Shown here: piece by piece, positions 1 through 64,000 of the stretch | Numbering within the stretch: position 1 is the stretch's first letter | How the letters are laid out: every line of letters begins with the position of its first letter | NCBI RefSeq assembly: GCF_054482525.1 | Contig: NZ_CM137006.1 | Reading direction: 5' to 3' (one strand) | DNA: 64,000 nucleotides | Made by a program: the position numbers and the translations under genes | Notes under the pieces: model-generated | What the model was told of the DNA's origin: nothing | Seen by the model: the letters and a program-made list of their open reading frames with translations, nothing else | The model's database searches: none

Positions 1-603
1 GTTAATCGCCGCAATGCCATCTGCGCCGCCGCGCTTCGCCGCCAGCGCCACTTCGCACATATCACCGATATTCGGCGTCATCTTCGCCAGCATCGGCAGC
101 GTGGAACCCCGTTTCACTGCCCGACAATATTTTTCTACCAGCTCCGGGCTTTGCCCGACATCGCTACCCATCGCATGAGAAGTCATTTGCGGACAGGAGA
201 AGTTACACTCGATCATATCCGCGCCAGCTTCTTGCACCAGGCGCGCCAGCTCTTCCCACTGCTGCTCATTTTCCCCCATGATTGAAGCTATCAATACTTT
301 GTCCGGGTAATCTTCCTTCAGCCGACGCAGGGCGGCCAGATTCTCTTCCAACGGATGTTCAGCAATCTGCTCCATATTTTTGAAGCCGATAAAACCGGTA
401 TCTTCTTTCACCAGATGATCAAAACGCGGCGAGACTTCGTTGGCGATAAAAAAACCGATCGTTTTAAACACCACGCCACCCCAGCCTGTGTCGTAGGCTT
501 TGGCACACATCTCATAGCAGTTGCCTACCGGCGAAGAAGAGAGGCAGAACGGGTTGGGAAACTTCACGCCGCAAAAAGTAATCGAAAGATCTTTCGTTAA
601 CAT
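1..603 (-). CDS. preA: NAD-dependent dihydropyrimidine dehydrogenase subunit PreA, N-terminal part (gene runs off window start)
   Basis: Minus-strand translation from CAT at 601-603 reads MLTKDLSI..., matching the recalled PreA N-terminus; start overlaps the preT stop (597-599) by 7 nt; not in ORF track because truncated by the window edge. Confidence 0.85.
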
Positions 604-1835
604 GAGCAAGCTCCCTCTAAATAGTGATGAATCGCCTCGGCGGCTTCTTTCCCGGTTTTCACTGCATAGACCACGGTTTTGTCCCCCTCAACAATATCGC
701 CAGCAGCAAAGACTTGCGGGTCGCGGGTCTGGTAATTTTGTGTTTTGATGGTGTTACGCTGCGGCTCTAACTCCGCAAAGGCATCCAGTCTGGCATGCTG
801 ACCGACGGCGAGAATAATTTTATCTGCCGCCATCGTCAGTTCGCCCGGTAACCGTACATGCTTAAACGTGACTTTATTGCCTTCCACGGCTACTGGCGTG
901 AATCCATCGATGATCGAAACGCCCAGCTCCCGGGCGCTGGCAAACTCTTTTTCGCTTGCCGGAAACTCATCTAACTCTTCACGCGCTACGCAAGTTACTG
1001 CCTGACAGCCGAGAACTTTCAGCGTGCTGGCTACGTCCATCGCGACATCACCGCCGCCGATAATTAATGCGCTTTGTGGAATGCTGATATCGCCTTGCGC
1101 CTGTCGTGCACGATGCAAGAAGTCGACGGCAATCTCAATGTCGCTATGCTCAAACAGTGGTAGCCCCGAACCGCTTGATAACCCCACGGTGACCAGTACC
1201 GCGCGGTTTTCCGCTTTCAGTTGCTCCAGGGTGAGTGTTTTACCGATTTCGTTATTGCACTTAATGGTCACGCCCATTTTTTCAATACGGGCGATTTCTG
1301 CATCCAGTACTGATTGCGGTAACCGGAATTGCGGAATGCCGTTACGCAACCAGCCACCGGCTTGTGCTTCTTTCTCATAGATCGTGACGTCATAACCCTG
1401 GTTTGTCAGTGTCACACTGGCCTGCAATCCGGCAGGACCCGCGCCAATAATGGCGACTTTGCCGAGCGTTTTAGTACCGGGTTGATAAATTTCCATCCCA
1501 GTTTGTTGTTCAAAATCAGTAACAAAACGCTGTAAGCGACCGATATCAATGGGAGTATCAACACCGGCACGGGTACAACCGCTTTGGCATAATTTCTCCG
1601 TCGGGCACACTCTGGCACAAACGGCACCGAGGGCATTATTTTCGCGAATTGTCTCGGCAGCGCCTTTAAAATTACGAAAGTAGATTGAGCGAATAAATTT
1701 CCCCGGATCGGTCTGTGCCGGGCAAGCCTGACTACAGGGAGCGTCGTGACATAATAAGCAGCGAGAGGCTTCTTTAATCGCCAGTAACGGTGTAAAAGCC
1801 GGAGTGAGTTCATCCAGATAATTTTGTTGCGGCAT
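597..1835 (-). CDS. preT: NAD-dependent dihydropyrimidine dehydrogenase subunit PreT (FAD/NAD-binding, Fe-S cysteine clusters)
   Basis: 412-aa ORF; Cys-rich motifs ([16 protein letters not shown]) and GAGPAG dinucleotide-binding motif; recalled identity to E. coli PreT/YeiT. Confidence 0.93.
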
Positions 1836-1927
1836 GTGATCTTCCTTAATGCTATGAGTAATTAAGGCGAACGCTAAATAAATATTGCGTGCTGATATTA
1901 AGGCTATGCGCGTGGGGAAATTTAAAC

Positions 1928-1943
1928 TGTGAAAGGATTCACA
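1928..1943. promoter_or_regulatory. CRP-like site TGTGA-N6-TCACA upstream of preT
   Basis: tgtgaaaggattcaca, a perfect match to both CRP half-sites, about 90 bp upstream of the preT start. Confidence 0.45.
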
Positions 1944-2028
1944 AATAGCTGCGGTTCAGAATGTTATATCCGCAGCTTATTGAGTGAAGTAATAATTATT
2001 CTCAATAATTAACAGAAAAGAGAAAATA

Positions 2029-4024
<1,996 letters not shown>

Positions 4025-4083
4025 GGCGTTGCCTCATAATCATGTAATGGGATAACAGTTTACGAACCCGTTATGGCTTTATA

Positions 4084-4149
4084 TGTGATCTGAATCTCAT
4101 TAATTATGCAACGCGTGAAACTTACATCAAAAATGCGCGACGCATCGCA
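4084..4149 (-). promoter_or_regulatory. cdd promoter with tandem CRP sites (CytR/CRP-regulated)
   Basis: CRP-like sites tgtgatctgaatctca (4084-4099) and tgcgcgacgcatcgca (4134-4149) about 50 bp apart upstream of cdd; matches the known cdd promoter architecture. Confidence 0.6.
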
Positions 4150-4153
4150 AATT

Positions 4154-5280
<1,127 letters not shown>

Positions 5281-5482
5281 TTAATTCGTAAAACGTGCTA
5301 CCGATCACATTAAGAAATCAGCGCTTATTTTTTCGCTCCCGGGCATTACGCAATGAGCAGCGAACTCAGGCATACATCAAGAATAGAGAGGGATTGCAGT
5401 TTGCAGCAATCCCTCTTTGCAGACCTTTAATCCGTTGACTATAGGCGCTAACATAGCGCCTCATTTTTTTGCGGGTGATGAT

Positions 5483-6430
5483 ATGCGTGTGTTACTGGCA
5501 CCGATGGAGGGTGTACTCGACTCTCTGGTGCGTGAATTGCTGACCGAAGTTAACGACTACGATCTGTGCATCACCGAGTTTGTCCGCGTGGTGGATCAAC
5601 TGCTGCCGGTAAAAGTCTTTCATCGCATTTGCCCTGAGCTACAAAATGCCAGCCGGACACCTTCCGGTACGCTGGTGCGCGTGCAGTTGTTAGGTCAGTT
5701 CCCACAATGGCTGGCAGAGAACGCCGCCCGTGCGGTGGAGTTAGGTTCCTGGGGCGTGGATCTCAATTGCGGCTGCCCGTCGAAAACGGTTAACGGTAGC
5801 GGCGGTGGGGCGACGTTACTCAAAGAGCCTGAACTCATCTATCAGGGTGCAAAAGCGATGCGTGAAGCTGTACCGGCGCATTTGCCCGTCAGCGTGAAAG
5901 TGCGTCTGGGCTGGGACAGCGGTGAGAAGAAATTTGAAATCGCCGATGCGGTTCAACAGGCTGGTGCTACAGAGCTGGTGGTGCATGGGCGGACGAAAGA
6001 GCAGGGTTACCGCGCGGAGCATATTGACTGGCAGGCGATTGGCGAGATTCGCCAGCGGCTGAATATTCCGGTGATTGCCAACGGTGAAATCTGGGACTGG
6101 CAGAGCGCGCAACAATGCATGGCGATCAGCGGATGCGACGCAGTGATGATTGGTCGCGGGGCGCTCAATATTCCCAACCTGAGCCGGGTGGTAAAATATA
6201 ACGAACCGCGAATGCCGTGGCCGGAGGTGGTTGCTTTGCTGCAAAAATATACTCGTCTGGAAAAGCAGGGCGATACCGGGTTATATCACGTTGCGCGGAT
6301 TAAACAGTGGTTGAGTTATTTGCGTAAAGAATACGATGAAGCAACGGAATTATTTCAGCATGTTCGGGTGTTGAATAATTCCCCTGATATTGCAAGGGCT
6401 ATTCAGGCAATGGATATCGAGAAACTCTAA
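5483..6430 (+). CDS. dusC: tRNA-dihydrouridine(16) synthase DusC
   Basis: Start placed at ATG 5483 ([11 protein letters not shown]...) giving 315 aa; recalled identity to DusC. Confidence 0.93.
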
Positions 6431-6444
6431 AAAACCATAGTGAT

Positions 6445-6760
6445 GTTTTTTGACAATGTGTTAGCTCTTTATCAATAGGCCGCACGGTTGTTTGGTGGCG
6501 TCAAAATCGCCGAGGCGTTCCCCGAAGGCCGGGGCAGCCCACATGGATGTGGGCTGAGGGCGCGTTTTACAGGGATGTTACCTCGCGCCCGACCCGGTAG
6601 CCGTAAGGGATAAGCCGAGGGCACCGCGCAGCGGCGATTTTGTTCGCCAGAGCCCGGGGGTGCAGGGGGCGGCGGCGATTGGTCGCCCCCTGCGCGCTCC
6701 TTGCGCCAGTGATTATATGAAGCAATGCACATGACAGGAGCGCAACAGGATGAGAGACTG
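6445..6760. repeat. GC-rich, palindrome-dense intergenic element of unknown class (not canonical REP)
   Basis: About 300 bp of high-GC sequence with several short hairpins (gcccacatggatgtgggc, ggcgattttgttcgcc, ggcgattggtcgcc) between dusC and yohP; the only ORF in it is Pro/Gly/Arg-rich and looks spurious. Confidence 0.4.
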
Positions 6761-6802
6761 AAATATTCTCGTTATTTTCGGATCTGATGACATTAATTAA
6801 TT

Positions 6803-6886
6803 TTAAAATATCATCTTAAATACGCCAGTCACCACCAGTAGCCCAATCAGGAAAATAATCAATACAGCCCAGAGTATAATTTTCAT
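6803..6886 (-). CDS. yohP: small membrane protein YohP (27 aa)
   Basis: Minus-strand translation MKIILWAVLIIFLIGLLVVTGVFKMIF; below the ORF-track length cut-off; recalled match to YohP. Confidence 0.8.
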   Translation of the reverse strand: MKIILWAVLIIFLIGLLVVTGVFKMIF

Positions 6887-7109
6887 TGGCGTTCCTTTAT
6901 TTGTGAGTGCTGAATAAGTATAGGAAAAAACGAAGCCCTTTGCCGTTATCCATAAACGATTAAGATAAATCGGAAGATATCATTCACTTAGTGTATATTT
7001 TTCTGGATATGTCGTTTTATTGCTACTGATGTATTGCCACGCGAAACTAAAAAATATATCGCAACACACGGTAATCTCCGCGCACCTTTTCTTACCTGAT
7101 TATTCCCCC

Positions 7110-8546
7110 ATGAATCGTGATTCTTTTTATCCAGCCATCGCCTGTTTTCCGCTGTTACTGATGCTGGCCGGGTGTGCGCCTATGCATGAAACCCGCCAGG
7201 CGTTAAGCCAGCAAACGCCCGCTTCACAAGTTGACACCGCATTACCCACGGCGCTGAAAAATGGTTGGCCAGACAGCCAATGGTGGCTGGAGTATCACGA
7301 TAATCAACTCACTTCCTTAATTAATAACGCACTACAGAACGCACCGGATATGCAGGTGGCTGAACAGCGCATTCAACTGGCTGAAGCACAGGCGAAGGCA
7401 GTTGCCACTCAGGATGGTCCGCAGATCGACTTTTCTGCGGATATGGAGCGGCAAAAAATGTCTGCAGAAGGGTTAATGGGGCCGTTTGCTCTGAACGATC
7501 CTGCCGCAGGTACGACCGGTCCGTGGTACACCAACGGTACTTTTGGCTTAACGGCGGGCTGGCATCTCGATATCTGGGGAAAGAATCGGGCGGAGGTAAC
7601 TGCTCGCCTGGGTACGGTTAAAGCACGGGCGGCGGAACGCGAGCAAACCCGCCAATTGCTGGCTGGCAGTGTAGCCCGCCTGTACTGGGAGTGGCAAACC
7701 CAGGCGGCGTTAAACACTGTCTTACAGCAAATCGAAAAAGAGCAGAACACCATTATCGCCACCGATCGCCAGCTATATCAGAACGGGATTACTTCTTCAG
7801 TTGAAGGTGTGGAAACCGATATTAATGCCAGCAAAACCCGGCAGCAGCTCGACGATGTCGCGGGGAAAATGAAAATTATTGAGGCACGGTTAAGCGCACT
7901 TACAAATCACCAGACAAAGGCATTGAAGCTTAATCCGGTCGCGTTGCCGAAAGTGGCAAGCCAGCTTCCTGATGAACTGGGGTACTCCTTACTGGCGCGG
8001 CGGGCAGATTTGCAGGCGGCGCACTGGTACGTTGAGTCATCGTTAAGCACTATTGATGCGGCAAAAGCGGCATTTTATCCTGACATCAACCTGATGGCCT
8101 TCCTGCAACAGGATGCGTTGCACTTAAGCGATCTGTTCCGTCATTCCGCGCAGCAAATGGGCGTTACGGCAGGCCTGACGCTACCCATTTTCGATAGTGG
8201 TCGTCTTAACGCCAACCTCGATATCGCAAAAGCCGAAAGCAACTTGTCTATCGCCAGCTACAACAAAGCGGTGGTTGAAGCGGTGAATGACGTGGCGCAG
8301 GCAGCCAGTCAGGTTCAGACACTGGCGGAGAAAAACCAGCATCAGGCGCAAATTGAGCGCGATGCCTTGCGTGTAGTAGGTCTTGCGCAGGCGCGCTTTA
8401 ACGCGGGCATCATTGCGGGTTCCCGCGTCAGCGAAGCCAGAATCCCCGCGCTGCGTGAGCGGGCCAATGGCCTGTTATTGCAAGGGCAGTGGCTGGATGC
8501 CTCCATTCAACTCACTGGTGCGTTGGGCGGGGGTTACAAACGTTGA
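7110..8546 (+). CDS. mdtQ: outer-membrane efflux lipoprotein (TolC/NodT family) MdtQ, intact
   Basis: Start placed at ATG 7110 (MNRDSFYPAIACFPLLLMLAGC, lipoprotein signal with lipobox Cys); uninterrupted frame, whereas K-12 carries a pseudogene. Confidence 0.85.
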   Translation: MNRDSFYPAIACFPLLLMLAGCAPMHETRQALSQQTPASQVDTALPTALKNGWPDSQWWLEYHDNQLTSLINNALQNAPDMQVAEQRIQLAEAQAKAVATQDGPQIDFSADMERQKMSAEGLMGPFALNDPAAGTTGPWYTNGTFGLTAGWHLDIWGKNRAEVTARLGTVKARAAEREQTRQLLAGSVARLYWEWQTQAALNTVLQQIEKEQNTIIATDRQLYQNGITSSVEGVETDINASKTRQQLDDVAGKMKIIEARLSALTNHQTKALKLNPVALPKVASQLPDELGYSLLARRADLQAAHWYVESSLSTIDAAKAAFYPDINLMAFLQQDALHLSDLFRHSAQQMGVTAGLTLPIFDSGRLNANLDIAKAESNLSIASYNKAVVEAVNDVAQAASQVQTLAEKNQHQAQIERDALRVVGLAQARFNAGIIAGSRVSEARIPALRERANGLLLQGQWLDASIQLTGALGGGYKR

Positions 8547-8598
8547 TGATATGCGCCTTCTATACTTAACGTTTATTCAGCGTTAAGTGGAGAACTCG

Positions 8599-9360
8599 AT
8601 GGCACAGGTCGCGATTATTACCGCCTCCGATTCGGGGATCGGCAAAGAGTGCGCGTTATTACTGGCGCAGCAGGGGTTTGATATTGGTATTACCTGGCAC
8701 TCTGATGAAGAAGGGGCAAAAGATACCGCGCGTGAGGTGGTTAGCCACGGCGTACGTGCGGAGATCGTGCAGCTGGATCTCGGCAATCTACCAGAAGGGG
8801 CACTGGCGCTGGAGAAACTCATTCAACGACTGGGGCGCATCGATGTGCTGGTGAATAATGCGGGTGCAATGACCAAAGCGCCGTTTCTTGATATGGCTTT
8901 CGATGAGTGGCGCAAGATTTTTACCGTTGATGTCGATGGTGCATTTTTATGCTCGCAAATTGCTGCCCGCCAGATGGTGAAGCAAGGGCAGGGCGGTCGC
9001 ATCATCAACATTACATCGGTACATGAACATACGCCGTTGCCGGATGCCAGCGCCTACACAGCCGCTAAACATGCGCTCGGTGGGTTAACCAAAACGATGG
9101 CGCTGGAGCTGGTCAGGCATAAGATTTTGGTGAACGCAGTTGCACCTGGGGCGATCGCCACGCCAATGAATGGCATGGATGACGGGGACGTGAAGCCCGA
9201 CGCGGAGCCTTCGATTCCCTTGCGGCGTTTTGGCGCAACGCATGAGATTGCCAGCCTGGTGGTGTGGCTTTGTTCGGAGGGCGCAAATTACACCACTGGG
9301 CAGTCGTTGATAGTGGATGGCGGCTTTATGCTGGCGAATCCGCAGTTCAACCCAGAATAG
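8599..9360 (+). CDS. yohF: SDR-family oxidoreductase YohF
   Basis: Start placed at MAQVAIITASDSGIGK (Rossmann TGxxxGIG motif); 253 aa. Confidence 0.9.
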   Translation: MAQVAIITASDSGIGKECALLLAQQGFDIGITWHSDEEGAKDTAREVVSHGVRAEIVQLDLGNLPEGALALEKLIQRLGRIDVLVNNAGAMTKAPFLDMAFDEWRKIFTVDVDGAFLCSQIAARQMVKQGQGGRIINITSVHEHTPLPDASAYTAAKHALGGLTKTMALELVRHKILVNAVAPGAIATPMNGMDDGDVKPDAEPSIPLRRFGATHEIASLVVWLCSEGANYTTGQSLIVDGGFMLANPQFNPE

Positions 9361-9389
9361 CGCAGTGAGGTGCGTGGTTATTTCATTGG

Positions 9390-9470
9390 GTTAGGCCAGA
9401 TAAGACACGCCAGCGTCGCATCAGGCATGGTGCACCGGATGTCGGATGCGGCGCGAACACCTTATCCAGG
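9390..9470. repeat. pair of inverted REP elements (BIME-like)
   Basis: aggccagataagacacgccagcgtcgcatcaggcat and caccggatgtcggatgcggcgcgaacaccttatcc between the convergent yohF and yohD. Confidence 0.6.
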
Positions 9471-9479
9471 GCAATGGTT

Positions 9480-10058
9480 TTACGCCTGATGATCCGGCTT
9501 TTTCTTCCCGCGCCGTTTCAGCCACCAGCGCACGCCTACCACCAGAACCACGACCAGAATCAACCAGACCCAGTGCTTCAAATGCTGGTCGAGATTGTGC
9601 AACCACGGTGCAATCACCTGACCACCAGCGTAACCGATAGCGGTAAAAATCAACGCCCAGGCAAATGCGCCGAGAATGTTCAGCGGCAGAAAGATTTTCG
9701 GCGGCAGCTGGCTGGCACCAATCAGCGTCGGGCCAATGACCCGAAAGCCATACATAAAACGCGTACCAATGACAAACAGATACGGATGGCGTTGGATAAG
9801 TTTCTGCGCCCGCTCAATTTTATCCTGATGCTTAGAGAAACGGCGTAATAGCTTGCCGCCAAACCGCCGCCCGCACAGATAAAGCACCTGGTCGCCAATC
9901 ATGCCGCCAAGCGCCACAGAAAGTACCACCAGCGGGAACTTTAATAGCCCCTGATGCGCCGCAACGCCTCCCAGCAAAGTCACGGTTTCACCTTCCGCCA
10001 GGCTACCGATCACCAGCGCGGCATAACCATATTGTGAGATGAGTGTATTGAGATCCAT
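9480..10058 (-). CDS. yohD: DedA-family inner-membrane protein YohD
   Basis: Start placed at MDLNTLISQYGYAAL (192 aa); the ORF-track start at 10145 is an upstream extension. Confidence 0.85.
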   Translation of the reverse strand: MDLNTLISQYGYAALVIGSLAEGETVTLLGGVAAHQGLLKFPLVVLSVALGGMIGDQVLYLCGRRFGGKLLRRFSKHQDKIERAQKLIQRHPYLFVIGTRFMYGFRVIGPTLIGASQLPPKIFLPLNILGAFAWALIFTAIGYAGGQVIAPWLHNLDQHLKHWVWLILVVVLVVGVRWWLKRRGKKKPDHQA

Positions 10059-10227
10059 AGGCCAGTCTGTCTCCCTTTGCTTGCCTGTAAGCATACACCC
10101 TGTGAATAGTTCACGCTGAAAAAGGACGTACATCAGACGGTGCAAATTACATGAGCGAACAAAAAATAATCACAAGCTGACTTATACTTGAACTGTCAGG
10201 TTCATGAACTCACAACAAGGGGGCGGT

Positions 10228-10815
10228 ATGAGCCATGTCTGGGGACTGTTTTCCCATCCCGATCGTGAAATGCAGGTGATTAATCGTGAAAACGAAACGA
10301 TTTCTCATCACTACACCCACCACGTTTTGCTGATGGCGGCGATTCCGGTGATTTGCGCCTTCATTGGCACTACACAGATTGGCTGGAATTTTGGCGATGG
10401 CACTATCCTGAAGTTATCCTGGTTTACCGGACTGGCGCTGGCTGTCTTGTTTTATGGCGTTATGCTGGCTGGGGTCGCGGTGATGGGGCGGGTCATCTGG
10501 TGGATGGCGCGCAATTATCCGCAGCGTCCGTCACTTGCGCACTGCATGGTCTTTGCGGGCTACGTTGCAACTCCGCTGTTTTTAAGCGGTCTGGTGGCGC
10601 TTTATCCGCTGGTCTGGTTGTGTGCGCTGGTCGGCACGGTGGCGCTGTTTTACACCGGCTACCTGCTTTATCTCGGTATTCCGAGCTTCCTGAATATCAA
10701 CAAAGAGGAAGGCCTTAGCTTCTCCAGTTCGACGCTGGCGATTGGCGTGCTGGTACTGGAAGTGCTGCTCGCCCTAACCGTTATACTATGGGGCTACGGT
10801 TATCGTTTGTTCTAG
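10228..10815 (+). CDS. yohC: Yip1-family inner-membrane protein YohC
   Basis: Start placed at MSHVWGLFSHPDRE; multi-pass membrane ORF. Confidence 0.85.
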   Translation: MSHVWGLFSHPDREMQVINRENETISHHYTHHVLLMAAIPVICAFIGTTQIGWNFGDGTILKLSWFTGLALAVLFYGVMLAGVAVMGRVIWWMARNYPQRPSLAHCMVFAGYVATPLFLSGLVALYPLVWLCALVGTVALFYTGYLLYLGIPSFLNINKEEGLSFSSSTLAIGVLVLEVLLALTVILWGYGYRLF

Positions 10816-10988
10816 AAAGTTCTTTTGTGTTGCATTGCTGGCGTAAATGTCAGCAATGCAGCATTTCCTCACGATTCTCCTTTGACGATCGCACTTTTTG
10901 CTCGTTATGATGGCGTCGCTAGCCTCAGTAAATCCTTACTCCGGCGGTGCGCAACCCGTGCGCGTGAACCACTATCTGAATGCTCATC

Positions 10989-11921
10989 ATGCCGAAATTT
11001 CGAGTTTCTTTATTTAGCCTGGCCCTGATGCTGGCTGTGCCTTTTGCACCGCAGGCCGTTGCGAAAACGGCAGCCGCTACCACCGCTTCACAGCCGGAAA
11101 TTGCCTCCGGTAGCGCGATGATTGTTGATCTGAATACCAACAAAGTGATCTATTCGAACCACCCGGATCTGGTGCGTCCGATTGCGTCTATCAGCAAATT
11201 AATGACCGCGATGGTCGTGCTGGATGCGCGACTGCCGCTGGATGAAAAACTAAAAGTGGATATCAGCCAGACGCCGGAGATGAAAGGGGTCTATTCGCGC
11301 GTACGACTGAACAGCGAAATCAGCCGTAAAGATATGCTGTTGCTGGCGCTGATGTCTTCAGAAAACCGCGCGGCGGCAAGCCTTGCGCACCATTATCCCG
11401 GTGGTTACAAAGCCTTTATTAAGGCGATGAATGCGAAAGCGAAATCGCTCGGAATGAACAACACGCGCTTTGTTGAACCGACCGGACTATCGGTGCATAA
11501 CGTTTCAACCGCCCGTGACTTAACCAAACTGCTCATTGCCAGCAAACAATATCCGTTGATCGGGCAGTTAAGTACCACCCGGGAAGATATGGCAACCTTC
11601 TCTAACCCGACGTATACGCTGCCGTTCCGCAATACTAACCATCTGGTGTATCGCGATAACTGGAATATTCAGTTAACCAAAACCGGCTTTACCAATGCGG
11701 CGGGCCATTGTCTGGTGATGCGTACGGTTATCAATAATAAACCGGTGGCGCTGGTAGTGATGGACGCGTTTGGCAAATATACCCATTTTGCCGATGCCAG
11801 CCGCCTGCGTACCTGGATTGAAACCGGTAAAGTGATGCCTGTTCCGGCAGCAGCGTTGAGCTATAAAAAACAAAAAGCCGCCCAAATGGCGGCGGCGGGG
11901 CAGACGGCACAGAACGATTAA
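10989..11921 (+). CDS. pbpG: D-alanyl-D-alanine endopeptidase PBP7
   Basis: Start placed at [25 protein letters not shown] (signal peptide); SxxK active-site motif SISK; recalled identity to PbpG. Confidence 0.9.
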
Positions 11922-11924
11922 ATG

Positions 11925-11960
11925 AATTACGGATGGCGATACTCTGCCATCCGTAATTAT
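11925..11960. terminator. bidirectional rho-independent terminator between convergent pbpG and dld
   Basis: Hairpin aattacggatggc...gccatccgtaatt flanked by A/T runs. Confidence 0.6.
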
Positions 11961-13675
11961 TACTCCACTTCCTGCCAGTTTTTCCGCTTACTGGTTTTAC
12001 CGATCCCCGGATTCATACTGTTGGTCGGATCGTTCTCGCGATAAAACTTCTGCAACGTCTCCGGTGCTTTATACAAATGACCGACGTTATGTTCGGCAGG
12101 GTATTGCGCGCCGCGCTGCTGTAGCAGCTCCAGCATCTGTTCTTTCAACGCATGCACATCCACGCCTTTTTTAACGATGTAATCCTGATGGAAGACATAG
12201 CACATAAAATGGCCGTAATAGAGCTTGTGCACCAGCTGGCTGTCGATCTCCGGCGGTAAATGCTCATACCACTCGGTGTCGTTACGCCGCAGAGCGATAT
12301 CCAGCGCCAGAATGTCTTCGACTTCATCGGAATGCACCGCCTGATAACGAATTGCTGCGCCCGCAGCGGCGAAACGGTGTAAAAACGCTTTGCTACCTTC
12401 CTCCGGCGTACAGACAAAGAAATCGCCTTCGGCCTGTTTGAAATAATCCACCAGCCACGATTTGGCTTCACCGACGCCATCGCCCGCCATTTTTAACAGC
12501 AGATGATGTTCATATTTATCGCGCCAGTTTTTCATGCGCGGCGGTAAATGGCTGGGGAACAGGTGACCGAATTTTTGCATCGCACGGTCGGTAAAATGCG
12601 GACGGAAGAATTTCACTTTCTCCAGCATCGCATCGGTGCGCCCCTTGAGATTAAAGAAGAACGGCATCTTGTCGGTGCCTAACTTATCAATCATCAGGAA
12701 GGTGTCTTTGCCGTATTTTTCCGCAATATCGTAGATATCCCGGTGCATATATTCCCCGGCAACCGGTAGATTTTCGAAATTAGCCAGAATATGACGGCGG
12801 ATTTCGGTCAGTACTTCCGGCTGGTTGGTGCCGATATAAAACACCTGCTGATTTTTTTCCGCTTCGAAGGTATCAAGACGTACCGCAAAGACGGCCAGCT
12901 TCCCGGCGCAACCAGAAGATTCAAATAACCGATCCGGATCGGCGTTATAACGTGCGGGCGTGTCGGCTTCAATATCACGAACGCGGTGGACATAGTCATA
13001 ATCGTGGGCGTGACGACCATCGTGGCGCACATCGTCATCTTTGATGCGATCGTCATCCAGCTTGCTAAGGATCTGCTCCGGCGTTTCGCCCAGATCAATC
13101 CCCAGATGGTTCACCAGCGTCAGTTTGCCGTCTTCATTTATACGCGCAAATAACGACATTTCGGTATACGCCGGGCCACGTTGCACCAGCGAGCCGCCGG
13201 AGTTGTTACAAATACCGCCGATGACCGATGCGCCTATACACGATGATCCAATCACCGAGTGCGGTTCGCGTCCCAGCGGTTTGAGGGCTTTTTCCAGCGA
13301 ATAAAGCGTGGTGCCCGGATAGGCCAGCACTTGTTCGCCCTTGCCGAGAACGTGCAACTTATCGAGACGCTGGGTGCTGATGATCACGATATCGCGATCA
13401 TAGTCGTTACCGTTTGGCGTCGAGCCTTCGGTCAGACCTGTATTGGCAGCCTGCATCAGAATAATTTTGTCAGCGGTGACGCAGGCTTTCAGCACCCGCC
13501 ACAATTCCAGTAGTGAGCCAGGGAAAACGACAGCCAGCGCGTCGCCCTGACCAGAACGGAAGCCCTTGCGATAGCGGGCCGTTTTTGCGGGATCGGTGAG
13601 CAGGTGTGAATGACCGACCAGACGGGCAAGTTCATTCAAAAAGGCTTTATTATCAGTTGTTGTCATGGAAGACAT
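11960..13675 (-). CDS. dld: FAD-dependent D-lactate dehydrogenase
   Basis: Start placed at MSSMTTTDNK (571 aa); recalled identity to E. coli Dld. Confidence 0.93.
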   Translation of the reverse strand: MSSMTTTDNKAFLNELARLVGHSHLLTDPAKTARYRKGFRSGQGDALAVVFPGSLLELWRVLKACVTADKIILMQAANTGLTEGSTPNGNDYDRDIVIISTQRLDKLHVLGKGEQVLAYPGTTLYSLEKALKPLGREPHSVIGSSCIGASVIGGICNNSGGSLVQRGPAYTEMSLFARINEDGKLTLVNHLGIDLGETPEQILSKLDDDRIKDDDVRHDGRHAHDYDYVHRVRDIEADTPARYNADPDRLFESSGCAGKLAVFAVRLDTFEAEKNQQVFYIGTNQPEVLTEIRRHILANFENLPVAGEYMHRDIYDIAEKYGKDTFLMIDKLGTDKMPFFFNLKGRTDAMLEKVKFFRPHFTDRAMQKFGHLFPSHLPPRMKNWRDKYEHHLLLKMAGDGVGEAKSWLVDYFKQAEGDFFVCTPEEGSKAFLHRFAAAGAAIRYQAVHSDEVEDILALDIALRRNDTEWYEHLPPEIDSQLVHKLYYGHFMCYVFHQDYIVKKGVDVHALKEQMLELLQQRGAQYPAEHNVGHLYKAPETLQKFYRENDPTNSMNPGIGKTSKRKNWQEVE

Positions 13676-13870
13676 TTTCCACTCCTTGTGGTGGCGAAAA
13701 AATATCACAAACTAGAATAGCGCCTTGTATGACAATTCAGCGAGTGAATATTTTGAAAATTCAGACAATAAACTGAGCATTCTTTTTCTCTCTCCACCAT
13801 GCTTATGGCAAACTACGGTTTTTGCACCATTTTCGCTGCCACGTCGGGCAACAAAGGAAGAAAAATCCAT

Positions 13871-16168
13871 ATGAAATGGCTATGTTCAGTAGGAATCGCG
13901 GTGAGTCTGGCCCTGCAGCCAGCACTGGCGGATGATTTATTCGGTAACCATCCCTTAACGCCTGAAGCGCGGGATGCGTTCGTCACCGAACTGCTTAAGA
14001 AAATGACGGTTGATGAGAAAATTGGTCAGCTGCGCTTAATCAGCGTCGGCCCGGATAACCCGAAAGAGGCGATCCGCGAGATGATCAAAGACGGGCAGGT
14101 TGGGGCGATTTTCAACACCGTAACCCGTCAGGATATCCGCGCCATGCAGGATCAGGTGATGGAATTAAGCCGCCTGAAAATTCCTCTTTTCTTTGCTTAC
14201 GACGTGCTGCACGGTCAGCGCACGGTGTTCCCGATTAGCCTCGGTCTGGCCTCGTCTTTTAACCTCGATGCGGTGAAAACGGTCGGACGTGTCTCTGCTT
14301 ATGAAGCAGCAGATGATGGCCTGAATATGACCTGGGCACCAATGGTCGATGTTTCGCGCGATCCGCGCTGGGGACGTGCTTCCGAAGGTTTTGGCGAAGA
14401 TACGTATCTCACCTCAATAATGGGTAAAACCATGGTGGAAGCGATGCAGGGTAAAAGCCCGGCAGATCGCTACTCAGTGATGACCAGCGTCAAACACTTT
14501 GCCGCTTACGGCGCGGTAGAAGGCGGTAAAGAGTACAACACCGTCGATATGAGTCCGCAGCGCCTGTTTAATGATTATATGCCGCCGTACAAAGCGGGGC
14601 TGGACGCAGGCAGCGGCGCGGTGATGGTGGCGCTGAACTCGCTGAACGGTACGCCAGCCACCTCCGACTCCTGGCTGCTGAAAGATGTTCTGCGCGACCA
14701 GTGGGGCTTTAAAGGCATCACCGTTTCCGATCACGGCGCAATCAAAGAGCTGATTAAACATGGCACGGCGGCAGACCCGGAAGATGCGGTGCGCGTGGCG
14801 CTGAAATCCGGCATCAACATGAGTATGAGCGACGAGTATTACTCGAAGTATCTGCCTGGGTTGATCAAATCCGGCAAAGTGACCATGGAAGAGCTGGACG
14901 ATGCAGCCCGCCACGTACTGAACGTTAAATATGATATGGGGTTGTTTAACGACCCATACAGCCATTTGGGGCCGAAAGAGTCTGACCCGGTTGACACCAA
15001 TGCCGAAAGCCGCTTGCACCGCAAAGAAGCGCGTGAAGTGGCGCGCGAAAGCCTGGTGTTGCTGAAAAACCGTCTCGAAACGTTACCGCTGAAAAAATCC
15101 GCAACCATTGCGGTGGTTGGCCCGCTGGCAGACAGCAAGCGTGACGTGATGGGCAGCTGGTCGGCGGCAGGGGTTGCCGATCAATCCGTGACCGTGCTGA
15201 CCGGGATTAAAAATGCCGTCGGTGAAAACGGTAAAGTGCTGTATGCCAAAGGGGCGAACGTTACCAGTGACAAAGGCATTATCGACTTCCTGAATCAGTA
15301 TGAAGAAGCGGTAAAAGTCGATCCGCGCTCGCCGCAAGAGATGATTGATGAAGCGGTGCAAACCGCGAAACAATCTGATGTGGTGGTGGCTGTGGTCGGT
15401 GAAGCTCAGGGGATGGCGCACGAGGCTTCCAGCCGTACCGATATTACTATTCCGCAAAGCCAACGTGACTTGATTGCGGCGTTGAAAGCCACTGGTAAAC
15501 CGCTGGTTCTGGTGCTGATGAACGGGCGTCCGCTGGCGATGGTGAAAGAAGATCAGCAGGCTGATGCGATTCTGGAAACCTGGTTTGCGGGTACGGAAGG
15601 GGGGAATGCAATTGCCGATGTATTGTTTGGCGATTACAACCCGTCCGGCAAGCTGCCGATGTCCTTCCCGCGTTCTGTCGGGCAGATCCCGGTGTACTAC
15701 AGCCATCTGAACACCGGGCGTCCGTATAACGCCGATAAGCCGAACAAATACACGTCGCGTTATTTTGATGAAGCTAACGGGGCGCTTTATCCGTTCGGCT
15801 ATGGTCTGAGCTACACCACTTTCACCGTCTCTGATGTGAAACTTTCCGCGCCGACCATGAAGCGTGACGGCAAAGTGACCGCCAGTGTGCAGGTGACGAA
15901 CACCGGTAAGCGCGAAGGGGCGACGGTAGTCCAGATGTACCTGCAGGATGTGACGGCTTCTATGAGTCGCCCGGTGAAACAACTGAAAGGTTTTGAGAAA
16001 ATCACCCTGAAACCGGGCGAAACTCAGACCGTCAGCTTCCCGATTGATATCGAGGCGCTGAAGTTCTGGAATCAACAGATGAAATATGACGCCGAGCCTG
16101 GCAAGTTCAATGTCTTTATCGGCACTGATTCCGCACGCGTTAAGAAAGGCGAGTTTGAGTTGCTGTAA
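13871..16168 (+). CDS. bglX: periplasmic beta-glucosidase (GH3)
   Basis: Start placed at MKWLCSVGIAVSLALQPALA (signal peptide); 765 aa. Confidence 0.93.
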   Translation: MKWLCSVGIAVSLALQPALADDLFGNHPLTPEARDAFVTELLKKMTVDEKIGQLRLISVGPDNPKEAIREMIKDGQVGAIFNTVTRQDIRAMQDQVMELSRLKIPLFFAYDVLHGQRTVFPISLGLASSFNLDAVKTVGRVSAYEAADDGLNMTWAPMVDVSRDPRWGRASEGFGEDTYLTSIMGKTMVEAMQGKSPADRYSVMTSVKHFAAYGAVEGGKEYNTVDMSPQRLFNDYMPPYKAGLDAGSGAVMVALNSLNGTPATSDSWLLKDVLRDQWGFKGITVSDHGAIKELIKHGTAADPEDAVRVALKSGINMSMSDEYYSKYLPGLIKSGKVTMEELDDAARHVLNVKYDMGLFNDPYSHLGPKESDPVDTNAESRLHRKEAREVARESLVLLKNRLETLPLKKSATIAVVGPLADSKRDVMGSWSAAGVADQSVTVLTGIKNAVGENGKVLYAKGANVTSDKGIIDFLNQYEEAVKVDPRSPQEMIDEAVQTAKQSDVVVAVVGEAQGMAHEASSRTDITIPQSQRDLIAALKATGKPLVLVLMNGRPLAMVKEDQQADAILETWFAGTEGGNAIADVLFGDYNPSGKLPMSFPRSVGQIPVYYSHLNTGRPYNADKPNKYTSRYFDEANGALYPFGYGLSYTTFTVSDVKLSAPTMKRDGKVTASVQVTNTGKREGATVVQMYLQDVTASMSRPVKQLKGFEKITLKPGETQTVSFPIDIEALKFWNQQMKYDAEPGKFNVFIGTDSARVKKGEFELL

Positions 16169-16316
16169 TGCTTTAGTAAGGGCGCGACGTCTGCGCCATT
16201 TAAGTATTTATCTGATTCTGCAACTGAATCCGCCCAGACAGGCTAACCCTGTCATTATCAACTATGCTTTTCTCTTAATTCGCTGAAAACAACAGTAAAA
16301 GAATGAGGAAAGCATC

Positions 16317-17234
16317 ATGCCACTCTCAAAGCTCTGGGCAGGTTCACTGGTTATGTTGGCAGCCGTGAGCCTGCCGCTACAGGCGGCTTCCCCCGTTAAG
16401 GTCGGTTCAAAAATCGATACCGAAGGCGCGCTGCTCGGCAATATCATTTTGCAGGTGCTGGAAAGCCACGGCGTTCCTACGGTAAATAAAGTGCAATTGG
16501 GAACGACTCCTGTGGTGCGCGGGGCGATTACTTCCGGTGAACTGGATATCTATCCGGAATATACCGGCAATGGCGCGTTTTTCTTTAAAGATGAAAACGA
16601 TGCGGCGTGGAAAAATGCCGGGCAGGGCTACGAGAAAGTCAAAAAGCTCGATGCAGAGCAAAACAAGTTAATCTGGCTGACGCCCGCACCTGCGAATAAC
16701 ACTTGGACCATCGCCGTGCGTCAGGATGTGGCAGAGAAAAACAAACTCACTTCGCTTGCTGACCTGAGTCGTTATCTGAAAGACGGTGGCACCTTCAAAC
16801 TGGCTGCCTCAGCAGAATTTATTGAACGCGCCGATGCGTTACCCGCGTTTGAAAAAGCCTATGGCTTTAAGCTCGGTCAGGATCAGTTGCTGTCACTGGC
16901 GGGCGGCGATACGGCAGTGACGATCAAAGCCGCTGCTCAGCAAACCTCTGGCGTTAATGCCGCAATGGCTTACGGTACCGACGGTCCGGTCGCGGCGCTG
17001 GGGCTGCAAACCTTAAGCGATCCGCAAGGCGTGCAACCTATCTACGCGCCTGCACCAGTGGTGCGTGAGTCGGTGTTGAAAGAGTATCCGCAAATGGCAC
17101 AGTGGTTACAGCCAGTCTTCGCCAGCCTCGATGAAAAAACATTGCAGCAACTGAATGCCAGCATTGCTGTGGAAGGACTGGATGCCAAAAAAGTGGCTGC
17201 CGACTACCTGAAACAAAAAGGGTGGACGAAGTAA
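16317..17234 (+). CDS. osmF: glycine betaine/osmoprotectant ABC transporter periplasmic binding protein
   Basis: 305-aa ORF with signal peptide; first gene of the osmF-yehYXW arrangement. Confidence 0.88.
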   Translation: MPLSKLWAGSLVMLAAVSLPLQAASPVKVGSKIDTEGALLGNIILQVLESHGVPTVNKVQLGTTPVVRGAITSGELDIYPEYTGNGAFFFKDENDAAWKNAGQGYEKVKKLDAEQNKLIWLTPAPANNTWTIAVRQDVAEKNKLTSLADLSRYLKDGGTFKLAASAEFIERADALPAFEKAYGFKLGQDQLLSLAGGDTAVTIKAAAQQTSGVNAAMAYGTDGPVAALGLQTLSDPQGVQPIYAPAPVVRESVLKEYPQMAQWLQPVFASLDEKTLQQLNASIAVEGLDAKKVAADYLKQKGWTK

Positions 17235-17240
17235 TTTCCC

Positions 17241-18398
17241 GTGACTTATTTCCGTATTAATCCTGTTCTGGCGCTGCTGCTGTTGCTGACGGCAATCGCA
17301 GCGGCGCTGCCGTTTATCAGTTACGCGCCTAATCGTTTAGTTTCGGGTGAGGGGCGTCATCTCTGGCAGCTGTGGCCGCAAACGATCTGGATGCTGGTGG
17401 GCGTTGGTTGCGCCTGGATGACAGCCTGTTTTATTCCCGCTAAAAAAGGCAGCATTTTTGCACTCATTCTGGCGCAATTCGTCTTCGTATTGCTGGTGTG
17501 GGGAGCAGGAAAGGCGGCGACACAACTGGCACAAAATGGCAGTGCGCTGGCGCGTACCAGCCTCGGCAGTGGTTTCTGGCTGGCTGCGGCGCTGGCATTG
17601 CTGGCCTGTAGCGATGCCATCCGCCGAATATCCACGCATCCGCTGTGGCGCTGGTTGTTGCATATGCAGATTGCCATTATTCCGCTGTGGTTGCTGTACG
17701 CCGGCACGCTTAACGATCTCTCGCTAATGAAAGAATACGCCAACCGTCAGGATGTGTTTGACGACGCGCTGGCACAACATCTGACGTTGCTGTTTGGTGC
17801 GGTGCTGCCTGCGTTAGTGATTGGTGTGCCGTTGGGCATCTGGTGCTACTTTTCCACTGCGCGGCAGGGGGCGATTTTTTCGCTACTCAATGTCATTCAG
17901 ACCGTGCCTTCGGTAGCGCTCTTTGGCCTGTTGATTGCGCCGCTTGCCGCGCTGGTTACGGCCTTTCCGTGGCTGGGTAAGCTCGGCATAGCAGGAACAG
18001 GCATGACACCCGCACTGATTGCGCTGGTGCTCTATGCCTTGCTGCCGCTGGTGCGCGGCGTTGTAGTCGGCTTGAACCAGATCCCGCGCGATGTGCTGGA
18101 GAGCGCCAGAGCGATGGGCATGAGCGGGGCGCAGCGATTCCTGCATGTTCAGTTACCGCTGGCGTTACCGGTATTTCTGCGTAGCCTGCGGGTGGTGATG
18201 GTGCAAACCGTCGGCATGGCGGTGATTGCGGCGTTAATCGGCGCAGGCGGTTTTGGTGCGCTGGTTTTCCAGGGGCTGCTAAGCAGTGCCATTGATTTAG
18301 TGTTGCTGGGGGTGATCCCGGTAATTGTTCTGGCGGTGCTGATCGATGCGCTGTTCGATTTGCTTATCGCACTGCTGAAGGTGAAACGTAATGATTGA
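17241..18398 (+). CDS. yehY: osmoprotectant ABC transporter permease YehY
   Basis: 385-aa polytopic ORF with GTG start at 17241; recalled match to YehY. Confidence 0.88.
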
Positions 18399-19317
18399 AT
18401 TTAGCCATGTCAGCAAACTGTTCGGCGCACAAAAAGCCGTTAACGATCTCAATCTCAATTTTCAGGAGGGGAGTTTTTCGGTGCTGATTGGTACATCAGG
18501 CTCCGGTAAATCCACCACTCTGAAAATGATTAACCGCCTGGTGGAGCATGACAGTGGCGTGATCCGCTTTGCCGGAGAAGAAATTCGCTCGCTGCCAGTG
18601 CTGGAGTTGCGCCGCCGGATGGGCTATGCCATTCAATCTATTGGCCTGTTTCCCCACTGGAGCGTGGCGCAAAACATCGCTACCGTGCCGCAATTACAAA
18701 AATGGTCACGGGCGCGGATCGACGATCGTATCGACGAATTAATGGCGCTACTGGGGCTGGAGCCAAATTTGCGTGAGCGTTATCCGCATCAGCTTTCTGG
18801 CGGTCAGCAGCAACGTGTGGGAGTGGCGCGCGCACTGGCTGCCGATCCGCAAGTCTTACTGATGGATGAACCTTTTGGCGCACTGGACCCGGTAACGCGC
18901 GGCGCGTTGCAACAAGAGATGACGCGCATTCACCGTTTGCTGGGGCGCACTATTGTGCTGGTCACTCATGATATTGATGAGGCGCTACGGCTGGCAGAAC
19001 ATCTGGTATTGATGGATCACGGTGAAGTGGTGCAGCAGGGCAATCCGCTGACGATGCTGACTCGTCCGGCGAATGATTTTGTCCGCCAGTTTTTTGGGCA
19101 TAGTGAACTGGGTGTCCGCCTGCTTTCGTTACGTAGTGTGGCGGATTACGTGCGTCGCGAAGAACGGGCAGAAGGTGAGGCACTGGCAGAAGAGATGACG
19201 CTACGCGATGCGCTCTCCCTGTTTGTCGCGCGGGGATGCGAGGTGCTGCCGGTGGTGAACACGCAGGGCCAGCCTTGCGGCACGCTGCATTTTCAGGATC
19301 TGCTGGTGGAGGCGTAA
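18391..19317 (+). CDS. yehX: osmoprotectant ABC transporter ATP-binding protein YehX
   Basis: Walker [10 protein letters not shown] and ABC signature LSGGQQQR; start overlaps yehY end. Confidence 0.9.
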
Positions 19318-19321
19318 GCGT

Positions 19322-20053
19322 ATGAAGATGTTGCGCGATCCGCTGTTCTGGCTCATTGCTTTGTTTGTGGCACTGCTTTTCTGGCTGCCTTACAGCCAGC
19401 CGCTGTTTGCTGCCTTGTTCCCACAACTGCCACGACCCGTTTATCAGCAGGAAAGCTTTGCAGCTCTGGCACTGGCTCATTTCTGGCTGGTGGGAATTTC
19501 GAGTTTGTTTGCGGTGATCATTGGTACTGGTGCCGGAATTATTGTTACTCGCCCGTGGGGCGCGGAATTTCGCCCACTGGTGGAAACTATTGCCGCCGTT
19601 GGGCAGACTTTTCCGCCCGTTGCGGTGCTGGCGATTGCCGTTCCGGTGATCGGCTTTGGTCTGCAACCCGCGATTATCGCCTTGATCCTTTACGGCGTGC
19701 TGCCCGTCCTGCAGGCGACACTTGCCGGGCTGGGAGCGATTGATGTCAGCGTGACAGAAGTTGCGAAAGGTATGGGAATGAGCCGTGGTCAGCGACTGCG
19801 TAAGGTCGAGCTACCGCTGGCGGCTCCGGTGATTCTGGCGGGCGTGCGAACTTCGGTGATTATCAACATTGGTACGGCGACGATCGCCTCAACGGTAGGG
19901 GCCAGCACGCTGGGTACGCCCATCATCATCGGGCTTAGCGGATTTAATACCGCGTATGTGATCCAGGGGGCGTTACTGGTGGCACTGGCGGCGATCATTG
20001 CAGACCGCCTGTTTGAAAGGCTGGTGCAGGCGCTTAGCCAGCACGCAAAATAA
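19322..20053 (+). CDS. yehW: osmoprotectant ABC transporter permease YehW
   Basis: 243-aa polytopic membrane ORF. Confidence 0.88.
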
Positions 20054-20141
20054 AGGTATAACCTGCGAGCATGACGCCACCAATTCCGCCTAACGCCATA
20101 AACAGGAACAGGGCGATGACCCCAATTTTAGCTATGCGCAT
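20034..20141 (-). CDS. yohO: small membrane protein YohO (35 aa)
   Basis: Minus-strand translation [35 protein letters not shown]; 3' end overlaps the yehW 3' end convergently. Confidence 0.7.
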
Positions 20142-20200
20142 AATGCACTCCTTATGTTAACGAAAGGATTGTACAGTAAAGCGCATTTGTTAACGAATGA

Positions 20201-20932
20201 TTAAATGCCGAGTGGGAAAATATCATGGCCTTGTTCCTGCCAACTGGTAAGTTGCTGCTGTTGGGCAGAGGTTCGATTTTCACCGCACCACACCAGCAAT
20301 GTACGGCCTTCGAACAGTTCAGGGCGTAGTTGATTGAGCGAGTGGGCGAGGACATCAATGCGCCATCCTTGTTGACTGGCAATCCAGCCCTCCAGCCACA
20401 GACGGGTGGTATCGTGAATATTCCAGCCAACCACCAGCGCATCTTTACCCTGTTTTTTACGTGCCGAAGCCAGACAAATGGCGATGTAGTTGATCAGTAC
20501 GCCGTCGAGGATCGCCAGCAGCGCCTGGAGAGTCGGTTGTTGGCACTGAAGTCGTCGGCGCAGAGGAATAAACAGATGCGTGGTGAGTGTCTGGGCGGGG
20601 TAATCCTGACCGCGCTCTTTGATCCACGTTCGCAGGCTATGCAGATTGCCGCTTTGCAGGTAAGTCAGTAATGTTTCTTGCTGATCGCGCCAGCCGTTCT
20701 GCACATCAACATTTTCATTACTGAGCAGCATTTTAACTTTGCTGACCTGCACGCCGTTGTCGATCCAGCGTTTGATCTCGCGGATCCGGTCAATATCGGC
20801 ATCGTTGAACAGCCGATGGCCGCCGTCTGTTCGTTGCGGTTTCAGCAATCCGTAACGCCTCTGCCACGCGCGTAACGTGACAGGGTTAATATCACAAAGC
20901 AACGCCACTTCACCAATTGTGTAAAGCGCCAT
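20201..20932 (-). CDS. mlrA: MerR-family transcriptional regulator MlrA (csgD activator)
   Basis: 243-aa ORF with N-terminal MerR-type HTH (MALYTIGEVALLCDINPVTLRAWQRRYGLL). Confidence 0.9.
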   Translation of the reverse strand: MALYTIGEVALLCDINPVTLRAWQRRYGLLKPQRTDGGHRLFNDADIDRIREIKRWIDNGVQVSKVKMLLSNENVDVQNGWRDQQETLLTYLQSGNLHSLRTWIKERGQDYPAQTLTTHLFIPLRRRLQCQQPTLQALLAILDGVLINYIAICLASARKKQGKDALVVGWNIHDTTRLWLEGWIASQQGWRIDVLAHSLNQLRPELFEGRTLLVWCGENRTSAQQQQLTSWQEQGHDIFPLGI

Positions 20933-21153
20933 CGTCTCACCCTTGCTCGCGAGGTCCCGGTTTAACTTTAGACGCAGTTTTGCGAACCAGGTAGTTTTGC
21001 CCGTTTTTTGTGCATCTATAGGGTGATTTTATTTTTGCCAGGCGATTTTGAGTGATCGTACTCACGAATTCTCATTTTTCTGCAAGAGTTCAAAGAAAGT
21101 TAAACGCAGGCAATGTATGTTACGCGTTTTAAAGGGAAGTGTGGTTTGCGGGT

Positions 21154-22839
21154 ATGTACGATTTTAATCTGGTGTTGCTGCTGCTTCAGCAGATGTGCGT
21201 TTTTTTAGTCATTGCGTGGTTAATGAGTAAAACGCCATTATTCATACCGTTAATGCAGGTCACGGTTCGTCTGCCGCATAAATTTCTCTGCTACATCGTC
21301 TTTTCCATCTTCTGCATCATGGGCACCTGGTTTGGGTTGCACATTGACGATTCTATTGCCAATACCCGTGCGATAGGCGCGGTAATGGGCGGCTTGCTCG
21401 GCGGTCCGGTCGTCGGTGGGCTGGTTGGTCTGACCGGCGGGTTACATCGATATTCGATGGGGGGCATGACCGCGCTAAGTTGCATGATCTCGACCATCGT
21501 TGAAGGATTGCTCGGCGGCCTGGTACACAGCATCCTGATCCGTCGCGGGCGCACTGATAAAGTCTTTAACCCCATTACCGCCGGTGCCGTCACGTTCGTC
21601 GCTGAAATGGTGCAAATGTTGATCATCCTGGCGATCGCCCGACCTTATGAAGATGCGGTGCGTCTGGTGAGTAATATTGCTGCGCCAATGATGGTTACCA
21701 ATACCGTCGGCGCGGCGCTGTTTATGCGTATATTGCTCGATAAACGCGCGATGTTTGAAAAATACACTTCGGCTTTTTCTGCCACTGCGCTAAAAGTGGC
21801 TGCCTCGACGGAAGGCATTTTGCGCCAGGGGTTTAACGAAGTTAACAGCATGAAAGTGGCACAGGTGCTGTATCAGGAGCTGGATATTGGTGCAGTCGCG
21901 ATTACCGATCGAGAGAAATTGCTGGCCTTTACCGGAATTGGTGACGATCACCATTTACCCGGCAAACCGATTTCTTCGACTTACACCTTAAAAGCGATTG
22001 AAACCGGTGAAGTGGTCTACGCTGATGGCAACGAAGTACCTTATCGTTGCTCTTTGCATCCGCAATGCAAACTGGGGTCGACGCTGGTAATTCCGTTGCG
22101 TGGTGAAAATCAGCGGGTGATGGGCACCATCAAATTGTATGAAGCCAAAAACCGTTTATTCAGTTCAATCAACCGCACGCTGGGCGAGGGGATTGCGCAA
22201 CTGCTTTCGGCGCAGATCCTCGCCGGGCAATATGAGCGGCAAAAAGCGATGCTCACCCAGTCAGAGATCAAACTGCTTCACGCCCAGGTGAACCCCCATT
22301 TTTTGTTTAATGCGCTTAACACCATTAAAGCGGTGATCCGCCGCGACAGCGAACAGGCCAGCCAGCTGGTCCAGTATCTTTCCACTTTTTTCCGCAAAAA
22401 CTTAAAGCGGCCTTCGGAGTTTGTTACTCTCGCAGACGAAATTGAACATGTGAACGCTTATCTGCAAATTGAAAAGGCGCGCTTCCAGTCGCGGTTGCAG
22501 GTCAACATTGCTATTCCGCAAGAATTATCCCAGCAGCAATTGCCCGCGTTTACCCTGCAACCGATAGTGGAAAACGCCATTAAACATGGGACATCACAAC
22601 TGCTCGATACAGGGCGAGTGGCAATCAGCGCCCGACGTGAGGGGCAACATTTGATGCTGGAGATCGAAGACAATGCCGGTTTGTATCAACCGGTAACCAA
22701 TGCCAGTGGGCTGGGGATGAATCTGGTGGATAAGCGTTTACGTGAACGGTTTGGCGATGACTATGGGATAAGCGTCGCCTGTGAGCCTGATAGTTACACC
22801 CGAATAACGTTACGACTACCATGGAGGGACGAGGCATGA
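21154..22839 (+). CDS. btsS: LytS-type sensor histidine kinase BtsS (YehU)
   Basis: Start placed at [13 protein letters not shown]; N-terminal membrane domain, GAF-like region and His-kinase block ([14 protein letters not shown]). Confidence 0.9.
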
Positions 22840-23555
22840 TTAAAGTCTTAATTGTCGATGATGAACCGTTAGCACGGGAGAACCTGCGCGTATTTTTGCA
22901 GGAGCAGAGCGATATTGAAATTGTTGGAGAGTGTTCAAACGCCGTGGAAGGGATCGGCGCGGTGCATAAACTGCGCCCGGATGTGCTGTTTCTCGATATC
23001 CAGATGCCGCGCATCAGTGGTCTGGAAATGGTGGGGATGCTCGACCCGGAACATCGTCCGTATATTGTTTTTCTCACCGCGTTTGACGAATACGCTATTA
23101 AAGCCTTTGAAGAACATGCCTTTGATTATCTGCTGAAGCCAATTGATGAAGCGCGACTGGAGAAAACGCTGGCGCGATTGCGTCAGGAGCGCAGCAAGCA
23201 GGATGTTTCGCTGTTACCGGAAAATCAACAGGCGCTGAAATTTATCCCTTGTACGGGGCATAGTCGGATTTATTTGCTGCAAATGAAAGATGTGGCATTT
23301 GTCAGCAGTCGGATGAGCGGTGTCTACGTTACGAGTCACGAAGGGAAAGAGGGCTTTACCGAACTGACATTACGTACCCTGGAGAGTCGTACACCACTAC
23401 TACGCTGCCATCGTCAGTATCTGGTTAACCTCGCGCATTTACAGGAGATTCGTCTGGAAGATAACGGCCAGGCCGAGTTGATTTTGCGTAATGGCTTAAC
23501 CGTGCCGGTCAGCCGTCGTTATCTGAAAAGCTTAAAAGAGGCGATTGGCCTGTAA
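22836..23555 (+). CDS. btsR: LytTR-family response regulator BtsR (YehT)
   Basis: Start placed at [15 protein letters not shown]; receiver domain plus C-terminal LytTR domain; 4-nt overlap with btsS. Confidence 0.9.
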
Positions 23556-23601
23556 AAGACTGCTAAAATGGCTTTTTGCCTCATCAACACCTGAAGGCCT
23601 C

Positions 23602-24072
23602 ATGCTAAGTAACGATATTCTGCGCAGCGTGCGCTACATTTTGAAAGCCAATAATAATGACCTGGTGCGTATTCTGGCGCTGGGTAATGTCGAAGCCACC
23701 GCGGAACAGATCGCCGTCTGGCTACGTAAAGAAGACGAAGAGGGTTTTCAGCGTTGTCCGGACATTGTTTTGTCTTCCTTCCTCAATGGCCTGATTTATG
23801 AAAAACGCGGCAAGGATGAGTCTGCTCCGGCACTGGAGCCGGAACGTCGCATTAATAACAACATCGTGCTGAAAAAATTACGCATCGCGTTTTCGCTGAA
23901 AACCGATGACATTCTGGCGATCCTCACCGAACAGCAGTTCCGCGTTTCGATGCCGGAAATTACGGCGATGATGCGTGCACCGGATCATAAAAACTTCCGC
24001 GAATGCGGCGATCAATTTTTACGTTATTTTCTGCGTGGACTGGCAGCGCGCCAGCATGTGAAGAAAAGCTAA
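23602..24072 (+). CDS. yehS: DUF1456 protein YehS
   Basis: Start placed at MLSNDILRSVRYILK; recalled match to YehS. Confidence 0.8.
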   Translation: MLSNDILRSVRYILKANNNDLVRILALGNVEATAEQIAVWLRKEDEEGFQRCPDIVLSSFLNGLIYEKRGKDESAPALEPERRINNNIVLKKLRIAFSLKTDDILAILTEQQFRVSMPEITAMMRAPDHKNFRECGDQFLRYFLRGLAARQHVKKS

Positions 24073-24112
24073 GACGGGTATGGCGGCCATGCGAAACATG
24101 GCCGCCGACAGA

Positions 24113-24574
24113 TTATTTCACTTCTTTAAAACCAGCGGCTTTCATCACCAGTTCCATTTGCGCCATAGTGATACCTTTTTTGGCATCTTCAGCAGAAACG
24201 TTGATTCCTGAAATACCCTGCAGGGCTTTAAAATCCACTTTTTCCATATCGATAGTCACGTTTTCCTGCGCGTAGGTATCGGTATAGGTTAATTTTTCTT
24301 CAACACCCGCGATATTTTTGTATTTGGCGCTTAACGGCTCAAGTGTCTTGGCAGCGTCTTCTTTGGTGGTTGCACCAATGGAGGCAAATTGAATTTTGGT
24401 TTCAGAAGATTGCTTAAGCACCTTGTCACCTTTGTAGACATAGGTAATGGCAATTTCAGTACCGTTCAGATTGGCGCTGAATTTTTTCGATTCTTCTTTG
24501 TCACCGCAGCCAGCAAGAGAGAAAACCAGAACAGATGCAACAACGAGGGAAAACAGCTTATTGAAAGCCTTCAT
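24113..24574 (-). CDS. yehR: lipoprotein YehR (DUF1307)
   Basis: Start placed at MKAFNKLFSLVVASVLVFSLAGC (lipobox). Confidence 0.85.
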   Translation of the reverse strand: MKAFNKLFSLVVASVLVFSLAGCGDKEESKKFSANLNGTEIAITYVYKGDKVLKQSSETKIQFASIGATTKEDAAKTLEPLSAKYKNIAGVEEKLTYTDTYAQENVTIDMEKVDFKALQGISGINVSAEDAKKGITMAQMELVMKAAGFKEVK

Positions 24575-24698
24575 GTAAAACTCCATTTTATTTAATCAAG
24601 AAACTGGTGACTCTCACCAGGGGCTATATAGGATATGCCTAATACCGTGGCGTGAGCAGTCCGGAACTGGAGTAGAACTCTTAGTAAAAAGCACTATT

Positions 24699-26699
24699 TC
24701 ATCCTTGTTGCTGAAGCATGTGGAATAATTGTTCGCAAAGCAAAACACCGTTATTCATTGCTTCTACCCGTGCCTCGCTTTCTGTATTACAAAATTGTGC
24801 CAACACATGTGCCAGCCGATAAAAACCGACCGCGGTGAGGTCATTCGCCAGCAACTCTGCCTGACCAATAGCACTCTGTTCCTGATAGCGCCAGCCGTTA
24901 TGGAGCAGTTGAATAAGTAACGCCTGGCAGCGCATCAGCAACTGATGAGCGGTAGACGGCACAGGCAGAACGCTGGCAGAAGGTAGCGGTGCCACAGGCG
25001 CAGTTTCTGCGTCCAGCGCCCAGGCGCGGGTTTTGGTCATCATTACCCGTGGTTCCAGTGTCAATTGCCCCTCAACAAAACTGACAAAGCCAGAAACCAG
25101 ACTCACGGGGTCGTCTGTGTGTTGCAAAAGTGCCGCCATGCGTTCAACGGCAAAAGGCGCGCTGGCTGAGGCTGGCAGTGATAAAGTCAGCAGATTATCT
25201 TCACCTTCGCCGCTGATTACCTGCGCATCCAGCGTCTGGCGGCTGCTATCCCAACCGAGTGAAATACACTCAGCGACTGGCAGAATAAATAAGTTATCCA
25301 CCTGATTAAGAGGCCGTATGCAGGCGGGGGGACGCTGGCGTAAATATTCCCGCAAAGCCACAATGCCCGACTGGCGCAATGGCGCGCTCAACATTTGCCA
25401 GGCGTCTGGCGACAGCGGCACAACGCTGCTTAAGCGGTTGCGGGTAGCTAACAACAGCTCGCCATCGGCACTGCGTTTTGCTGCTTGTGAAACAATTTGC
25501 CCACCTGCCAGTGCGCCAGCCAGAAAACTAAACAGCCGACGCGTCGCTGCCGGTGAGTTTTCCTGTTCGCTTCTCGGCCAACTACGCGAAAGATGCAAAA
25601 TACTGCCAGTGTCGGGATCGGTAAACCAGATGCGTAAACCATAATGCTCAATATCCTGCCAGCAACGCATACCTAAAGACACCAGCCGCAGATGATCAAG
25701 CTTTGCTTCTCCGGCAATGCCAGAGCCAACGACCGTGCGCCACGGCACAGGAGGAACTTCACCAACACTGTCGCGCCGGGCCATCTCTTGTGCGCAATTT
25801 AATCGACTGTTTAATGCCGCAAGCTGACGTAAGCATTCTCCGACATGATAGTGGCTGGCGCGGGCGTGGAAGGCATCAACGCTGGCGCGCAGTTGCCGTA
25901 GCGATTCACTCACCCAGCGCCAGTTGCAGCGTTCCGCCGCTTGCTGCGCGCGGCTGAAAGCAGCCTTGTAATGAATAAGCGGCTGGCTGATGCCGCCAAG
26001 CCATAACGCCTGGCTTAATTGCTGAACATATTGACGACACGCGTCGCCCTCATCGTTGGCAAACGGATCGTCAGATGATGTGACGTGTTCGCTGCGCATC
26101 TGCCAGATTAAATGAGTAAATTCCGCTTGCTGCGCTTTGGCCTGGACAAAGGCCTGTACTGCCAGTACGACATGTTCGCAAAGTGTGCCGTCAATACAAT
26201 CACAGCGTGCGAAACGAATGCTGCTGCGGGAATAAAAACGTACATCGCTCATCGGTAAGCGGGCAGAGGGAATTTCGCCCGGCGTACAGAACAACTCAAT
26301 GGTGATGCCTTTAGCGACCAGTGTCTGTGCGCGTTTGCGGGTGGCATCGGGCAGGGTAGCCAGTTCTTCCAGCCAGATTGCCGGATCCCACTCTTCTTCT
26401 TTTTCCGTAGGCTGGGTGGTGGCGCAAAGTCGCTGATAACTTAAAACCAGCATCACGCGATGGCGGCACATGCCGCTGGCCCCGCAGCTGCATTGAGCCT
26501 CTTTCAGTGCCTGACCGTTCGCCAGCTGGGTGCGGACACCGTCACTGAAGGTGGCGATTAAAGCGCCGTTCTCATGGCTGATTTCCGGGACGTTGCCATT
26601 TTCCAGTTCTTTAAGGCTGCGCTTAACAAAACCGGCATTGCTTAACGCCGTCAAAGCTTGTGGTGTCAGTTCTAATAATTCCGGCCGTAGTGAATTCAT
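24699..26699 (-). CDS. yehQ: SWIM zinc-finger protein YehQ
   Basis: 666-aa ORF with two CxC-x(n)-CxH motifs (CSCGASGMCRH and CDCIDGTLCEH); start overlaps yehP stop by 4 nt; the true start may be internal. Confidence 0.8.
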   Translation of the reverse strand: MNSLRPELLELTPQALTALSNAGFVKRSLKELENGNVPEISHENGALIATFSDGVRTQLANGQALKEAQCSCGASGMCRHRVMLVLSYQRLCATTQPTEKEEEWDPAIWLEELATLPDATRKRAQTLVAKGITIELFCTPGEIPSARLPMSDVRFYSRSSIRFARCDCIDGTLCEHVVLAVQAFVQAKAQQAEFTHLIWQMRSEHVTSSDDPFANDEGDACRQYVQQLSQALWLGGISQPLIHYKAAFSRAQQAAERCNWRWVSESLRQLRASVDAFHARASHYHVGECLRQLAALNSRLNCAQEMARRDSVGEVPPVPWRTVVGSGIAGEAKLDHLRLVSLGMRCWQDIEHYGLRIWFTDPDTGSILHLSRSWPRSEQENSPAATRRLFSFLAGALAGGQIVSQAAKRSADGELLLATRNRLSSVVPLSPDAWQMLSAPLRQSGIVALREYLRQRPPACIRPLNQVDNLFILPVAECISLGWDSSRQTLDAQVISGEGEDNLLTLSLPASASAPFAVERMAALLQHTDDPVSLVSGFVSFVEGQLTLEPRVMMTKTRAWALDAETAPVAPLPSASVLPVPSTAHQLLMRCQALLIQLLHNGWRYQEQSAIGQAELLANDLTAVGFYRLAHVLAQFCNTESEARVEAMNNGVLLCEQLFHMLQQQG

Positions 26700-27832
26700 G
26701 ACTGAAGATTCTCCGCAAGCCAGGTCGCCAGTTCGCCCGGCGTCATGGCGGCTATTTGTGCGCCGACATTAACCAGCGCCTGGGCCGTATCGTGGTCATA
26801 GCAAGGTGTTGCGGTGCTATCGAGCGCCGCCAGTCCCAGTACTTTGATGCCGCTCTGGACACACTTTTTCACCTGATGCGTCAGTAATGATGATGAACCC
26901 CCTTCGTAAAAATCGCTCACGAGGATAATGACGCTTTTCGCTGGTTGTTCAATAAGTTGCCGACCATATTCCATGGCACTGGCGATATTGGTTCCGCCGC
27001 CTAATTGCACTTTCATTAATAACTCTACCGGATCGGCAACGTCTGCCGTGAGATCAACCACGCTGGTGTCAAACGCCACCAGATGGGTACGAATACCGGG
27101 TAACTGCCATAAACAGGTCGCCATCACCGCTGAGTGGATCACCGAGTCCACCATTGATCCGCTTTGATCAACCAGTAAGACCAGTTGCCATTGTTCACTG
27201 TGGCGCTTAATGCGGCTGTTAAAGCGGGGGGATTCGATATACAACTTGCCGTGTTGCGGATGCCAGTGTTGCAGGTTGGCGCGCAGCGTACTTTTGAAAT
27301 CAAAGTTTCGCGCCAGTGGAATAAATGAGCGGCGACGGCGATCGCGGACACCAGAAAAAGCCTGACGAACTTCCTTTGCCAGTCGCGCCATAATCTCTTC
27401 AACAACCTGGTGCACTATCCGGCGGGCGGCAGCCAGCACTTCGGGATTCATCAGATGTTTAGTGTGCAAAACGGCGCGTAGCAGGCTTTCAGAAGGCTGC
27501 ATACGTTCCAGCACGTCGAGATTCGTCACCACATCTTCAATGCCGTAGCGCAGTACGGCATCGCTTTCCAGCCGCTCGATCACCTGTTGCGGAAACAGCG
27601 TGTGAATACTGTTGATCCACTTAGGGGTGGTGAGATTTGAGTCACCTAATCCACCGGAGCGTTCACCACGCTGGAGCCGTTCAGGATCGCGCCCATACAG
27701 CCACTCCAGCGCGTGGTCTATCTGCCGGGCATTGTCATCCAGCCCACAAAGGGTCGTTTCTGCCGCTTCGCCAAGAATTAATCGCCAGCGATGTAGCTCA
27801 CGGGTGGTCAGAAGATCGTTCAGTTCAGACAT
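26696..27832 (-). CDS. yehP: von Willebrand factor A (vWA) domain protein YehP
   Basis: Start placed at MSELNDLLTTRELHRW (378 aa); MIDAS-like motif VDQSGSM. Confidence 0.85.
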   Translation of the reverse strand: MSELNDLLTTRELHRWRLILGEAAETTLCGLDDNARQIDHALEWLYGRDPERLQRGERSGGLGDSNLTTPKWINSIHTLFPQQVIERLESDAVLRYGIEDVVTNLDVLERMQPSESLLRAVLHTKHLMNPEVLAAARRIVHQVVEEIMARLAKEVRQAFSGVRDRRRRSFIPLARNFDFKSTLRANLQHWHPQHGKLYIESPRFNSRIKRHSEQWQLVLLVDQSGSMVDSVIHSAVMATCLWQLPGIRTHLVAFDTSVVDLTADVADPVELLMKVQLGGGTNIASAMEYGRQLIEQPAKSVIILVSDFYEGGSSSLLTHQVKKCVQSGIKVLGLAALDSTATPCYDHDTAQALVNVGAQIAAMTPGELATWLAENLQS

Positions 27833-30104
27833 GGAAAACTCCCCAGTGTTGCAGCGATGCCAGTGCCTGCTGTTCGAGTTGTTGATGATGTGCAATGGCT
27901 TGCGGTGGACAATGCAACGGCATTTGCAGCGCTGAAACGGGAAGCTGTGCGAGCTGGTAATGCTCAAGCACCTGATGCGCCAGCGTCCCGCGTTCTCGTG
28001 GTGGTAGCCAGGCCATCGCCGCACGCAAATCGGGCAGGGCGTTAATAAAATCGTCGTCACTCAGTTGATTTAAATGACTACTGAAACCGGCGATAAATGC
28101 CGGCTGACAGGCCAGTTGATGGCGGGCCAGCGCCAGCAAACCGTGCAGTGCCTCGCCGGATTGTGCCGGGGATAATTGCGCCAGCATCGTCAGCGCCGCT
28201 TCGGCACTGGCGTTGGGATGTTCCAGACGCATCAGTGCGCCAAGAGCCGCGCCGCGATCCAGCGCCGAGGCATGAATCGCCTGACTGCGGCGCTCAAGTA
28301 AGGCTACCGCCGCAGAAAGCGAAACGCCGGGTAAATTAACGCCGCTATGTAGATCGCGCAGGATATGGCAAAGCGCCTGCCAGCTATGCAGGTGAGCGTG
28401 AAACTCCTTTTCCTCCGGTCTGCCGTTGGATTCACACAGCCAGAGTGTGCGATCGATAGCCGCGCATAACGTCGTCTGTAATATCTGCGCGCCTTGCATA
28501 CCGCTAATTTCATCCAGCCGCCATAAGGCGTATAGCACTTCCAGCGCCTGGCCCATTTCGGCAAACTGATTTTCCTGGGCGATTAATAATGTAAGTTGCT
28601 CCAGTAATTGTTGACTGAAGGACGCCAGACCCGCTAACGCCGCCTGGCTAAGACATGTGGTGATACTGCCGATTCCACCCGCGTCCAGCATATCGGCTTC
28701 TAATTTATTGCGTGCGGCTTCCTGGAGTGTGGCACCAAAGCAGGCGGCCTCAATTAATGCCGCATGTTGGCTAAGCGGGCGGGTTAATTTCCAGCGTTCT
28801 TCACCGTTGCCTGCAAGTGTCAGTGTACTTCCCTGCTGGCGCACAACCCCTGGGATCTCCAGTATTGCCAGCCGATGTAACACCTGACTTTGCGCTAGTC
28901 CATTGGGGTTAAAGCGATTTAAGGTAAGCTCCGCCGGAAGAGAGATTGCGGTACGTTCCAGTTCGCAGGTGACATCTTTTGGCAGAGGCGGTTGTGGCGT
29001 AGAAGGGGCAAGTTTACCGAATCCGTCACCCGCTAATGTGTCTATCAACGTTAGCAGAATCGGATCGGTATCGGGATGAATAACGCCGCGATAGCTCCAC
29101 GGCAACGGCGCATTCAGGGCTTCTTTAATCAGCGAGCCTGCTATGGCATCCAGCCAGTCAGTGCGTAACGGTAGTGTATGACCGCGCAACTGTGCCAGTG
29201 CCATCGCATGCAGATGAGCGGCAGCCATATCCGCTGTTGAAGCAGGCAAGTGGTGCTGGCGCAAACGGGTAAGAACCGTTTTCAGCAGTTGTTCACCTGC
29301 CTGCTGCAAGCCCCACCGCCAGCACCAGTTTTGCCAGACCGGGGCAGGCATACCGGAAAGGTATCCTGCCAGCACATCAAGGCGCTTTTCACTGTAGGGT
29401 GTGAGATAACAACCTGTAACGGCATCATCCAGTAAGAGCAATTCTGGCGTGTTAATTACCTGCGGACATTCGCGCCACATTTTTGCCAGTGCCGGAGCGT
29501 GCCAGCCACCGCAGACAACTAACACGTCGCCATTATTTTGCTGCATCGCCCATCCAATCCAGCGGGCCATAAAGGCTTCGCGCTGACGATTGAGAGCATC
29601 TCCGGGGGAGTCGCCCCGCAGTTGGGCAAAATAGTGCGCAAGTGCAGAGGGTAATGCAGTTTGCTGCCTTTCATCTTCGAACAAGTGATCCCACAGGGTG
29701 TCGCTGTTATCCATGCGGGTGGCACGCAGCAGCAAGGTCTGGCTTTCCTCTTGCGTATCAGGCGAATCGTCCTCTTCTTCACTCTGCGCCCAGCAAGGCA
29801 AATCGATGAAGTAAGTTTGTGCCTGAATACGACGAGCGGCTTGTAGCGCCTGCCACTCCGGCGAAAATTCAGCAAATGGCGTCCAGGCACCACGCCCGGG
29901 GGCCGCACCGTCCTGATACTGGCAATAACTGTAAATAGCTACCGGAAGCTGGTGGGCTAACAACAGTTCGTCTACCCGGTCATTAAAATCAGCCGGGCCT
30001 TCAATCAACACATATCGTGGCCGCTGGCTTTCGATTAACGATTTCACCAGCCGGGCGCAGGCCGGACTATGATGCCGGATGCCGACAATTAACGGCTCGC
30101 TCAT
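27825..30104 (-). CDS. yehM: large uncharacterised protein YehM
   Basis: Start placed at MSEPLIVGIRHHSP (759 aa); overlaps yehP start by 8 nt. Confidence 0.85.
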   Translation of the reverse strand: MSEPLIVGIRHHSPACARLVKSLIESQRPRYVLIEGPADFNDRVDELLLAHQLPVAIYSYCQYQDGAAPGRGAWTPFAEFSPEWQALQAARRIQAQTYFIDLPCWAQSEEEDDSPDTQEESQTLLLRATRMDNSDTLWDHLFEDERQQTALPSALAHYFAQLRGDSPGDALNRQREAFMARWIGWAMQQNNGDVLVVCGGWHAPALAKMWRECPQVINTPELLLLDDAVTGCYLTPYSEKRLDVLAGYLSGMPAPVWQNWCWRWGLQQAGEQLLKTVLTRLRQHHLPASTADMAAAHLHAMALAQLRGHTLPLRTDWLDAIAGSLIKEALNAPLPWSYRGVIHPDTDPILLTLIDTLAGDGFGKLAPSTPQPPLPKDVTCELERTAISLPAELTLNRFNPNGLAQSQVLHRLAILEIPGVVRQQGSTLTLAGNGEERWKLTRPLSQHAALIEAACFGATLQEAARNKLEADMLDAGGIGSITTCLSQAALAGLASFSQQLLEQLTLLIAQENQFAEMGQALEVLYALWRLDEISGMQGAQILQTTLCAAIDRTLWLCESNGRPEEKEFHAHLHSWQALCHILRDLHSGVNLPGVSLSAAVALLERRSQAIHASALDRGAALGALMRLEHPNASAEAALTMLAQLSPAQSGEALHGLLALARHQLACQPAFIAGFSSHLNQLSDDDFINALPDLRAAMAWLPPRERGTLAHQVLEHYQLAQLPVSALQMPLHCPPQAIAHHQQLEQQALASLQHWGVFHV

Positions 30105-30114
30105 GCATCTTTCC

Positions 30115-31203
30115 TCACGGCAGGCGGTGGCGAGCTTGATAATAAGCCTGCCAGTGAGCTTCTTTATGTGTGGCGACGCGCTGTTCGAAGTAACGGCGCA
30201 GACGCGCGCGATCTTCTTCGTTATCTTTGACGATGGTTCCGGCAATACAGTCCACCAGGTCGGCAGGCTCCCCCGCGCGATTCGCTAAAAACCAGGCGCG
30301 GACACCCACAGCATGGGCCACGTTAACGGCTTCAGCGGTGGACATAATCGCTGTCAGTGTATCCATTGACGTTTTCTTTTCGCCGTTGGCACGCAGATCG
30401 CGGAACGTGCGCACCAGTAATTCCAGTACCGTGTCAGGCACTTTATGCGGAATACCGCTATGGGCCAGCAAACGCGCCGAAGCACTGGCGACCAGTTCCA
30501 GCTCCTGGGCGAAATCCATAATCGGAAAGACAGTTTCAAAATCGAAGCGACGCTTTAGCGCAGCACTCATTTCATTGACGCCGCGATCGCGGGTATTGGC
30601 AGTGGCAATAATATTAAAGCCTTCTCGCGCATAGAGCTGACTGGCTTCACCAGTGAGTTCCGGCACCGTCATTACCCTGTCAGAAAGCATACCTAACAGA
30701 CAGTCTTGTACTTCCAGCGGTGTACGCGTTATCTCTTCAAAACGGACAATTTTGCCGTCGCGCATTCCCTGGTAAAGCGGGGCTGGGACCAGCGCTTCCG
30801 TTGACGGACCATGGTTGATAAGCAGGGCGTAGTTCCAGCCGTACTTGATTTGATCTTCAGTGGTAGATGCGCCGCCCTGGATGGTTAACCCGGCATCGCC
30901 GCTAATAGCGGTTGCCAGTAATTCAGACAGGAGAGATTTTGCGGTGCCAGGTTCCCCCACCAACATCAAACCGCGCCCGGTTGCGAGAGTGACTAACATG
31001 CGTTCGACAGCGGAGGGGCTAATCACGACTTTACGGCTAATATTTTGTGCTTCGTCGCCAAGGATAAAAGCGCGGGCCGCAGGCAAACTTAACTGCCAAC
31101 CTGGCGGGCAAGGTGCGTTATCATTTTGTTTTAATTTTGCCAGTTCATCGGCGTATAACACAGCGGCAGGCGGACGCTGCAGATGATTATTCTGCGGTGA
31201 CAT
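30115..31203 (-). CDS. yehL: MoxR-like AAA+ ATPase YehL
   Basis: Start placed at MSPQNNHLQRPPAAVLYADE (362 aa); Walker A-like GEPGTAKS. Confidence 0.85.
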   Translation of the reverse strand: MSPQNNHLQRPPAAVLYADELAKLKQNDNAPCPPGWQLSLPAARAFILGDEAQNISRKVVISPSAVERMLVTLATGRGLMLVGEPGTAKSLLSELLATAISGDAGLTIQGGASTTEDQIKYGWNYALLINHGPSTEALVPAPLYQGMRDGKIVRFEEITRTPLEVQDCLLGMLSDRVMTVPELTGEASQLYAREGFNIIATANTRDRGVNEMSAALKRRFDFETVFPIMDFAQELELVASASARLLAHSGIPHKVPDTVLELLVRTFRDLRANGEKKTSMDTLTAIMSTAEAVNVAHAVGVRAWFLANRAGEPADLVDCIAGTIVKDNEEDRARLRRYFEQRVATHKEAHWQAYYQARHRLP

Positions 31204-31312
31204 ATATTCATCCCTGAAATGTATTAATGAAATAAACGATATTTTACGCGCAATAAATGTTTGGCGCATTAGTTGTTTGAGCGAAAAATATCTGGAAAGC
31301 AGATCACAGTAA

Positions 31313-31397
31313 ATAAAAAAACCTGCTGGTGAGGCAGGTTCTTTGATTTACTACTTTCAGGCCTAACACCACGGCCTGTGCAACATCGTGTTCCAAC
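31313..31397 (-). ncRNA. orzO: putative OrzO-1 antitoxin sRNA (boundaries inferred)
   Basis: Minus-strand promoter (-35 TTGCAA, 17-bp spacer, -10 TATAAT as revcomp of 31404-31409) and minus-strand terminator hairpin acctgc...gcaggt plus T-run (31313-31340); contains the complement of a 19-nt stretch that recurs in the zorO-1 5' UTR (31543-31561). Confidence 0.45.
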
Positions 31398-31426
31398 GAA
31401 CGAATTATAACCATCGGTGGACCCCG

Positions 31427-31454
31427 TTGCAATTAAGATAATGAGATTTATAAT
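31427..31454 (+). promoter_or_regulatory. putative sigma70 promoter of zorO-1 (TTGCAA-16 bp-TATAAT); palindromic -35 shared with the divergent orzO promoter
   Basis: -35 ttgcaa 31427-31432, -10 tataat 31449-31454; predicts a 5' UTR of about 174 nt. Confidence 0.5.
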
Positions 31455-31635
31455 CCTGACTGTTGGGACGTTGCGCCGGATCGAACCCATTTCAAGTCCT
31501 GGCTACCGGACGGGTGGTGCCGCAGGTAGTGCCCTGATCCGGAGTGCAACATCGTGGTCCAACATACGTAAACCAGTATCGACAGGCAGTGTAAGGGTAA
31601 GGTGCTGGTGTTGCGCTCCTTAATAAGGAGAGCGA

Positions 31636-31725
31636 ATGGACACGCTGACACAAAAGTTAACCGTGCTCATTGCTGTACTGGAGCTATTAGTGGCTCTGTT
31701 ACGGTTGATTGATTTGTTGAAGTAA
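31636..31725 (+). CDS. zorO: type I toxin ZorO-like small hydrophobic peptide (29 aa), copy 1
   Basis: ATG preceded by SD aaggag; translation MDTLTQKLTVLIAVLELLVALLRLIDLLK; assignment to ZorO of E. coli O157 is from memory; below the ORF-track cut-off. Confidence 0.65.
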   Translation: MDTLTQKLTVLIAVLELLVALLRLIDLLK

Positions 31726-31746
31726 TGGGCAAATTGAAACGCAACT

Positions 31747-31774
31747 AAGGGGGAAAACCGCTTCCCCCTTTAAT
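31747..31774 (+). terminator. rho-independent terminator downstream of zorO-1
   Basis: aagggggaaaaccgcttccccctttaat: GC stem followed by T-run. Confidence 0.7.
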
Positions 31775-31921
31775 AAAATGATTACATCTTCCATTAATTC
31801 ACCCGATAACTTTTTTCATATTTATAAATTCATCGATTTTATAATCAACGTACTATTTGGCCGGGATGTGAATAATCATGGTGGGCTATTGGCGAAAAAT
31901 ATCTGGAAAGTAGATCGTAGA

Positions 31922-32006
31922 AAATAAAAGAACCTGCTGGTGAGGCAGGTTCTTTTATTTACTACTTTGATGTTAAGTTACTGATAGTGCAACATGGCAT
32001 CTCAAC
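31922..32006 (-). ncRNA. orzO: putative OrzO-2 antitoxin sRNA (boundaries inferred)
   Basis: Same promoter/terminator architecture as copy 1; pairing segment differs from copy 1 and matches its own UTR target (32156-32174). Confidence 0.45.
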
Positions 32007-32244
32007 GAACGAATTATAACCACCGCTGGACCGTGTTGCAATTAAGATAATGAGATTTATAATCCTGACTGTTGGGAAGTTGCGCCGGATCGAACCCATT
32101 TCAAGTCCTGGCTACCGGACGGGTGGTGCCGCAGGTAGTGCTCTGATCCGGAGTGCAACATGGCGACTCAACATACGTAAACCAGTATCGACAGGCAGTG
32201 TAAGGGTAAGGTGCTGGTGTTGCGCTCCTTAATAAGGAGAGCGG

Positions 32245-32334
32245 ATGGACACGCTGACACAAAAGTTAACCGTGCTCATTGCCGTACTGGAGCTATTAGT
32301 GGCTCTGTTACGGTTGATTGATTTGTTGAAGTAA
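32245..32334 (+). CDS. zorO: type I toxin ZorO-like small hydrophobic peptide (29 aa), copy 2
   Basis: Identical 29-aa translation to copy 1; SD aaggag upstream. Confidence 0.65.
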   Translation: MDTLTQKLTVLIAVLELLVALLRLIDLLK

Positions 32335-32355
32335 TGGGCAAATTGAAACGCAACT

Positions 32356-32383
32356 AAGGGGGAAAACCGCTTCCCCCTTTAAT
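32356..32383 (+). terminator. rho-independent terminator downstream of zorO-2
   Basis: aagggggaaaaccgcttccccctttaat. Confidence 0.7.
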
Positions 32384-32455
32384 AAAGTAATATTCTATTA
32401 GTTGGTTGAATATATTCTGTAGTTTACGATTAAAAATTGCTATTACAGTTTCAGG

Positions 32456-32707
32456 TTATTCACCTCGTAATTTCCGCTCATCAATACACTCATCTCTTAT
32501 ATAAATCAACGCATCATTTATTAGCGGGTCAACATCCTCTCGATCACGTTGATGAAATGTTGGACGTAGCCGGAACCGTTCCAGTCGGTAAACGGAACCT
32601 GTAAATAATTCAGAGCATTTATGGATCTCAAGTCTGAAGGAAAACGGATCTTCAGGTACAGGGACCTCATAATTGTAAATAGCGACCAGCTCTTTTTGCA
32701 CGCTCAT
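32456..32707 (-). CDS. small hypothetical protein, possibly YehK-like
   Basis: 83-aa ORF directly downstream of yehI on the same strand; identity not confidently recalled. Confidence 0.45.
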   Translation of the reverse strand: MSVQKELVAIYNYEVPVPEDPFSFRLEIHKCSELFTGSVYRLERFRLRPTFHQRDREDVDPLINDALIYIRDECIDERKLRGE

Positions 32708-32767
32708 CGCTTTTCCCGATGGTAAGTCGTGTTGATAACGGGCAGTCGCATCACTGCCCGTTGTGTT

Positions 32768-35700
32768 TTAATGGAAAATGACGTCGGGTGCGCTTAACGC
32801 CTCACTCAAATCAAACACATCAAGTTCGGCAAAAGTGACAGATTTATTGTCACGGTATACATGAAGAGAACGGAAGCTCATTAGCGCTTTGCTATCAACA
32901 TTGTAGTGGTTAAAACCGGATGAAAACTTAAGGACCAGCCGGTACTCGCCCAGGTCATAGACAAATGCGTTCTCATAGCCTGACTCCCAGCCTTTGTATC
33001 GCATTCCCATAAGTTGCCCAACGGTAGCAGATTTACCTTCCCAGCGATTCAAACTATTACTGGCTGACTCGTCAGGCGTGAGCAGTACTGTGCGCCGTGC
33101 CAATTGGCGAAAAGGCGGCATAATTTCGTAATCGGCAAAAAGCTGTGCAAACTCACTGCGCATTTCTGCTGCCATTTCTAACGGGTGGGCAATGCCAATC
33201 AGAGCATCGGCAGGCAGGTCAATTGGCTCATCTTGCTCATTGCAGAACTCCCCCTCAGCGGCCACACGAAAGGCGTTGAGTAAACGACGCGGTTCATTTG
33301 CCGGATAAACACCCCATATTAATCGCTGAGTAACCAGACGGGTAAAGGGATGATTAACAAACAGAGAATGAAAATCTGCCAGCGACCAGCGTCGGGTGGT
33401 GCGCAGGGCAGTTTCAAGACGCGGGAGCAGGTTTTTGCTCACCTGAGTGGCATCTTTTTTTAGCCCTTTTAGTCGGGCCAGTGCCTCGGGTGCTTTCAGT
33501 TGATCGTCATCGGCGCGCAACCGGGGAACGCTTTTCTGGCGAACGTTTTGCTGATCAAAGATAACCGGGTTAAGGTTTTCATCGAAGCGAACGGTAAATT
33601 GCCGTGGACCAAAATCAAAAATCAACGCCTGCGGATCATCAAGACCCAGTGTTGGGACTAATCTGTCCGCTAACTGTTCCTGGCTTAGCCCTCGATTTTC
33701 TGCGACCACCTGAAGAAATTCCGCCGCGTTATCACGTAAGGGGCGGGATTTCGCCCGTTGCGATATATGATGCAGCTGTATCAGTGCCATATCATTATTC
33801 ATCTGAGTAAGGATGTTCAGGCCGCTGACGGCACGGGCAGATTTGCCTTCCTGTGGCCAGGCAAGGATCTGTGTTGTTAGATCCCGTGCCGTGCTTTCGT
33901 CGCCAAAGAGACTTAACGCCAGAAATGCCCAGTTGTCTTTTGCGGGAGCACCAGCTTGTTGCCACGCGGTGAAAAGATCCCAGGCAAAGGCTGCCAGCGT
34001 TTGCGGCTGGCAAAACGTTTTCAGCTGTTCCAGTCCGCTATAAAAACGTCCGCCCTGGGTAAAGCGCAGCATTTCGCCGATAATTTCCAGAGCGTCATCA
34101 GTAACAGGTTGATTATTCGTGATAAGGCGCGGCCTGGACCACATTGCCGGCTGCCAGAAATCAGGGGCTTTTGGAATGCGTGTCGGGTAAATCTCTATTG
34201 GACTCTGTTTAAGTAATTGCTCCAGGGCAGGCCATACATCTTTACGCTGCCAGCGGTTTGCCACGGTTTGCAGTAACTCGCCATGTCCCTGTTCGTAAAG
34301 TAAACGCAGGGCAAGTAATGCAGCTTCGCTATTATCGCTGGATTTGGTGAAGACAAGAGGGATAAGTGCAGTAGCTGTATGTTCCGGCCATTGTAAAATC
34401 CACTGGCGGGCCAGATCTCGCTGCGCCGCGAAACGTCGCCAGACGCGGGCAACGGGCAGGGCCAGTTCGGTTGCGCCGAAATTTAAAATTAACGGAAATG
34501 TTTCTTTTGGACGATGTGAAAAAGCCAACAGCAGACCTGGTAGAGCATCCAATCCGAAGATACTGAGAAAATAGTCCTCACCCGCAGACAGATGCTTTTT
34601 CTCATTGATACGTAGCCAGAAAGTCAAAGCCATCTCACGCGGCAACTGCGCCAATAAATACAGGTTCCAGATACTCTTTTCCCGACGATAGCGTGAGTAG
34701 CTGTCATTTTCCCATATGTTAATTAACACTTCTACGTGACCGCTGTGAAGCGCCTGTTCTGCTAATTGAGCTTCCGGGGAGCTCCAGCCATTCATGATCT
34801 CTTCAACCCGCCCTGGGTAGTAATGCCACTGAACAATGAGTGAATTGCGTGCAGCATCCAGTTTTCCGGGGAGTATATAATTCAAAAACAGCCATACATC
34901 ATCTCCAAAACCCAGCTCCTGTAGTACAACTCGTCCACTTTTTTGTTCCATGCGTTCCGCAAGAGATTCCGTGCTGAAATAACGGGCAGACGCAGTGGCG
35001 GCAAGCCTCTCTCGTTCGCCTGGTTGCCAGTAAACTTGCGGCGTTAATTCGAACGGTGCCAAATCAAGACGTGGAACTGTCATTTTTTTCTTACTACGCC
35101 ACGGTGGTGAAACGAGGATTTCAGGCATTTGGCTGTTATCGGTGCTATCAATAACCGTTTTGGACGGTGCCGATAAATAACTATTCAGCATTGCCCGGGC
35201 TTGAGTACTTAACCACGGCATCACCTCTTCTGCCAGTTGTGGCTGCGATGCCATCAGCGTTTGTAACAGCGTACGCCAGTATTCATCGCGTGCTTTTTGC
35301 TGTGCAGGCAGCTTTTTGTCTTCAATGATTGGATAACCAGGGCGCGCAGGTGGTTCTTTTAACGCCAGCAGTTCTGCTAATGCGGCGAGCGTCGCATGGG
35401 GGAAGTTTTTACTGTATTTAGCCACACGTTGCAGGCTGGGTTTGTTTTTATCAGCAACTAACAGCAAGGTGCGGATGACTTGCGGATGGTTAATTTGTAC
35501 CAGCAGACTGCCGCAATCTTCTTTATGGGCATACATCGCGAGGCGCGGAACGGCTGCCAGTCCTTGTTCGCGCAAAAGGGCGGCGCAGGCCGCGTAGCCG
35601 AAGCGGTTTTCTTGTGACATGTAGCTGGCTTCGCGATCGCTAAATACGTCCAGGCCCCAGTATCGTTCGAGTTTTTTTACCGCCGTATTATCAGTAGCAA

Positions 35701-36400
35701 CGACCTTTAACCACTCCTTTGAATGGAGACTTGACCGGGAGCTTTCAAAACTGGCGAGTTCATTGGCTATTTCAGGTTTTTCCGGGAGGATCAGCGCAAT
35801 AAAAGGACGGCGAATTTTGGGTATTCCTGGCAGTGCGGCAATGAGTTTATCGGCACAACGCTGCCAGCAACTTTCCTCTGCCAGCGACAGATGCTTACGC
35901 AAACGGAGATCGAAATCGTTATAGGTCGCGGAGCCATAACCGTAGCTATAGTCCTCGTCCTGATACTGCAAAGTGACGACCAGTGAGTCACTCTCATAAC
36001 GCCGCGCAATGCACTGACGCGATATCACTACATCCGTCGCATATTCCAGCCCCTCTTGTTGCACGATTTCATCAAGTAACTGCTGGCTGTCATTTTGCGC
36101 GATACAGATCAGAGCCGCCATGGTAAGGGCTGGGATTGACGGTTTATGCTCGCCAGTCAAATTGATTGCCTGCTGGATGGCGGACTGCCACTCCAGTGAG
36201 CATTTATCATAATTCCAGGTGATATTTTCCTTCTGGCCTGCTTGTTGTAGTAATTCATCTCCCAATGTCTGGATGAGACTTCCAGTGATAACGGACACTG
36301 GTTCGCCCGGCCAGCGACGATGACTGAGCGGCGTTTTGCCTTTTTTATATTTCAGTTCCAGTTGGGCGTTATCCGCCAGCCACGGTAATTCCTTGTCCAT
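32768..36400 (-). CDS. yehI: large DUF4132-family protein YehI
   Basis: 1210-aa ORF; shares long blocks with the adjacent MolR-like ORF (FAWDLFTAWQ.AGAP, LDFGPRQFTV.FDE, RLIWGVY). Confidence 0.85.
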   Translation of the reverse strand: MDKELPWLADNAQLELKYKKGKTPLSHRRWPGEPVSVITGSLIQTLGDELLQQAGQKENITWNYDKCSLEWQSAIQQAINLTGEHKPSIPALTMAALICIAQNDSQQLLDEIVQQEGLEYATDVVISRQCIARRYESDSLVVTLQYQDEDYSYGYGSATYNDFDLRLRKHLSLAEESCWQRCADKLIAALPGIPKIRRPFIALILPEKPEIANELASFESSRSSLHSKEWLKVVATDNTAVKKLERYWGLDVFSDREASYMSQENRFGYAACAALLREQGLAAVPRLAMYAHKEDCGSLLVQINHPQVIRTLLLVADKNKPSLQRVAKYSKNFPHATLAALAELLALKEPPARPGYPIIEDKKLPAQQKARDEYWRTLLQTLMASQPQLAEEVMPWLSTQARAMLNSYLSAPSKTVIDSTDNSQMPEILVSPPWRSKKKMTVPRLDLAPFELTPQVYWQPGERERLAATASARYFSTESLAERMEQKSGRVVLQELGFGDDVWLFLNYILPGKLDAARNSLIVQWHYYPGRVEEIMNGWSSPEAQLAEQALHSGHVEVLINIWENDSYSRYRREKSIWNLYLLAQLPREMALTFWLRINEKKHLSAGEDYFLSIFGLDALPGLLLAFSHRPKETFPLILNFGATELALPVARVWRRFAAQRDLARQWILQWPEHTATALIPLVFTKSSDNSEAALLALRLLYEQGHGELLQTVANRWQRKDVWPALEQLLKQSPIEIYPTRIPKAPDFWQPAMWSRPRLITNNQPVTDDALEIIGEMLRFTQGGRFYSGLEQLKTFCQPQTLAAFAWDLFTAWQQAGAPAKDNWAFLALSLFGDESTARDLTTQILAWPQEGKSARAVSGLNILTQMNNDMALIQLHHISQRAKSRPLRDNAAEFLQVVAENRGLSQEQLADRLVPTLGLDDPQALIFDFGPRQFTVRFDENLNPVIFDQQNVRQKSVPRLRADDDQLKAPEALARLKGLKKDATQVSKNLLPRLETALRTTRRWSLADFHSLFVNHPFTRLVTQRLIWGVYPANEPRRLLNAFRVAAEGEFCNEQDEPIDLPADALIGIAHPLEMAAEMRSEFAQLFADYEIMPPFRQLARRTVLLTPDESASNSLNRWEGKSATVGQLMGMRYKGWESGYENAFVYDLGEYRLVLKFSSGFNHYNVDSKALMSFRSLHVYRDNKSVTFAELDVFDLSEALSAPDVIFH

Positions 36401-36409
36401 GCTCTTTCC

Positions 36410-39400
36410 TTATTCAAACAGGGCTTCAATATCGTTAATTAGCTCGCTGGCGGTGATGGCATCGAGTACGGAGAGCTGCGCTTCCTGTGTTGAATTACTC
36501 CTCCAGCCATAGCTTTCTGCTTTGCCTTCCCATAGCCACAGCTTGCTTAAGATTTGCTCGGCACTCAGTTCGGCTGGTGACATACCCACCGCAAAACCTT
36601 CATCGATTTCCATGATTAACGACCAGCGGCCCAGAGGTTTGATCATCCAGCCGATCCAGCCTGCATCCAGCGGGGTGCCCTTTATCCAACCTTTATTCGC
36701 CAGTCCCATGACCCGACCGCTCGGGCATTTTCTGCCTGCCCAGCGGATCAATTCGCTGGCATTGCGCTCGGTTTCTGTCAGGGCGTAACTGTTACGGTCG
36801 AGCTGGCGAAACGGCGGTAGCAGTTCGTAGTCGGCAAAAAGCTGACCAAAGGCGGCAGCATCCGTGGGTGATATTTCCAGAACGTGAGGAATACCAACAG
36901 AGATATCGCCTTCCGGCGGGGTGAAAAGATCATCGTCAGCGGTGCTGTAGCTGTTATCTTCCGCCACGCGAAAGCAAGCCAGTAGCTCGTTTTCGGCGCT
37001 ATAAACGCCCCAAATCAGACGGCGGGTTAAGTGACGAACCAGCGGATGCTCAACCAGGAAGAGCTGAAAGTTTTCCGGCGACCAGCGGCGGCGCAGGCAC
37101 ATGGCGGATTCCAGCCTTGCTACCTGCTGGGCGGCGACGGTACGCGCATCTTTTTTCAGCAATTTGTAGCGGTTAACAGCATCGTTCGCCTGTGATTCAT
37201 CATCGCTTTTATTGGGTTTAGGTAAGTCTTTCAGGCGGCTGCCGGAAACATCGCGCACAAACGGTTTTAAGGTTTCATCAAAGCTGACGGTGAACTGCCG
37301 TGGGCCAAAATCCAGCAGCAGCGAACCGTTATCATCCAGACCGAGATCCGGTGCTAACCGGTCTTCAAGTTCCGCCACCGTGAGTTCGCGGCTCTCGGCA
37401 ATGTCGGCAATTTTTTCTTTCGCCCGCTCCTGTAAGGCTTTGAATTTCAGTTTCTGGGCGATGCCGTTAAGCTGCATCAGGGCGATATCGCTGCCGATAG
37501 CAGCGAGAATATCCAACCCAACGGTGGCACGTTTATGCTGAGATTCGCCAGGCCAGGCGCGGATTAATGGCGTCAGTTTGCGGGCGGCGTCATCGTTACC
37601 GAGAACGCCTAACGCAGTGAACGCCCAACTCTCTTTCGACGGCGCGCCAGCGGTCTGCCAGGCGGTAAACAGATCCCAGGCAAATTCAGCCAGTGAGTCG
37701 GCGGTACAGGCATCTTTCACCTGCAATAATCCCGGATACAGCGCCTCCTCCTGATGGAAGCGGAGCATTTCACCGAGGTGCTGGAGTGCGCTATCGGGCA
37801 GTGATTGGGCGCTTGCTTTTAATACCGGGCGGTTCCAGAGCGATGGCTGATAAAAGGCCGGAAGAGTGGGGATTTTTGTCGGGTGATTATCTAAGGGATC
37901 GAGCGCAAGCAGAGCGTTCACCGCGTCTGTTACTTCCGGCTGGTTATAACGCCGGGCGATTTCTTGCAGTAATGGCTGATGACCGTTTTCGGTAAGCATA
38001 CGCAAGGCAGCGCGGGCGTTATCCTGTGCTTCACCGGATTTGCCGAGCGCCGAAGGTAGCAGGCCGGTAATGGCGTGTTCCGGGTATTTCAGCAGCCAGG
38101 TGCGGGCGTCTTGTCGTAGGGTTTTGAGTTTGTTGAAGGCGCGGGCGATCAGTGGCGCTAATTCGATAGCCGCAAAATATTGTGCTACAGGCAGAGCTTC
38201 TTGTGGATAGCGTGAAAAGGAGTGAATAAAACCCTGTAACCCAGTGAGTTGCAGGTGCGTCATGACAAACTCGACACCGACGTGTGGCTCTTTACTGAGG
38301 ACATTCCACGCCTGCGCTGTCTTTTCGATAGGCAGGGTGGCTAACATGTAAAGCTGCCATTCCCGTTGATAGGAGTGCCAGAAGGTTTTAAATTCGCTGA
38401 TCAGCGCGGAATAATGTCCCCTTTGCCAGAGATCTATAGCAGCATCAGGCGCTTTCATATACTGGCCATTATTCCAGCGATTGAAACCCAGACGTGCCAG
38501 GTAGTTCTGAATATCCTCTTTTTGGCCGATGTCTATTTGATGTGCGTGCCAGCGATGCCTTGCATGAATCTCTTTTTCTGCCGTCTCGGTCAATGTGCAG
38601 CATGACTCCAACGATAATGGCGTTAAATCCAATACCGGTATAACAGATTTTTTCTTTTTCGAAAGCCAGGGCGGTGAGACTAATACGGCAGGCAGTAGAT
38701 CGGCGCAGGCATGGTTTGAGGGCTGTGTCAGTTGTTGCAGGCATGCTTTCAGCACTGCAACTGCGGGTGTTGAGAGCCAGGGAGTGACCTGTTCTGCTAG
38801 TGCCGGTTGCGAGATAAGCATCGTCATTAGCATAATGCGCCAACTATTCTCTTCTTTTTGCGCAAGAAGTTCCGCCAGTGCCGCCAGTGCCGTGTGTGGG
38901 AACGCAGCGCAAGCCTTAGTCATTCGTTCATGGCAGCGTTTAGTTTTGCCAGACACACGTATAAGTAGCATTAATGCTTGTGGGTGATTGATCTCTGCGA
39001 GAATACTTCCGCAAAGATCAGCATAAGCATAGGGGGCGAAGCGAGCGATTCCGGCAATCCCTTGCTCCTGCAAAACGGTGACATTCCAGATGCAACCATG
39101 GTAATAGTCATTAAAAAGGTCGTACGCGCAATAAGATTCCAGTGCTTTGAGCAAGGAAGATTCTTGTACAACAAGTTTCAGCCATTCAACAGTTTGGATA
39201 TTTTTCTGCTCCAGTAACCGTCGTGCGATTTCTTCTGCAATCTCCGGGCGTTCCGGTAGCATTAGCGCTACCATCGGTTGTTGAACGGGAGGAATATCAG
39301 GCAAAGCTGTAATGAATTTATCTACACAGCGTTGCCACAAAGTTTCTTCTGCTAGAGCCAAATGTTTACGCAGTCGAACGTCAAAGGGGGTAACACAATG

Positions 39401-40159
39401 TGCATGGTTTAATAATGGCTGAAAAGTAATGTGTATGCTTATTCTGTGATAAGTGCAATCGAACGAGATATATTGCATGGCAATAAACATATCCACGGCA
39501 AATTCTAGTCCGTAGACATAGACAATTTCATCCATGAGTTCAGGGCATTCGTCCCAGAATTTACGTGAAACCAGAACAACCTGTACAGCCAACGCAGCAG
39601 GAGAAAGTGGACCATTAGCGAGAGCTTCATTGATATTCTGCTGCCAGTTAGCAGAACATGCACTGAAATCGTATGTTGTTATTTTTCCTGATAGATTATG
39701 AATATCCTGACCTAAATTCATAAGGAGGCTGTCTTGTGGTTCGCTTACAGCATCCCCAGGAAAACGTCGGGAAGGTAAGGCCTCCTGAGACTTTTTCTCC
39801 GATAGATGGATAGTGGAATCATCTGTCAGCCACGGGCATGGTGTCTCAGCAGGTTCAGCAACCATACTTTGGTCAAATACGACTGTGGTTTCTGCCACGC
39901 CAGTTGTATCTACTTCGATCGTTTCTATTTTGATTGCGGGTTGGGATGGCGAAGATAATTCTTCCACATACCCCTTCTTCACCTTCTCCGCAATCAGCTT
40001 CAGTCCCGCTTTTTCCGCCGCTGCTGCATCCGCAAAGCTTTTTACCTGGTTTTGCCCTTTGGTGCCAACTTTTCCCCAACAGATATGCAACTCGTTTCCC
40101 TGTTGCTCCACCGCCCAGAATTTATGTGATTTTTCGTCCTGAAAGATAAAGTGCCTCAT
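36410..40159 (-). CDS. molR: WGR-domain / DUF4132 protein MolR (YehH), intact
   Basis: 1249-aa uninterrupted ORF; N-terminus MRHFIFQDEKSHKFWAVEQQGNELHICWGKVGTKG resembles a WGR domain; K-12 carries a split pseudogene. Confidence 0.8.
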   Translation of the reverse strand: MRHFIFQDEKSHKFWAVEQQGNELHICWGKVGTKGQNQVKSFADAAAAEKAGLKLIAEKVKKGYVEELSSPSQPAIKIETIEVDTTGVAETTVVFDQSMVAEPAETPCPWLTDDSTIHLSEKKSQEALPSRRFPGDAVSEPQDSLLMNLGQDIHNLSGKITTYDFSACSANWQQNINEALANGPLSPAALAVQVVLVSRKFWDECPELMDEIVYVYGLEFAVDMFIAMQYISFDCTYHRISIHITFQPLLNHAHCVTPFDVRLRKHLALAEETLWQRCVDKFITALPDIPPVQQPMVALMLPERPEIAEEIARRLLEQKNIQTVEWLKLVVQESSLLKALESYCAYDLFNDYYHGCIWNVTVLQEQGIAGIARFAPYAYADLCGSILAEINHPQALMLLIRVSGKTKRCHERMTKACAAFPHTALAALAELLAQKEENSWRIMLMTMLISQPALAEQVTPWLSTPAVAVLKACLQQLTQPSNHACADLLPAVLVSPPWLSKKKKSVIPVLDLTPLSLESCCTLTETAEKEIHARHRWHAHQIDIGQKEDIQNYLARLGFNRWNNGQYMKAPDAAIDLWQRGHYSALISEFKTFWHSYQREWQLYMLATLPIEKTAQAWNVLSKEPHVGVEFVMTHLQLTGLQGFIHSFSRYPQEALPVAQYFAAIELAPLIARAFNKLKTLRQDARTWLLKYPEHAITGLLPSALGKSGEAQDNARAALRMLTENGHQPLLQEIARRYNQPEVTDAVNALLALDPLDNHPTKIPTLPAFYQPSLWNRPVLKASAQSLPDSALQHLGEMLRFHQEEALYPGLLQVKDACTADSLAEFAWDLFTAWQTAGAPSKESWAFTALGVLGNDDAARKLTPLIRAWPGESQHKRATVGLDILAAIGSDIALMQLNGIAQKLKFKALQERAKEKIADIAESRELTVAELEDRLAPDLGLDDNGSLLLDFGPRQFTVSFDETLKPFVRDVSGSRLKDLPKPNKSDDESQANDAVNRYKLLKKDARTVAAQQVARLESAMCLRRRWSPENFQLFLVEHPLVRHLTRRLIWGVYSAENELLACFRVAEDNSYSTADDDLFTPPEGDISVGIPHVLEISPTDAAAFGQLFADYELLPPFRQLDRNSYALTETERNASELIRWAGRKCPSGRVMGLANKGWIKGTPLDAGWIGWMIKPLGRWSLIMEIDEGFAVGMSPAELSAEQILSKLWLWEGKAESYGWRSNSTQEAQLSVLDAITASELINDIEALFE

Positions 40160-40257
40160 TCTGCATCCCTGTAATTTTATCCAGTTGAATGCTGATGCTA
40201 CCAGTATTTATGCGGGTTAGAGAGAGACAAAATCGCAAGAAAACAACTTTAGGAATT

Positions 40258-40290
40258 TATAAAGAAAAGGCGCTGTCGATACAGCGCCTT
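40258..40290 (-). terminator. rho-independent terminator downstream of metG
   Basis: Minus-strand hairpin aaggcgctgtcgatacagcgcctt followed by a U-run. Confidence 0.7.
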
Positions 40291-40299
40291 GAAAGGAGA

Positions 40300-42333
40300 T
40301 TATTTCACCTGATGACCCGGTTTAGCACCGGCATCCGGGCTTAGCAGGAAAATATCTTTCCCGCCAGGACCGGCAGCCATCACCATGCCTTCGGAGATAC
40401 CGAAGCGCATTTTACGTGGTGCCAGGTTAGCCACCATAATGGTGTGACGACCAATCAGTGCCTGCGGATCCGGGTAAGCAGAACGAATGCCGGAGAAGAC
40501 ATTGCGTTTTTCACCGCCGAGATCCAGCGTCAGGCGCAGCAGTTTGTCAGAACCTTCAACAAACTCTGCGTTTTCAATCAGTGCCACGCGCAGGTCAACT
40601 TTGGCGAAGTCATCAAAGGTGATAGTTTCCTGGATTGGATCGTCAGCCAGCGGGCCAGTTACCGGCGCGGCAGCGGCTTTTACTTCTTCTTTAGATGCTT
40701 CCACCAGTGCTTCAACCTGCTTCATATCGATGCGGTTATACAGCGCCTTGAACGGATTCACTTTATGGCCCAACAGCGGTTGCTGGATACCATGCCAGGT
40801 CAGTTCTGTATTGAGGAATGCTTCTGCACGCTCGGTCAGTTTCGGCAGTACCGGCTTCAGGTAAGTCATCAGCACGCGGAACAGGTTGATGCCCATCGAG
40901 CAAATTGCCTGCAGGTCGGCATCGCGGTCTTCCTGTTTCGCCACCACCCACGGAGCCTGTTCATCGACATAGCGGTTAGCCAGATCAGCCAGCGCCATAA
41001 TTTCGCGTACTGCTTTACCAAATTCGCGGCTTTCCCACGCTTCACCAATCACTTCAGCGGCATCAGTGAAGGTTTTGTACAGTTGCGGGTCAGCCAGTTC
41101 GCTTGCCAGCACACCGTCAAAACGCTTGTTGATAAAGCCAGCGTTACGGGAGGCCAGGTTAACCACTTTATTCACGATATCGGCATTCACGCGCTGAACG
41201 AAATCTTCCAGGTTGAGATCGATATCATCAATGCGCGAAGAGAGTTTCGCAGTGTAGTAGTAACGCAGGCTGTCAGCGTCAAAATGATTCAGCCAGGTGC
41301 TGGCTTTAATAAAGGTGCCGCGAGACTTGGACATCTTCGCGCCGTTCACCGTCACATAGCCATGAACAAACAGGTTAGTCGGCTTGCGGAAGTTGCTGCC
41401 TTCCAGCATGGCAGGCCAGAACAGGCTGTGGAAGTAAACGATATCTTTACCGATGAAGTGGTACAGCTCGGCGGTGGAATCTTTCTTCCAGTATTCATCG
41501 AAGCTGGTGGTGTCGCCGCGTTTGTCGCACAGATTCTTGAAGGAACCCATGTAGCCAATCGGCGCGTCCAGCCAGACGTAGAAATATTTGCCCGGTGCGT
41601 TCGGAATTTCAAAACCGAAGTACGGCGCATCGCGGGAGATATCCCACTGTTGCAGGCCAGATTCAAACCACTCCTGCATTTTGTTTGCCACCTGCTCCTG
41701 CAACGCACCGCTGCGGGTCCATGCCTGCAACATTTCGCTGAAAGAGGGCAGATCAAAGAAGAAGTGTTCAGAATCACGCATTACCGGCGTAGCACCAGAA
41801 ACCACCGATTTCGGCTCGATCAATTCAGTCGGGCTGTAGGTCGCGCCGCAGACTTCGCAGTTATCGCCGTATTGATCCGGGGATTTACATTTCGGGCAGG
41901 TGCCTTTCACAAAACGGTCCGGTAGGAACATGCCTTTTTCCGGATCGTACAGCTGAGAAATAGTGCGGTTTTTAATAAAACCGTTTTCTTTCAGGCGAGA
42001 GTAGATAAGTTCTGACAACTGGCGGTTCTCTTCGCTGTGCGTCGAGTGATAGTTGTCATAGCTGATGTTAAAGCCTGCGAAATCAGTCTGATGCTCCTGA
42101 CTCATTTCGCCAATCATCTGCTCCGGGGTGATACCGAGCTGCTGAGCTTTCAGCATGATCGGTGTACCGTGGGCATCGTCGGCGCAGATGAAGTTGACCT
42201 CGTGGCCGCGCATTCGCTGGTAACGGACCCAGACATCAGCCTGGATGTGCTCCAGCATATGGCCGAGGTGGATTGAGCCGTTAGCGTACGGCAGTGCGCA
42301 CGTCACCAGAATTTTCTTCGCGACTTGAGTCAT
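40300..42333 (-). CDS. metG: methionine--tRNA ligase
   Basis: Start placed at [25 protein letters not shown] (HIGH motif); KMSKS present; 677 aa. Confidence 0.96.
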
Positions 42334-42464
42334 AGTAGGCATTACTTCTTAATAGTGAAAAGGGGTTAGATAGTACCAAATGGGAAAATGTTAAGTAAGT
42401 ACTTCTCTATATTCTTCAGGTAAACTATCAGCTGATGGTTTATCTATACAAAAAAGGAGTCGGG

Positions 42465-43574
42465 ATGAACGAACAATCCCAGGCCAAATCACCAGAAGCC
42501 TTGCGCGCAATGGTCGCCGGGACACTGGCCAATTTTCAGCACCCAACCCTGAAGCATAACCTCACCACGCTGAAAGCGTTGCACCATGTCGCCTGGATGG
42601 ACGACACGTTGCATGTGGAACTGGTTATGCCATTCGTCTGGCATAGCGCGTTCGAAGAGTTAAAAGAGCAATGTAGCGCCGAACTGCTGCGCATCACCGG
42701 GGCGAAAGCTATCGACTGGAAACTGTCGCACAATATCGCCACCTTAAAACGCGTGAAGAATCAGCCGGGAATTAACGGCGTGAAGAACATCATTGCGGTC
42801 AGCTCCGGTAAAGGCGGCGTGGGTAAATCCTCCACGGCGGTAAACCTGGCGCTGGCACTGGCGGCGGAAGGGGCGAAAGTCGGCATTCTGGACGCCGATA
42901 TCTACGGCCCATCAATCCCCACCATGCTGGGCGCAGAAAATCAGCGTCCAACTTCGCCGGACGGTACCCATATGGCACCGATTATGTCTCATGGACTGGC
43001 AACCAATTCAATTGGTTATCTGGTCACTGACGACAATGCGATGGTGTGGCGTGGTCCGATGGCGAGCAAGGCGTTAATGCAGATGTTGCAGGAAACCTTG
43101 TGGCCGGATCTCGACTATCTGGTGCTTGATATGCCGCCAGGCACCGGTGACATTCAATTGACACTGGCACAAAACATTCCAGTAACTGGCGCGGTAGTGG
43201 TCACCACCCCGCAGGACATTGCGTTGATCGATGCGAAAAAAGGCATTGTGATGTTCGAGAAAGTCGAGGTTCCGGTGCTCGGTATTGTCGAGAACATGAG
43301 TGTGCATATTTGCAGTAACTGTGGTCACCATGAACCGATTTTCGGTACCGGTGGTGCAGAGAAACTGGCCGAGAAATACCACACGCAGTTGCTGGGGCAG
43401 ATGCCGTTACACATCTCCTTACGTGAAGATCTCGATAAAGGCACGCCAACGGTTATCAGCCGTCCGGAGAGCGAATTTACCGCTATCTACCGCCAGCTGG
43501 CTGACCGCGTTGCAGCCCAGCTTTATTGGCAGGGAGAAGTCATTCCTGGCGAGATTTCCTTCCGCGCGGTCTGA
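42465..43574 (+). CDS. apbC: Fe-S cluster carrier ATPase ApbC (Mrp)
   Basis: Start placed at MNEQSQAKSPEAL; Walker A SGKGGVGKSS; CxxC motif CSNCGH. Confidence 0.95.
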   Translation: MNEQSQAKSPEALRAMVAGTLANFQHPTLKHNLTTLKALHHVAWMDDTLHVELVMPFVWHSAFEELKEQCSAELLRITGAKAIDWKLSHNIATLKRVKNQPGINGVKNIIAVSSGKGGVGKSSTAVNLALALAAEGAKVGILDADIYGPSIPTMLGAENQRPTSPDGTHMAPIMSHGLATNSIGYLVTDDNAMVWRGPMASKALMQMLQETLWPDLDYLVLDMPPGTGDIQLTLAQNIPVTGAVVVTTPQDIALIDAKKGIVMFEKVEVPVLGIVENMSVHICSNCGHHEPIFGTGGAEKLAEKYHTQLLGQMPLHISLREDLDKGTPTVISRPESEFTAIYRQLADRVAAQLYWQGEVIPGEISFRAV

Positions 43575-43604
43575 CGCGCATTAACCTTTTTGGTTGTTTT
43601 TCAT

Positions 43605-43645
43605 ACACCGCAGAGATGTTACATTGATGCGGTGTATTTGTTTTT
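43605..43645 (+). terminator. rho-independent terminator downstream of apbC
   Basis: Hairpin acaccgcagagatgttacattgatgcggtgt followed by a T-run. Confidence 0.6.
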
Positions 43646-43836
43646 GCCGCATTAATGAACACTTATTTAATGCTGTGAATATTCTGCGGACCTTCGTCCG
43701 AAACTCTATAAAGTCGATTGATCGTACAGGCAATGCTTCATTATCATCCTTCGTGGCTGTGTAGTGGATGTACAGCTATAGTTTGTTATGCACTCATTCT
43801 ATCCAGGCATAACCTTTACTACAGGGATAACGTTCA

Positions 43837-44118
43837 ATGAATAAGTACTGGCTGTCAGGAATTATTTTTCTTGCCTATGGAATGGCTTCTCCCGCGTTCT
43901 CTTCACAGACTGCCACATTAACGATTAATGGCAGGATCAGTCCCCCAACATGCAGTATGGTTATGGTTAATGGTCAACCTCAACAGCATTGTGGTCAGTT
44001 AACGTATGATGTTGATACCCGTCATCAGGTTTCTTCGCCAGTCAAAGGTGTAACGACAGAAGTGGTTGTTGCAGGTAGCGATAGCAAACGTCGAATCGTG
44101 TTAAATCGCTACGATTAA
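43837..44118 (+). CDS. yehE: secreted small protein YehE
   Basis: 93-aa ORF with signal peptide; recalled match to YehE. Confidence 0.8.
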   Translation: MNKYWLSGIIFLAYGMASPAFSSQTATLTINGRISPPTCSMVMVNGQPQQHCGQLTYDVDTRHQVSSPVKGVTTEVVVAGSDSKRRIVLNRYD

Positions 44119-44150
44119 TTTGCCACCCTGGTTTTTTAATCGGATTTAGA

Positions 44151-44190
44151 AAGCTGAAATCATTCGTGTGAATGATTTCAGCTTTTTTAT
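44151..44190 (+). terminator. rho-independent terminator downstream of yehE
   Basis: Hairpin aagctgaaatcatt...aatgatttcagctt followed by ttttttatt. Confidence 0.75.
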
Positions 44191-44413
44191 TGATATCAAT
44201 AATACCATTTACAAAAATCTGCATTAATTAATAGATGTGATAAATATTTAATATGCTTAAGTATTTGTTGTATTTATATTGCAATAGTTAATTTGTTTTA
44301 AATCAATAAAACAATATGTTTACATTGCGGCAACTTTTTTGATGTGAGAAATTTGTTTCCAAGAGATACAGACTCTTAACAACCAAAAAATAAATTTTAT
44401 TAAGGAACATATT

Positions 44414-44956
44414 ATGAAACGTTCAATTATTGCTGCCGCTGTCTTTTCTTCTTTTTTTATGAGCGCTGGGGTATTTGCCGCAGACGTTGATACCGGAACA
44501 TTAACCATTAAAGGGAATATTGCAGAATCTCCGTGTAAATTCGAAGCGGGTGGCGACTCAGTAAGTATTAATATGCCAACTGTACCAACCACTGTCTTTG
44601 AAGGTAAAGCTAAATACTCGACCTATGATGATGCAGTCGGTGTAACCAGCAGCATGTTAAAAATTAGCTGTCCGAAAGAAGTTGCTGGTGTAAAACTCTC
44701 GTTGATTACCAACGATAAAATAACCGGAAACGATAAGGCGATAGCCAGTAGCAACGATACCGTGGGGTACTATCTCTATTTAGGTGATAACAGCGATGTC
44801 CTGGATGTTTCTGCACCTTTTAACATTGAGAGTTATAAAACAGCGGAAGGTCAATATGCTATTCCGTTTAAAGCAAAATACCTGAAGCTGACAGATAATT
44901 CAGTGCAATCAGGTGATGTGTTATCTTCTCTGGTTATGCGTGTGGCGCAGGATTAA
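44414..44956 (+). CDS. yehD: chaperone-usher fimbrial major subunit YehD
   Basis: 180-aa ORF with signal peptide and fimbrial-subunit Cys pair. Confidence 0.85.
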   Translation: MKRSIIAAAVFSSFFMSAGVFAADVDTGTLTIKGNIAESPCKFEAGGDSVSINMPTVPTTVFEGKAKYSTYDDAVGVTSSMLKISCPKEVAGVKLSLITNDKITGNDKAIASSNDTVGYYLYLGDNSDVLDVSAPFNIESYKTAEGQYAIPFKAKYLKLTDNSVQSGDVLSSLVMRVAQD

Positions 44957-44993
44957 TAAATAAAATTTCAAGTTTCTCCAGGTAATAAACATG

Positions 44994-45023
44994 GCCGCTA
45001 TCCCCATGGCGGCCTTTTAATTT
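44994..45023 (+). terminator. intra-operon hairpin (possible attenuator) between yehD and yehC
   Basis: ggccgc...gcggcc stem followed by ttttaattt, in the position typical of fimbrial-operon attenuators. Confidence 0.4.
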
Positions 45024-45036
45024 AAGAGGCATTAAG

Positions 45037-45711
45037 ATGAAAGGATTATTAGCTTTACTCATTTCTTCTATGGTCCTTCCTGCACATGCCGGTATTGTTA
45101 TCTACGGGACGCGTATTATTTACCCGGCAGAAAATAAAGAAGTGATGGTGCAGTTGATGAATCAGGGAAACCGTTCTTCGCTGCTGCAGGCGTGGATTGA
45201 TGATGGTGATACGTCGTTACCACCAGAAAAAATTCAGGTTCCTTTCATGTTAACGCCACCAGTGGCAAAAATAGGGGCAAATTCCGGGCAGCAAGTAAAA
45301 ATCAAAATTATGCCGAATAAACTGCCCACTAATAAAGAGAGCATTTTTTATCTGAATGTTCTGGATATTCCACCAAATAGTCCAGAGCAAGAGGGCAAGA
45401 ATGCACTGAAATTTGCAATGCAAAACAGAATAAAATTGTTTTACCGGCCTGCGGGTATTGCACCGGTAAATAAAGCGACATTTAAAAAGTTACTGGTAAA
45501 TCGCAGTGGCAATGGATTGGTGATAAAAAATGACGCAGCAAATTGGGTGACGATTTCGGATGTCAAAGCTAATAATGTCAAAGTCAATTATGAAACTATT
45601 ATGATTGCCCCCTTAGAAAGTCAGAGTATTAATGTCAAAAGTAATAATGCGAATAACTGGTATCTGACCATTATCGATGACCATGGCAACTATATTAGTG
45701 ACAAAATTTAA
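45037..45711 (+). CDS. yehC: periplasmic fimbrial chaperone (PapD-like) YehC
   Basis: 224-aa ORF with signal peptide MKGLLALLISSMVLPAHA. Confidence 0.85.
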   Translation: MKGLLALLISSMVLPAHAGIVIYGTRIIYPAENKEVMVQLMNQGNRSSLLQAWIDDGDTSLPPEKIQVPFMLTPPVAKIGANSGQQVKIKIMPNKLPTNKESIFYLNVLDIPPNSPEQEGKNALKFAMQNRIKLFYRPAGIAPVNKATFKKLLVNRSGNGLVIKNDAANWVTISDVKANNVKVNYETIMIAPLESQSINVKSNNANNWYLTIIDDHGNYISDKI

Positions 45712-45726
45712 TTGCAGGAGCTGCCT

Positions 45727-48207
45727 ATGTTGAGAATGACCCCACTTGCATCAGCAATCGTAGCGTTATTGCTCGGCATTGAAGCTTATGCAGCTGAAGA
45801 AACCTTTGATACCCATTTTATGATAGGTGCAGTGAAAGATCAGCAGGTTGCAAATATTCGTCTTGATGATAATCAACCCTTGCCGGGGCAGTATGACATC
45901 GATATTTATGTCAATAAGCAATGGCGCGGGAAATATGAGATTATTGTTAAAGACAACCCGCAAGAAACATGTTTATCAAGGGAAATTATCAAGCGGTTAG
46001 GCATTAATACCGATAACTTTGCCAGCGGTAAGCAATGTTTAACATTTGAGCAACTTGTTCAGGGTGGGAGCTATACCTGGGATATCGGAGTTTTTCGTCT
46101 CGATTTCAGTGTCCCGCAGGCGTGGGTGGAAGAACTGGAAAGTGGCTATGTTCCACCGGAAAACTGGGAGCGGGGTATTAATGCGTTTTATACCTCTTAT
46201 TATGTGAGTCAGTATTACAGCGACTATAAAGCGTCGGGTAATAGTAAGAGTACATATGTACGTTTTAACAGCGGGTTAAACTTACTGGGGTGGCAACTGC
46301 ATTCTGATGCCAGTTTCAGTAAAACAAATAGCAATCCAGGGGTGTGGAAAAGCAATACCCTGTATCTGGAACGTGGATTTGCCCAACTTCTCGGCACGCT
46401 TCGCGTGGGTGATATGTACACATCAAGCGATATTTTTGATTCTGTTCGCTTCAGCGGTGTGCGGTTGTTTCGTGATATGCAGATGTTGCCTAACTCGAAA
46501 CAAAATTTTACTCCACGGGTGCAGGGGATTGCTCAGAGTAACGCGCTGGTAACTATTGAACAGAATGGTTTTGTGGTTTATCAGAAAGAGGTTCCTCCTG
46601 GCCCGTTTGCGATTACAGATTTGCAGTTGGCCGGGGGTGGAGCGGATCTTGATGTCAGCGTGAAAGAGGCGGACGGTTCGGTAACCACCTATCTGGTGCC
46701 TTATGCAGCGGTGCCGAATATGCTGCAACCTGGCGTGTCGAAATATGATTTTGCGGCGGGTCGTAGCCATATTGAAGGGGCGAGCAAACAAAGTGATTTT
46801 GTCCAGGCGGGTTATCAGTATGGTTTTAATAACTTATTGACGCTGTATGGTGGATCGATGGTCGCGAATAATTATTACGCGTTCACTTTGGGGACTGGCT
46901 GGAATACACGCATTGGTGCCATTTCCGTCGATGCCACGAAGTCGCATAGTAAACAAGACAACGGCGATGTGTTTGACGGGCAAAGTTATCAAATTGCCTA
47001 CAACAAATTTGTGAGCCAAACGTCGACGCGTTTTGGTCTGGCGGCCTGGCGTTATTCGTCGCGTGATTACCGGACATTTAACGATCACGTTTGGGCAAAC
47101 AATAAAGATAATTATCGCCGTGATGAAAACGATATCTATGACATTGCCGATTATTACCAGAACGATTTTGGCCGTAAAAATAGCTTTTCTGCCAATATGA
47201 GCCAGTCATTGCCAGAAGGCTGGGGTTCTGTGTCCTTAAGTACGTTATGGCGAGATTACTGGGGGCGTAGCGGCAGCAGTAAGGATTATCAGTTGAGTTA
47301 TTCCTACAACCTGCGACAGATAAGCTATACCCTCGCGGCAAGCCAGGCTTATGACGAGAATCATCATGAAGAGAAACGTTTTAATATTTTTATATCGATT
47401 CCCTTTGATTGGGGTGATGACGTTACGACGCCTCGTCGGCAAATATATATGTCTAACTCAACGACGTTTGATGATCAGGGTTTTGCCTCAAATAATACGG
47501 GATTATCAGGAACCGTTGGAAGCCGGTATCAATTTAACTATGGGGTCAACCTGAGTCATCAGCATCAGGGAAATGAAACGACAGCTGGAGCGAATTTAAC
47601 CTGGAACGCGCCGGTGGCAACGGTGAATGGCAGTTATAGTCAGTCGAGTACTTATCGACAGGCTGGAGCCAGTGTTTCAGGGGGCATTGTCGCCTGGTCG
47701 GGTGGCGTTAATCTGGCGAACCGTCTTTCCGAAACGTTTGCTGTGATGAATGCGCCAGGAATTAAAGATGCTTATGTCAATGGGCAAAAATATCGCACAA
47801 CAAACCGTAATGGAGTGGTGGTATACGACGGAATGACACCTTATCGGGAAAATCACCTGATGCTGGATGTGTCGCAAAGCGATAGCGAAGCAGAATTACG
47901 TGGCAACCGGAAAATTGCCGCCCCTTTTCGCGGCGCGGTTGTACTGGTTAATTTTGATACCGATCAGCGCAAGCCCTGGTTTATAAAAGCGTTAAGAACG
48001 GATGGGCAACCATTAACGTTTGGTTATGAAGTCAATGATATCCATGGTCATAATATTGGCGTTGTCGGCCAGGGAAGCCAGTTATTTATTCGCACCAATG
48101 AAGTACCGCCATCGGTTAATGTAGCAATTGATAAGCAACAAGGACTTTCATGCACAATCACCTTCGGTAAAGAGATTGATGAAAGTAGAAATTATATTTG
48201 CCAGTAA
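45727..48207 (+). CDS. yehB: outer-membrane fimbrial usher YehB
   Basis: ATG at 45727 preceded by SD gcaggag (the ORF-track start at 45712 is TTG); 826 aa with signal peptide. Confidence 0.9.
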   Translation: MLRMTPLASAIVALLLGIEAYAAEETFDTHFMIGAVKDQQVANIRLDDNQPLPGQYDIDIYVNKQWRGKYEIIVKDNPQETCLSREIIKRLGINTDNFASGKQCLTFEQLVQGGSYTWDIGVFRLDFSVPQAWVEELESGYVPPENWERGINAFYTSYYVSQYYSDYKASGNSKSTYVRFNSGLNLLGWQLHSDASFSKTNSNPGVWKSNTLYLERGFAQLLGTLRVGDMYTSSDIFDSVRFSGVRLFRDMQMLPNSKQNFTPRVQGIAQSNALVTIEQNGFVVYQKEVPPGPFAITDLQLAGGGADLDVSVKEADGSVTTYLVPYAAVPNMLQPGVSKYDFAAGRSHIEGASKQSDFVQAGYQYGFNNLLTLYGGSMVANNYYAFTLGTGWNTRIGAISVDATKSHSKQDNGDVFDGQSYQIAYNKFVSQTSTRFGLAAWRYSSRDYRTFNDHVWANNKDNYRRDENDIYDIADYYQNDFGRKNSFSANMSQSLPEGWGSVSLSTLWRDYWGRSGSSKDYQLSYSYNLRQISYTLAASQAYDENHHEEKRFNIFISIPFDWGDDVTTPRRQIYMSNSTTFDDQGFASNNTGLSGTVGSRYQFNYGVNLSHQHQGNETTAGANLTWNAPVATVNGSYSQSSTYRQAGASVSGGIVAWSGGVNLANRLSETFAVMNAPGIKDAYVNGQKYRTTNRNGVVVYDGMTPYRENHLMLDVSQSDSEAELRGNRKIAAPFRGAVVLVNFDTDQRKPWFIKALRTDGQPLTFGYEVNDIHGHNIGVVGQGSQLFIRTNEVPPSVNVAIDKQQGLSCTITFGKEIDESRNYICQ

Positions 48208-48222
48208 TAGTCAGGTGGTTCT

Positions 48223-49257
48223 ATGAAAATTCGCATAATGCTATTTATATTAATGATGATAGTTATGCCTGTGAGCTATGCGGCATGTTATAGTGAGTTA
48301 TCTGTTCAGCACAATTTGGTTGTTCAGGGGGATTTTGCACTTAGTCAAACACAAATAGCGACATATGAGCATAATTTTAATGATTCGTCATGCGTGAGTA
48401 CAAATACTATCACCCCTATGAGCCCATCGGATATTATTGTTGGACTTTATAACGATACCATTAAATTAAATTTACATTTTGAATGGACCAATAAAAACAA
48501 CATCACGTTGTCAAATAATCAGACCAGTTTCACCAGTGGTTATTCGGTAACGGTGACACCTGCGGCCAGTAATGCAAAAGTGAATGTTTCTGCGGGGGGC
48601 GGCGGTTCAGTGATGATTAATGGTGTTGCGACATTATCCAGTGCTTCATCATCGACACGCGGGAGTGCTGCAGTACAATTTTTACTGTGTTTATTAGGTG
48701 GCAAGTCATGGGATGCATGTGTAAATAGCTACAGAAATGCATTGGCACAAAATGCAGGTGTCTATTCCTTTAATCTGGCATTGTCATATAACCCGATAAC
48801 CACAACCTGCAAACCGGACGATTTATTAATTACTTTAGAGAGTATTCCCGTTTCACAATTACCAGTCACAGGTAACAAAGCAACAATAAATAGTAACAAA
48901 GGGGATATTGTTCTGCGTTGTAAAAACTTATTAGGTCAACAAAATCAAACATCACGGAAAATGCAGGTGTATTTATCAAGTTCTGACTTGTTAAACAACA
49001 GCAACACGATACTTAAAGGTGCAAAAGATAATGGCGTAGAATTTGTTCTTGAAAGTAATGGTTCGCCAGTCACACTTTTAAATATCACTGACAGCAGTAA
49101 AGGATACACAAATTTAAAAGAAATTGCGGCGAAGTCAAAACTTACAGATACAACGGTTTCAATTCCGATAACAGCCAGTTACTACGTCTACGATACAAAC
49201 AAAGTTAAATCCGGCGCACTGGAGACAACCGCATTAATCAACGTGAAATACGACTAA
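48223..49257 (+). CDS. yehA: fimbrial adhesin-like / minor subunit YehA
   Basis: 344-aa ORF with signal peptide; last gene of yehDCBA. Confidence 0.8.
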   Translation: MKIRIMLFILMMIVMPVSYAACYSELSVQHNLVVQGDFALSQTQIATYEHNFNDSSCVSTNTITPMSPSDIIVGLYNDTIKLNLHFEWTNKNNITLSNNQTSFTSGYSVTVTPAASNAKVNVSAGGGGSVMINGVATLSSASSSTRGSAAVQFLLCLLGGKSWDACVNSYRNALAQNAGVYSFNLALSYNPITTTCKPDDLLITLESIPVSQLPVTGNKATINSNKGDIVLRCKNLLGQQNQTSRKMQVYLSSSDLLNNSNTILKGAKDNGVEFVLESNGSPVTLLNITDSSKGYTNLKEIAAKSKLTDTTVSIPITASYYVYDTNKVKSGALETTALINVKYD

Positions 49258-49312
49258 TAACAAGCAAGACGAGCAAGTGGTTAATAATAAAAAATAATAA
49301 GGTGTCTGCATT

Positions 49313-49340
49313 TCCCCCTCATGATGAGGGGGCTTTTTTT
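49313..49340. terminator. bidirectional terminator between yehA and rcnB
   Basis: ccccctcatgatgaggggg followed by ctttttttag. Confidence 0.7.
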
Positions 49341-49677
49341 AGCGATGATAAAAAATCTCACCGTCGTAGGCTTTAACGATTTTACCGTCGGTGTCGCTGA
49401 TCAACACATATGCGCCACCCATATAGGTCCAGTGCGTCCCGGCATCAGGCGCGGGCAGGTTACGTAACTGCCACTGCTTAATGTTGTACTCATCGGTGCG
49501 GTACATCTCTGGGACGGTATCGCCTGGTTTGAAATGCTTAAAGTCAGCAATGAAACTACTTAACTCATACTTAGAAATTCCCGAGGTATTGGTCGAACCC
49601 GCGGTGGCTGGTGCGGCCCAGGCGGCACTGGTAACCAGCAAAAGCGCACCCAGCAACATCTTATTTTTAATGGTCAT
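49339..49677 (-). CDS. rcnB: periplasmic nickel/cobalt homeostasis protein RcnB
   Basis: Start placed at MTIKNKMLLGALLLVTSAAWA (signal peptide); 112 aa. Confidence 0.88.
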   Translation of the reverse strand: MTIKNKMLLGALLLVTSAAWAAPATAGSTNTSGISKYELSSFIADFKHFKPGDTVPEMYRTDEYNIKQWQLRNLPAPDAGTHWTYMGGAYVLISDTDGKIVKAYDGEIFYHR

Positions 49678-49895
49678 AAACTCTCCACTTTGGGGATCTG
49701 TAATATCAGTCGCATATCTTTCCTGCCATACAATATAACTGACAAGCGATATTTTGTTAGTGATCCCATGATTTCGTAAAAAGTGTAAATGAAAGGATGC
49801 CCTAAAAGCATCCTTAGCGAGCAGAGAGTCAGCGGAAATAGCTGATTTAAGAATCATCCTGGGCTGAAGATAACATGCAAGCCTAAAGGATAGAG

Positions 49896-50729
49896 TTATC
49901 GCATTATGCCCATAAAGCCATGCACACCCATATACACACCAACTAAGCCAATCAACAGACTGGAAAAATAGGGGGCGCGTTTAGCGAGAGTGTTAAATCC
50001 GCTCCAGCGTTTTGCGACCTGCTGAACGCTGATTGCTGCGCCAACGCCTACGGTGACCAGCGTTAACGCCAGGCCGATGCTGAAACTGACGACCAGTGTT
50101 GCGCCCAGTGTCAGGGCTTTCAACTGAATGCAAATCAACAGCACGGTAATTGCTGCCGGGCAGGGGATAAGGCCACCGGTTAAGCCAAATAACAAAATTT
50201 GCCAGTTGGTGACCTCTCTACCATCAAAGCGTCGTTTAATGTCATTGGCATGGGCTCGTGCATGAGCATCCTGATACTCCCCATGTTCGTGATGGTGATG
50301 ATGTCCATGGTCGTGGTGATCTTCGTGATCGTGATGATGATGGTGATGATGCTCATGATCATGCCCGTGCATATTCTCCAGCCAGTTGCGTTCGCCGCGC
50401 CAGGTACGCCAGAACATCCAGAACGCGGTGCCAATAATGATCACCGCGGAAATCAACTGGAGCCACGGTTCTGCTGATTGAGCAGTAAAGCGCTTACTGA
50501 TCACCATCCCGCCAAAGGCAATCAACCAGACCACCGCGGTATGCGAAATGGTTGCTGCCAGTCCGAGCATCACCGCCTGTTTAATGGTGCCTTTGATGGC
50601 GATGATAAACGCCGCCATCATCGTTTTTGAGTGCCCTGGTTCCAGGCCATGAAGCGCACCAAGTAAGATGGCGCTGGGGATGAAGAACCAGGCGTTTCCT
50701 TGCTGAAGAAGAGTGGTAAATTCGGTCAT
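49896..50729 (-). CDS. rcnA: nickel/cobalt efflux pump RcnA
   Basis: 277-aa membrane ORF with a histidine-rich loop (HGHDHEHHHHHHHDHEDHHDHGHHHHHEHG). Confidence 0.92.
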   Translation of the reverse strand: MTEFTTLLQQGNAWFFIPSAILLGALHGLEPGHSKTMMAAFIIAIKGTIKQAVMLGLAATISHTAVVWLIAFGGMVISKRFTAQSAEPWLQLISAVIIIGTAFWMFWRTWRGERNWLENMHGHDHEHHHHHHHDHEDHHDHGHHHHHEHGEYQDAHARAHANDIKRRFDGREVTNWQILLFGLTGGLIPCPAAITVLLICIQLKALTLGATLVVSFSIGLALTLVTVGVGAAISVQQVAKRWSGFNTLAKRAPYFSSLLIGLVGVYMGVHGFMGIMR

Positions 50730-50766
50730 GATAATAATTCTTAGTATTAATTCGGCAATCCGATTC

Positions 50767-50801
50767 TACTCCCCCCCAGTACCTGATACTACCCCCCAGT
50801 A
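50767..50801. promoter_or_regulatory. tandem RcnR operator sites (TACT-G6-N-AGTA type) in the rcnA-rcnR intergenic region
   Basis: tactcccccccagta (50767-50781) and tactaccccccagta (50787-50801) between the divergent rcnA and rcnR. Confidence 0.7.
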
Positions 50802-50849
50802 GATTAATAGTGCTATGATTTTTCATGTTCTTGTTAACCAGGTGTTGCC

Positions 50850-51122
50850 ATGTCTCATACCATCCGTGATAAACAGAAACTGAAAGCGCGTGCCAGTAAG
50901 ATTCAGGGCCAGGTCGTGGCGCTCAAGAAAATGCTCGACGAGCCGCACGAATGCGCTGCAGTTTTACAACAGATTGCTGCTATCCGTGGCGCGGTAAACG
51001 GTCTGATGCGGGAAGTGATTAAAGGTCATCTGACGGAACACATCGTTCACCAGGGGGATGAGCTAAAACGTGAAGAAGATCTGGATGTCGTTCTGAAGGT
51101 GCTGGATTCTTATATCAAATAA
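50850..51122 (+). CDS. rcnR: Ni/Co-responsive repressor RcnR (CsoR/RcnR family)
   Basis: 90-aa [24 protein letters not shown]...; recalled identity to RcnR. Confidence 0.9.
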
Positions 51123-51210
51123 TTTATTAACGCTATTGTAAAACTGCCGTTTTTCCTCGTTTACAACGGGTGCGCTGGACATTACCATCCTCCTCTGCGA
51201 TTTATCATCG

Positions 51211-51292
51211 CAACCAAACGACTCGGGGTGCCCTTCTGCGTGAAGGCTGAGAAATACCCGTATCACCTGATCTGGATAATGCCAGCGTAGGG
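51211..51292 (+). repeat. attL: left copy of the 82-bp direct repeat (thiM riboswitch aptamer segment)
   Basis: Identical to 59101-59182. Confidence 0.8.
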
Positions 51293-51375
51293 GGCCAAAA
51301 TAGTCTTGAAAATTATGTGGTTGTATCTCTTTTTGACCATAAATCATGCTGTTAAGGTACAAAAAGGGGTCGTTT

Positions 51376-52683
51376 ATGAGGTCAAGAACTCTCCCATACA
51401 CATTTCAGCGAAACGGTAATTACTATCTACAAATCCGGCTTTCGGATGGTCGGATATACAAAAAATCACTTTTTACTGACAGTTATCGCGAAGCATCGGC
51501 GTTGATGATTGGCCTTACTCCGCACATTCCTTTCGTTAAATCACTCGCTACTCCGTTGCCGCAATTTAATAAGTTTGTTTCAAACTTGATCGCTTCGTCA
51601 CGTAACGTAATGATTCCGTTGCCACTCCCTCAGCAATTGAACAATATTTCTAAAGAAGTTTTGCAGCTTCAACCACCAGCCAAACCGGAAAAGGTACTAA
51701 CACTTGCTGATGCGTGGGCTATGTACAAGGAGGAAAGAGGTCGAAATTGGACAAAATCGATCTCAATAGCAAATGAGCGTTATATGGAGGTATTGCTTGT
51801 TGTCTTGGGAAAAGAAACAGACGTAACGGCAATCACCAAACAAGATATTAAGCGAGTAATGGAAACTGTCGAAAACTTACCAAAGCGTGTAGTGCAACCG
51901 TATAGGTCAATGACTATTCAGCAACTAATCGAATGTGATGATGTGCTGCCAGAGGATTTAGTTGGTGCTGAGGCTGTACATAAGCACCTTAAAATCTACA
52001 AATCGTTATTCAAAACATTTCTGACTGAAAACAAAGATATTCTATCTAAGTCTCCGACTGATGGAATAGTAGCGGCACCATCCAAAGCTAGGTTTGGTGC
52101 ATACAGTGCAGCAGAAATGAAAAAATTTGTAGGATGGGCACTAAAGCAGCCTGATGGATGGCAGAAGTGGATCACTTTGTTGTTGGCGTACACAGGAGCC
52201 AGAAGAGGTGAGATTGCTAAACTGGAGAAGTCGCAGATCAAATTTGATGAAGATAGCCAGCGGCACTATCTTCTGATCGCGGAAAGAAGGCTGGGTAAAA
52301 CTGAGAATGCTACAAGACAGGTAGTGATTCATCCCAAACTGATTGAGTGGGGGTTTCTGGATTTTGTTAACCGCCAATGGAAAGAGAAAATCTTTTCGGA
52401 AGTCTCAGGTCGAAATATGTCAAAGATAGGTAAAGTTCTTTCAGATGTTCGTGATCAGCTTGATATTCCTTATCTTGATGATTATGGGCAGCGGCGCTTG
52501 GTGCATAGTTTCCGGCATACTATGATTTCTACTTGTTTAGCTGGTTGGGTGAGTAATTTGGCGCATCTGCAACAGGTGGTAGGTCATGAAAAGAGTGGAG
52601 TAGGGATTACCCAGCGTTATCTGCACACATTCCCACTTTCCACCGTTTGTTATGTGATCGATGGTCTTTGTTGGGAGACTTAG
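51376..52683 (+). CDS. int: tyrosine site-specific integrase
   Basis: ATG at 51376 preceded by SD aaaagggg; C-terminal catalytic block HSFRHTMISTCLAGW...GHEKSGVGITQRYLH (R, H-x-x-R, Y). Confidence 0.85.
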   Translation: MRSRTLPYTFQRNGNYYLQIRLSDGRIYKKSLFTDSYREASALMIGLTPHIPFVKSLATPLPQFNKFVSNLIASSRNVMIPLPLPQQLNNISKEVLQLQPPAKPEKVLTLADAWAMYKEERGRNWTKSISIANERYMEVLLVVLGKETDVTAITKQDIKRVMETVENLPKRVVQPYRSMTIQQLIECDDVLPEDLVGAEAVHKHLKIYKSLFKTFLTENKDILSKSPTDGIVAAPSKARFGAYSAAEMKKFVGWALKQPDGWQKWITLLLAYTGARRGEIAKLEKSQIKFDEDSQRHYLLIAERRLGKTENATRQVVIHPKLIEWGFLDFVNRQWKEKIFSEVSGRNMSKIGKVLSDVRDQLDIPYLDDYGQRRLVHSFRHTMISTCLAGWVSNLAHLQQVVGHEKSGVGITQRYLHTFPLSTVCYVIDGLCWET

Positions 52684-52811
52684 TTATTCGTGTATCCTTC
52701 TTAGTGTATAACCAGCTAATAATTTGTAGATTTTTATTGTCTGAGATCAAAAATTTTCACAACTAATTTACAATAATAACTTAAGATGAATTTAGGCTTA
52801 GTGAGTCTTCT

Positions 52812-53537
52812 ATGGTTAAAAATTTAGGCAAAAAATACAAGTATGGCGATCAACCGATAAGAGCTATTACCATACAGATAATTGCTAATCAGTTTGGTGG
52901 GGCTGCAACGGCTAAGCAGGTAGATGATTATCTTAGAAAGCTATTTCCATCTTATAAAGATAATACTTGGCTCAATTTAATTGCTAATACAGTTAATTGT
53001 AAGCGGAGCTACTGGAGTTTCAACAAAACTGCCCGACGAACTGATGATGTAACTCATCGGCATCATAAGTATGACCGATTGTTCAAGCGTGGAAATATTT
53101 TTGAAATCTATCAACCATCTGTGCACGGTATTTGGGAATTATACCAGGATTTAGAAGGGATGTGGCGTTATCGTCAAGTAAAATCGGTTTTCGAAGAAGC
53201 TGTTGAGACGGCTGCAAAATTATCTTCAGTGGAACGAAAGCAAATTTTAGCGACAGAAAGTAAAATCCCGGAACTAATCGAAGTAACAACACGAGTTTAT
53301 AAACGAAGCCCATATGTAGTTGCTGAAGTTCTTTTGAGAGCAAATGGAAAATGTCAATATTGTAAGCGAGATGCTCCTTTTCTAAAGGAAGATGGTACTC
53401 CATTTCTAGAAGTTCATCATATTGAGTGGCTTTCAAAGGGGGGGGAGGACTCTGTGGAAAATGCTATTGCATTATGTCCTAATTGCCATAGACAAGCCCA
53501 TTATGGCGATCTGACATTACTACCTGTTAATAAATAG
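52812..53537 (+). CDS. McrA-like HNH endonuclease (candidate type IV / modification-dependent restriction or defense nuclease)
   Basis: C-terminal CQYCKRDAPF...LEVHHIEWLSKGGEDSVENAIALCPNCHRQAHY closely resembles the recalled McrA HNH region; N-terminal about 190 aa unrecognised. Confidence 0.65.
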   Translation: MVKNLGKKYKYGDQPIRAITIQIIANQFGGAATAKQVDDYLRKLFPSYKDNTWLNLIANTVNCKRSYWSFNKTARRTDDVTHRHHKYDRLFKRGNIFEIYQPSVHGIWELYQDLEGMWRYRQVKSVFEEAVETAAKLSSVERKQILATESKIPELIEVTTRVYKRSPYVVAEVLLRANGKCQYCKRDAPFLKEDGTPFLEVHHIEWLSKGGEDSVENAIALCPNCHRQAHYGDLTLLPVNK

Positions 53538-53614
53538 GCTTGATGAAAGTTCTATTTCTATATTTTTCAATATACAAATTTCCCCAAAAACGGCGTGAAT
53601 ATCACGCCGATCAA

Positions 53615-53962
53615 TCATACTTCAGAACACATACTCAATGTGTAAACAGCCATCTCCCCATCGGGATTAGAAGGGCGTAATACAAATATCGGTATACTGC
53701 CATTGTCAATGTATGTGGCTGCAACCCCTCCGTCAGGTGTAGCATACATCTTTGCGATGCTTTTTTGACCTACAAAATCAAGTCTCCAAGTTTTACCGCC
53801 AAGATTTATGGTCATTTTTTTATCTTGTATATCAAAAGTTGAATCTACAGAAACTTTCTGACTTCCCGAGTCAATATGACCTTCCTGTATTGCTTTACAG
53901 GAAAAGGTTGTGGCGTGGCCCATCACTGGAATTAACAAAGCGGCAAATACTAGTTTTTTCAT
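53615..53962 (-). CDS. hypothetical secreted protein
   Basis: Start placed at MKKLVFAALLIPVMGHA (signal peptide); divergent from the XRE-family gene. Confidence 0.45.
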   Translation of the reverse strand: MKKLVFAALLIPVMGHATTFSCKAIQEGHIDSGSQKVSVDSTFDIQDKKMTINLGGKTWRLDFVGQKSIAKMYATPDGGVAATYIDNGSIPIFVLRPSNPDGEMAVYTLSMCSEV

Positions 53963-54072
53963 TTGTCTCCCTTGGTGTGTCAAATGGATGGTGATGCTAA
54001 TAATACATGATTGATTCAAAATGTCACGATTAGTGCGTGGTTAATTGGTGCGTCAAATTGCATCTTTGTGCC

Positions 54073-54537
54073 ATGCGAAAGAATCTGAGATACCTTTTTG
54101 GACAACGAGTAAAAGAGTTCCGTATAGCTATTGGCTTAAGCCAAGAGGCCTTTGCAGATCGGTGTGGTTTTGCACGTAGTTATATGAGTCGAATTGAGCG
54201 TGGTTGCTCTAATGCATCTCTTGATGCAATTGAGGTTCTGGCTGACGCTTTGCGTATTGAGCCTTGGCAGTTACTGGCTTCTGATTCAAGGAAACCTGAT
54301 GATCAGGAGGTACTTGTTCCTTATGCTGCAGATGGGTCGTGTTTTCATCCAGGATTGGCAAGTACTCGCGATGGTTCGTTTAGAGTAGGGGAAAAATCAG
54401 CCCAGAAACGTTTCAGTTCGTTCAATGAAGCTCTCGAATACCTTCGTGGAATGGAAACCGCGAAGTGGCGTAGGCCTAATGCTAGTGGTAATTGGGGAAT
54501 TGTATCTGCGGTTAAATGGGATCGACTGAATCAATAA
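54073..54537 (+). CDS. XRE-family helix-turn-helix transcriptional regulator with C-terminal extension
   Basis: N-terminal HTH (LRYLFGQRVKEFRIAIGLSQEAFADRCGFARSYMSRIERG); start could also be 54037. Confidence 0.6.
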   Translation: MRKNLRYLFGQRVKEFRIAIGLSQEAFADRCGFARSYMSRIERGCSNASLDAIEVLADALRIEPWQLLASDSRKPDDQEVLVPYAADGSCFHPGLASTRDGSFRVGEKSAQKRFSSFNEALEYLRGMETAKWRRPNASGNWGIVSAVKWDRLNQ

Positions 54538-54703
54538 GATATCAGTAATTTTCGGGCCACTCCACAAGGCAATAAGTGGCTTAGTGGTGATTATCGAAGG
54601 GGAATACAAGCGAGCACCTAGGCACCATTGCAAGAACCGCTCAACGCTGAGATCAGCAAGCCCCGATTTTTGCCGACCGTCCCTGTCAAATATCAAGGAG
54701 GCA

Positions 54704-55255
54704 TTACGCCACCTGCTCTTTCTTGATACGTTGCACCGTCTGCGTGCTGACACTGAAATCTTTTGCTACGCTCCGAATTGAGCCACCATTCGCGAGAGCG
54801 GCAGCAATTCCCGCTCGATCAATTGCTTTTCCATTACCACGTTTTGCTATACGTCCAGCGGCCTTGGCTGCGGCGATCCCTTCACGTTGACGCTCAAGCA
54901 TCATTTCACGTTCCATTTGTGCCACTGCTGCAAGAACTGTGAGCATCATATTCCCTGCGGGAGAGTTCTTTCCTGTCTTAAAGTCTTCTTTATGGAAATG
55001 CACAGACACGCCGCGCTTTGTTAATTGCTCTACAGTTGCCAGAAGGTCGGCTGTATTACGACAAAGGCGATCAATACTATGGACGTGTAACACGTCACCC
55101 TCCCGCACATAGTTCATCATTGCCTCAAACTGTGGGCGCTGAGTGTTCTTGCCTGACGCTTTATCTTCAAAGACTTTATCAAGAGTTACTCCTGCTAATT
55201 GACGGTCTGTGTTTTGTTGCACAGTCGATACCCTAATGTATCCAATATTAGCCAT
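54704..55255 (-). CDS. small serine recombinase (resolvase/invertase family)
   Basis: N-terminal catalytic motif GYIRVSTVQQ (Ser nucleophile) and C-terminal HTH; 183 aa. Confidence 0.8.
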   Translation of the reverse strand: MANIGYIRVSTVQQNTDRQLAGVTLDKVFEDKASGKNTQRPQFEAMMNYVREGDVLHVHSIDRLCRNTADLLATVEQLTKRGVSVHFHKEDFKTGKNSPAGNMMLTVLAAVAQMEREMMLERQREGIAAAKAAGRIAKRGNGKAIDRAGIAAALANGGSIRSVAKDFSVSTQTVQRIKKEQVA

Positions 55256-55741
55256 CTTCTTTTTTCTTCTGTATTGATTTGTGTGTAGTGATTATTGAAC
55301 GTGTTGATTAGGTGTGTAAAGTACTTTTTTCACTACGAAATTCGAAGTTTTTTAGTGTGGTGATTTAGCCTGCCTTATCACTACACTTCTTGCATGAGAA
55401 TCATGTAGTTACATTTTGGTAAAATTAGCAAGCTATTAAATTGTGTGTTTATTTTGAAAAAATAATTTTTGTTGCATTAAAGAAAACTTGTTCGACAAAT
55501 AATAGGTTGATTTTTGATCAATAATTTCTGATAGTGCTCTGTAAGCCGCATTACACAAGGCGCAGCGAAAGTGATGTAAAAGTGAAGAAAGCTAACATTG
55601 CACTTTTAAACTACTTTTCATTGAATTTTTTAGTATGGAATTACACAGGAATAAGTTAGGGATATTCTATGATTTACACAGGGAATATAGGGGGATTATG
55701 GTATTACACAGAGTGAGTGCTATGTGATGATTGGTAGTAAC

Positions 55742-55850
55742 GGTAGGTCACTGTGAACTAGGGGGGTAGGTCACTGTGAACTAGGGGGGTAGGTCACTGT
55801 GAGCTAGGGGGTAGGTCACTGTGAACTAGGGGGTAGGTCACTGTGAACTA
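55742..55850 (+). repeat. iteron array (5 direct repeats of about 22-24 bp), candidate replication origin
   Basis: ggtaggtcactgtgaactaggggg repeated five times head-to-tail, flanked by AT-rich DNA and further ttacacag / gtgtaatt motifs. Confidence 0.7.
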
Positions 55851-57106
55851 CAATAAGACTATAATAAGACTATTAATAAAACTATATTAGATTATTAATT
55901 AGATCATAATAATAATATTCTTTATATCTATATATATATGATCTTTTGCCTTCCGGCGTTAGCTTCACTCTCTGGCAAGCAGCCTTACTCCGCTACCTTT
56001 CGGGCTACGTTGGCTGGCCCGTTCCGCTCACACCGAAAGCAAAGCGTTACTTTCTTCGTGTAACTTCGTTGGCGGTAACGCCCACGAAGGAATACTATTG
56101 CGCTGTGCGCAGTAAGAGTAATCACCTAACCAATCATCTGATTGCTTACGTGTTAACTCTCTCTAACTCTTAATTACCCTCCTACATTTAATAACTCTCG
56201 TTATTCTCTGTAGTTGTGTAATTACTCGAAGAGAGAGCGGCTAAAGCTCAATTACACTCTGCTTTCCTCGTGTAATTTCACTAAGCCTCAATACAATTTC
56301 ACTTCCTACATTCTGTAGTCGTGTAATTGTTTTCGGTGGAAAAGCCAGAGGCGACACCGAAAGAGAATTCTGATCTTATTAATCTTATCTATCTTAGTTA
56401 TCTTACTTACTTTATCTACTTTATTATTAATAATAGCTTTATAAGCTCTCTGTGTAGCTCTCTGACGCAAGAAACAGAGTTCAGGAAGGGAATCACCTTA
56501 GAAAAGTGTTCTTTGCGTCATAATGTGTTTTATGAAGGATTCAGAGGTGTTTCATAACAGAGATGTATAGAGGATACTTTAGGTAATTAAAAATAAGGGG
56601 TCTAAATGCTTCTCTAACAGCATTAAGCAGGGTAGAGAATGGAAACCGCTTTGCCTACATATATAAACTCACTACAGGGCTTTACAGAGCGTTTTATAAA
56701 GTGACTCTCTGTTTTATATCTACCATCACCTTTTCATATACCTAACAAATACAAAATAAGCCCCTTAAATAAGCCTCTGGCGAGCTAAACAGCCATTACA
56801 TAAGAGAATGTATTGCTTTTATCAAAACCTCGTTAGAACGCGTTTTAGAGCGTTTTAGCGGATAATGAAGAATAGCACTACACAGGAGAGCACGAATTGC
56901 TAAGAAAAAATGTAACTACATGAAAAAGATCAGATTTTTTGTGAAAAGGTATTGACAAACGTCTCTTTCTGTGCAATAATAGGTATTAGAGGGACAGGAA
57001 TAGATTCTTATCCTCTAAATAATTAAACCAATGCACCGCACTTTGAAGCCCAAGGCTTGTAAGGTGTGTTTTTTCTTTTAACCAAATAGAATAAGGAGGC
57101 TAATTA

Positions 57107-57295
57107 ATGAAATATTTTACTCCACAGGATGTAGTAGAAGCCTGGAAACGTGGTGAGATCAACCGCTTTAAAGTAAGGATGTATAGAAACACCGCTCGCC
57201 GTTGTGGTTATCCAGAGCGTGAAAAATGTTTTGACGATGCACTAAAAATTATTGATGAACTGCGTAAAGCTGAGAAAGAAGCAGAGAAAAAATAA
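57107..57295 (+). CDS. hypothetical small protein (62 aa)
   Basis: ATG preceded by strong SD aaggagg; first of four co-directional genes each with a strong SD. Confidence 0.45.
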   Translation: MKYFTPQDVVEAWKRGEINRFKVRMYRNTARRCGYPEREKCFDDALKIIDELRKAEKEAEKK

Positions 57296-57317
57296 TAGAC
57301 AAGAGAAGGAGAAAACT

Positions 57318-57485
57318 ATGAGCGAAACTAAGAAACCAATTCCGCGCACTTACCTACACGTTGACCCTGAAATCTTCAAGGTTTTATTTGCTGAAGCCAA
57401 GAAAAGGCAAATTATGGTCAGTGATTTGATGTTAGAAATCATTACTGAAGCAGCAGAGAACATCAAACAAAAAAAGGGTAAGTGA
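57318..57485 (+). CDS. hypothetical small protein, possibly ribbon-helix-helix DNA-binding (56 aa)
   Basis: ATG preceded by SD aaggag; below the ORF-track cut-off from this start; RHH call is weak pattern-based inference. Confidence 0.4.
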   Translation: MSETKKPIPRTYLHVDPEIFKVLFAEAKKRQIMVSDLMLEIITEAAENIKQKKGK

Positions 57486-57536
57486 TCCTCATTCACTTTA
57501 GTAGCGCATTAAGCGTGATTTATAAGGAGATTTTTA

Positions 57537-58226
57537 ATGATTAATCAACTAACTTTTACAAAACACTATGACACGTTTGATAATGTATCAAAGATTTATT
57601 CTGATAAATTCCCTCAAGGAAAAGATTTAGATCTATTACATATTGTGCTTTATTTTCGATTCCTTAGTTATCAGGAAAACAACCTTAATTGTTATGAAAG
57701 TCACGAAACATTAGCTAAGATTTTTAAGTCTTCAGCGTCAACAATTAAACGTAAGATAAACGATCTTAAAGAGATGGGATTATTAGAAACATCCCCACAT
57801 CCTGATCCGTATATTTCATCTTTGATTTACAATGCTCTCCCTCTCACAGATGCACATATTACTCCCCCAGGAGAATCATCACTCTCTGATCTTTCTGAGG
57901 CAGAAGAAGCACAGGAACAACCTAAAGGCCATAAACAGCCTTCTTTTGATGTTCTTGATGATTGGGATACGCCTTTACCCTGGGAGACGGAAGAAACACC
58001 TGTTTCATCAAGTGAAAAAGTAGCTAATGATAATGAGGAGGATGTGTTAGAGAATTTTGCCTCTCTTATCATCCAGGAGAAACACACAAGAACAGGAGGA
58101 GCATCATTTATTGAGTTTGCAAATTCACTAGCTTGTAGATACGGGCTAAAACGACCAAATGGTATTGAGGCATATTTTTCTAAGAATTACCCAAATATAT
58201 ACGATGACTTTGATATTCCATTTTAA
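57537..58226 (+). CDS. putative winged-helix DNA-binding / replication-initiator-like protein
   Basis: 229-aa ORF with SD aaggag; N-terminal HTH-like segment and acidic C-terminus; lies downstream of the iteron array. Confidence 0.4.
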   Translation: MINQLTFTKHYDTFDNVSKIYSDKFPQGKDLDLLHIVLYFRFLSYQENNLNCYESHETLAKIFKSSASTIKRKINDLKEMGLLETSPHPDPYISSLIYNALPLTDAHITPPGESSLSDLSEAEEAQEQPKGHKQPSFDVLDDWDTPLPWETEETPVSSSEKVANDNEEDVLENFASLIIQEKHTRTGGASFIEFANSLACRYGLKRPNGIEAYFSKNYPNIYDDFDIPF

Positions 58227-58237
58227 TAAGGAGGGTT

Positions 58238-58483
58238 ATGATTCAATATTTAGTAAAAAATCAAGTAGACAGAATTCAGTGTAATGACACAGGAAAACGC
58301 ATCTACGAGACACTTGTTTACCTCTATAAAGGAAAGCCAACACCGCTAAAATATAGCGATGTGTTACATCGAGCAGGTTGCTCTGAGTCAGGTTTAAAAT
58401 TCTGGCTGAAACAGCTATCAAATTTCGGTGTTATTGAAATGAAAGAGCTGTCTTTTTCTACATTCAACCTCAAGAAGTTATAG
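58238..58483 (+). CDS. hypothetical small DNA-binding-like protein (81 aa)
   Basis: ATG preceded by SD aaggagg. Confidence 0.4.
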   Translation: MIQYLVKNQVDRIQCNDTGKRIYETLVYLYKGKPTPLKYSDVLHRAGCSESGLKFWLKQLSNFGVIEMKELSFSTFNLKKL

Positions 58484-58648
58484 AAAATAGAATTCATCTA
58501 TTCCACGCTCTAATTCTATTTCTCTGTTTAATATAAAAGGAAAACATTATTATGGTAATAGCTATGTGGTGGTTGTTGTTTTTTATGCTCGTAGAAACAT
58601 ATGCAAGTAAGTCTGGAAAACAAAAATAATATATTGATGATTTGTTTT

Positions 58649-58888
58649 TTATAACTTCGTGGTGTCAAGTCCAGCAGCTTTGAGTCGCTCGGTAAGATTT
58701 CTCATTTTGCTGAACTCTGTACCAAAGCTGGCTTTAAGTCCTACACCTTCACAAAACTCTTTTGCCGTAACCTTTTTCAGATGGTCAGCATATTTGATCA
58801 TCTGGAGGTGCATTTCCATCGTTTGGCTATTTCGTGGTGCGCTGCTAATGGCTTGCTTAATGTTCTCGTAGATCTGGGTTTCTGTCAT
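58649..58888 (-). CDS. hypothetical small HTH-like protein (79 aa)
   Basis: 79-aa ORF convergent with the four-gene module; possible HTH (VTAKEFCEGVGLKASFGTEFSKM). Confidence 0.35.
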   Translation of the reverse strand: MTETQIYENIKQAISSAPRNSQTMEMHLQMIKYADHLKKVTAKEFCEGVGLKASFGTEFSKMRNLTERLKAAGLDTTKL

Positions 58889-59100
58889 TTTTTATCTCAC
58901 CTATCAAATTTAGATAAATAATATAAATTAGCAAATTAAGATAATCAATAGTTTTTATCATCTGAATGATAGATGTTAAATGTTTCTTTTTCATTTCTGA
59001 TATGGGGTACAAAATGGGGTACACAGAGAAGAAGCAATTAATGGAGGCGAGCTTGCATCTGCAAGCCACTTCCCCTAAGCTGGCACAAAATATAGAGATT

Positions 59101-59234
59101 CAACCAAACGACTCGGGGTGCCCTTCTGCGTGAAGGCTGAGAAATACCCGTATCACCTGATCTGGATAATGCCAGCGTAGGGAAGTCACGGACCACCAGG
59201 TCATTGCTTCTTCACGTTATGGCAGGAGCAAACT
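59101..59234 (+). promoter_or_regulatory. thiM TPP riboswitch (thi-box aptamer plus expression platform)
   Basis: Sequence cgactcggggtgcccttctgcgtgaaggctgagaaatacccgtatcacctgatctggataatgccagcgtagggaagtc... matches the E. coli thiM riboswitch from memory; ends at the thiM start codon; the first 82 nt double as attR. Confidence 0.85.
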
Positions 59235-60023
59235 ATGCAAGTCGACCTGCTGAGTTCCGCGCAATCTGCGCACGCGTTACACCTTTTTCACCAACATTCC
59301 CCTCTTGTGCACTGCATGACCAACGATGTGGTGCAAACCTTTACTGCCAATACCTTGCTGGCGCTCGGTGCATCGCCAGCGATGGTTATCGAAACCGAAG
59401 AGGCCAGTCAGTTTGCGGCTATCGCCAGTGCGTTGCTGATTAACGTTGGCACGCTGACGCAGCCACGCGCACAGGCGATGCGTGCCGCCGTTGAACAGGC
59501 AAAACGCTCTCAAACACCCTGGATGCTTGATCCAGTAGCGGTGGGTGCACTCGATTATCGCCGCCGTTTTTGTCTGGAACTTCTGTCTCATAAGCCAACC
59601 GCCATACGTGGTAATGCTTCGGAAATCATGGCATTAGCTGGCGTTGCTAATGGTGGACGGGGAGTGGATACCACTGACGCCGCAGCTAACGCGATACCCG
59701 CTGCACAAACACTGGCACGGGAAACTGGCGCAATCGTCGTGGTCACTGGCGAGATGGATTATGTTACCGATGGACATCGTATCATTGGTATTCACGGTGG
59801 CGATCCGTTAATGACCAAAGTGGTAGGAACTGGCTGTGCATTATCGGCGGTTGTCGCTGCCTGTTGTGCGTTACCAGGCGATATGCTGGAAAATGTCGCA
59901 TCTGCCTGTCACTGGATGAAACAAGCCGGAGAACGCGCAGTCGCCAGAAGCGAGGGGCCAGGCAGTTTTGTTCCACATTTCCTTGATGCGCTCTGGCAAT
60001 TGACGCAGGAGGTGCAGGCATGA
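59235..60023 (+). CDS. thiM: hydroxyethylthiazole kinase
   Basis: 262-aa [23 protein letters not shown]...; recalled identity to ThiM. Confidence 0.95.
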
Positions 60024-60820
60024 AACGAATTAACGCTCTGACGATTGCCGGTACTGATCCGAGTGGTGGTGCGGGGATTCAGGCCGATCTTAAAACCTTC
60101 TCGGCACTTGGCGCTTATGGTTGCTCAGTGATTACTGCACTGGTGGCGCAAAATACCCGTGGCGTACAGTCGGTGTATCGCATTGAGCCTGATTTTGTCG
60201 CCGCCCAGCTCGATTCGGTGTTCAGCGATGTGCGAATCGACACCACTAAAATCGGTATGTTGGCGGAAACCGATATTGTTGAAGCGGTGGCAGAACGGTT
60301 GCAACGTTATCAGATCCAAAACGTGGTACTCGACACCGTTATGCTGGCAAAAAGCGGCGACCCGCTGCTTTCACCTTCGGCGGTTGCTACGCTGCGCAGT
60401 CGATTATTGCCACAGGTTTCATTAATAACGCCAAACTTGCCCGAAGCTGCTGCCTTGCTCGACGCGCCACACGCGCGCACCGAACAGGAAATGCTGGAAC
60501 AAGGGCGATCGCTGTTGGCGATGGGCTGTGGCGCAGTGCTAATGAAAGGTGGTCATCTGGATGATGAACAAAGCCCGGACTGGCTGTTTACCCGCGAGGG
60601 TGAACAACGGTTTACGGCACCGCGCATTATGACCAAAAACACCCACGGCACTGGTTGTACACTCTCTGCGGCGTTGGCTGCACTACGCCCGCGCCATACA
60701 AACTGGGCAGACACCGTCCAGGAGGCAAAAAGCTGGCTTTCATCGGCGTTAGCCCAGGCCGACACGCTGGAAGTTGGTCACGGTATTGGTCCGGTTCACC
60801 ACTTCCACGCCTGGTGGTGA
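60020..60820 (+). CDS. thiD: hydroxymethylpyrimidine / phosphomethylpyrimidine kinase
   Basis: 266-aa ORF; 4-nt overlap with thiM. Confidence 0.95.
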
Positions 60821-60875
60821 GCACCTTACTATAGCTGCTTTGGTTATTGTCAGCCTTTGGCGCTGACATTCAGGG

Positions 60876-61703
60876 ATGAAACCAATGCAGCTGAAAATCA
60901 CCAGTCGAAAAAAATTCACCGCTTTATTATGCTCTCTTGGGCTAATTTCCATCGTTGCAATTTATCCGCGTCAGACGGTGAATTTTTTCTATTCGACAGC
61001 AGTTCAGATTAAAGACTACATCCACTTCTACGGTTATCGCCCGGTTAAATCTTTCGCTATTCGCATTCCTGCCAGTTACACCATTCATGGTATTGATGTT
61101 TCACGCTGGCAGGAGCGAATCGACTGGCAGCGGGTGGCAAAAATGCGCGATAACGGTATTCGCTTGCAGTTTGCCTTTATCAAGGCGACGGAAGGCGAAA
61201 AGCTGGTGGACCCCTATTTTTCGCGTAACTGGCAACTAAGCCGCGAAAATGGCCTGCTGCGCGGGGCGTATCATTATTTTTCCCCGTCGGTATCCGCTTC
61301 AGTTCAGGCGAGATTATTTCTGCAAACGGTGGATTTCTCACAAGGCGATTTCCCTGCCGTGCTGGACGTAGAAGAACGGGGAAAATTATCGGCAAAAGAA
61401 TTACGCAAGCGGGTAAGTCAGTGGCTAAAAATGGTCGAAAAAAGTACGGGGAAAAAGCCGATTATTTACTCAGGAGCCGTTTTTTATCACACGAATCTGG
61501 CGGGCTATTTCAATGAATATCCGTGGTGGGTGGCTCACTACTATCAACGTCGTCCGGACAATGACGGAATGGCCTGGCGCTTCTGGCAGCATTCCGACCG
61601 TGGACAGGTAGATGGCATCAATGGTCCGGTGGATTTTAATGTATTTAATGGCACGGTGGAGGAGTTGCAGGCATTCGTTGATGGGATTAAAGAAACGCCT
61701 TAA
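60876..61703 (+). CDS. yegX: GH25-family muramidase-like protein YegX
   Basis: 275-aa ORF with N-terminal membrane anchor and GH25-like blocks (GIDVSRWQ, GAYHYF). Confidence 0.8.
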   Translation: MKPMQLKITSRKKFTALLCSLGLISIVAIYPRQTVNFFYSTAVQIKDYIHFYGYRPVKSFAIRIPASYTIHGIDVSRWQERIDWQRVAKMRDNGIRLQFAFIKATEGEKLVDPYFSRNWQLSRENGLLRGAYHYFSPSVSASVQARLFLQTVDFSQGDFPAVLDVEERGKLSAKELRKRVSQWLKMVEKSTGKKPIIYSGAVFYHTNLAGYFNEYPWWVAHYYQRRPDNDGMAWRFWQHSDRGQVDGINGPVDFNVFNGTVEELQAFVDGIKETP

Positions 61704-61754
61704 ATAAGAAGCAGTGATATACTCCCACCAGACTCCCTGGCAGGAAAAAGACAA

Positions 61755-62501
61755 ATGGAACAAGCGCATACCCAGCTGATTGCCCAACTGAACGAACGTA
61801 TTTTAGCGGCGGATAACACGCCGCTTTATATTAAGTTTGCCGAAACGGTAAAAAATGCCGTGCGCAGCGGGGTGCTGGAGCATGGCAATATTTTGCCCGG
61901 TGAGCGTGATTTAAGTCAGTTAACCGGCGTTTCGCGCATTACGGTGCGCAAGGCGATGCAGGCGCTGGAAGAAGAGGGCGTGGTGACGCGTTCGCGTGGT
62001 TACGGTACGCAGATCAACAACATCTTCGAATACTCGTTGAAAGAAGCGCGAGGTTTTTCTCAGCAGGTGGTATTGCGCGGGAAAAAGCCCGATACACTAT
62101 GGGTTAACAAGCGTGTCGTGAAATGTCCCGAAGAAGTCGCGCAGCAGCTAGCGGTCGAAGCAGGAAGTAATGTCTTTTTGCTTAAGCGTATTCGCTATGT
62201 CGATGAAGAAGCGGTATCAATTGAGGAATCGTGGGTTCCTGCGCATTTAATTCATGATGTTGATGCCATCGGAATTTCTCTTTATGACTACTTCCGCAGC
62301 CAGCACATTTACCCACAACGTACGCGTTCCCGCGTTAGCGCCCGGATGCCGGATGCCGAGTTTCAGTCACATATTCAGTTAGATAGCAAAATACCGGTGC
62401 TGGTGATCAAGCAAGTGGCGCTTGACCAACAGCAACGGCCTATTGAGTACAGCATCAGCCACTGTCGCAGCGATCTATACGTTTTTGTGTGCGAGGAGTA
62501 G
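61755..62501 (+). CDS. yegW: GntR/HutC-family transcriptional regulator YegW
   Basis: N-terminal GntR HTH (ERDLSQLTGVSRITVRKAMQALEEEGVV) plus UTRA-like C-terminus. Confidence 0.85.
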   Translation: MEQAHTQLIAQLNERILAADNTPLYIKFAETVKNAVRSGVLEHGNILPGERDLSQLTGVSRITVRKAMQALEEEGVVTRSRGYGTQINNIFEYSLKEARGFSQQVVLRGKKPDTLWVNKRVVKCPEEVAQQLAVEAGSNVFLLKRIRYVDEEAVSIEESWVPAHLIHDVDAIGISLYDYFRSQHIYPQRTRSRVSARMPDAEFQSHIQLDSKIPVLVIKQVALDQQQRPIEYSISHCRSDLYVFVCEE

Positions 62502-63440
62502 TTCCTCGCGCGTTGGCGCACAATCACCGCCCCGATGCCCGACAACCCACGACGCCACTGCATTGCCCAGTAATACGGCATCCGCCAGTGGCAGACCAGA
62601 GGCTAGCCCGGCAAGTACGCCACCTGCATGACTGTCGCCCGCCCCAATGGTGTCTACAACTTGCGTTGGAAATGCCGGAATGCAGCCAGAAGCGTCGTTG
62701 CTGAAATACCATGCGCCCTCTTTATCGAGACGAATGATCAACGGCGCGGCAAATTTCTCCTGCCATTGCTTGCCAAGTGTTGTTATCTCTGCGGATAAAG
62801 CAAAACGTTCGGCGGCAATCTCAGCCTCCTGACGATTGAGTGACACTAAAGGTCGACAGGTCATGATCCGCGCCAGCAATGCATCCGGGATATCGCCAAT
62901 ACGTGGGCCAAAATCGATAAACGGCGTCACGTCTTGCAGCTTTTCCAGCCATTCCACTAATAATTCGCCGCAGGGCGAGGCCAGTTGATAACCGGAAAAA
63001 TAGAGCAGGCTGCCAGGCGCAACGGTTAATCGCGCCAGCCACTGGCGATTCCACTGATTTTCCACACCGCTGAATGACATAAAAGTGCGTTCGCCATCCG
63101 GCTCAACCAGCGCCAGACACCAGCCGTTATCACCTTCGGCGTTATCGATCAGGCTGATTAAGTCCTCTTTTGCCATCCGGTTGCGAATAATCTCCGCCCA
63201 CACCCCCTGACCGAGCGGCAAGGCATTACCCGCTTCGATGCCGAGGCGCTTTAATGCCACGGCAATATTCAGTGCACAGCCGCCAACGTTAACGCTCTGC
63301 TGTTTCAGTTCGATATCGCACCCACGCCAGGGGAGGGCATAAGCGTCGGCGATCACATCAATGACCGCCGCGCCGACGACCATCACCGGCTGACGCGTGG
63401 CTAATTCAGGCAGCAGCGTGTGTAATCGAGCGCCGCTCAT
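62475..63440 (-). CDS. yegV: PfkB-family sugar/nucleoside kinase YegV
   Basis: 321-aa ORF with PfkB motif DTIGAGDSHAGG; start overlaps yegU stop by 4 nt. Confidence 0.85.
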   Translation of the reverse strand: MSGARLHTLLPELATRQPVMVVGAAVIDVIADAYALPWRGCDIELKQQSVNVGGCALNIAVALKRLGIEAGNALPLGQGVWAEIIRNRMAKEDLISLIDNAEGDNGWCLALVEPDGERTFMSFSGVENQWNRQWLARLTVAPGSLLYFSGYQLASPCGELLVEWLEKLQDVTPFIDFGPRIGDIPDALLARIMTCRPLVSLNRQEAEIAAERFALSAEITTLGKQWQEKFAAPLIIRLDKEGAWYFSNDASGCIPAFPTQVVDTIGAGDSHAGGVLAGLASGLPLADAVLLGNAVASWVVGHRGGDCAPTREELLLAHKNV

Positions 63441-64000
63441 ATCGCCTCCCGTTGTTGGCGATACTTCGCCAGCGCCGTGGCATAGCGGTTGAAATCAAGC
63501 TGATTTACTGCATCCAGTTCCGCCTTTAACGCAGGATCGATAGCGTTAACGCCATGCAACGCGCCACAAATTGCCGTCGCCATAGCACCGATGGTGTCTG
63601 TGTCGCCGCCAAGGTTAGCGCACAGGACGGCGCAACGGTTCGGGTCGGTTTGTGCCAGTTCAACCAGCGCAATGGCGCACGGAACGGACTCAATAGTGCT
63701 GGTACCTGCGCCAACGACCTGGTAAAGCTGTTCGCTGGCGGATTCGGTGCCGTCGGCATTGCGCACAATTTTCAGCGCAATCTCCAGACGTGCTGCCAGT
63801 GAGGCGCTGAAGGTAGTGATGCGTTTTTGTTGAGCATGTCGCGCAATTGAAGGCAGTGAATCAACAATTGCTGACCAGCTTTCTCCGTCAATGGCACGAG
63901 AAATCGCCCATGCGATGACTACCGCCCCCGCAACCGCCAGATCGGATTTATGTGTCGGGCTGGAGGCCAGCGCCACATCATCAATAAAGGAATCAACATC
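63437..64000 (-). CDS. yegU: ADP-ribosylglycohydrolase-family protein YegU, C-terminal part (gene extends beyond window end)
   Basis: The ORF track gives a 179-aa ORF (63437..63976) at the window edge; extension past the window is inferred from the recalled length of YegU (about 334 aa). Confidence 0.7.
   Translation of the reverse strand, partial: DVDSFIDDVALASSPTHKSDLAVAGAVVIAWAISRAIDGESWSAIVDSLPSIARHAQQKRITTFSASLAARLEIALKIVRNADGTESASEQLYQVVGAGTSTIESVPCAIALVELAQTDPNRCAVLCANLGGDTDTIGAMATAICGALHGVNAIDPALKAELDAVNQLDFNRYATALAKYRQQREAI

Follow-up and report, generated by a model that had tools for sequence, protein, structure and literature searches.

A conserved CRP site upstream of the Escherichia coli preTA operon and its probable class II placement

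The TGTGA-N6-TCACA palindrome in the spacer between yeiS and preT of Escherichia coli is very likely a functional CRP activator site of preTA, for which binding has been reported in vitro by others and activation is what we infer. The spacing that this box keeps to a hexamer downstream of it suggests that the preTA promoter probably belongs to the class II CRP promoters, with the box centred at -41.5/-42.5. Control of preTA by CRP had been proposed in a sequence-only reading of the same DNA, and that proposal is supported by an activator row in RegulonDB, by a genomic SELEX peak and by conservation of the box in 26 of 26 syntenic loci. The site is not novel, because it is already catalogued in RegulonDB and has been recovered in the genomic SELEX data set. 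What we add here is a phylogenetic footprint, together with a probable correction of the promoter class, namely class II at -41.5 as against the catalogued -57.5.

The window, that is, the whole stretch of 64,000 nucleotides analysed here (contig NZ_CM137006.1), is 100% identical to E. coli strain PCN033 over positions 1-4200, where the gene order is cdd-sanA-yeiS-preT-preA with all genes on the minus strand (Table 1). The box sits within the 193-bp yeiS-preT spacer, 93-108 nt 5' of the preT ATG and with its centre 100 nt from it, in agreement with the earlier estimate of about 90 bp upstream of preT.

Table 1. Features of the preTA upstream region and neighbouring genes (window coordinates unless a locus is named)
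Feature	Position	Strand	Basis or remark
cAMP-CRP binding site, gene-strand sequence TGTGAATCCTTTCACA, centre 1935.5	1928-1943	-	Sequence, uniqueness, conservation; RegulonDB/SELEX (K-12 allele)
Candidate -10 hexamer TAGCCT (TAnnnT) of a putative class II CRP-dependent preTA promoter	1901-1906	-	Fixed spacing across loci; -10 function predicted
Predicted transcription start, C1894/A1893	1893-1894	-	7-8 nt after TAGCCT; anchored alignment
Region homologous to the K-12 b2146 mRNA 5' end; candidate -10 CAATAT at 1882-1887	1875-1887	-	Published 5' end; CRP centre near -60.5 in the window allele
5' leader block CCTTAAT-N10-ATTAAGG, overlapping the Shine-Dalgarno AAGGAAG; preT ATG follows at 1835-1833	1841-1868	-	(Nearly) invariant across genera
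Hairpin AGCTGCGG-N15-CCGCAGCT, directly upstream of the CRP box	1948-1978	-	Folding; compensatory change in E. albertii
ERIC-like insertions	L004 ~2815-2985 (Escherichia sp. EC7003); L005 ~2850-2985 (E. albertii); L007 ~2915-2985 (E. coli E69)		
preT (yeiT), NAD-dependent dihydropyrimidine dehydrogenase subunit, 412 aa, first gene of preTA	597-1835	-	ORF; RefSeq annotation, PCN033
preA	downstream of 603	-	ORFs and RefSeq annotation, PCN033
yeiS	2029-2268	-	RefSeq annotation of the identical PCN033 region and ORFs
sanA	2271-2990	-	RefSeq annotation of the identical PCN033 region and ORFs
cdd	3140-4024	-	RefSeq annotation of the identical PCN033 region and ORFs

The 16-mer, tgtgaaaggattcaca (also given as TGTGAAAGGATTCACA), matches the canonical CRP-N core at 10 of 10 positions, TGTGA and TCACA standing inverted across a 6-bp gap with position 4 a G and position 13 a C. 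With both strands of the 64 kb searched, it is the sole zero-mismatch occurrence of TGTGANNNNNNTCACA (TGTGA-N6-TCACA), for which dinucleotide-preserving shuffles give a mean expectation of 0.05 perfect matches, with at least one match in 5 of 100 shuffles. The earlier description of the site as a perfect consensus holds for the two pentamers only, which are exact: against the wider 22-bp consensus, AAATGTGATCTAGATCACATTT, both half-sites read TGTGAA instead of TGTGAT and the flanks are ATT/GTT instead of AAA/TTT, a moderate fit. The poorer fit of the outer positions is compatible with many real CRP sites. On inspection, two other readings of the box were rejected, as its half-sites are TGTGA/TCACA and not the TTGAT/ATCAA of an FNR site or the TGCGA/TCGCA of a CRP-S site.

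Conservation of the box was followed in a PreT genome scan, which gave 19 syntenic loci from species representatives of Escherichia, Citrobacter and Pseudocitrobacter, and in look-ups of more distant PreT proteins from Pluralibacter, Kluyvera, a multi-species Enterobacteriaceae protein, C. amalonaticus and a lineage of 82% identity. Together with K-12 and the window itself, these make up 26 syntenic upstream regions. The perfect TGTGA-N6-TCACA is kept in every one of them, across at least five genera, in the midst of flanks that have diverged on either side and are largely unalignable between genera, and it is also retained in genera that do not have yeiS. Upstream of a distant preT homologue (L030, 66% identity), TGCGATCACGATCACA is found, followed after 20 nt by TATGCT. 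An atypical contig labelled Salmonella enterica (L023) has no CRP-like box upstream of preTA within positions 1-1500; there, preTA lies downstream of a pertactin/autotransporter gene and not of cdd-sanA-yeiS, and the upstream region is GC-rich and unrelated. Since the locus in this other context is without the box, we conclude that the box travels with the cdd-sanA-(yeiS)-preTA context.

Within E. coli the promoter region exists as two major alleles. The window allele of the 66-bp promoter core was found in 3937 of 5426 complete E. coli genomes (at least 95% identity) and the K-12 allele in a further 1475. The two cores (window 1885-1950 and L002 3918-3983) have no 28-nt word in common; most of their differences fall within the 21-nt spacer or around the end mapped by RACE, and the box pentamers and TAGCCT are unchanged. 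The K-12 and window boxes themselves are one spacer base apart, with TCTTTT in K-12 and TCCTTT in the window.

CRP control of this operon has a record in databases and in genome-scale studies. Table S4 of Shimada et al. (2011; PMC3105977) reproduces the RegulonDB row for yeiTA, with CRP as activator at -57.5 and the sequence TGTGAATCTTTTCACA (site ECK120035029, interaction ECK120035030). Table S3 of the same work gives a cAMP-CRP genomic SELEX-chip peak at 'yeiS> / >yeiTA', at 2.23195 Mb and with the box TGTGAAAAGATTCACA, and Table 1 has yeiT as a RegulonDB CRP target found again by cAMP-CRP genomic SELEX. Before that, PhyloScan (2007; PMC1794230) had placed b2146 among the top 20 Crp-significant intergenic regions, at ranks from 4th to 12th with E. 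coli and S. typhi alignments. The catalogued site lies at the same locus (yeiS-preT), has the same box and is annotated as an activator site, and the SELEX peak falls in the same place; the difference is that the window strain has the second of the two major E. coli alleles, whose 21-nt interval is altered at several positions. Our search of the literature on preT, preTA, yeiT, yeiA or b2146 together with CRP or cAMP returned Shimada 2011, PhyloScan 2007 and an unrelated sigma-factor SELEX list only, and crp-mutant, cAMP, EMSA or footprint data on the preTA promoter were not found in the searchable literature. preT is not mentioned in some of the CRP ChIP-exo, delta-crp and gold-standard supplements that were searched, and two papers on drug metabolism by preTA (5-fluorouracil) make no mention of CRP, promoters or glucose control.

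The case for class II placement rests on what lies downstream of the box. When the loci are aligned with the box as anchor, the hexamer TAGCCT is the only set of conserved columns downstream, and the intervening 21 nt have diverged. In the window TAGCCT begins 22 nt after the box, a gap of 21 nt. The same gap is present in 25 of the 26 loci (20 nt in L021), and TAGCCT itself is likewise present in 25 of 26, being replaced by TAGGCT at the standard gap in L028, so that hexamer and 21-nt gap occur together in 24 of 26. Unlike this gap, the stretch between box centre and ATG varies in length among loci, from 91 to 271 nt. TAGCCT agrees with TATAAT at three of six positions and has the three key -10 positions (TAnnnT). 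With the hexamer T at -12, the CRP centre takes the class II position, -41.5, and a Y-A-G motif lies 7-8 nt after TAGCCT in eight of eight genus-level representatives in the anchored alignment. The arrangement of box, about 21 nt and -10 hexamer that marks class II geometry is thus present at preT. The sole published 5' end lies 54.5 nt downstream of the centre and not at the 41-42 nt that class II would predict, which lowers the class II claim without overturning it, the mapping method having given no proof of a primary end. A sigma-70 consensus scan of the gene strand of the spacer called no promoter, an outcome that is expected for an activator-dependent promoter. In K-12 TSS-seq data no start was seen near either candidate position, and the two reads present lie inside yeiS.

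The neighbouring cdd promoter offers an internal control. When one mismatch is permitted, the 64-kb window yields a single extra match, at 4084-4099. This is the CRP-1 site already known at cdd, of class II type at -41.5/-42.5, and it reads TGAGATTCAGATCACA on the gene strand. This box is separated by 21 nt from the cdd -10, TAAACT, which is the same gap as at preT. Both promoters therefore have a CRP box, exactly 21 nt and a TAnnnT -10 (TAAACT at cdd, TAGCCT at preT), and both serve genes of pyrimidine salvage or catabolism that lie on the same strand 2 kb apart. The preT box is the stronger of the two, with a core match of 10/10 as against 9/10. The two differ in what accompanies the box: a second CRP site, more distal, and CytR operators are present at cdd, and neither is detectable at preT. 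Upstream of cdd CRP-1, in the stretch 4100-4155, a distal TTTGCGATGCGTCGCGCA site and a CytR-like word, GTTGCATA, can be seen.

The main competitor of the class II reading is the architecture in the catalogue, in which CRP would sit at about -57.5 in K-12 or -60.5 in the window allele, transcription would start some 44-47 nt upstream of the ATG from a -10 reading CATTAT/TACATT (K-12) or CAATAT (window), and CRP would contact alpha-CTD as in class I. We regard this as rather unlikely. It has on its side the catalogued -57.5 itself, which rests on the b2146 5' end that Mendoza-Vargas et al. (2009; PMC2760140) placed by 5'-RACE at -47 from the ATG ('Tttactaaacgctcgccttaa'), as well as the window allele, where the homologous start would place CRP at around -60.5, not far from the canonical -61.5. 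By our computation the -47 end corresponds to K-12 position 2233986 and gives a CRP centre of -54.5, and a start at the A at 2233989 gives -57.5. Activation by CRP follows helical phasing, with activating positions such as -61.5 and -71.5, and -54.5 or -57.5 would be half a helical turn off. Set against the class I positions (-61.5, -71.5, -82.5, -92.5), K-12 has -54.5/-57.5 and the window about -60.5 by homology, and the spacing varies across genera: the distance from box to start differs between the E. coli alleles and by at least 7 nt in Citrobacter. There is also no conserved -10 near the RACE end, and in three Escherichia lineages ERIC-like insertions lie exactly at that end. The RACE procedure, moreover, could not separate primary from processed ends, and its authors state that 5'-triphosphate ends were not verified by their method (PMC2760140). 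In comparison with lac P1 (class I, -61.5), the likeness is that a weak promoter is preceded by one CRP site, which in the window would lie at about -60.5 should transcription really start at the RACE end; the difference is that at preT the spacing to any downstream -10 in a class I frame is not conserved and that K-12, at -54.5/-57.5, is off-phase. It is because of the off-phase positions, the unfixed spacing, the ERIC-like insertions and the unverified triphosphate ends that we favour class II over the catalogued geometry. Under class II, the RACE-mapped end would have arisen by processing or would mark a minor start that does not depend on CRP. The fuller statement, in which the catalogued preTA start (44-47 nt before the ATG) is a processed end or minor start and the conserved promoter is of class II with an unusual, invariant -10, TAGCCT, is one that we put forward tentatively.

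The remaining explanations accept less of the preTA connection, or add to it. CytR and CRP might form a nucleoprotein switch as at cdd, making preTA responsive to cytidine as well as cAMP. The function in pyrimidine catabolism, the presence of cdd 2 kb away and the TTTGCAT/TTGCG-like words that non-Escherichia genera have 55-65 nt upstream of the box would suit such a switch, which we nevertheless consider improbable, as the stretch 1836-2100 holds neither a second CRP-like site (at up to three core mismatches) nor an octamer like GTTGCATT (at up to one mismatch), and the probable terminator hairpin takes up the place at which a distal CRP site would be expected. A co-regulated CytR-CRP promoter, with two CRP sites in tandem at a distance of about 52-53 bp and CytR octamers (GTTGCATT) between them or alongside, was accordingly rejected for window 1836-2100. 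The palindrome could also bind CRP with no output on preTA, being a 'parked' high-affinity site, a roadblock or terminator aid for the upstream unit, or part of an antisense promoter. Many of the sites that CRP binds have no detectable effect on transcription, the box adjoins the probable yeiS terminator hairpin, and the left half can join an extended stem; on the antisense side, the plus strand carries an extended -10-like element, TGTTATATC (TGtTATATC), 21 nt from the box, which is class II spacing. The fixed spacing to a downstream TAnnnT across genera nevertheless points to preT, the box is kept where yeiS is missing, and the plus-strand element has decayed in K-12 (GATATC) and is lacking from other genera, so that an antisense promoter through TGTTATATC, unconserved even in K-12, was discarded and the explanation as a whole appears very improbable. 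That the palindrome arose by chance and binds no protein is hardly credible: 5 of 100 window shuffles do give one perfect match, but the box stands in 26 of 26 loci amid diverged flanks and has been bound in published genomic SELEX.

Regulation of preTA would then proceed as follows, with class II activation as its most likely mechanism. When glucose is scarce, cAMP would rise and a CRP dimer would occupy the 16-mer, activating transcription of preTA. The box, centred at -41.5/-42.5, would overlap the -35 region and act by class II activation, the weak but invariant TAGCCT (1906-1901) would serve as the -10, and transcription would start near A1893 to give a leader of about 60 nt. Reductive pyrimidine catabolism, and with it the inactivation of 5-fluorouracil, would come under catabolite control alongside the neighbouring cdd.

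PreTA is the dihydropyrimidine dehydrogenase of E. coli; it inactivates 5-fluorouracil and shapes the efficacy and toxicity of capecitabine in mice, and according to the preTA/5-fluorouracil papers its expression is higher under aerobic than under anaerobic conditions. With a CRP operator that is strong and conserved, PreTA activity should vary with diet and carbon source, which is a practical matter for microbiome pharmacology. Catabolite control of bacterial 5-fluorouracil inactivation as such follows from the existing database entry and is no discovery. If the class II reading is true, there would be essentially no preTA expression in the absence of cAMP-CRP, and the carbon supply would act as a switch on the inactivation, by gut bacteria, of 5-fluorouracil and the metabolites of capecitabine.

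Directly upstream of the box lies a hairpin that is probably the terminator of sanA-yeiS. The region 1936-2031 folds at -22.3 kcal/mol (z -4.65), and E. albertii has a compensatory CTGTGG/CCACAG pair in the hairpin. A simple terminator scan missed it because its T-run is weak. If the hairpin does end the sanA-yeiS unit, preTA would form a transcription unit of its own. The left CRP half-site can lengthen the stem by pairing with the upstream TTCACTCA. An Rfam search of the intergenic region gave a PrrF match of 19 bits, far below the gathering score of 90, and this was set aside.

On the other side of the promoter, the inverted repeat in the leader is nearly invariant from Escherichia to Kluyvera. 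No RNA switch is claimed at this position, as the predicted hairpin over the Shine-Dalgarno sequence folds no better than shuffles (z 0.30). The word GCCTTAA is also found within or adjoining the TAGCCT block. The invariant inner GCC of TAGCCT hints at an extra or different constraint, for example from another protein or sigma factor, and taken with the repeat that overlaps the Shine-Dalgarno sequence it could reflect a second regulator or a sigma-S preference at preTA. Three Escherichia lineages have ERIC-like insertions of about 68-170 bp in the leader, containing AAGTGACTGGGGTGAGCG, which is presumably the ERIC core. In all three the insertion is downstream of TAGCCT, with box, spacer and hexamer intact, and it leaves 169-271 nt between the CRP box and the ATG.

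Further upstream, a short dyad lies 60-75 nt from the CRP box, at about 1990-2005 in the window and at equivalent positions in L009, L015 and L024-L027. It stays symmetric as its letters change between genera (AATGGTTACCATT, AATAGTTTCTATT, AATAATTATTAC), and the TTTGCAT/TTGCG-like words of the non-Escherichia genera are found near it.

Follow-up and report, generated by a model that had tools for sequence, protein, structure and literature searches.

The GC-rich block between dusC and yohP as a copy of the TRIP1c/RRS-dusC repeat, and its cross-genus fold

INTRODUCTION

The intergenic region between dusC and yohP in the window (the whole 64-kb stretch of DNA that was analyzed) contains about 300 bp of sequence that resembles neither the adjacent genes nor the repetitive elements found elsewhere in the same stretch. 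A preliminary description, made from the sequence alone, noted its unusual composition and its hairpins and left its nature open, suggesting a structured RNA, a degenerate mobile-element remnant, or a recombination scar. The question raised by this locus is therefore what the element is, whether it has a known function, and which of its features are maintained by selection. The analysis described here indicates that the block is, very probably, the repeat known as TRIP1c and also as RRS-dusC and that it acts by the published replication-gap mechanism. This element has been named since 1999 and has had an experimentally supported function since 2023-2024, so the match itself adds little as a discovery. 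Its documented activity, that of a DNA element triggering post-replication gaps, was named by none of the three earlier guesses. What can be added are a covariation map, a point concerning the relation of the published G-quadruplex to a hairpin, and a resemblance to the TwoAYGGAY RNA motif, which are modest but testable.

RESULTS AND DISCUSSION

Position, composition, and boundaries of the element

The window contains dusC with the stop codon at position 6430, the element from ~6474-6488, yohP at 6803-6886, and mdtQ (yohG) from ~7020, in the same order as in Escherichia coli K-12. The K-12 dusC gene is 948 nt long and syntenic, and the genomic segments matched in megablast carry the dusC annotation. 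The features of this region are as follows.

5483 to 6430, plus strand: dusC, coding sequence of tRNA-dihydrouridine(16) synthase; its end is that of the open reading frame, and its start was deduced from the length of the K-12 gene
6472 to 6732, minus strand: open reading frame of 86 codons, not a gene; among the 85 other aligned copies, only 2 keep this frame open in the same phase
6474 to 6746, plus strand: TRIP1c within its published limits, which begin 43-44 bp past the yohI/dusC stop codon and enclose 273 bp (placed according to Li et al. 2024)
6488 to 6711, plus strand: RRS-dusC, with the limits of the deletion made by Pham et al. 2024, which spans 58-281 bp past the end of dusC
6803 to 6886, minus strand: yohP, coding for a small membrane protein of 27 amino acids, the downstream context gene; an open reading frame annotated in K-12 and other genomes

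The jump in composition described earlier is borne out by the counts: in 100-nt windows, the GC fraction is 0.37-0.39 in the flanks and reaches 0.56-0.73 across 6450-6749. The short perfect hairpins include two inverted repeats with 10-nt arms (6535-6544/6547-6556 and 6662-6671/6684-6693), which are accompanied by a long-range inverted pair of 16 nt with 88% complementarity (6502-6517/6627-6642). The repeated unit that had been seen in this DNA also exists, in the form GC(A/G)GCGGCGATT, and occurs twice, at 6621-6639 and 6662-6680. The predicted folds are far more stable than expected from composition, with z scores on the two strands of -6.5 and -7.1 for DNA and -5.1 and -5.1 for RNA; none of the 200 dinucleotide-preserving shuffles generated for each case matched the native stability. 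A blastn comparison of the element with the whole 64-kb window revealed no second copy.

Among the E. coli copies, homology extends over ~6480-6758 (alignments A1 and A2), which is consistent with the literature-derived TRIP1c span of 6474-6746, and the core that is common to different genera occupies ~6492-6751. The box initially drawn around the element, 6445-6760, thus encloses a real unit of somewhat narrower extent.

Identity with TRIP1c and RRS-dusC

In megablast, 372 bp comprising the element and its flanks matched K-12 strains with 98.9% identity, likewise between dusC and yohP, so the suggested check for the presence of the element in K-12 gave a positive answer. The identity to the MG1655 copy is 99.0% over 311 nt. 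RefSeq has no annotation for the K-12 copy at this site.

The same DNA has been described under two names. The TRIP1 repeat (Rudd 1999, Res Microbiol 150:653; Li et al. 2024, Genes 15:236, PMC10888264) has been assigned to the loci aqpZ-ybjE/lysO (a), putP-ycdN (b), yohI/dusC-yohG/mdtQ (c), alx-sstT (d), and copA-ybaP (e), with 0-5 copies per E. coli genome and with forward and reverse alleles of TRIP1a and TRIP1c; TRIP1c measures 273 bp, with 62-65% GC, and the TRIP1 fold has been predicted as a “double-Y” (Li et al. 2024, PMC10888264). The “Replication Risk Sequence,” or RRS, comes from ssGap-seq studies (Pham et al. 2023, NAR, PMC10287960; Pham et al. 2024, NAR, PMC11194060), followed by later work (Kusi-Appauh et al. 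2026, bioRxiv, 10.64898/2026.06.16.732529). RRS-dusC is one of the two near-identical RRS discovered in E. coli by this method (PMC10287960, PMC11194060) and comprises 222-224 bp located 58-281 bp downstream of dusC (Pham et al. 2024, PMC11194060).

In the window, the element starts 43-58 bp past the dusC stop codon, in agreement with both published definitions, and the G-rich “sense” strand of TRIP1c is the plus strand. Exact matches exist for the RRS-1F primer, GATGTTACCTCGCGCCCGA, at 6574-6592 and for the published G-quadruplex-forming tract, GGGGGTGCAGGGGGCGGCGG, at 6656-6675; an error of identity is very unlikely because both of these matches are exact. The novelty implied by the preliminary description fails because the segment matches a named repeat family (TRIP1c/RRS-dusC), an outcome that had been set beforehand as counting against it. 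Other parts of that description, namely, a conserved folded element that is not a REP and carries a spurious open reading frame, hold up, so that its interpretation is partly supported.

Published replication-gap mechanism

Studies of K-12 by others have shown the following sequence of events. During replisome passage, the lagging-strand template becomes transiently single-stranded, and the GC-rich element adopts a very stable fold, in which the authors emphasize a G-quadruplex of the G-rich strand. At this fold, synthesis of the lagging strand halts and the Okazaki fragment is abandoned, leaving a gap of up to ~2 kb onto which SSB and RecA are loaded. The two copies, located ~650 kb on either side of dif, have been proposed to serve as topological relief valves or as boundaries of the Ter domain.

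The evidence for this mechanism is experimental. RecA and SSB ssGap-seq peaks on the lagging strand adjoin each RRS, and deletion of the RRS removes them (Pham et al., PMC10287960, PMC11194060). RRS copies placed at ectopic sites produce gaps again, the G-rich strand blocks Pol I, Pol II, and Pol IV in vitro, loss of both RRS alters global supercoiling, and at least one RRS is required in K-12 unless a 200-kb region is amplified (Pham et al. 2024, PMC11194060). In single-molecule experiments, a gap formed at nearly every encounter with the replisome when the G-strand was the lagging template and at ~66% of encounters with the C-strand, while neither strand was effective on the leading template (Kusi-Appauh et al. 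2026, 10.64898/2026.06.16.732529).

The window allele, 98.9% identical to the K-12 copy, is assumed to trigger lagging-strand post-replication gaps in the same way. Synteny and the K-12-like orientation relative to dusC suggest that its distance from dif is ~650 kb and that its G-rich strand probably serves as the lagging template.

Copies, loci, and orientations in E. coli

The pan-genome search by megablast, one of the checks proposed at the outset, located the element at 15,528 places in 5,425 of the 5,426 complete E. coli genomes. The copies per genome range from 1 to 8-10, and their median number is 3. Further loci include lysO-aqpZ and alx-sstT. Both dusC-yohP and lysO-aqpZ carry the element in either orientation, depending on the strain; ~39% of the complete E. 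coli genomes have a divergent or reverse allele at dusC. The allele counts reported earlier were 2952 forward and 2789 reverse (Li et al. 2024, PMC10888264). The loci, copy numbers, and orientations found here have thus all been published in the TRIP1/RRS literature.

Some of these data are at odds with the published reading of the mechanism. Natural populations that carry the element either way at one site count against it. This polymorphism is less paradoxical than it might seem, because the C-strand on the lagging template also yields gaps at ~66% of encounters. The numbers of copies, 1-10 in E. coli and at least 13 in Klebsiella pneumoniae (see below), are a poor fit to a strict model of one symmetric pair around dif.

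A simple switch that inverts in situ is unlikely. Forward and reverse alleles of the same locus are 8-10% different in sequence, their flanks differ as well, and the reverse alleles of dusC and lysO are 95% alike, compared with 90-92% identity to the forward alleles at their own loci.

Distribution beyond E. coli

To our alignments of E. coli copies we could add homologues from other enterobacteria, found with a 35-nt pattern made of the columns that are invariant in the E. coli, Klebsiella, and Citrobacter copies. A scan of 100,044 species genomes with this pattern produced 106 DNA stretches, which together with the loci fetched earlier gave 117 pattern matches, 113 of them true homologues according to blastn. 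The other four, in Desulfovibrio, Granulicella, and deltaproteobacterial metagenome-assembled genomes, were chance matches with no similarity beyond the pattern. Copies of the element are found in Citrobacter, Enterobacter, Klebsiella, Silvania, Atlantibacter, Pseudocitrobacter, and Superficieibacter, as well as in Escherichia albertii and E. whittamii. None was matched in Salmonella by the 35-nt pattern, which limits the sensitivity of this search. Several genera have from 5 to at least 13 copies per genome; K. pneumoniae has at least 13 places in one chromosome, and tandem copies are present in Klebsiella. This distribution across genera is an addition of the present analysis.

Such a dispersed, multicopy pattern invites the explanation that TRIP1/RRS is a selfish or neutral repeat, similar to a MITE or a REP, that moves between intergenic “cassette” sites and whose effect on gap formation is a by-product of its stability. 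Its spread could then occur by recombination or through a putative trans-acting enzyme that recognizes the folded single strand. This explanation is unlikely to be the correct one, even though it accommodates many of the observations. The presence of the element varies from locus to locus, and at alx-sstT it forms a cassette that stands in place of unrelated repeat DNA, replaced as a whole. The existence of two orientations per locus and the mutual similarity of the reverse alleles of dusC and lysO point the same way, as do the internally deleted derivatives that occur among the copies, the tandem arrangement in Klebsiella, the high copy numbers in several genera, and the large inversions mediated by TRIP1 (Li et al. 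2024, PMC10888264). The Psychromonas seed sequences of TwoAYGGAY (discussed below) are multicopy as well.

Nevertheless, the hallmarks of a mobile element are missing where they were looked for. The true ends of the element have no terminal inverted repeats; alignments of filled and empty sites at alx-sstT and lysO-aqpZ revealed no target-site duplication; and no transposase, reverse transcriptase, or RAYT-like gene is found beside the copies inspected. A search of phages found no phage-borne copies, and all “plasmid” matches proved to be non-mobilizable records, several of them chromosome-sized, so a plasmid-borne element was rejected. The conditional essentiality of the pair in K-12 also speaks against a merely neutral repeat. 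A MITE in the strict sense was rejected, given the cassette replacement without duplication and the position of the long inverted arms (P1), which are internal and followed by the 3' domain. The suggestion of a mobile-element remnant consequently lacks support from either inverted ends or target duplications, and that of a recombination scar is likewise unsupported. The preferred explanation is still the DNA element of the published replication-gap mechanism.

A conserved fold with 13 helices

The copies from different genera were subjected to an analysis of covariation. A MAFFT alignment of 86 sequences (A4), with pairwise identities below 97%, was used to derive a consensus fold with RNAalifold. 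This fold has 67 pairs in 13 helices and comprises a three-part closing stem with tandem G.A/A.G, a mini-hairpin, two inner stems, hairpins 1 and 2, and two 3' hairpins. The parts present in the window are as follows.

6491 to 6649, plus strand: 5' domain, a long closing stem around a junction with two hairpins, TwoAYGGAY-like (alignment with Rfam RF01731; helices 1-6 covary)
6535 to 6556, plus strand: hairpin 1, a 9-bp stem with its loop within CAUGGAUG; an inverted repeat with 100% complementarity
6558 to 6590, plus strand: hairpin 2, an outer 7-bp stem, an internal loop, and a 2-bp inner stem, with its loop within ACAGGGAUGU (helices 8-9)
6624 to 6634, plus strand: mini-hairpin CCGC-GCA-GCGG, which branches from the closing stem (helix 10)
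6656 to 6675, plus strand: published G-quadruplex-forming tract GGGGGTGCAGGGGGCGGCGG, an exact match to Pham et al. 2024, overlapping the 5' arm of hairpin 3
6662 to 6693, plus strand: hairpin 3, GCAGGGGGCG / CGCCCCCTGC with a 12-nt loop; an inverted repeat with 100% complementarity (helices 11-12)
6694 to 6743, plus strand: hairpin 4, GCGCTCCT / AGGAGCGC with a variable loop of 34 nt; an inverted repeat (helix 13)

Standard pairs occupy 94.6% of the cells in the paired columns, compared with 38-43% when the partners are slid by 1-3 columns. Changes on both sides are seen at 41 of the 67 pairs and in 721 cells; column shuffles gave 205 ± 12 such cells, and none of the 500 shuffles reached 721. 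The fold reaches a covariation score of 0.350; for the slid controls, the scores are 0.04-0.08.

This support is spread over the entire element. In the closing stem, where 6496-6516 pairs with 6614-6649, helices 1-3, which are 98.6-98.8% paired, contribute 18 pairs, and 15 of these have changed on both sides; the tandem G.A/A.G at 6512-6513 and 6617-6618 is flanked by the covarying pairs 6510-6516/6614-6620. In hairpin 1 (helix 7), 7 of the 9 pairs are changed on both sides. The mini-hairpin (helix 10) is paired in 99.7% of the cells, with compensatory changes at 3 of its 4 pairs (CCGC/GCGG, UUGC/GCAA, UCGC/GCGA, and CCAC/GUGG). Of the 7 pairs in helix 13, which is 98.8% paired, 3 show changes on both sides (GCGCUCC/GGAGCGC versus ACGUUCAC/GUGAACG). 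The pattern of change across the span of the 86-codon open reading frame is that of base-pair covariation rather than of codon conservation.

These compensatory changes across genera suggest that selection probably acts on the whole multi-helix single-strand fold, beyond the G-tract. Covariation cannot separate RNA from single-stranded DNA, because Watson-Crick compensation keeps the hairpins of both strands. The ratio of G-U to A-C pairs, 75:32, is about two-fold in favor of the G-rich (plus) strand. The cross-genus alignment can be read as a helix-by-helix map of selection, covering 13 helices, two invariant loops, and the tandem G.A, which could be of help to those who study RRS.

The G-quadruplex tract and hairpin 3

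The G-tract that is central to the published model is also an arm of hairpin 3 (helices 11-12), in which 6 of the 9 pairs are changed on both sides, with GGGGG/CCCCC in Escherichia replaced by AAGGG/CCCTT in Citrobacter. Four runs of at least three G's in the region of the K-12 G-quadruplex are present in only 2 of the 86 copies. A relaxed motif (G-runs of at least 2, loops of at most 7) is found in 63 of the 86; the 23 copies that lack it are mostly of the Citrobacter type. Since the G-tract is an arm of a covarying hairpin and the G-quadruplex motif is only partly kept, the sequences bear the mark of selection for the hairpin and for the fold as a whole, but only in part for the potential to form a G-quadruplex. 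The absence of the motif from many copies counts against the published reading of the mechanism. Because the tract is conserved only in part and also serves as a hairpin arm, the roles of the G-quadruplex and of the whole fold could be compared directly by mutation.

Conserved loops and the TwoAYGGAY motif

Two loops of the 5' domain are strongly conserved. The loop of hairpin 1 is CATGGATG in 80 of the 86 copies; this loop was within the search pattern, and the copies found by BLAST also carry it (CAUGGAUG). The loop of hairpin 2, which was not imposed by the pattern, reads CA-N-GGA-Y-G in nearly all 86 copies, where N can be G, U, A, C, or absent (a single copy has GGAGG). The GGA and the flanking C-A...Y-G of the loop are thus nearly invariant. 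In the window, loop 1 is AUGGAU, in keeping with AYGGAY, and loop 2 is AGGGAU, with R in the place of Y; the latter is AUGGAU in ~13 of the 86 copies. Three long variants, from three genera, contain an insertion of ~75 nt with a third hairpin, whose loop is CAAGGAUG. A generic model in which any foldable DNA could serve leaves the conserved CANGGAYG loops unexplained. We take these loops to be a hairpin motif of the CsrA/RsmA type. The SELEX consensus of CsrA is RUACARGGAUGU, which the loops match.

The proposed covariance search of Rfam gave a divided answer. The only credible match, on the plus strand, was TwoAYGGAY (RF01731, clan CL00106), which aligned over the full length of the model (positions 1-168) with a score of 28.5 bits and an E value of 0.031, below the gathering score of 43 bits; no known Rfam family was matched at its threshold, and the rest of the hits (AgvB and snoRNAs) were at chance level. 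Copies from Citrobacter and Enterobacter scored 31.4, 32.0, and 37.2 bits, none of the 18 copies scanned reached the gathering score, and the other loci scanned gave no reportable TwoAYGGAY match. Membership of the element in this family is therefore not established, all scores being below 43. The ACAUGGAUGU 10-mer of the element is identical to that in the Psychromonas seed sequences of the family. The TwoAYGGAY RNA motif (Rfam RF01731) was described by Weinberg et al. 2010 (PMC2864571), and a role involving CsrA has been proposed for it (Gardner and Eldai 2015). Among the matches listed, no TwoAYGGAY literature concerned TRIP1 or RRS.

Tentatively, TRIP1/RRS might represent a GC-rich enterobacterial branch of TwoAYGGAY, in which case either the orphan TwoAYGGAY elements would be gap-programming DNA of the RRS kind, or the function of RRS would need a factor that reads the CANGGAYG loops; this is possible, although the odds are against it. 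The orphan elements concerned would be those of Psychromonas, Clostridia, and gut metagenomes, and the factor could be either CsrA, bound to an RNA copy, or a protein that binds single-stranded DNA; RRS function would then depend on this factor and not on the G-quadruplex stressed so far. If real, the resemblance would provide the first functional lead for an orphan motif that is 15 years old, and the range of RRS-like elements would no longer be confined to Enterobacteriaceae. The only leads that these data leave to be followed are the link to TwoAYGGAY and the conserved loops.

A structured RNA?

The same resemblance raises the rival explanation that the element, or at least its 5' domain, is a structured RNA of the TwoAYGGAY class that binds or sequesters CsrA or some other loop-reading protein. 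Transcription of TRIP1 was suggested as possible by Li et al. 2024 (PMC10888264). On a transcript of the G-rich strand, two CANGGANG loops would be ~28 nt apart, a distance that suits one CsrA dimer, and such an RNA would therefore be expected to bind or sequester CsrA. That TwoAYGGAY is the sole credible Rfam match, with higher scores in other genera, fits this explanation, and so do the shared architecture (a long P1, tandem G.A, and two hairpins with A-N-GGA-Y loops), the 10-mer in common with Psychromonas, the retention of loop 2 with a free N, the gain of a third such hairpin in the long variants, the excess of G-U over A-C on the plus strand, and the CsrA role proposed for the motif. No terminator was found between the dusC stop codon and the element, so read-through from dusC would transcribe the sense strand.

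Other points make a structured RNA improbable. The gathering score is reached by none of the copies scanned, and compensatory Watson-Crick changes preserve DNA hairpins equally well. Promoter and terminator signals in the element do not exceed those in shuffles: there are no terminators, and the single promoter-like site is outside the element. The G-rich strand of the lysO-aqpZ copy is antisense to both neighboring genes, and with both orientations occurring at one locus, read-through cannot yield the same RNA everywhere. Both dusC and ybjE (lysO) are marked “No” for CsrA binding or co-purification in CLIP-seq and three other data sets, in a gene-based table from which intergenic and multi-mapping reads may be lost. 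Finally, it is the activity at the DNA level that has been shown experimentally. With the points on both sides weighed, the published DNA mechanism is kept as the best explanation, and the RNA/CsrA alternative remains a minority rival.

The last alternative, a variant REP, BIME, or RIP element or a gene for an 86-residue Pro/Gly/Arg-rich protein, has been refuted and has practically no chance of being right: the block is intergenic, GC-rich, and palindromic and does contain the open reading frame, but blastn detects no similarity to the REPs of the window (3103-3132 and 9390-9470), which agrees with the earlier view that it is not a canonical REP, or to any other window sequence, its unit of ~270 bp with 13 helices contrasts with the ~35-bp REP palindrome, and the frame, rarely intact, is a chance one, as had been surmised.

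Comparison with known systems

TRIP1 as described by Li et al. 2024 is the same element, with no difference in kind; its loci and orientations were recovered independently here. That study dealt with E. coli only and used single-sequence folding, in contrast to the cross-genus covariation employed here, and it does not mention such covariation, a comparison with Rfam, or the loop motifs. RRS is likewise the same DNA, with the exact G-quadruplex tract and primer site present. The published RRS model centers on the G-quadruplex, and the RRS papers describe pairs flanking Ter and “a few” extra copies, whereas Klebsiella and Silvania have many copies in this analysis. Rfam, TwoAYGGAY, CsrA, and covariation are absent from the TRIP1 and RRS papers alike.

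REP/BIME elements resemble TRIP1 in being intergenic, GC-rich, and palindromic and in occupying the same kind of variable intergenic “cassette” site. TRIP1 has no sequence similarity to them, is ~8 times longer, and is present in a few copies rather than hundreds.

The G-quadruplex of the Neisseria gonorrhoeae pilE locus is similar to RRS in that a G-rich structure on one strand leads to a replication-associated gap, and it has been named as the only other programmed gap-forming element (Kusi-Appauh et al. 2026, 10.64898/2026.06.16.732529). It is 16 nt long and tied to antigenic variation, and it has neither a conserved multi-helix fold nor a dispersed repeat family.

Small RNAs of the CsrB/CsrC/RsmZ type belong to the same Rfam clan (CL00106) as TwoAYGGAY. 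TRIP1 shares with them GGA in hairpin loops, the CANGGANG context, and a spacing compatible with a dimer. In contrast to the ~9-22 sites of these RNAs, it has 2 loop GGA sites (3 in the long variants); unlike them, it has no detected promoter or terminator of its own and no CLIP support at the flanking genes, and it is a dispersed repeat of variable orientation.

TwoAYGGAY itself is the closest in architecture. Both have a long closing stem, tandem G.A, two adjacent hairpins with A-Y/N-GGA-Y loops, and further 3' hairpins, and both are multicopy in gammaproteobacterial genomes. TRIP1 differs in being much more GC-rich, in scoring 28.5-37.2 bits against the gathering score of 43, in usually having AGGGAY in loop 2 where TwoAYGGAY has AYGGAY, and in having one more hairpin, the mini-hairpin, as well as a defined 3' domain. 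Another difference is that TwoAYGGAY is classed among RNAs, whereas the activity demonstrated for TRIP1/RRS is at the level of DNA.

Orientation alleles and a cassette-like site

The reverse alleles of the TRIP1 repeat at dusC-yohP and lysO-aqpZ (L004:3001-3277 and L008:534-800 of the fetched loci) share 95% identity with each other, whereas reverse and forward alleles of the same locus share only 90 to 92% (forward alleles, window 6480-6758 and L002:3001-3273), and their immediate flanks are also unlike. This pattern suggests cassette exchange or a pair of sequence subfamilies that co-evolve, and not an element that simply flips in place.

At alx-sstT, the K-12-type intergenic region (L006:476-873) was compared with L003:2925-3539. 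In the spacer that lacks TRIP1d, the TRIP1 copy of this locus, another repeat takes its place; it has palindromes of the CCCTCTCCC...GGGAGAGGG type and occurs in one or two copies. Judged from these sequences, this spacer acts as a cassette slot in which repeats are swapped in and out.

Long variants, multiple copies, and MAG contigs

Long repeat variants are found in three genomes and have in common an insertion of ∼75 nt (alignment columns 176 to 252), which consists of four small hairpins, one of them with a third CAAGGAUG loop.

Long TRIP1 variants
L059:6385-6679, Silvania
L082:8466-8760, E. whittamii
L092:1328-1622, Enterobacter sichuanensis

Klebsiella pneumoniae CP125156 (L010) carries two direct-tandem TRIP1 copies 437 bp apart (positions 1047-1778). 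The Enterobacter quasihormaechei locus L049 (2064-2316) contains a second TwoAYGGAY-like match on the opposite strand, ∼125 bp from the first, with the top Rfam score seen (37.2 bits; gathering score, 43 bits).

TRIP1 copies with 83 to 94% identity to the E. coli element are also present on metagenome-assembled (MAG) contigs labeled Desulfacinum, “Proteobacteria bacterium,” and Sporobacter termitidis (L019, L024, and L078). The copy on the last of these clusters with Klebsiella copies; all three are probably mis-binned enterobacterial contigs.

Surroundings of the dusC-yohP element

The preliminary description recognized REPs at 3103-3132 and 9390-9470 and set the dusC-yohP element apart from them. 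Both statements hold: the two sites carry REP-type sequences of the ordinary kind, which resemble GCCGGATGCGGCG and are unrelated to the element. Just beyond the element, Rfam returned a subthreshold AgvB match (6720-6780, minus strand; 22.9 bits versus 56; E value, 0.06), and a single promoter-like site (6787-6814, plus strand; score, 10/12) is directed into the yohP 3′ end; neither exceeds chance expectation. In strain LR-21-1, an IS1A copy lies inside the dusC-yohP interval, adjoining or within the element (BLAST match H54, NZ_AP027487.1 1686341-1687977).

Downstream lies the following gene:
7020-8546, plus strand, mdtQ (yohG), an intact long ORF in the window strain

The gene is likewise an intact long ORF in strain CU42ET-1, in contrast to K-12 MG1655, where mdtQ is annotated as a pseudogene.

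Follow-up and report, generated by a model that had tools for sequence, protein, structure and literature searches.

The mdtQ gene (also named yohG) found in the window, as we refer to the whole 64,000-nt stretch of contig NZ_CM137006.1 (RefSeq assembly GCF_054482525.1) that was analyzed, is an ordinary wild-type copy of a known core gene, whose conservation despite a pseudogene label was already known. Taken as a whole, the data are very probably best explained by a wild-type, functional-looking MdtQ that serves as an exit duct in the outer membrane (OM), with a partner pump encoded elsewhere in the genome, and by a recent loss of the gene in Escherichia coli K-12. The features within the gene on which this reading relies are the following, in window positions:

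7110-8546, plus strand: coding sequence of mdtQ (yohG), a NodT-family outer-membrane-factor (OMF) lipoprotein, from the open reading frame (ORF), HMM matches and annotation
7110-7175, plus strand: predicted lipoprotein signal peptide, residues 1-22, with the lipobox LAGC, from a regular expression and the translation
7257-7261, plus strand: run of five A (A5) in codons K50-N51, which is A4 in K-12, from alignment with mdtQ of strain ER2683
7314-7907, plus strand: first OEP repeat (residues 69-266), consisting of a helix, two beta-strands and a long helix, from the best stretch of Pfam PF02321

The ORF extends from ATG 7110 to the TGA at 8544-8546 and reads without interruption through 478 codons to the stop, 1437 nt in all. 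The initial annotation had described an uninterrupted frame of 478 codons opening with a lipoprotein signal peptide; the ORF and its translation showed the frame to be correct to the base, and the signal peptide was confirmed by the LAGC motif ending in Cys22. A longer in-frame alternative beginning at TTG 7020 appears in the mechanical ORF list. The RefSeq start of the 100%-identical gene of E. coli SCU-102 is ATG 7110, and a signal peptide is obtained from this start only, not from TTG 7020. The N-terminus reads MNRDSFYPAIACFPLLLMLAGC followed by APMH, with the lipobox formed by L19-A20-G21-C22 and Ala at position +2. The mature protein is predicted to begin with an acylated Cys22 (7173-7175), and Ala at +2 is, judging from the sequence, no inner-membrane retention signal. 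The lipobox Cys22 is invariant across 31 aligned relatives. Among 39 species representatives, the lipobox expression matched in 36 and the remaining three carry LPGC, while the Cys-Ala-Pro motif following the lipobox is kept in all 39.

We then considered the identity of the protein. The NCBIfam equivalog model for MdtQ (NF008524) matched with 1020.1 bits against a cutoff of 650, aligning residues 1-478 to profile positions 1-478 (E = 0). Given the length of the ORF and this match to a curated model over all 478 positions, a chance origin of the reading frame is implausible. Moreover, 7000-8600 has a 100% match in SCU-102, whose gene at this place carries the annotation mdtQ (WP_001078159.1). 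The orthologous position was confirmed by the order dusC ... mdtQ - [yohF] - yohD - yohC - pbpG, which also applies to Salmonella, Citrobacter, Buttiauxella and other species of Escherichia. The full-length equivalog match and the identity to the SCU-102 gene thus bear out the earlier naming as mdtQ/yohG, and nothing of substance distinguishes the window protein from E. coli MdtQ/YohG as represented, e.g., by WP_001078159.1 or the O157:H7 protein Q8X659. At a broader level, the model for NodT-type OMF lipoproteins (TIGR01845) gave 275 bits (cutoff 210), and Pfam OEP (PF02321) matched in two stretches totaling 108 bits, indicating two tandem OEP repeats, the second of which occupies the C-terminal half of the protein; the overall length is likewise within the roughly 450-500 residues expected of such OMFs.

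E. coli has four outer-membrane factors, namely TolC, CusC, MdtP and MdtQ. The window protein stays under the cutoffs of the MdtP, CusC, AdeK and TolC HMMs. Its closest named family is MdtP (YjcP), the OMF of the FUSC-type pump encoded by ytcA-mdtNOP and the second-best HMM match; with 353.1 bits against the NF007390 cutoff of 597, MdtQ is a paralogue and not a member of that family. K-12 MdtP shares 35% identity with MdtQ (E = 3e-86) and both are lipoprotein OMFs, but mdtQ lies without adjacent membrane-fusion protein (MFP) or FUSC genes in any orthologue. Membership in the TolC subfamily was likewise rejected (52.6 bits against the TIGR01844 cutoff of 225). TolC is only 12-13% identical to MdtQ and, in contrast to the prediction for MdtQ, is not lipidated.

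To examine the fold, an AlphaFold2 model was built from a 31-sequence alignment, with a mean pLDDT of 80.6 and a pTM of 0.74. It comprises four beta-strands (residues 104-116, 139-153, 325-336 and 348-357) and four long helices of 35-73 residues (158-224, 230-265, 359-431 and 437-471). Foldseek retrieved VceC, CusC, OprN, SilC, OprJ and OprM with E values around 1e-23 and TM scores of 0.72-0.88, and TolC more weakly (E around 1e-15); by sequence, the top PDB match was VceC (1yc9, E = 1.3e-39). MdtQ is thus modeled as an OMF protomer of the TolC/OprM type, with strands and long antiparallel helices suited to a channel-tunnel. VceC, CusC, OprM, OprN and SilC share this fold and the two-repeat OEP architecture, and CusC and OprM also share the N-terminal lipobox Cys. 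However, these proteins are only 20-25% identical to MdtQ and, unlike it, either are encoded together with known pumps or have been assigned to such pumps.

The difference between the window allele and that of K-12 comes down to one missing base. In MG1655, mdtQ (b2139) is flagged as a pseudogene, and the copy of the K-12 derivative ER2683 is flagged as 'frameshifted'. When the window gene and ER2683 mdtQ are aligned, a single gap appears, at gene position 148 (context CTGAAAAATGG), so the contrast with the K-12 pseudogene drawn in the initial annotation comes down to one missing A. It is this 1-bp deletion in the A-run (A4 versus A5) that makes the K-12 copy a pseudogene: its frame stops after approximately 69 residues, the remaining protein being readable in another frame. 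Besides the indel and the frame that it interrupts, 32 substitutions separate the window gene from the K-12 reference, of which about six are non-synonymous. When the base is restored, the K-12 allele differs from that of ATCC 8739 at a single synonymous site, which indicates that the K-12 lesion is very recent. An exact 65-mer centered on the deletion is present in 355 of 5403 E. coli genomes, and all 30 carriers among the matches listed are K-12-type laboratory strains (e.g., MG1655, C600, J53 and ER1709). Recoding at the A4 site was also considered and rejected, as CUG-AAA-AUG does not conform to the canonical slippery heptamer and the run does not have the length that transcriptional slippage needs.

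Elsewhere in the window, an intact gene for a 1249-residue DUF4132 protein lies at 36410-40159 on the minus strand, directly upstream of yehI, in a region that we take to be the split molR pseudogene in K-12. If so, this would be a second gene of the window that is intact here yet broken in K-12.

The distribution of the gene was surveyed in complete E. coli genomes, in which the mdtQ locus was found in 5420 of 5426 and at full length in 5390. An evenly spaced sample of 40 rows from the ranked genomes was used to define classes of mdtQ, and 12 annotations were fetched. The gene has the same length as the window copy in 35 rows and is of the K-12 type, 1 bp shorter, in three. The other two rows hold a copy truncated by IS1 in STEC379, where an IS1A insertion removes the 5' part, and a copy in which a +1 insertion lies five codons ahead of the stop, seen in 2017.11.01CC, which yields a 486-residue product with an altered C-terminus. 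All 12 non-K-12 genomes fetched from the 35 same-length rows have an intact, annotated mdtQ of 1437 nt. Intact mdtQ is therefore the species norm, and K-12, not the window strain, is the exception. Since intactness is the norm, and was already published as such (PMC11762307), the strain-specific importance for resistance implied by the initial annotation is overstated.

Conservation also extends to the level of sequence. Across 13 E. coli alleles (78 pairs), mean dS was 0.067 and mean dN 0.0053, and the resulting dN/dS of 0.08 indicates strong purifying selection within the species. A species-level scan recovered orthologues with 57-98% identity in Escherichia, Salmonella, Citrobacter and Buttiauxella, with an intact ORF of 477-482 residues in 37 of the 39 species representatives of these four genera; ORF and lipobox Cys are retained down to the 57% identity seen in Buttiauxella. 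The two representatives lacking an intact gene are C. koseri NCTC10786 (161 residues) and C. amalonaticus AUH_CA_2023_1 (370 residues). Recurrent truncation of mdtQ has also been described in some isolates of Salmonella Typhi and Paratyphi A (PMC9241588). Together, these lesions show recurrent, independent loss of an otherwise constrained gene, and the losses in K-12, STEC379, the two Citrobacter genomes and some Typhi and Paratyphi A isolates indicate that mdtQ is dispensable. These observations are in agreement with a 2025 review that lists mdtQ as core-conserved despite its pseudogene label (PMC11762307), and with descriptions of MdtQ as core-conserved, lipidated and independently encoded (PMC11762307; bioRxiv 10.1101/2025.03.19.644130).

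We then focused on the surroundings of the gene. The whole window is collinear with positions 2840184-2904183 of SCU-102 (reverse strand), with seven mismatches, and the local gene order is cdd, yohK, yohJ, dusC, a repeat, yohP (minus strand), mdtQ (plus), yohF (plus), yohD (minus), yohC, pbpG, dld and bglX. Three features flank mdtQ directly:

6803-6886, minus strand: yohP, a 27-residue small membrane protein and divergent upstream neighbor, mapped from the SCU-102 annotation
7027-7062, plus strand: non-coding block TGATGTATTGCCACGCGAAACTAAAAAATATATCGC, candidate promoter or operator of mdtQ, from spacer alignment
8599-9360, plus strand: yohF, an SDR-family oxidoreductase gene 52 nt downstream of mdtQ, from the SCU-102 annotation

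A Pfam YohP match occupies the equivalent place in Salmonella. On the other side, a terminator scan found no terminator-like site between mdtQ and yohF, and the two genes may be co-transcribed. The description of mdtQ as an orphan next to yohF holds in the window; the linkage itself is not conserved across species. In E. albertii, E. whittamii and most Citrobacter, mdtQ has no yohF beside it, and the candidacy of yohF as an obligate partner of mdtQ was therefore rejected.

In an alignment of six yohP-mdtQ spacers, 34 of the 36 columns of the block at 7027-7062 are invariant from E. coli to Salmonella, and the spacer further upstream is unalignable in the same six sequences. The block contains TTGCCA and TATCGC separated by a 17-nt spacer, and probably acts as the promoter or an operator of mdtQ. 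A consensus scan found no consensus sigma-70 promoter between yohP and mdtQ, matches in the region being no commoner than in shuffled sequence, and the mdtQ promoter is described in a review as lacking experimental confirmation (PMC11762307). Moreover, no recognizable Shine-Dalgarno sequence precedes ATG 7110 within 7080-7112 (CTGATTATTCCCCCATG), and a C-rich tract ahead of the start differs in length among Escherichia species, which together suggest a weak or regulated initiation of mdtQ translation. An Rfam search of 5000-10500 gave zero matches.

Some further features of the window deserve mention. A GC-rich, multi-copy repeat, lying between yohP and the dusC stop at 6430, occupies approximately 6474-6746. 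E. coli genomes contain the 370 nt of 6431-6800 at a median of three places, with a maximum of eight. The GC-rich repeat accounts for the odd proline-rich minus-strand ORFs at 6472-6732. Its position fits that of TRIP1c, a repeat described between yohI (dusC) and yohG (mdtQ) that mediates chromosomal rearrangements (PMC10888264). When the SCU-102 annotation is mapped onto the window, rcnR and thiM are separated by an islet of about 8 kb (approximately 51214-59200), with an annotated copy of a TPP riboswitch at either end (51214-51309 and 59104-59200). It holds a tyrosine integrase gene (51376-52683), an HNH endonuclease gene, a recombinase-family gene, genes for HTH proteins and several hypotheticals, and has the appearance of an integrative element that targeted and duplicated the thiM leader. 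According to the same annotation, a short pseudogene ('hypothetical protein, internal stop') is found at 32354-32707, followed by about 1.15 kb without annotated features (31204-32353) just before yehL.

With respect to the pump that MdtQ may serve, no MFP or transporter gene lies near mdtQ in the window, and the cognate MFP and inner-membrane transporter genes that typically accompany members of the family are missing at this locus. Similarly, tblastn searches with AaeX/A/B, YdhI/J/K, MdtN/O and YtcA returned nothing within 8 kb on either side of mdtQ in 39 orthologous loci. A further 7 kb upstream of the gene in Buttiauxella, analyzed with Pfam, encodes a bgl-type PTS operon, a LysR regulator and a methyltransferase, with no transporter partner. 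As no pump gene was found in any of the 39 loci, the orphan status of mdtQ is old and stable, and because none adjoins the gene in any orthologue examined, its partner must be encoded elsewhere. This status is no bar to OMF membership, since TolC is also encoded apart from its pumps.

An exhaustive search of representatives revealed a tight group of MdtQ orthologues, followed by a drop to 36-42% identity. The neighbors of six of the nearest cluster representatives in that identity range were inspected as informative contexts. A FUSC gene (PF04632) stands directly upstream of the MdtQ relative in five of the six, three of these five being complete Ytca-MFP(AaeA-like)-FUSC-OEP operons, and the sixth context is an MFS/EmrA-type cluster. 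The FUSC-OEP operons share the design of ytcA-mdtN-mdtO-mdtP of E. coli K-12. Because the nearest non-orthologous relatives mostly end operons of the type Ytca-MFP-FUSC-OMF, and because MdtP is the closest named family, a partner of this kind is favored; we infer that the most likely class would be a FUSC/PET-type pump, i.e., MdtNO, AaeXAB or YdhIJK.

Two FUSC-type pumps of E. coli, encoded by aaeX-aaeA-aaeB and ydhI-ydhJ-ydhK, have no OMF gene of their own, and the first of them appears in a 2021 review as 'AaeAB-?' (PMC8277102). MdtQ could be conceived as the missing OM duct of AaeXAB and/or YdhIJK, although we consider this specific pairing distinctly improbable. Such a pairing would have stayed hidden, given that nearly all E. 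coli efflux genetics made use of K-12, which is mdtQ-null. On the other hand, AaeAB function has been reported in E. coli laboratory strains, presumed to be mdtQ-null, and therefore MdtQ cannot be strictly required for it. Our literature search found no paper linking mdtQ with aaeB.

Based on what is established for the family, the MdtQ precursor would be exported through Sec and receive its lipid on Cys22, after which the Lol system would take it to the OM. Three protomers would then assemble into a 12-stranded beta-barrel continued by a long alpha-helical periplasmic tunnel. An MFP, the periplasmic adaptor of an inner-membrane transporter to which it is bound, would receive this tunnel at its hairpin tips, and the substrate would thus be given its exit duct. 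K-12 has recently lost the gene through the 1-bp deletion, and the window strain represents the normal state.

A possible variant of this reading, to which we give some tentative weight, is that MdtQ mainly exports an endogenous metabolite, or serves another envelope function, antibiotic phenotypes being incidental. The pairing of its relatives with FUSC/PET pumps would agree with such a role, as AaeAB, the characterized E. coli member of that class, has been called a 'metabolic relief valve' for p-hydroxybenzoate, and so would the core status of mdtQ in commensals, e.g., SCU-102 from a healthy student. However, this proposal overlaps with the explanation that we prefer, the physiological substrate being the sole difference between them.

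[quoted passage not shown] If measured in K-12, these effects would be puzzling and hard to reconcile with a frameshift at codon 50; polar effects on yohF or another strain background could possibly explain them. Taken at face value, the reported phenotypes would fit a role of MdtQ as a back-up or alternative duct for pumps whose usual exit is TolC (RND, EmrAB-type MFS or MacAB-type ABC systems), with a contribution to drug efflux confined to particular conditions or to a shortage of TolC. VceC, the best match among solved structures, is moreover the OMF of an MFS pump of the EmrAB type, and one near relative of MdtQ is found in a cluster of MFS, OEP and EmrA-type MFP genes. Nevertheless, the other five informative contexts are of the FUSC type and not MFS or RND, none of the 39 orthologous loci adjoins a pump that uses TolC, and loss of TolC alone is reported to give major efflux phenotypes in E. 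coli, so we regard a back-up role as unlikely. Finally, the idea that mdtQ is an intact yet silent and functionless relic, still undecayed in most lineages, could appeal to the missing Shine-Dalgarno and consensus promoter, to repeated independent losses without known cost and to a function described as not elucidated (PMC11762307), but it is very improbable, because a neutral relic would not show the low dN/dS within E. coli, the retention of ORF and lipobox Cys as far as Buttiauxella, and the nearly invariant 36-nt upstream block from Escherichia to Salmonella.

Altogether, the preferred explanation, an OM exit duct with a partner encoded elsewhere, has a bearing on how efflux in E. coli is viewed. 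The notion that TolC, CusC and MdtP are the sole working ducts of the species derives from a strain without MdtQ, and thus carries a K-12 reference bias. Furthermore, if it is true that MdtQ serves AaeAB or YdhIJK, wild and industrial strains other than K-12 could differ from K-12 in how well they tolerate aromatic acids.

Follow-up and report, generated by a model that had tools for sequence, protein, structure and literature searches.

The short open reading frame that converges on yehW in Escherichia coli is yohO, a real small-protein gene of the Enterobacteriaceae that is annotated already, and in our judgment it is very probably just packed against its neighbor: the overlap between the two genes would be a tolerated compaction rather than a regulatory device, the yohO mRNA would be the gene's own and would be ended by Rho, and any antisense effect on yehW or yohO would be small. 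Public annotation and published papers already contain the gene, its overlap and the overlapping transcripts, and only the comparative picture is new here, that is, the conservation of an overlap of 14 to 26 bp throughout the family (78 species), the dominance of the yohO frame within this overlap, and the existence of distant homologs that are free of it. As a discovery this matters little. The comparative result is a tidy example of base sharing, in which the frame of the small gene is constrained and the loose tail of the larger protein varies.

We propose the following mechanism. The yohO gene would be transcribed from its own promoter (TACAAT) and translated from a strong ribosome-binding site. 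Transcription on the yohO strand would then run into yehW, because the genes leave no space between them for a terminator and the region has no intrinsic one, and Rho would stop it once the ribosome has come off at the yohO stop codon. What remains as a stable RNA would be a 177-nt mRNA whose last 69 nt are antisense to the end of yehW's coding sequence. Within the overlap, selection would follow the yohO frame, and the cytoplasmic tail of YehW would absorb the changes. Since this tail is loosely constrained, the overlap would be tolerated, and it most likely persists through its low cost.

Genomic context and conservation of the overlap

The window, by which we mean the whole stretch of 64,000 nucleotides analyzed, corresponds at ~20 kb to the E. 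coli chromosome segment osmF-yehY-yehX-yehW / yohO / mlrA / btsS-btsR. A 1.7-kb query showed 100% identity to E. coli PCN033, and the region is present in 5402 out of 5426 complete E. coli genomes (at least 80% coverage). The product of yehW is the permease of the OsmF-YehYXW glycine betaine ABC transporter, and YohO has a single predicted transmembrane helix. The YohO sequence is that of the MG1655 protein, and the neighboring genes are the same too. The sequence-only reading of this DNA had named the two genes yohO and yehW, and both names agree with the RefSeq annotation of PCN033 and MG1655. In MG1655, RefSeq places yohO (b4542, annotated as "UPF0387 family protein YohO") at 2215657..2215764 and yehW (b2128) at 2215745..2216476; MG1655 positions were converted by taking the window coordinate as 2235798 minus the MG1655 coordinate. 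The features of the locus are given in Table 1.

Table 1. Features of the yohO-yehW locus, in coordinates of the window
Feature	Position	Strand	Details and basis
yohO CDS	20141..20034	minus	35 aa, ATG start; ORF list, RefSeq, NF010225, codon-position entropy
yohO stop codon TAA	20036..20034	minus	ORF list
yohO Shine-Dalgarno AAGGAG	20148..20153	minus	6 nt before ATG; sequence, ortholog comparison
yohO -10 hexamer TACAAT	20173..20168	minus	6 nt upstream of mapped TSS; in intergenic spacer
yohO TSS	20161	minus	20-nt 5' UTR; Kim et al. 2012
Second minor yohO TSS	20451	minus	within mlrA; 2 reads; Kim 2012
yohO 3' UTR	19985..20033	minus	wholly antisense to yehW codons; mRNA 3' end 19985
Stem-loop GGCGGUC-UGCAAU-GAUCGCC	19990..20009	minus	closes 5 nt before mapped 3' end; fold
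Rho-dependent termination region	19803	minus	inside antisense yehW; Adams et al. 2021 supplementary file 2
yehW CDS	19322..20053	plus	243 aa; ORF list, RefSeq
yehW stop codon TAA	20051..20053	plus	sequence
yohO/yehW CDS overlap	20034..20053	both	20 bp including both stop codons; read from sequence
mlrA CDS	20932..20201	minus	yohO's strand; ORF list, RefSeq

The convergent overlap of 20 bp described in the sequence-only reading is borne out by the ORF list, and the RefSeq annotation of PCN033 and MG1655 has the identical geometry. Here yohO codons 30 (in part) to 35 and the stop codon lie opposite the yehW codons for L-S-Q-H-A-K and the stop codon. Because the stop codons fix both ends of the overlap, it is independent of the choice of start codon for either gene.

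One genome per species was scanned with YehW, which yielded 80 other Enterobacteriaceae loci. A YohO ortholog converges on yehW in 79 of them, and in 78 the yohO ORF is found together with an overlap of 14 to 26 bp. In one locus (L008), a single-contig assembly, yohO is frameshifted within an A-run, and this loss is probably a sequencing error; in another (L077), yohO is truly absent and yehW is present. The overlap measures 20 bp in 34 sequences (33 species loci and the window), 26 bp in 42, 17 bp in two and 14 bp in one. The 20-bp and 26-bp classes are separated by a 6-bp indel within the shared stretch, which adds two residues to both proteins at once: YohO ends in ...RAG versus ...RGGVG, and YehW in ...HAK versus ...HRREQ.

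The two tails differ in how much they vary. Mean column entropy in the 26-bp class was 0.15 for the YohO tail versus 0.79 for that of YehW, and in the 20-bp class the values were 0.50 and 0.99, respectively. Furthermore, the conserved and variable columns within the overlap track the yohO reading frame. The register of the two frames is such that the wobble positions of yohO are the second codon positions of yehW, and silent drift in yohO therefore rewrites the YehW tail. The yehW stop codon, TAA or TGA, pairs with TTT or TTC (Phe30) of yohO, and each stop codon falls in partner codons that are free to vary silently. While the dominance of the yohO frame is what we would expect of tolerated compaction, the long conservation of the overlap fits a selected function as well.

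Promoter and transcription of yohO

The transcript data all come from MG1655, a different strain from that of the window. Kim et al. 2012 (supplementary file 2, PMC3415461) mapped a yohO transcription start site (TSS) at NC_000913.2 2213659(+), with a 5' UTR of 20 nt, 2 reads and a flanking sequence that ends ...TACAATCCTTTCG; we placed it on the window from the yohO start codon. The hexamer TACAAT upstream of this site aligns with a TAnAAT that is conserved when 65 sequences of the mlrA-yohO spacer are compared, and a -10-like hexamer recurs upstream of distant yohO homologs in which the upstream gene is other than mlrA. With its start site mapped, yohO has a promoter of its own (TACAAT, start at 20161). 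A second minor TSS in the same data set (PMC3415461), also with 2 reads, lies 310 nt upstream of the ATG inside mlrA. In the supplements of SMRT-Cappable-seq and Cappable-seq, neither these genes nor the expected coordinates were found.

The strongest of the alternatives is that yohO is without a meaningful promoter and closes an mlrA-yohO operon, in which case the antisense RNA would be the tail of the mlrA transcript. We regard this as possible, though it is not what we would expect. The two genes lie on the same strand, yohO being 59 bp downstream of mlrA, and the Term-seq files of Adams 2021 (PMC7815308) contain no 3' end between them, the sole mlrA 3' end listed being internal and near the start of mlrA. 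The count of just 2 reads at the yohO TSS speaks for the operon as well, and it counts against the reading that we prefer. On the other hand, a TSS does map 20 nt before the yohO ATG, after a -10 hexamer that is conserved in 65 sequences, and this hexamer is kept where mlrA is replaced by metG, by a helicase or ferritin-family gene, or by a transposase remnant. The two sources of transcription may both operate in E. coli: since no Term-seq 3' end separates mlrA from yohO, read-through from mlrA into yohO probably contributes to yohO transcription there, without being its sole source.

Several sequence elements near these start sites deserve mention. TTAACA was considered as a -35 element for yohO and rejected, as a mere 14 nt separate it from the -10 hexamer, less than a normal -35 element would have, and as the Citrobacter freundii group deletes 8 bp between the two and keeps the -10. 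Just upstream of the yohO promoter, a TTAAT..TT.ATTAACA motif is conserved across ~65 Enterobacteriaceae sequences, and the inverted repeat within it, TTAAT-N5-ATTAA (~20186..20206, minus), overlaps the mlrA stop codon (20203..20201). The repeat may serve as an operator or as an UP-like element, or it may form the end of a 3' structure of mlrA. The yohO -10 region itself (20168..20175, minus) reads TGTACAAT in Escherichia and in many Citrobacter loci, and most other genera have CCGTATAAT in its place. TGTACAAT is similar to one of the two half-sites that MlrA has at csgD, the full site being quoted as AAAGTTGTACA(12N)TGCACAATTTT (PMC3509220); the other half matches poorly (5/11). The likeness is a weak lead for an action of MlrA on yohO in E. 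coli. A scan of the region for sigma-70-like consensus gave one match versus 1.4 expected, namely ATGACC and CATAAT with a spacing of 17 nt at 20116..20144 (plus), inside yohO and facing mlrA, and it is probably a chance match.

As to mlrA, a TSS with a 177-nt 5' UTR has been mapped to what is window position 21109 (Kim 2012, PMC3415461). The mlrA-internal 3' end, at MG1655 2214904 or window 20894 (Adams 2021, PMC7815308), is 38 nt into the coding sequence, and it coincides with a terminator-like hairpin found in the consensus scan (20928..20906, minus), which reads CGCTTTACACAATTGGTGAAGTG and then GCGTTGCTTT. This end may mark a site of attenuation or of premature termination where mlrA begins.

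The 3' end of the yohO mRNA

The Term-seq study of Adams et al. 2021 (PMC7815308) reports a "primary" yohO 3' end at MG1655 2215813(+), marked as antisense to yehW; at least two of the three yohO entries are this site, and the file spans three growth conditions. The end lies 49 nt beyond the yohO stop codon and 69 nt within yehW (window 19985). Its Term-seq signal is low, which is a further point against the reading that we prefer. From the mapped TSS and the mapped 3' end, the yohO mRNA is ~177 nt long (20161 to 19985), with its last 69 nt (39%) antisense to the final part of the yehW coding sequence.

The mRNA ends without a U-tract. The stem-loop that closes shortly before its end (Table 1) sits in conserved yehW codons; ~80% of its cells are paired across 74 species, and covariation is weak. 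When both strands of the region were folded and compared with shuffles, the z-scores were -1.09 for the yohO strand and -0.74 for the other, neither being better than shuffled. The stem-loop may act as a protective 3' end structure. A scan for terminator consensus gave five sites versus 3.2 expected, none of which was placed as a terminator for yohO or yehW; the site inside yohO (20124..20109) is weak. A bidirectional intrinsic terminator in or near the overlap was also considered, and it was rejected with the scan at chance level and the folds no better than shuffles.

Sensitivity to Rho has been mapped on the same strand. Adams 2021 (PMC7815308) places a Rho region at 2215995(+), antisense to yehW, with the values 5.6 and 9e-16, presumably its Rho score and its significance score. 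Over the 78 nt that follow the yohO stop codon, the ratio of C to G is 1.67, compared with 90th and 95th percentiles of 1.58 and 1.79 in the window. Such C-rich RNA would fit Rho termination, and as a base-composition signal it is suggestive and unexceptional. The plus strand past the yehW stop codon is moderately C-rich (C/G of 1.35 to 1.64), and the data sets consulted gave no 3' end for the yehW mRNA.

Rho-terminated mRNAs can be trimmed back to a protective stem-loop. Dar and Sorek are said to have treated such trimmed ends in 2018. The yohO mRNA resembles them in that its 3' end, without a U-tract, is just past a stem-loop, and in that a bicyclomycin-sensitive region lies downstream and C-rich untranslated RNA follows the yohO stop codon. 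It differs from them in that its stem-loop is made of yehW codons, covaries weakly and folds like shuffles, and in that the trimming is inferred. We suggest that the yohO 3' end arises from Rho-dependent termination and that the RNA may then be trimmed to the stem-loop.

The Enterobacterales locus from which yohO is truly absent (L077:3150-3420) offers a side observation. There, yehW is directly followed by AAAAAACGGGGCCGTAGCCCCGT and then by a convergent gene. AAAAAACGGGGCCGTAGCCCCGT looks like a G+C-rich hairpin after an A-run, which we read as an intrinsic terminator, and this junction may be the appearance of a yehW end without yohO.

Antisense interference between yohO and yehW

The sequence-only reading had expected convergent transcription to give overlapping 3' ends, with a potential for antisense interference. 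The overlap of the transcripts is indeed documented, both by the Term-seq end inside yehW and by ExcludonFinder (Nucleic Acids Res 2025, PMC12288877), which has yohO-yehW among 165 convergent overlaps found in at least half of 58 transcriptomes. The authors of that study propose interference and RNase III cleavage for convergent excludon pairs in general. Because the coding sequences of this pair overlap, expression of both genes is enough for the RNA-seq criterion, and the listing is thus near-automatic. In the literature that we searched, we found no measured effect of yohO on yehW or of the reverse.

It would follow from a working excludon that transcription of yohO (or of mlrA-yohO) and of osmF-yehYXW interfere, such that the induction of one lowers the other, either because polymerases collide or because RNase III cuts a duplex of at least 69 bp. 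We consider this unlikely. It is favored by the documented overlap of the transcripts (Adams 2021, PMC7815308), by the inclusion of the pair in the 'excludome' of E. coli (50% or more of the 58 samples; PMC12288877), which also counts against tolerated compaction, and by the conservation of the overlap throughout the family, no terminator separating yohO and yehW. However, RpoS dependence is common to mlrA and yehW (PMC10654073 supplement), and osmF belongs to the core RpoS genes. The two sides would thus tend to be induced in parallel, and this speaks against a simple either/or switch. Moreover, the coding constraint on yohO alone explains the conservation within the overlap, distant lineages keep yohO without the overlap or without yehW, and both transcripts seem weakly expressed. 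What yohO-yehW shares with convergent excludons is the convergence of two genes with overlapping transcripts, and it is the overlap that places the pair among them; they are marked by mutually exclusive expression and by RNase III processing, whereas mlrA and yehW share RpoS dependence.

We also give little credence to the idea that the overlap itself was selected. In a first form of this idea, the antisense 3' UTR of yohO would set the stability of the osmF-yehYXW mRNA at its distal end, the 49-nt 3' UTR and the shared 20 bp being a built-in antisense RNA that acts via RNase III. In the reverse form, induction of the yeh genes would shut off YohO, the strong RpoS or osmotic induction of the transporter operon stopping its production by polymerase collision. 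Either form, if true, would tie osmoprotectant uptake to a small membrane protein, and regulation of a transporter by the overlap would provide a simple, genetically tractable test case for convergent overlaps in E. coli. A comparison can be drawn with GadY, a cis-antisense RNA over the 3' end of gadX, whose stabilizing effect Opdyke et al. reportedly demonstrated in 2004. Like GadY, the yohO mRNA is an opposite-strand RNA complementary to the 3' end of a neighboring E. coli mRNA; unlike GadY, which is non-coding, its antisense part is the 3' UTR of a protein-coding mRNA. By this analogy, the direction of any antisense effect on yehW would not be predictable.

At the other end of the transporter operon, a TSS for osmF with 33 reads and a 5' UTR of 642 nt has been mapped at NC_000913.2 2218145, that is, window 15675, plus (Kim 2012, PMC3415461). 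A leader of 642 nt is unusually long for the osmF-yehYXW operon.

Distribution of yohO and its relation to the transporter

A profile search of 1.84 billion cluster representatives returned only 39 YohO matches, and the family is therefore narrow. Genomic context was examined for seven distant YohO homologs. Three of them show the same 20-bp overlap with a yehW homolog; in one, a gap of 11 bp separates yohO from yehW, and in another, a 59-aa variant abuts yehW and the overlap is absent. In the remaining two the yeh operon is absent, and yohO converges on a GH3 glycosidase gene or a NUDIX-like gene; yohO is intact in both of these lineages and carries a promoter-like TATAA[CT] and a ribosome-binding site. 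The genes upstream of yohO across homologs include mlrA, a ferritin-family gene, a helicase gene, metG, a transposase remnant and others, and the promoter-like hexamer and the ribosome-binding site stay put while the upstream gene changes. Since the context varies and these signals persist, yohO is an independent unit that needs neither mlrA, nor yehW, nor the overlap. An obligate coupling of YohO to the transporter was rejected because yohO persists in lineages without the yeh operon.

The tight linkage of the two genes could also be taken as a sign of shared function, with YohO as a small accessory subunit or regulator of OsmF-YehYXW. AcrZ, KdpF and MgtS are small membrane-protein modulators, and AcrZ and KdpF act as accessory subunits or regulators of their partners. 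YohO is similar to these three in size, in its single transmembrane helix and in its position beside a transporter operon, and it differs from them in that yohO survives in genomes without the neighboring yeh operon. Among 22 distinct orthologs, M1, K5, M15, A16, G19, G22, V23, M24, L25, G27 and Y28 are invariant, with an invariant core of M-A-x-x-G-x-x-G-V-M-L-x-G-Y, and this glycine-rich core would resemble a helix-packing surface, as an accessory subunit might have. In addition, yohO adjoins yehW in 79 of the 80 species loci and in five of the seven distant homologs, and this adjacency holds even where mlrA has been replaced by other genes. Nonetheless, we find an accessory role very doubtful. 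Two lineages retain an intact yohO without the yeh operon, and yehW occurs without yohO in L077. The yeh operon is reported from well outside the Enterobacteriaceae, for example from Brucella and rhizobia. Furthermore, yohO and yehW are never co-transcribed, owing to their convergent orientation.

Coding evidence for yohO

Several independent lines of evidence show that yohO is a real gene. YohO matches the NCBIfam equivalog model NF010225 "protein YohO" over residues 1-35 of 35 (E = 8.8e-23; 80.1 bits, with a cutoff of 57). A Pfam search with YohO gave no significant match in a model set without PF27791, and in precomputed annotations YohO homologs are labelled with this very family (PF27791, UPF0387_membrane). 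Among 78 distinct orthologous DNA sequences, the mean column entropy of yohO is 0.59, 0.19 and 1.23 at the first, second and third codon positions, respectively, and the summed pN/pS versus E. coli is 0.28. These patterns of substitution point to purifying selection on the YohO protein. The start codon is conserved, and AAGGAG or CAGGAG is retained at the yohO spacing in nearly all orthologous loci.

That yohO is no gene at all, being a chance open frame antisense to the end of yehW, would draw on the fact that short ORFs are common (48 ORFs of at least 20 aa overlap the same 3-kb stretch), but this idea is so improbable as to count as refuted already, given the codon-position pattern, the conserved start and ribosome-binding site, the NF010225 match and the published detection by mass spectrometry. 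The sequence-only reading had staked itself on a yohO transcript or peptide being detectable, and a TSS, a 3' end and a peptide have all been published, the last of these by top-down mass spectrometry (PMC12529367). Finally, the legend of a preprint figure describes ribosome-profiling coverage of the yohO ORF.

What the first reader, a model, noticed from the sequence alone, without database searches (positions are those of the whole stretch)
24699..40159. Conserved uncharacterised seven-gene cluster combining MoxR-like AAA+ ATPase, vWA, double-SWIM and WGR/DUF4132 proteins
yehL (AAA+), yehM (759 aa, no recognised domain), yehP (vWA with MIDAS motif) and yehQ (two SWIM zinc fingers) are co-directional, with 8-nt and 4-nt start/stop overlaps at yehM/yehP and yehP/yehQ and a 10-nt gap at yehL/yehM, consistent with translational coupling. 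Immediately upstream on the same strand are molR (WGR domain plus DUF4132), its paralog yehI and a small ORF. AAA+/vWA pairs with nucleic-acid-binding partners (SWIM, WGR) are the architecture of NTP-dependent conflict/defense systems, yet to my knowledge this E. coli module has no assigned function. Here it also flanks the zorO-orzO insertion.
Basis: partly seen in the sequence, partly recalled or inferred. Interest (0 to 1): 0.65.

Follow-up and report, generated by a model that had tools for sequence, protein, structure and literature searches.

The report
Conserved MoxR–vWA system with variable partners
A 15-kb stretch of the E. coli chromosome encodes an uncharacterised five-family protein machine (an ATPase, its vWA partner, a hydrolase-like scaffold, a zinc-finger protein and one or more giant, fast-diversifying WGR/DUF4132 proteins) that is kept together in at least six bacterial phyla and has no known function.

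Summary
All genes lie on the minus strand. YehM does have a Pfam family (DUF5682). The small ORF yehK is a pseudogene here. The zor-orz toxin-antitoxin insertion is two tandem copies inside the cluster, between yehK and yehL.

Every domain call passed HMM tests. The genes are not a chance neighbourhood. In 80 loci from species in five phyla, anchored on YehM, the order yehL-yehM-yehP-yehQ never varies. In 72 of 75 loci with enough upstream sequence, 1 to 5 or more DUF4132 genes sit alongside, usually upstream on the same strand. Rearranged orders and natural YehM~YehP and YehM~YehQ fusions confirm functional linkage.

New points:
- The predicted YehM N-domain has a TIKI/TraB/ChaN/erythromycin-esterase fold, with two invariant GxxH motifs.
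- MolR is WGR + HEAT-like solenoid + conserved C-terminal DUF4132.
- Within E. coli, residues 100-400 of MolR are only 26-57% identical between strains, while the C-terminus is 92-100% identical.
- molR carries a LexA box.

No defence-database hit, no effector domain and no published function were found. Three chromosomal contexts are housekeeping.

Best reading: a MoxR-vWA remodelling engine acting on diversifying DUF4132 client/sensor proteins, probably in genome surveillance or conflict. The mechanism is inferred, not shown.

The parts
36410..40159 (-). molR: WGR domain (aa 5-67), disordered linker, strain-variable N-terminal module, about 600-aa HEAT/ARM-like solenoid, conserved C-terminal alpha/beta DUF4132 region (aa 973-1158 and beyond)
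40167..40186 (-). LexA (SOS) box AACTGGATAAAATTACAGGG, 8 nt upstream of the molR start codon
   Evidence: Best CTG-N10-CAG site in the 16-kb region. molR is listed among LexA-regulated genes with a known SOS box in review PMC6590174. No such box was found upstream of the clusters in 36 other proteobacterial loci.
32768..36400 (-). yehI: paralogue of molR without WGR (39% identical), ending in DUF4132
   Evidence: Pfam DUF4132 1.2e-46. Alignment A3. dN/dS 0.185 and dS 0.225 against K-12, the highest in the cluster.
32354..32707 (-). yehK pseudogene (internal TAA); Escherichia-specific small ORF, not part of the conserved system
   Evidence: Annotated as a pseudogene with an internal stop; translation. 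Intact 105-aa gene in K-12. Found only in the two Escherichia loci among the 80. No similarity to the small ORFs at the same place in other taxa.
31315..32334 (.). Two tandem zorO/orzO-type type I toxin-antitoxin units inserted between yehK and yehL. OrzO-P RNAs at 31315-31390 (-) and 31926-31999 (-); 29-aa toxin ORFs at 31636-31725 (+) and 32245-32334 (+)
   Evidence: Rfam RF02083, 91.9 and 90.2 bits. ORFs and a tandem unit of about 611 nt at 92% identity. Absent in K-12, which has a 306-nt gap. Copy number differs among E. coli genomes.
30115..31203 (-). yehL: MoxR-type AAA+ ATPase (AAA_5)
   Evidence: Pfam AAA_5 2.6e-34. Walker A GEPGTAKS and Walker B RFEEITR are (near-)invariant in 81 sequences. 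Nearest solved structures by sequence are midasin AAA modules (6.6e-10) and MoxR 2r44. dN/dS 0.026.
27825..30104 (-). yehM: DUF5682. N-terminal TIKI/TraB/ChaN/erythromycin-esterase-like domain (about aa 1-240) followed by a helical/winged-helix-like scaffold
26696..27832 (-). yehP: CoxE-type vWA protein with an intact MIDAS motif
   Evidence: Pfam VWA_CoxE 4.8e-70. D221xSxS225, GGGT291 and D317 are conserved in 78 sequences. 8-nt overlap with yehM and 4-nt overlap with yehQ.
24699..26699 (-). yehQ: SWIM zinc-finger protein with a long C-terminal region of unknown fold
   Evidence: Pfam SWIM at 56-88 (1e-3) and 160-183 (0.12). C70, C72, C78 and H80 are invariant in 39 sequences; the second finger's ligands are not conserved. 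No PDB relative by profile. The K-12 allele is cut short by a TAG at codon 615.

Best explanation
What it is (shown): one self-contained, horizontally mobile multi-protein system. Its core is four single-copy proteins:
- YehL, a MoxR/AAA_5 ATPase.
- YehM, DUF5682, with a TIKI/TraB-fold domain plus a helical scaffold.
- YehP, a CoxE-type vWA protein with a MIDAS site.
- YehQ, a SWIM protein.
The core is nearly always accompanied by one to five or more tandem paralogues of a giant solenoid protein with a conserved C-terminal DUF4132 region. About half of these carry an N-terminal WGR domain. In E. coli they are MolR and YehI.

How it most likely works (inferred):
1. YehL forms the usual MoxR hexamer.
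2. YehP is its vWA adaptor. YehM, which is fused to YehP in some lineages, is the scaffold, and YehQ is a further partner.
3. Together they form an ATP-driven remodelling engine whose clients are the DUF4132 proteins.
4. The conserved C-terminal DUF4132 region, with its invariant His residues and the D-Y-E...QPF.Q loop, is the common handle the engine grips. One possibility is an acidic residue bound by the YehP MIDAS ion, as in midasin or CbbO.
5. The strain-variable N-terminal module and the WGR domain give each paralogue its own ligand specificity, for example nucleic-acid ends.
6. ATP hydrolysis would switch the solenoid between inactive and active states. The two-GxxH site of YehM is the only candidate catalytic output (hydrolysis of a peptide or ester).

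Given the intraspecific hypervariability, paralogue arrays, pseudogenisation, plasmid carriage and SOS wiring in E. coli, the most likely biological role is genome surveillance or conflict: sensing foreign or damaged nucleic acid. A housekeeping role is less likely.
For: Linkage:
- The L-M-P-Q order is invariant in 80 loci from Gamma- and Betaproteobacteria, Myxococcota, Actinomycetota and Acidobacteriota. YehQ is present in 69 of 71 loci with room and DUF4132 genes in 72 of 75.
- The same set occurs in a Bacillus mycoides plasmid.
- In Sinorhizobium the order is rearranged to L-M-D-P-Q, and in Burkholderia the DUF4132 gene lies downstream of yehQ.
- No other gene family is conserved in the flanks.
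- Full-length YehM~YehP fusions occur in four separate 50%-identity clusters, plus one YehM~YehQ fusion.

Functionality:
- dN/dS is 0.03-0.12 for yehLMPQ between the window strain and K-12.
- yehLMPQ is present in 5202 of 5426 complete E. coli genomes.
- ATPase and MIDAS motifs are conserved.
- The YehM fold and its invariant GxxH/E/GxxH residues are documented.

Client and handle logic:
- In the DUF4132 family the invariant columns cluster in the C-terminal ~330 aa, apart from one short mid-protein motif (P433, L436, W441).
- Only two architectures exist, with or without WGR.
- Copy number runs from 0 to 5 or more while L, M, P and Q are single-copy.

Conflict-like signs:
- MolR residues 100-400 are 26-57% identical between E. 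coli strains, against 92-100% at the C-terminus.
- Only 153 of 5426 genomes share this 5' half.
- E. coli strains carry two or three DUF4132 genes, and some are pseudogenes.
- The system is plasmid-borne next to a type I R-M system, IS elements and an integrase in Iodobacter.
- Regulation: a LexA box at molR; BglJ-RcsB activates the molR promoter; yehL and yehM are de-repressed in hns/stpA mutants.
- Deinococcus DUF4132 and WGR proteins belong to the DdrO DNA-damage regulon.
Against: - No experiment bears on function.
- No PADLOC model matches any of the six proteins.
- No toxin-type effector domain occurs in any component or in 120 DUF4132 relatives.
- Chromosomal neighbours in three genera are housekeeping genes, not defence islands.
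- In E. coli the system is near-core and at a fixed locus, which is unusual for defence genes.
- The TraB/TIKI assignment of YehM rests on a predicted fold. Profile-profile comparison with the E. coli YbaP (TraB) family was not significant (Prob 0.8%), and PDB sequence searches found nothing.
- The LexA box is not seen in 36 other proteobacterial loci.
- Variants with a fused M~P protein lack an adjacent DUF4132 gene, so the core may have other clients.
- Physical contacts and the MIDAS-handle idea are untested.
Confidence: 0.4

Rival explanations
1. Housekeeping chaperone or maturation system. As in CoxD-CoxE, NorQ-NorD, CbbQ-CbbO or RavA-ViaA, the MoxR-vWA pair assembles or reactivates a specific protein complex or inserts a metal cofactor. 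The DUF4132 solenoids would be either the substrates or assembly scaffolds, with no role in conflict.
For: YehP's best Pfam match is VWA_CoxE (4.8e-70). YehL is a MoxR/AAA_5 ATPase whose best NCBIfam matches, GvpN and MadB, are far below their curated cut-offs. The system is near-core at a fixed locus in E. coli and under purifying selection. Neighbours in three genera are housekeeping genes. All characterised MoxR-vWA pairs listed in Kaur et al. are assembly chaperones.
Against: No metalloenzyme, XdhC/CoxF-like gene or any other gene family is conserved next to the cluster in 80 loci. A housekeeping client would not be expected to show 26-57% identity between strains of one species in part of its length, variable copy number and frequent pseudogenes. 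The phyletic pattern is patchy and some copies are plasmid-borne.
Confidence: 0.25
2. DNA-damage response or repair factor. WGR (as in PARP) and SWIM bind damaged DNA, the solenoids clamp or scaffold on DNA, and the MoxR-vWA engine loads or removes them. The system is induced by SOS as part of genome maintenance rather than defence.
For: A LexA box lies 8 nt before the molR ATG, and molR is listed as an SOS gene with a known box. The WGR domain matches the PARP1 and PARP3 WGR domains. In Deinococcus radiodurans, DRA0166 (DUF4132) and DR2173 (WGR) are strongly induced on DdrO depletion.
Against: The LexA box was not found upstream of the clusters in 36 other proteobacterial loci. About half of the DUF4132 paralogues lack WGR. 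Repair proteins are not normally hypervariable within a species. No nuclease, helicase or ligase is linked. SOS control is also typical of toxin-antitoxin and anti-prophage functions, so it does not discriminate between readings.
Confidence: 0.2
3. Two unrelated units that merely sit side by side in Escherichia (molR-yehI on one side, yehLMPQ on the other), or a decaying relic with no present function.
For: In this strain the two halves are separated by 1.1 kb carrying the zor-orz copies and a pseudogene. They have separate regulation: BglJ-RcsB and LexA at molR, H-NS at yehL. molR is a pseudogene in K-12 and in some other strains. Fused-core variants lack a DUF4132 neighbour, and a solo DUF4132 gene exists in Rhodococcus.
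Against: DUF4132 genes adjoin yehL in 72 of 75 loci across phyla. In Sinorhizobium one sits between yehM and yehP. yehLMPQ and yehI are under purifying selection.
Confidence: 0.05

Closest known systems
MoxR-vWA ternary conflict systems (VMAP, iSTAND, FtsH and beta-propeller types; Kaur, Burroughs, Iyer & Aravind, eLife 2020)
   Same: A MoxR-clade AAA+ ATPase is paired with a vWA protein whose N-terminus is of the CoxE type, plus obligatory extra large components. A diversifying component is present. The system is found mostly in large-genome soil bacteria (Actinomycetota, Myxococcota, Betaproteobacteria). YehL gives a weak Pfam hit to bpMoxR (E 0.0024).
   Different: None of the defining third components (VMAP, inactive STAND, FtsH, beta-propeller fused to vWA) is present. 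The vWA protein has no C-terminal effector region. No effector-associated domains, caspases or trypsins occur. The partners here (DUF5682, SWIM, WGR/DUF4132) are not mentioned in that paper.
CoxD-CoxE(-CoxF), NorQ-NorD, CbbQ-CbbO and RavA-ViaA MoxR-vWA chaperone pairs
   Same: An AAA_5/MoxR hexameric ATPase plus a MIDAS-bearing vWA adaptor that grips a client protein. YehP belongs to the Pfam VWA_CoxE family.
   Different: Those pairs are linked to a defined enzyme client (CO dehydrogenase, NO reductase, Rubisco, and fumarate reductase/lysine decarboxylase for RavA-ViaA). Here no enzyme is linked. Two further obligate partners (DUF5682, SWIM) and variable solenoid paralogues are present instead.
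Midasin (Rea1/Mdn1)
   Same: An AAA_5 ATPase combined with a MIDAS domain, used to pull protein factors off a large assembly. Midasin AAA modules are YehL's best sequence match among solved structures (6.6e-10).
   Different: Midasin is a single 5000-aa eukaryotic polypeptide with six fused AAA modules that acts on pre-ribosomes. Here the ATPase and the MIDAS protein are separate, and nothing links the system to ribosomes.
TIKI / TraB / PrgY / GumN / ChaN / erythromycin-esterase / HopBA1 superfamily
   Different: There is no significant sequence-profile similarity to the YbaP/TraB family. YehM carries 500 further residues and works with a MoxR-vWA pair, which no known member does. Activity is unknown.
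PARP-type WGR domain proteins and stand-alone bacterial WGR proteins (e.g. PDB 2ra8)
   Same: The MolR N-terminus is a bona fide WGR domain (Pfam 3.4e-17; profile hit to 2ra8 at 6e-22 and to PARP3 at 1.8e-4).
   Different: No PARP catalytic domain is present. WGR is followed by a 1100-aa solenoid and DUF4132, and it is optional within the family.

Membership tests
MoxR / AAA_5 AAA+ ATPases (YehL) | Match to the AAA_5 profile; Walker A GxxGxGK[ST]; acidic Walker B | tested here: met
   Pfam AAA_5 2.6e-34. GEPGTAKS and RFEEITR are (near-)invariant in 81 sequences. Sequence hits to midasin and MoxR 2r44.
vWA / MIDAS proteins, CoxE type (YehP) | VWA_CoxE profile match; MIDAS DxSxS...T...D | tested here: met
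   PF05762 4.8e-70 over aa 151-372. D221-Q-S-G-S225, GGGT291 and D317 are conserved in 78 sequences.
SWIM zinc finger (YehQ) | CxCxnCxH zinc-ligand signature matching PF04434 | tested here: met
   First finger E 1e-3, with C70, C72, C78 and H80 invariant in 39 sequences. Second finger E 0.12, and its ligands are lost outside enterobacteria.
WGR domain (MolR) | PF05406 match and similarity to solved WGR domains | tested here: met
   Pfam 3.4e-17. 2ra8 at 6.1e-22 and PARP3 at 1.8e-4. YehI lacks it.
TIKI/TraB/PrgY/ChaN/EreA superfamily (YehM N-domain) | Shared alpha/beta fold | tested here: met
TIKI/TraB/PrgY/ChaN/EreA superfamily (YehM N-domain) | Pair of GxxH motifs plus a conserved Glu (putative active site) | tested here: met
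   G8-I-R-H11, E35 and G199-G-W-H202 are invariant in 44 sequences from five phyla. Their placement after strands E5-9 and E194-199 parallels YbaP G38xxH41, E67 and G249xxH252. The correspondence was made by inspection, not by a scored alignment.
TIKI/TraB/PrgY/ChaN/EreA superfamily (YehM N-domain) | Detectable sequence-profile homology to TraB_PrgY_gumN (PF01963) | tested here: not met
   No Pfam hit other than DUF5682. hhalign of A5 against the YbaP family A6 gave Prob 0.8%. PDB profile searches found nothing. The YbaP alignment was shallow (at least 65% identity), so this test is weak.
TIKI/TraB/PrgY/ChaN/EreA superfamily (YehM N-domain) | Hydrolase (protease or esterase) or ligand-binding activity | not testable with these tools
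   Needs biochemistry.
MoxR-vWA ternary conflict systems (Kaur et al. 2020) | Third component is VMAP, iSTAND, FtsH or a beta-propeller fused to vWA; effector domains on the vWA or third component | tested here: not met
   Pfam scans of all six proteins show none of these. That paper mentions no SWIM, WGR, TraB or YehL. YehP ends with the vWA domain.
Catalogued anti-phage defence systems | Match to a PADLOC-DB model | tested here: not met
   Zero families for all six proteins at E up to 0.01. The database dates from 2023.
Defence-island resident | Recurrent neighbourhood of known defence or mobile-element genes | tested here: inconclusive
   On the Iodobacter plasmid it lies next to type I R-M genes, IS elements and an integrase. 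On the Sinorhizobium plasmid it lies near SMI1/KNR4 and DUF1963 genes. In Serratia, Variovorax and Chitinivorax chromosomes the neighbours are housekeeping genes. No gene family is conserved in the flanks of 80 loci. The sample is small.
CoxD-CoxE-CoxF type cofactor-insertion systems | Linkage to the client metalloenzyme and a CoxF/XdhC-like insertase | tested here: not met
   Clustering of 3323 flanking ORFs from 80 loci found no conserved additional family.
LexA (SOS) regulon of E. coli | CTGT-N8-ACAG-type box at the promoter; damage induction | tested here: met
   The box AACTGGATAAAATTACAGGG lies at 40167-40186, one mismatch from the core. molR is listed with a 'known SOS box' in PMC6590174. 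Induction was not tested here, and the box is not conserved in other taxa.
zorO-orzO type I toxin-antitoxin (the insertion) | OrzO-P RNA model match and a 29-aa hydrophobic ZorO ORF on the opposite strand | tested here: met
   RF02083 at 91.9 and 90.2 bits against a gathering score of 60. Two identical ORFs, MDTLTQKLTVLIAVLELLVALLRLIDLLK.

The most novel reading that the evidence does not exclude
The yeh/molR cluster is the E. coli representative of a previously unrecognised, widespread class of cytoplasmic surveillance or immune system. The class has about 4,100 DUF5682 clusters at 50% identity, spans at least six phyla and is present in 96% of E. coli genomes. Interchangeable, hypervariable WGR-HEAT-DUF4132 solenoids would act as sensors of foreign or damaged nucleic acid. 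A midasin-like split AAA_5/MIDAS engine (YehL-YehP on the YehM scaffold, with YehQ) would arm or disarm them, with the TIKI-like site of YehM as the catalytic output. In E. coli the system would be wired to the SOS response.
Probability: 0.3. Interest if true: 0.85.

Novelty: new variant of a known kind. Interest (0 to 1): 0.65.

Why it matters
These are seven of the least understood genes of the best-studied bacterium. They occupy 15 kb of near-core chromosome, and their relatives are found across at least six phyla.

Showing that they form one system gives the E. coli 'y-ome' a concrete, testable unit: a fixed four-protein engine plus diversifying WGR/DUF4132 partners.

If the conflict or surveillance reading holds, it would add a new MoxR-vWA-based class to bacterial immunity. 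Its sensor logic (hypervariable solenoids with an optional PARP-type WGR domain) has no described counterpart. It would also explain why K-12, whose molR is broken and whose yehQ is truncated, has shown no phenotype.

If the chaperone reading holds, it points to an unknown, widely distributed client complex.

Either way, the predicted TIKI/TraB-like fold gives the large DUF5682 family its first structural and mechanistic handle.

Tried and rejected
1. PADLOC, NCBIfam and PHROGs scans of all six proteins. PADLOC was empty. NCBIfam gave only sub-threshold hits to GvpN, MadB, McrB and cobaltochelatase, plus the WGR part of a Leptospira family. PHROGs returned full-length near-identical families. 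I reject these as a phage link, because real phage genomes lack YehM: 1 weak hit in 50,697, on an unverified contig.
2. PDB sequence-profile searches for YehM, its N-domain, the DUF4132 family, YehQ and YehP. Nothing turned up beyond the WGR domain.
4. hhalign of the YehM N-domain against a YbaP (TraB) alignment was not significant.
5. Search for LexA-type boxes upstream of the cluster in 36 other proteobacterial loci found none. SOS control appears specific to Escherichia.
6. Search for further conserved neighbours in 80 loci found none beyond genus-level synteny.
7. Homology of yehK to the small ORFs at the same position in Variovorax and Hymenobacter: none.
8. Comparison of the Hymenobacter DUF5691 protein with the YehQ and DUF4132 families was not significant.
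9. Literature searches on gene names, DUF, PF and COG numbers, and on MoxR/vWA/SWIM/WGR. No functional study was found.
10. The old name 'molybdate metabolism regulator'. Nothing in the sequence, domains or neighbourhoods supports a molybdate role, and I did not adopt it.

Full report
**1. Observation**

The window is E. coli, 100% identical over the region to strains 19KM1776 and PCN033. The seven ORFs exist at the stated coordinates, but all are on the minus strand:
- yehQ 24699-26699
- yehP 26696-27832
- yehM 27825-30104
- yehL 30115-31203
- yehK 32354-32707
- yehI 32768-36400
- molR 36410-40159

The junctions are as described: an 8-nt and a 4-nt overlap and a 10-nt gap. There is also a 9-nt gap between molR and yehI.

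All domain assignments survive HMM testing:
- YehL: AAA_5, 2.6e-34.
- YehP: VWA_CoxE, 4.8e-70.
- YehQ: SWIM, 1e-3, with a weaker second copy at 0.12.
- MolR: WGR 3.4e-17 and DUF4132 9.3e-50.
- YehI: DUF4132, 1.2e-46.

Four corrections are needed:
- YehM matches Pfam DUF5682 almost end to end (7.5e-97).
- yehK carries an internal stop here.
- The zor-orz element is inside the cluster, between yehK and yehL, and is present twice. The two OrzO-P RNAs score 91.9 and 90.2 bits. There are two identical 29-aa ZorO-type ORFs on the opposite strand, in a tandem unit of about 611 nt. K-12 has no copy.
- Only the first SWIM finger is conserved in the family.

None of the six proteins has a hydrophobic segment compatible with a membrane span.

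**2. One system, not a neighbourhood**

The best 80 loci span Gamma- and Betaproteobacteria, Myxococcota, Actinomycetota and Acidobacteriota.

I searched six-frame ORFs of these loci with the E. coli proteins and with family profiles. The order yehL-yehM-yehP-yehQ on one strand is invariant.
- YehQ is found in 69 of 71 loci with room for it.
- A DUF4132 gene is found in 72 of 75 loci with at least 3.5 kb upstream of yehL.
- The DUF4132 genes form tandem arrays of one to five or more copies directly upstream on the same strand, often running off the 10-kb flank. In two Burkholderia loci the gene lies downstream of yehQ instead.

Clustering 3323 unassigned flanking ORFs found no further conserved family. 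The system is therefore self-contained.

Annotated records extend this:
- Bacillus mycoides plasmid p322 has D-L-M-P-Q.
- Spirillospora has D-D-D-L-M-P-Q.
- Iodobacter plasmid pl1 has D-D-L-M-P-Q.
- A Sinorhizobium plasmid has L-M-D-P-Q, with the DUF4132 gene inside the core.
- Start/stop overlaps of 1-40 nt recur in these records.

A profile search of 1.84 billion representatives finds 4093 DUF5682 clusters at 50% identity (1482 at E up to 1e-30). Among the top hits are four separate full-length YehM~YehP fusion proteins and one YehM~YehQ fusion. In two fusion loci the arrangement is L-(M~P)-Q without an adjacent DUF4132 gene. A solo DUF4132 gene also exists in Rhodococcus.

I conclude that L, M, P and Q are an obligate core that assembles physically, and that DUF4132 proteins are its usual, multi-copy but separable partners. 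yehK is confined to Escherichia.

**3. Anatomy of the parts**

*YehL.* Walker A (GEPGTAKS), Walker B (RFEEITR) and downstream motifs are essentially invariant. Its closest solved relatives by sequence are the AAA modules of midasin.

*YehP.* It has a complete MIDAS motif and no C-terminal extension.

*YehM.* The model built from 44 sequences has pLDDT 89 and pTM 0.82.
- The N-terminal ~240 residues therefore adopt the TIKI/TraB/PrgY/ChaN/erythromycin-esterase fold.
- G8xxH11, E35 and G199xxH202 are invariant across phyla. They sit where E. coli YbaP (a TraB family protein) has G38xxH41, E67 and G249xxH252.
- This relationship is at fold and motif level only. Profile-profile comparison with a shallow YbaP alignment was not significant, and PDB sequence searches were empty.

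*MolR.* The model of residues 58-1249, built from 73 sequences, has pLDDT 89.3. It shows a disordered linker after WGR, a mixed N-terminal module, a ~600-residue HEAT/ARM-like solenoid and a C-terminal alpha/beta region.
- Fold searches return only generic solenoids.
- In the family alignment the invariant and near-invariant columns cluster in the C-terminal ~330 residues (H981, H1035, Y1054, P1059, F1060, Q1062 and others, in the numbering of the trimmed sequence; add 57 for MolR).
- Among 120 relatives only two architectures occur: DUF4132 alone, or WGR plus DUF4132.

**4. Population picture in E. coli**

yehLMPQ is present, single-copy and at the same locus, in 5202 of 5426 complete genomes. 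It is under purifying selection. Between the window strain and K-12, dN/dS is:
- yehL 0.026
- yehM 0.116
- yehP 0.084
- yehQ 0.112
- metG (flanking control) 0.040

The DUF4132 genes behave differently.
- yehI has the highest dN/dS (0.185) and about twice the dS of its neighbours.
- The 5' half of molR is shared at 80% coverage or more by only 153 of 5426 genomes.
- At protein level, MolR alleles of three strains are 92-100% identical over the last ~550 residues but only 26-57% identical over residues 100-400.
- Strain DETEC-S586 carries a third DUF4132 gene.
- K-12 and MLI104K2 have broken molR genes, and K-12 also has a premature TAG in yehQ.
- The region is a recurrent insertion site: the zor-orz copies here, an IS421 in one genome, and the blaCTX-M-15 transposon TnMB1860 in an ST131 sublineage (PMC9334617).

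**5. Regulation**

- A LexA-type box (AACTGGATAAAATTACAGGG) lies 8 nt upstream of the molR start codon and is the best such site in the region. molR is listed among SOS genes with a known box (PMC6590174).
- The molR promoter is activated by BglJ-RcsB (PMC3950696).
- yehL and yehM are de-repressed in hns/stpA mutants, with H-NS bound in the intergenic region (PMC3686432).
- The LexA box is not found in 36 other proteobacterial loci.
- In Deinococcus, a DUF4132 protein and a WGR protein belong to the DdrO damage regulon (PMC8533742).

**6. Interpretation**

Shown:
- One conserved, horizontally mobile system. It occurs on plasmids in Iodobacter, Sinorhizobium, Agrobacterium, Streptomyces and Bacillus and is essentially absent from phage genomes.
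- It is functional and under selection, with an ATPase, a MIDAS adaptor, a hydrolase-fold scaffold, a zinc-finger protein and diversifying solenoid partners.

Inferred:
- The core is a MoxR-vWA remodelling engine.
- The conserved DUF4132 C-terminus is its common handle.
- The variable N-terminal module and WGR give each paralogue its own specificity.
- YehM's GxxH site is the only candidate catalytic output.

The intraspecific hypervariability of a cytoplasmic protein, together with paralogue arrays, pseudogenisation, mobility and SOS/H-NS control, points to conflict or surveillance. Against that stand several observations:
- There is no PADLOC hit.
- No effector domain was found.
- Chromosomal neighbours are housekeeping genes in three genera.
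- The system is near-core in E. coli.
- It is not one of the four ternary systems of Kaur et al..

I therefore give the conflict/surveillance mechanism 0.4, a housekeeping chaperone role 0.25, a DNA-damage repair role 0.2, and chance adjacency or a relic 0.05.

**7. Novelty**

The genes are annotated y-genes, so their existence is known. I found no publication in the searchable library on their function, their cross-phylum linkage, the YehM fold, the fusions or the MolR hypervariability. The system is best filed as a new variant within the MoxR-vWA kind.

Noticed in passing
window 31204-32353: The yehK-yehL spacer holds two tandem zorO/orzO-type type I toxin-antitoxin units (about 611-nt unit, 92% identical). 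K-12 has none. Across 5,426 E. coli genomes the coverage classes (about 100%, 90% in 574 nt, 44%) suggest 2, 1 or 0 copies.
   Followed up: partly
window 40167-40186: A LexA box lies immediately upstream of molR, overlapping the ribosome-binding region. It is consistent with molR's listing as an SOS gene, but no such box was found upstream of the cluster in the other proteobacterial loci examined.
   Followed up: yes
window 24699-24857 vs L082 (K-12) 17943-17945: K-12 yehQ ends at a TAG at codon 615 where the window has GAG. The laboratory strain therefore lacks the last 52 residues of YehQ as well as an intact molR, which may explain the lack of phenotypes in K-12.
   Followed up: partly
window 26950-26990 (yehP codons 286-292): [quoted passage not shown] This changes the Shine-Dalgarno-like GGAG, so the frameshift may be weaker in this strain. 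That paper also cites a swarming phenotype for a yehP knockout.
   Followed up: partly
L084 (E. coli DETEC-S586) 6435-9743; L003; L004: Some E. coli, Escherichia sp. and Klebsiella genomes carry a third tandem DUF4132 gene upstream of molR, so copy number varies within the species and genus.
   Followed up: partly
L088 (Hymenobacter plasmid) 7183-15422: A Bacteroidota variant reads DUF5691 (1009 aa) - AAA ATPase - 203-aa ORF - DUF5682 - VWA, with no annotated SWIM or DUF4132 gene. DUF5691 showed no significant similarity to the YehQ or DUF4132 families as a single sequence.
   Followed up: partly
L092 (Spirillospora) 20556-23483: Directly beside the D-D-D-L-M-P-Q cluster, on the other strand, lies a second, different MoxR-like ATPase plus a DUF2201/DUF2201_N vWA-metallopeptidase pair and a metallo-beta-lactamase-fold gene.
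   Followed up: no
PHROGs families phrog_29006, 31592, 30700, 33984, 20839, 36602: These phage protein families are full-length near-identical copies of E. coli YehQ, YehP, YehM, YehI and MolR, yet 50,697 phage genomes contain no real homologue. They probably entered PHROGs through mis-delimited prophage regions.
   Followed up: partly
L087 (Sinorhizobium plasmid) 23-10010: Upstream of the rearranged L-M-D-P-Q cluster lies a run of small genes that includes SMI1/KNR4, DUF1963, YcxB and DUF6389 family proteins. From memory, not tested here, this resembles arrays of polymorphic-toxin immunity genes.
   Followed up: no
L089 (MT835988.1, 'Bacteriophage sp.' fecal contig) 1438-3000: The only phage-collection hit to YehM (27.6% identity over 515 aa) is on an unverified, unannotated 14-kb metagenomic contig. 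It could be a bacterial contaminant or a real phage-borne relative.
   Followed up: no
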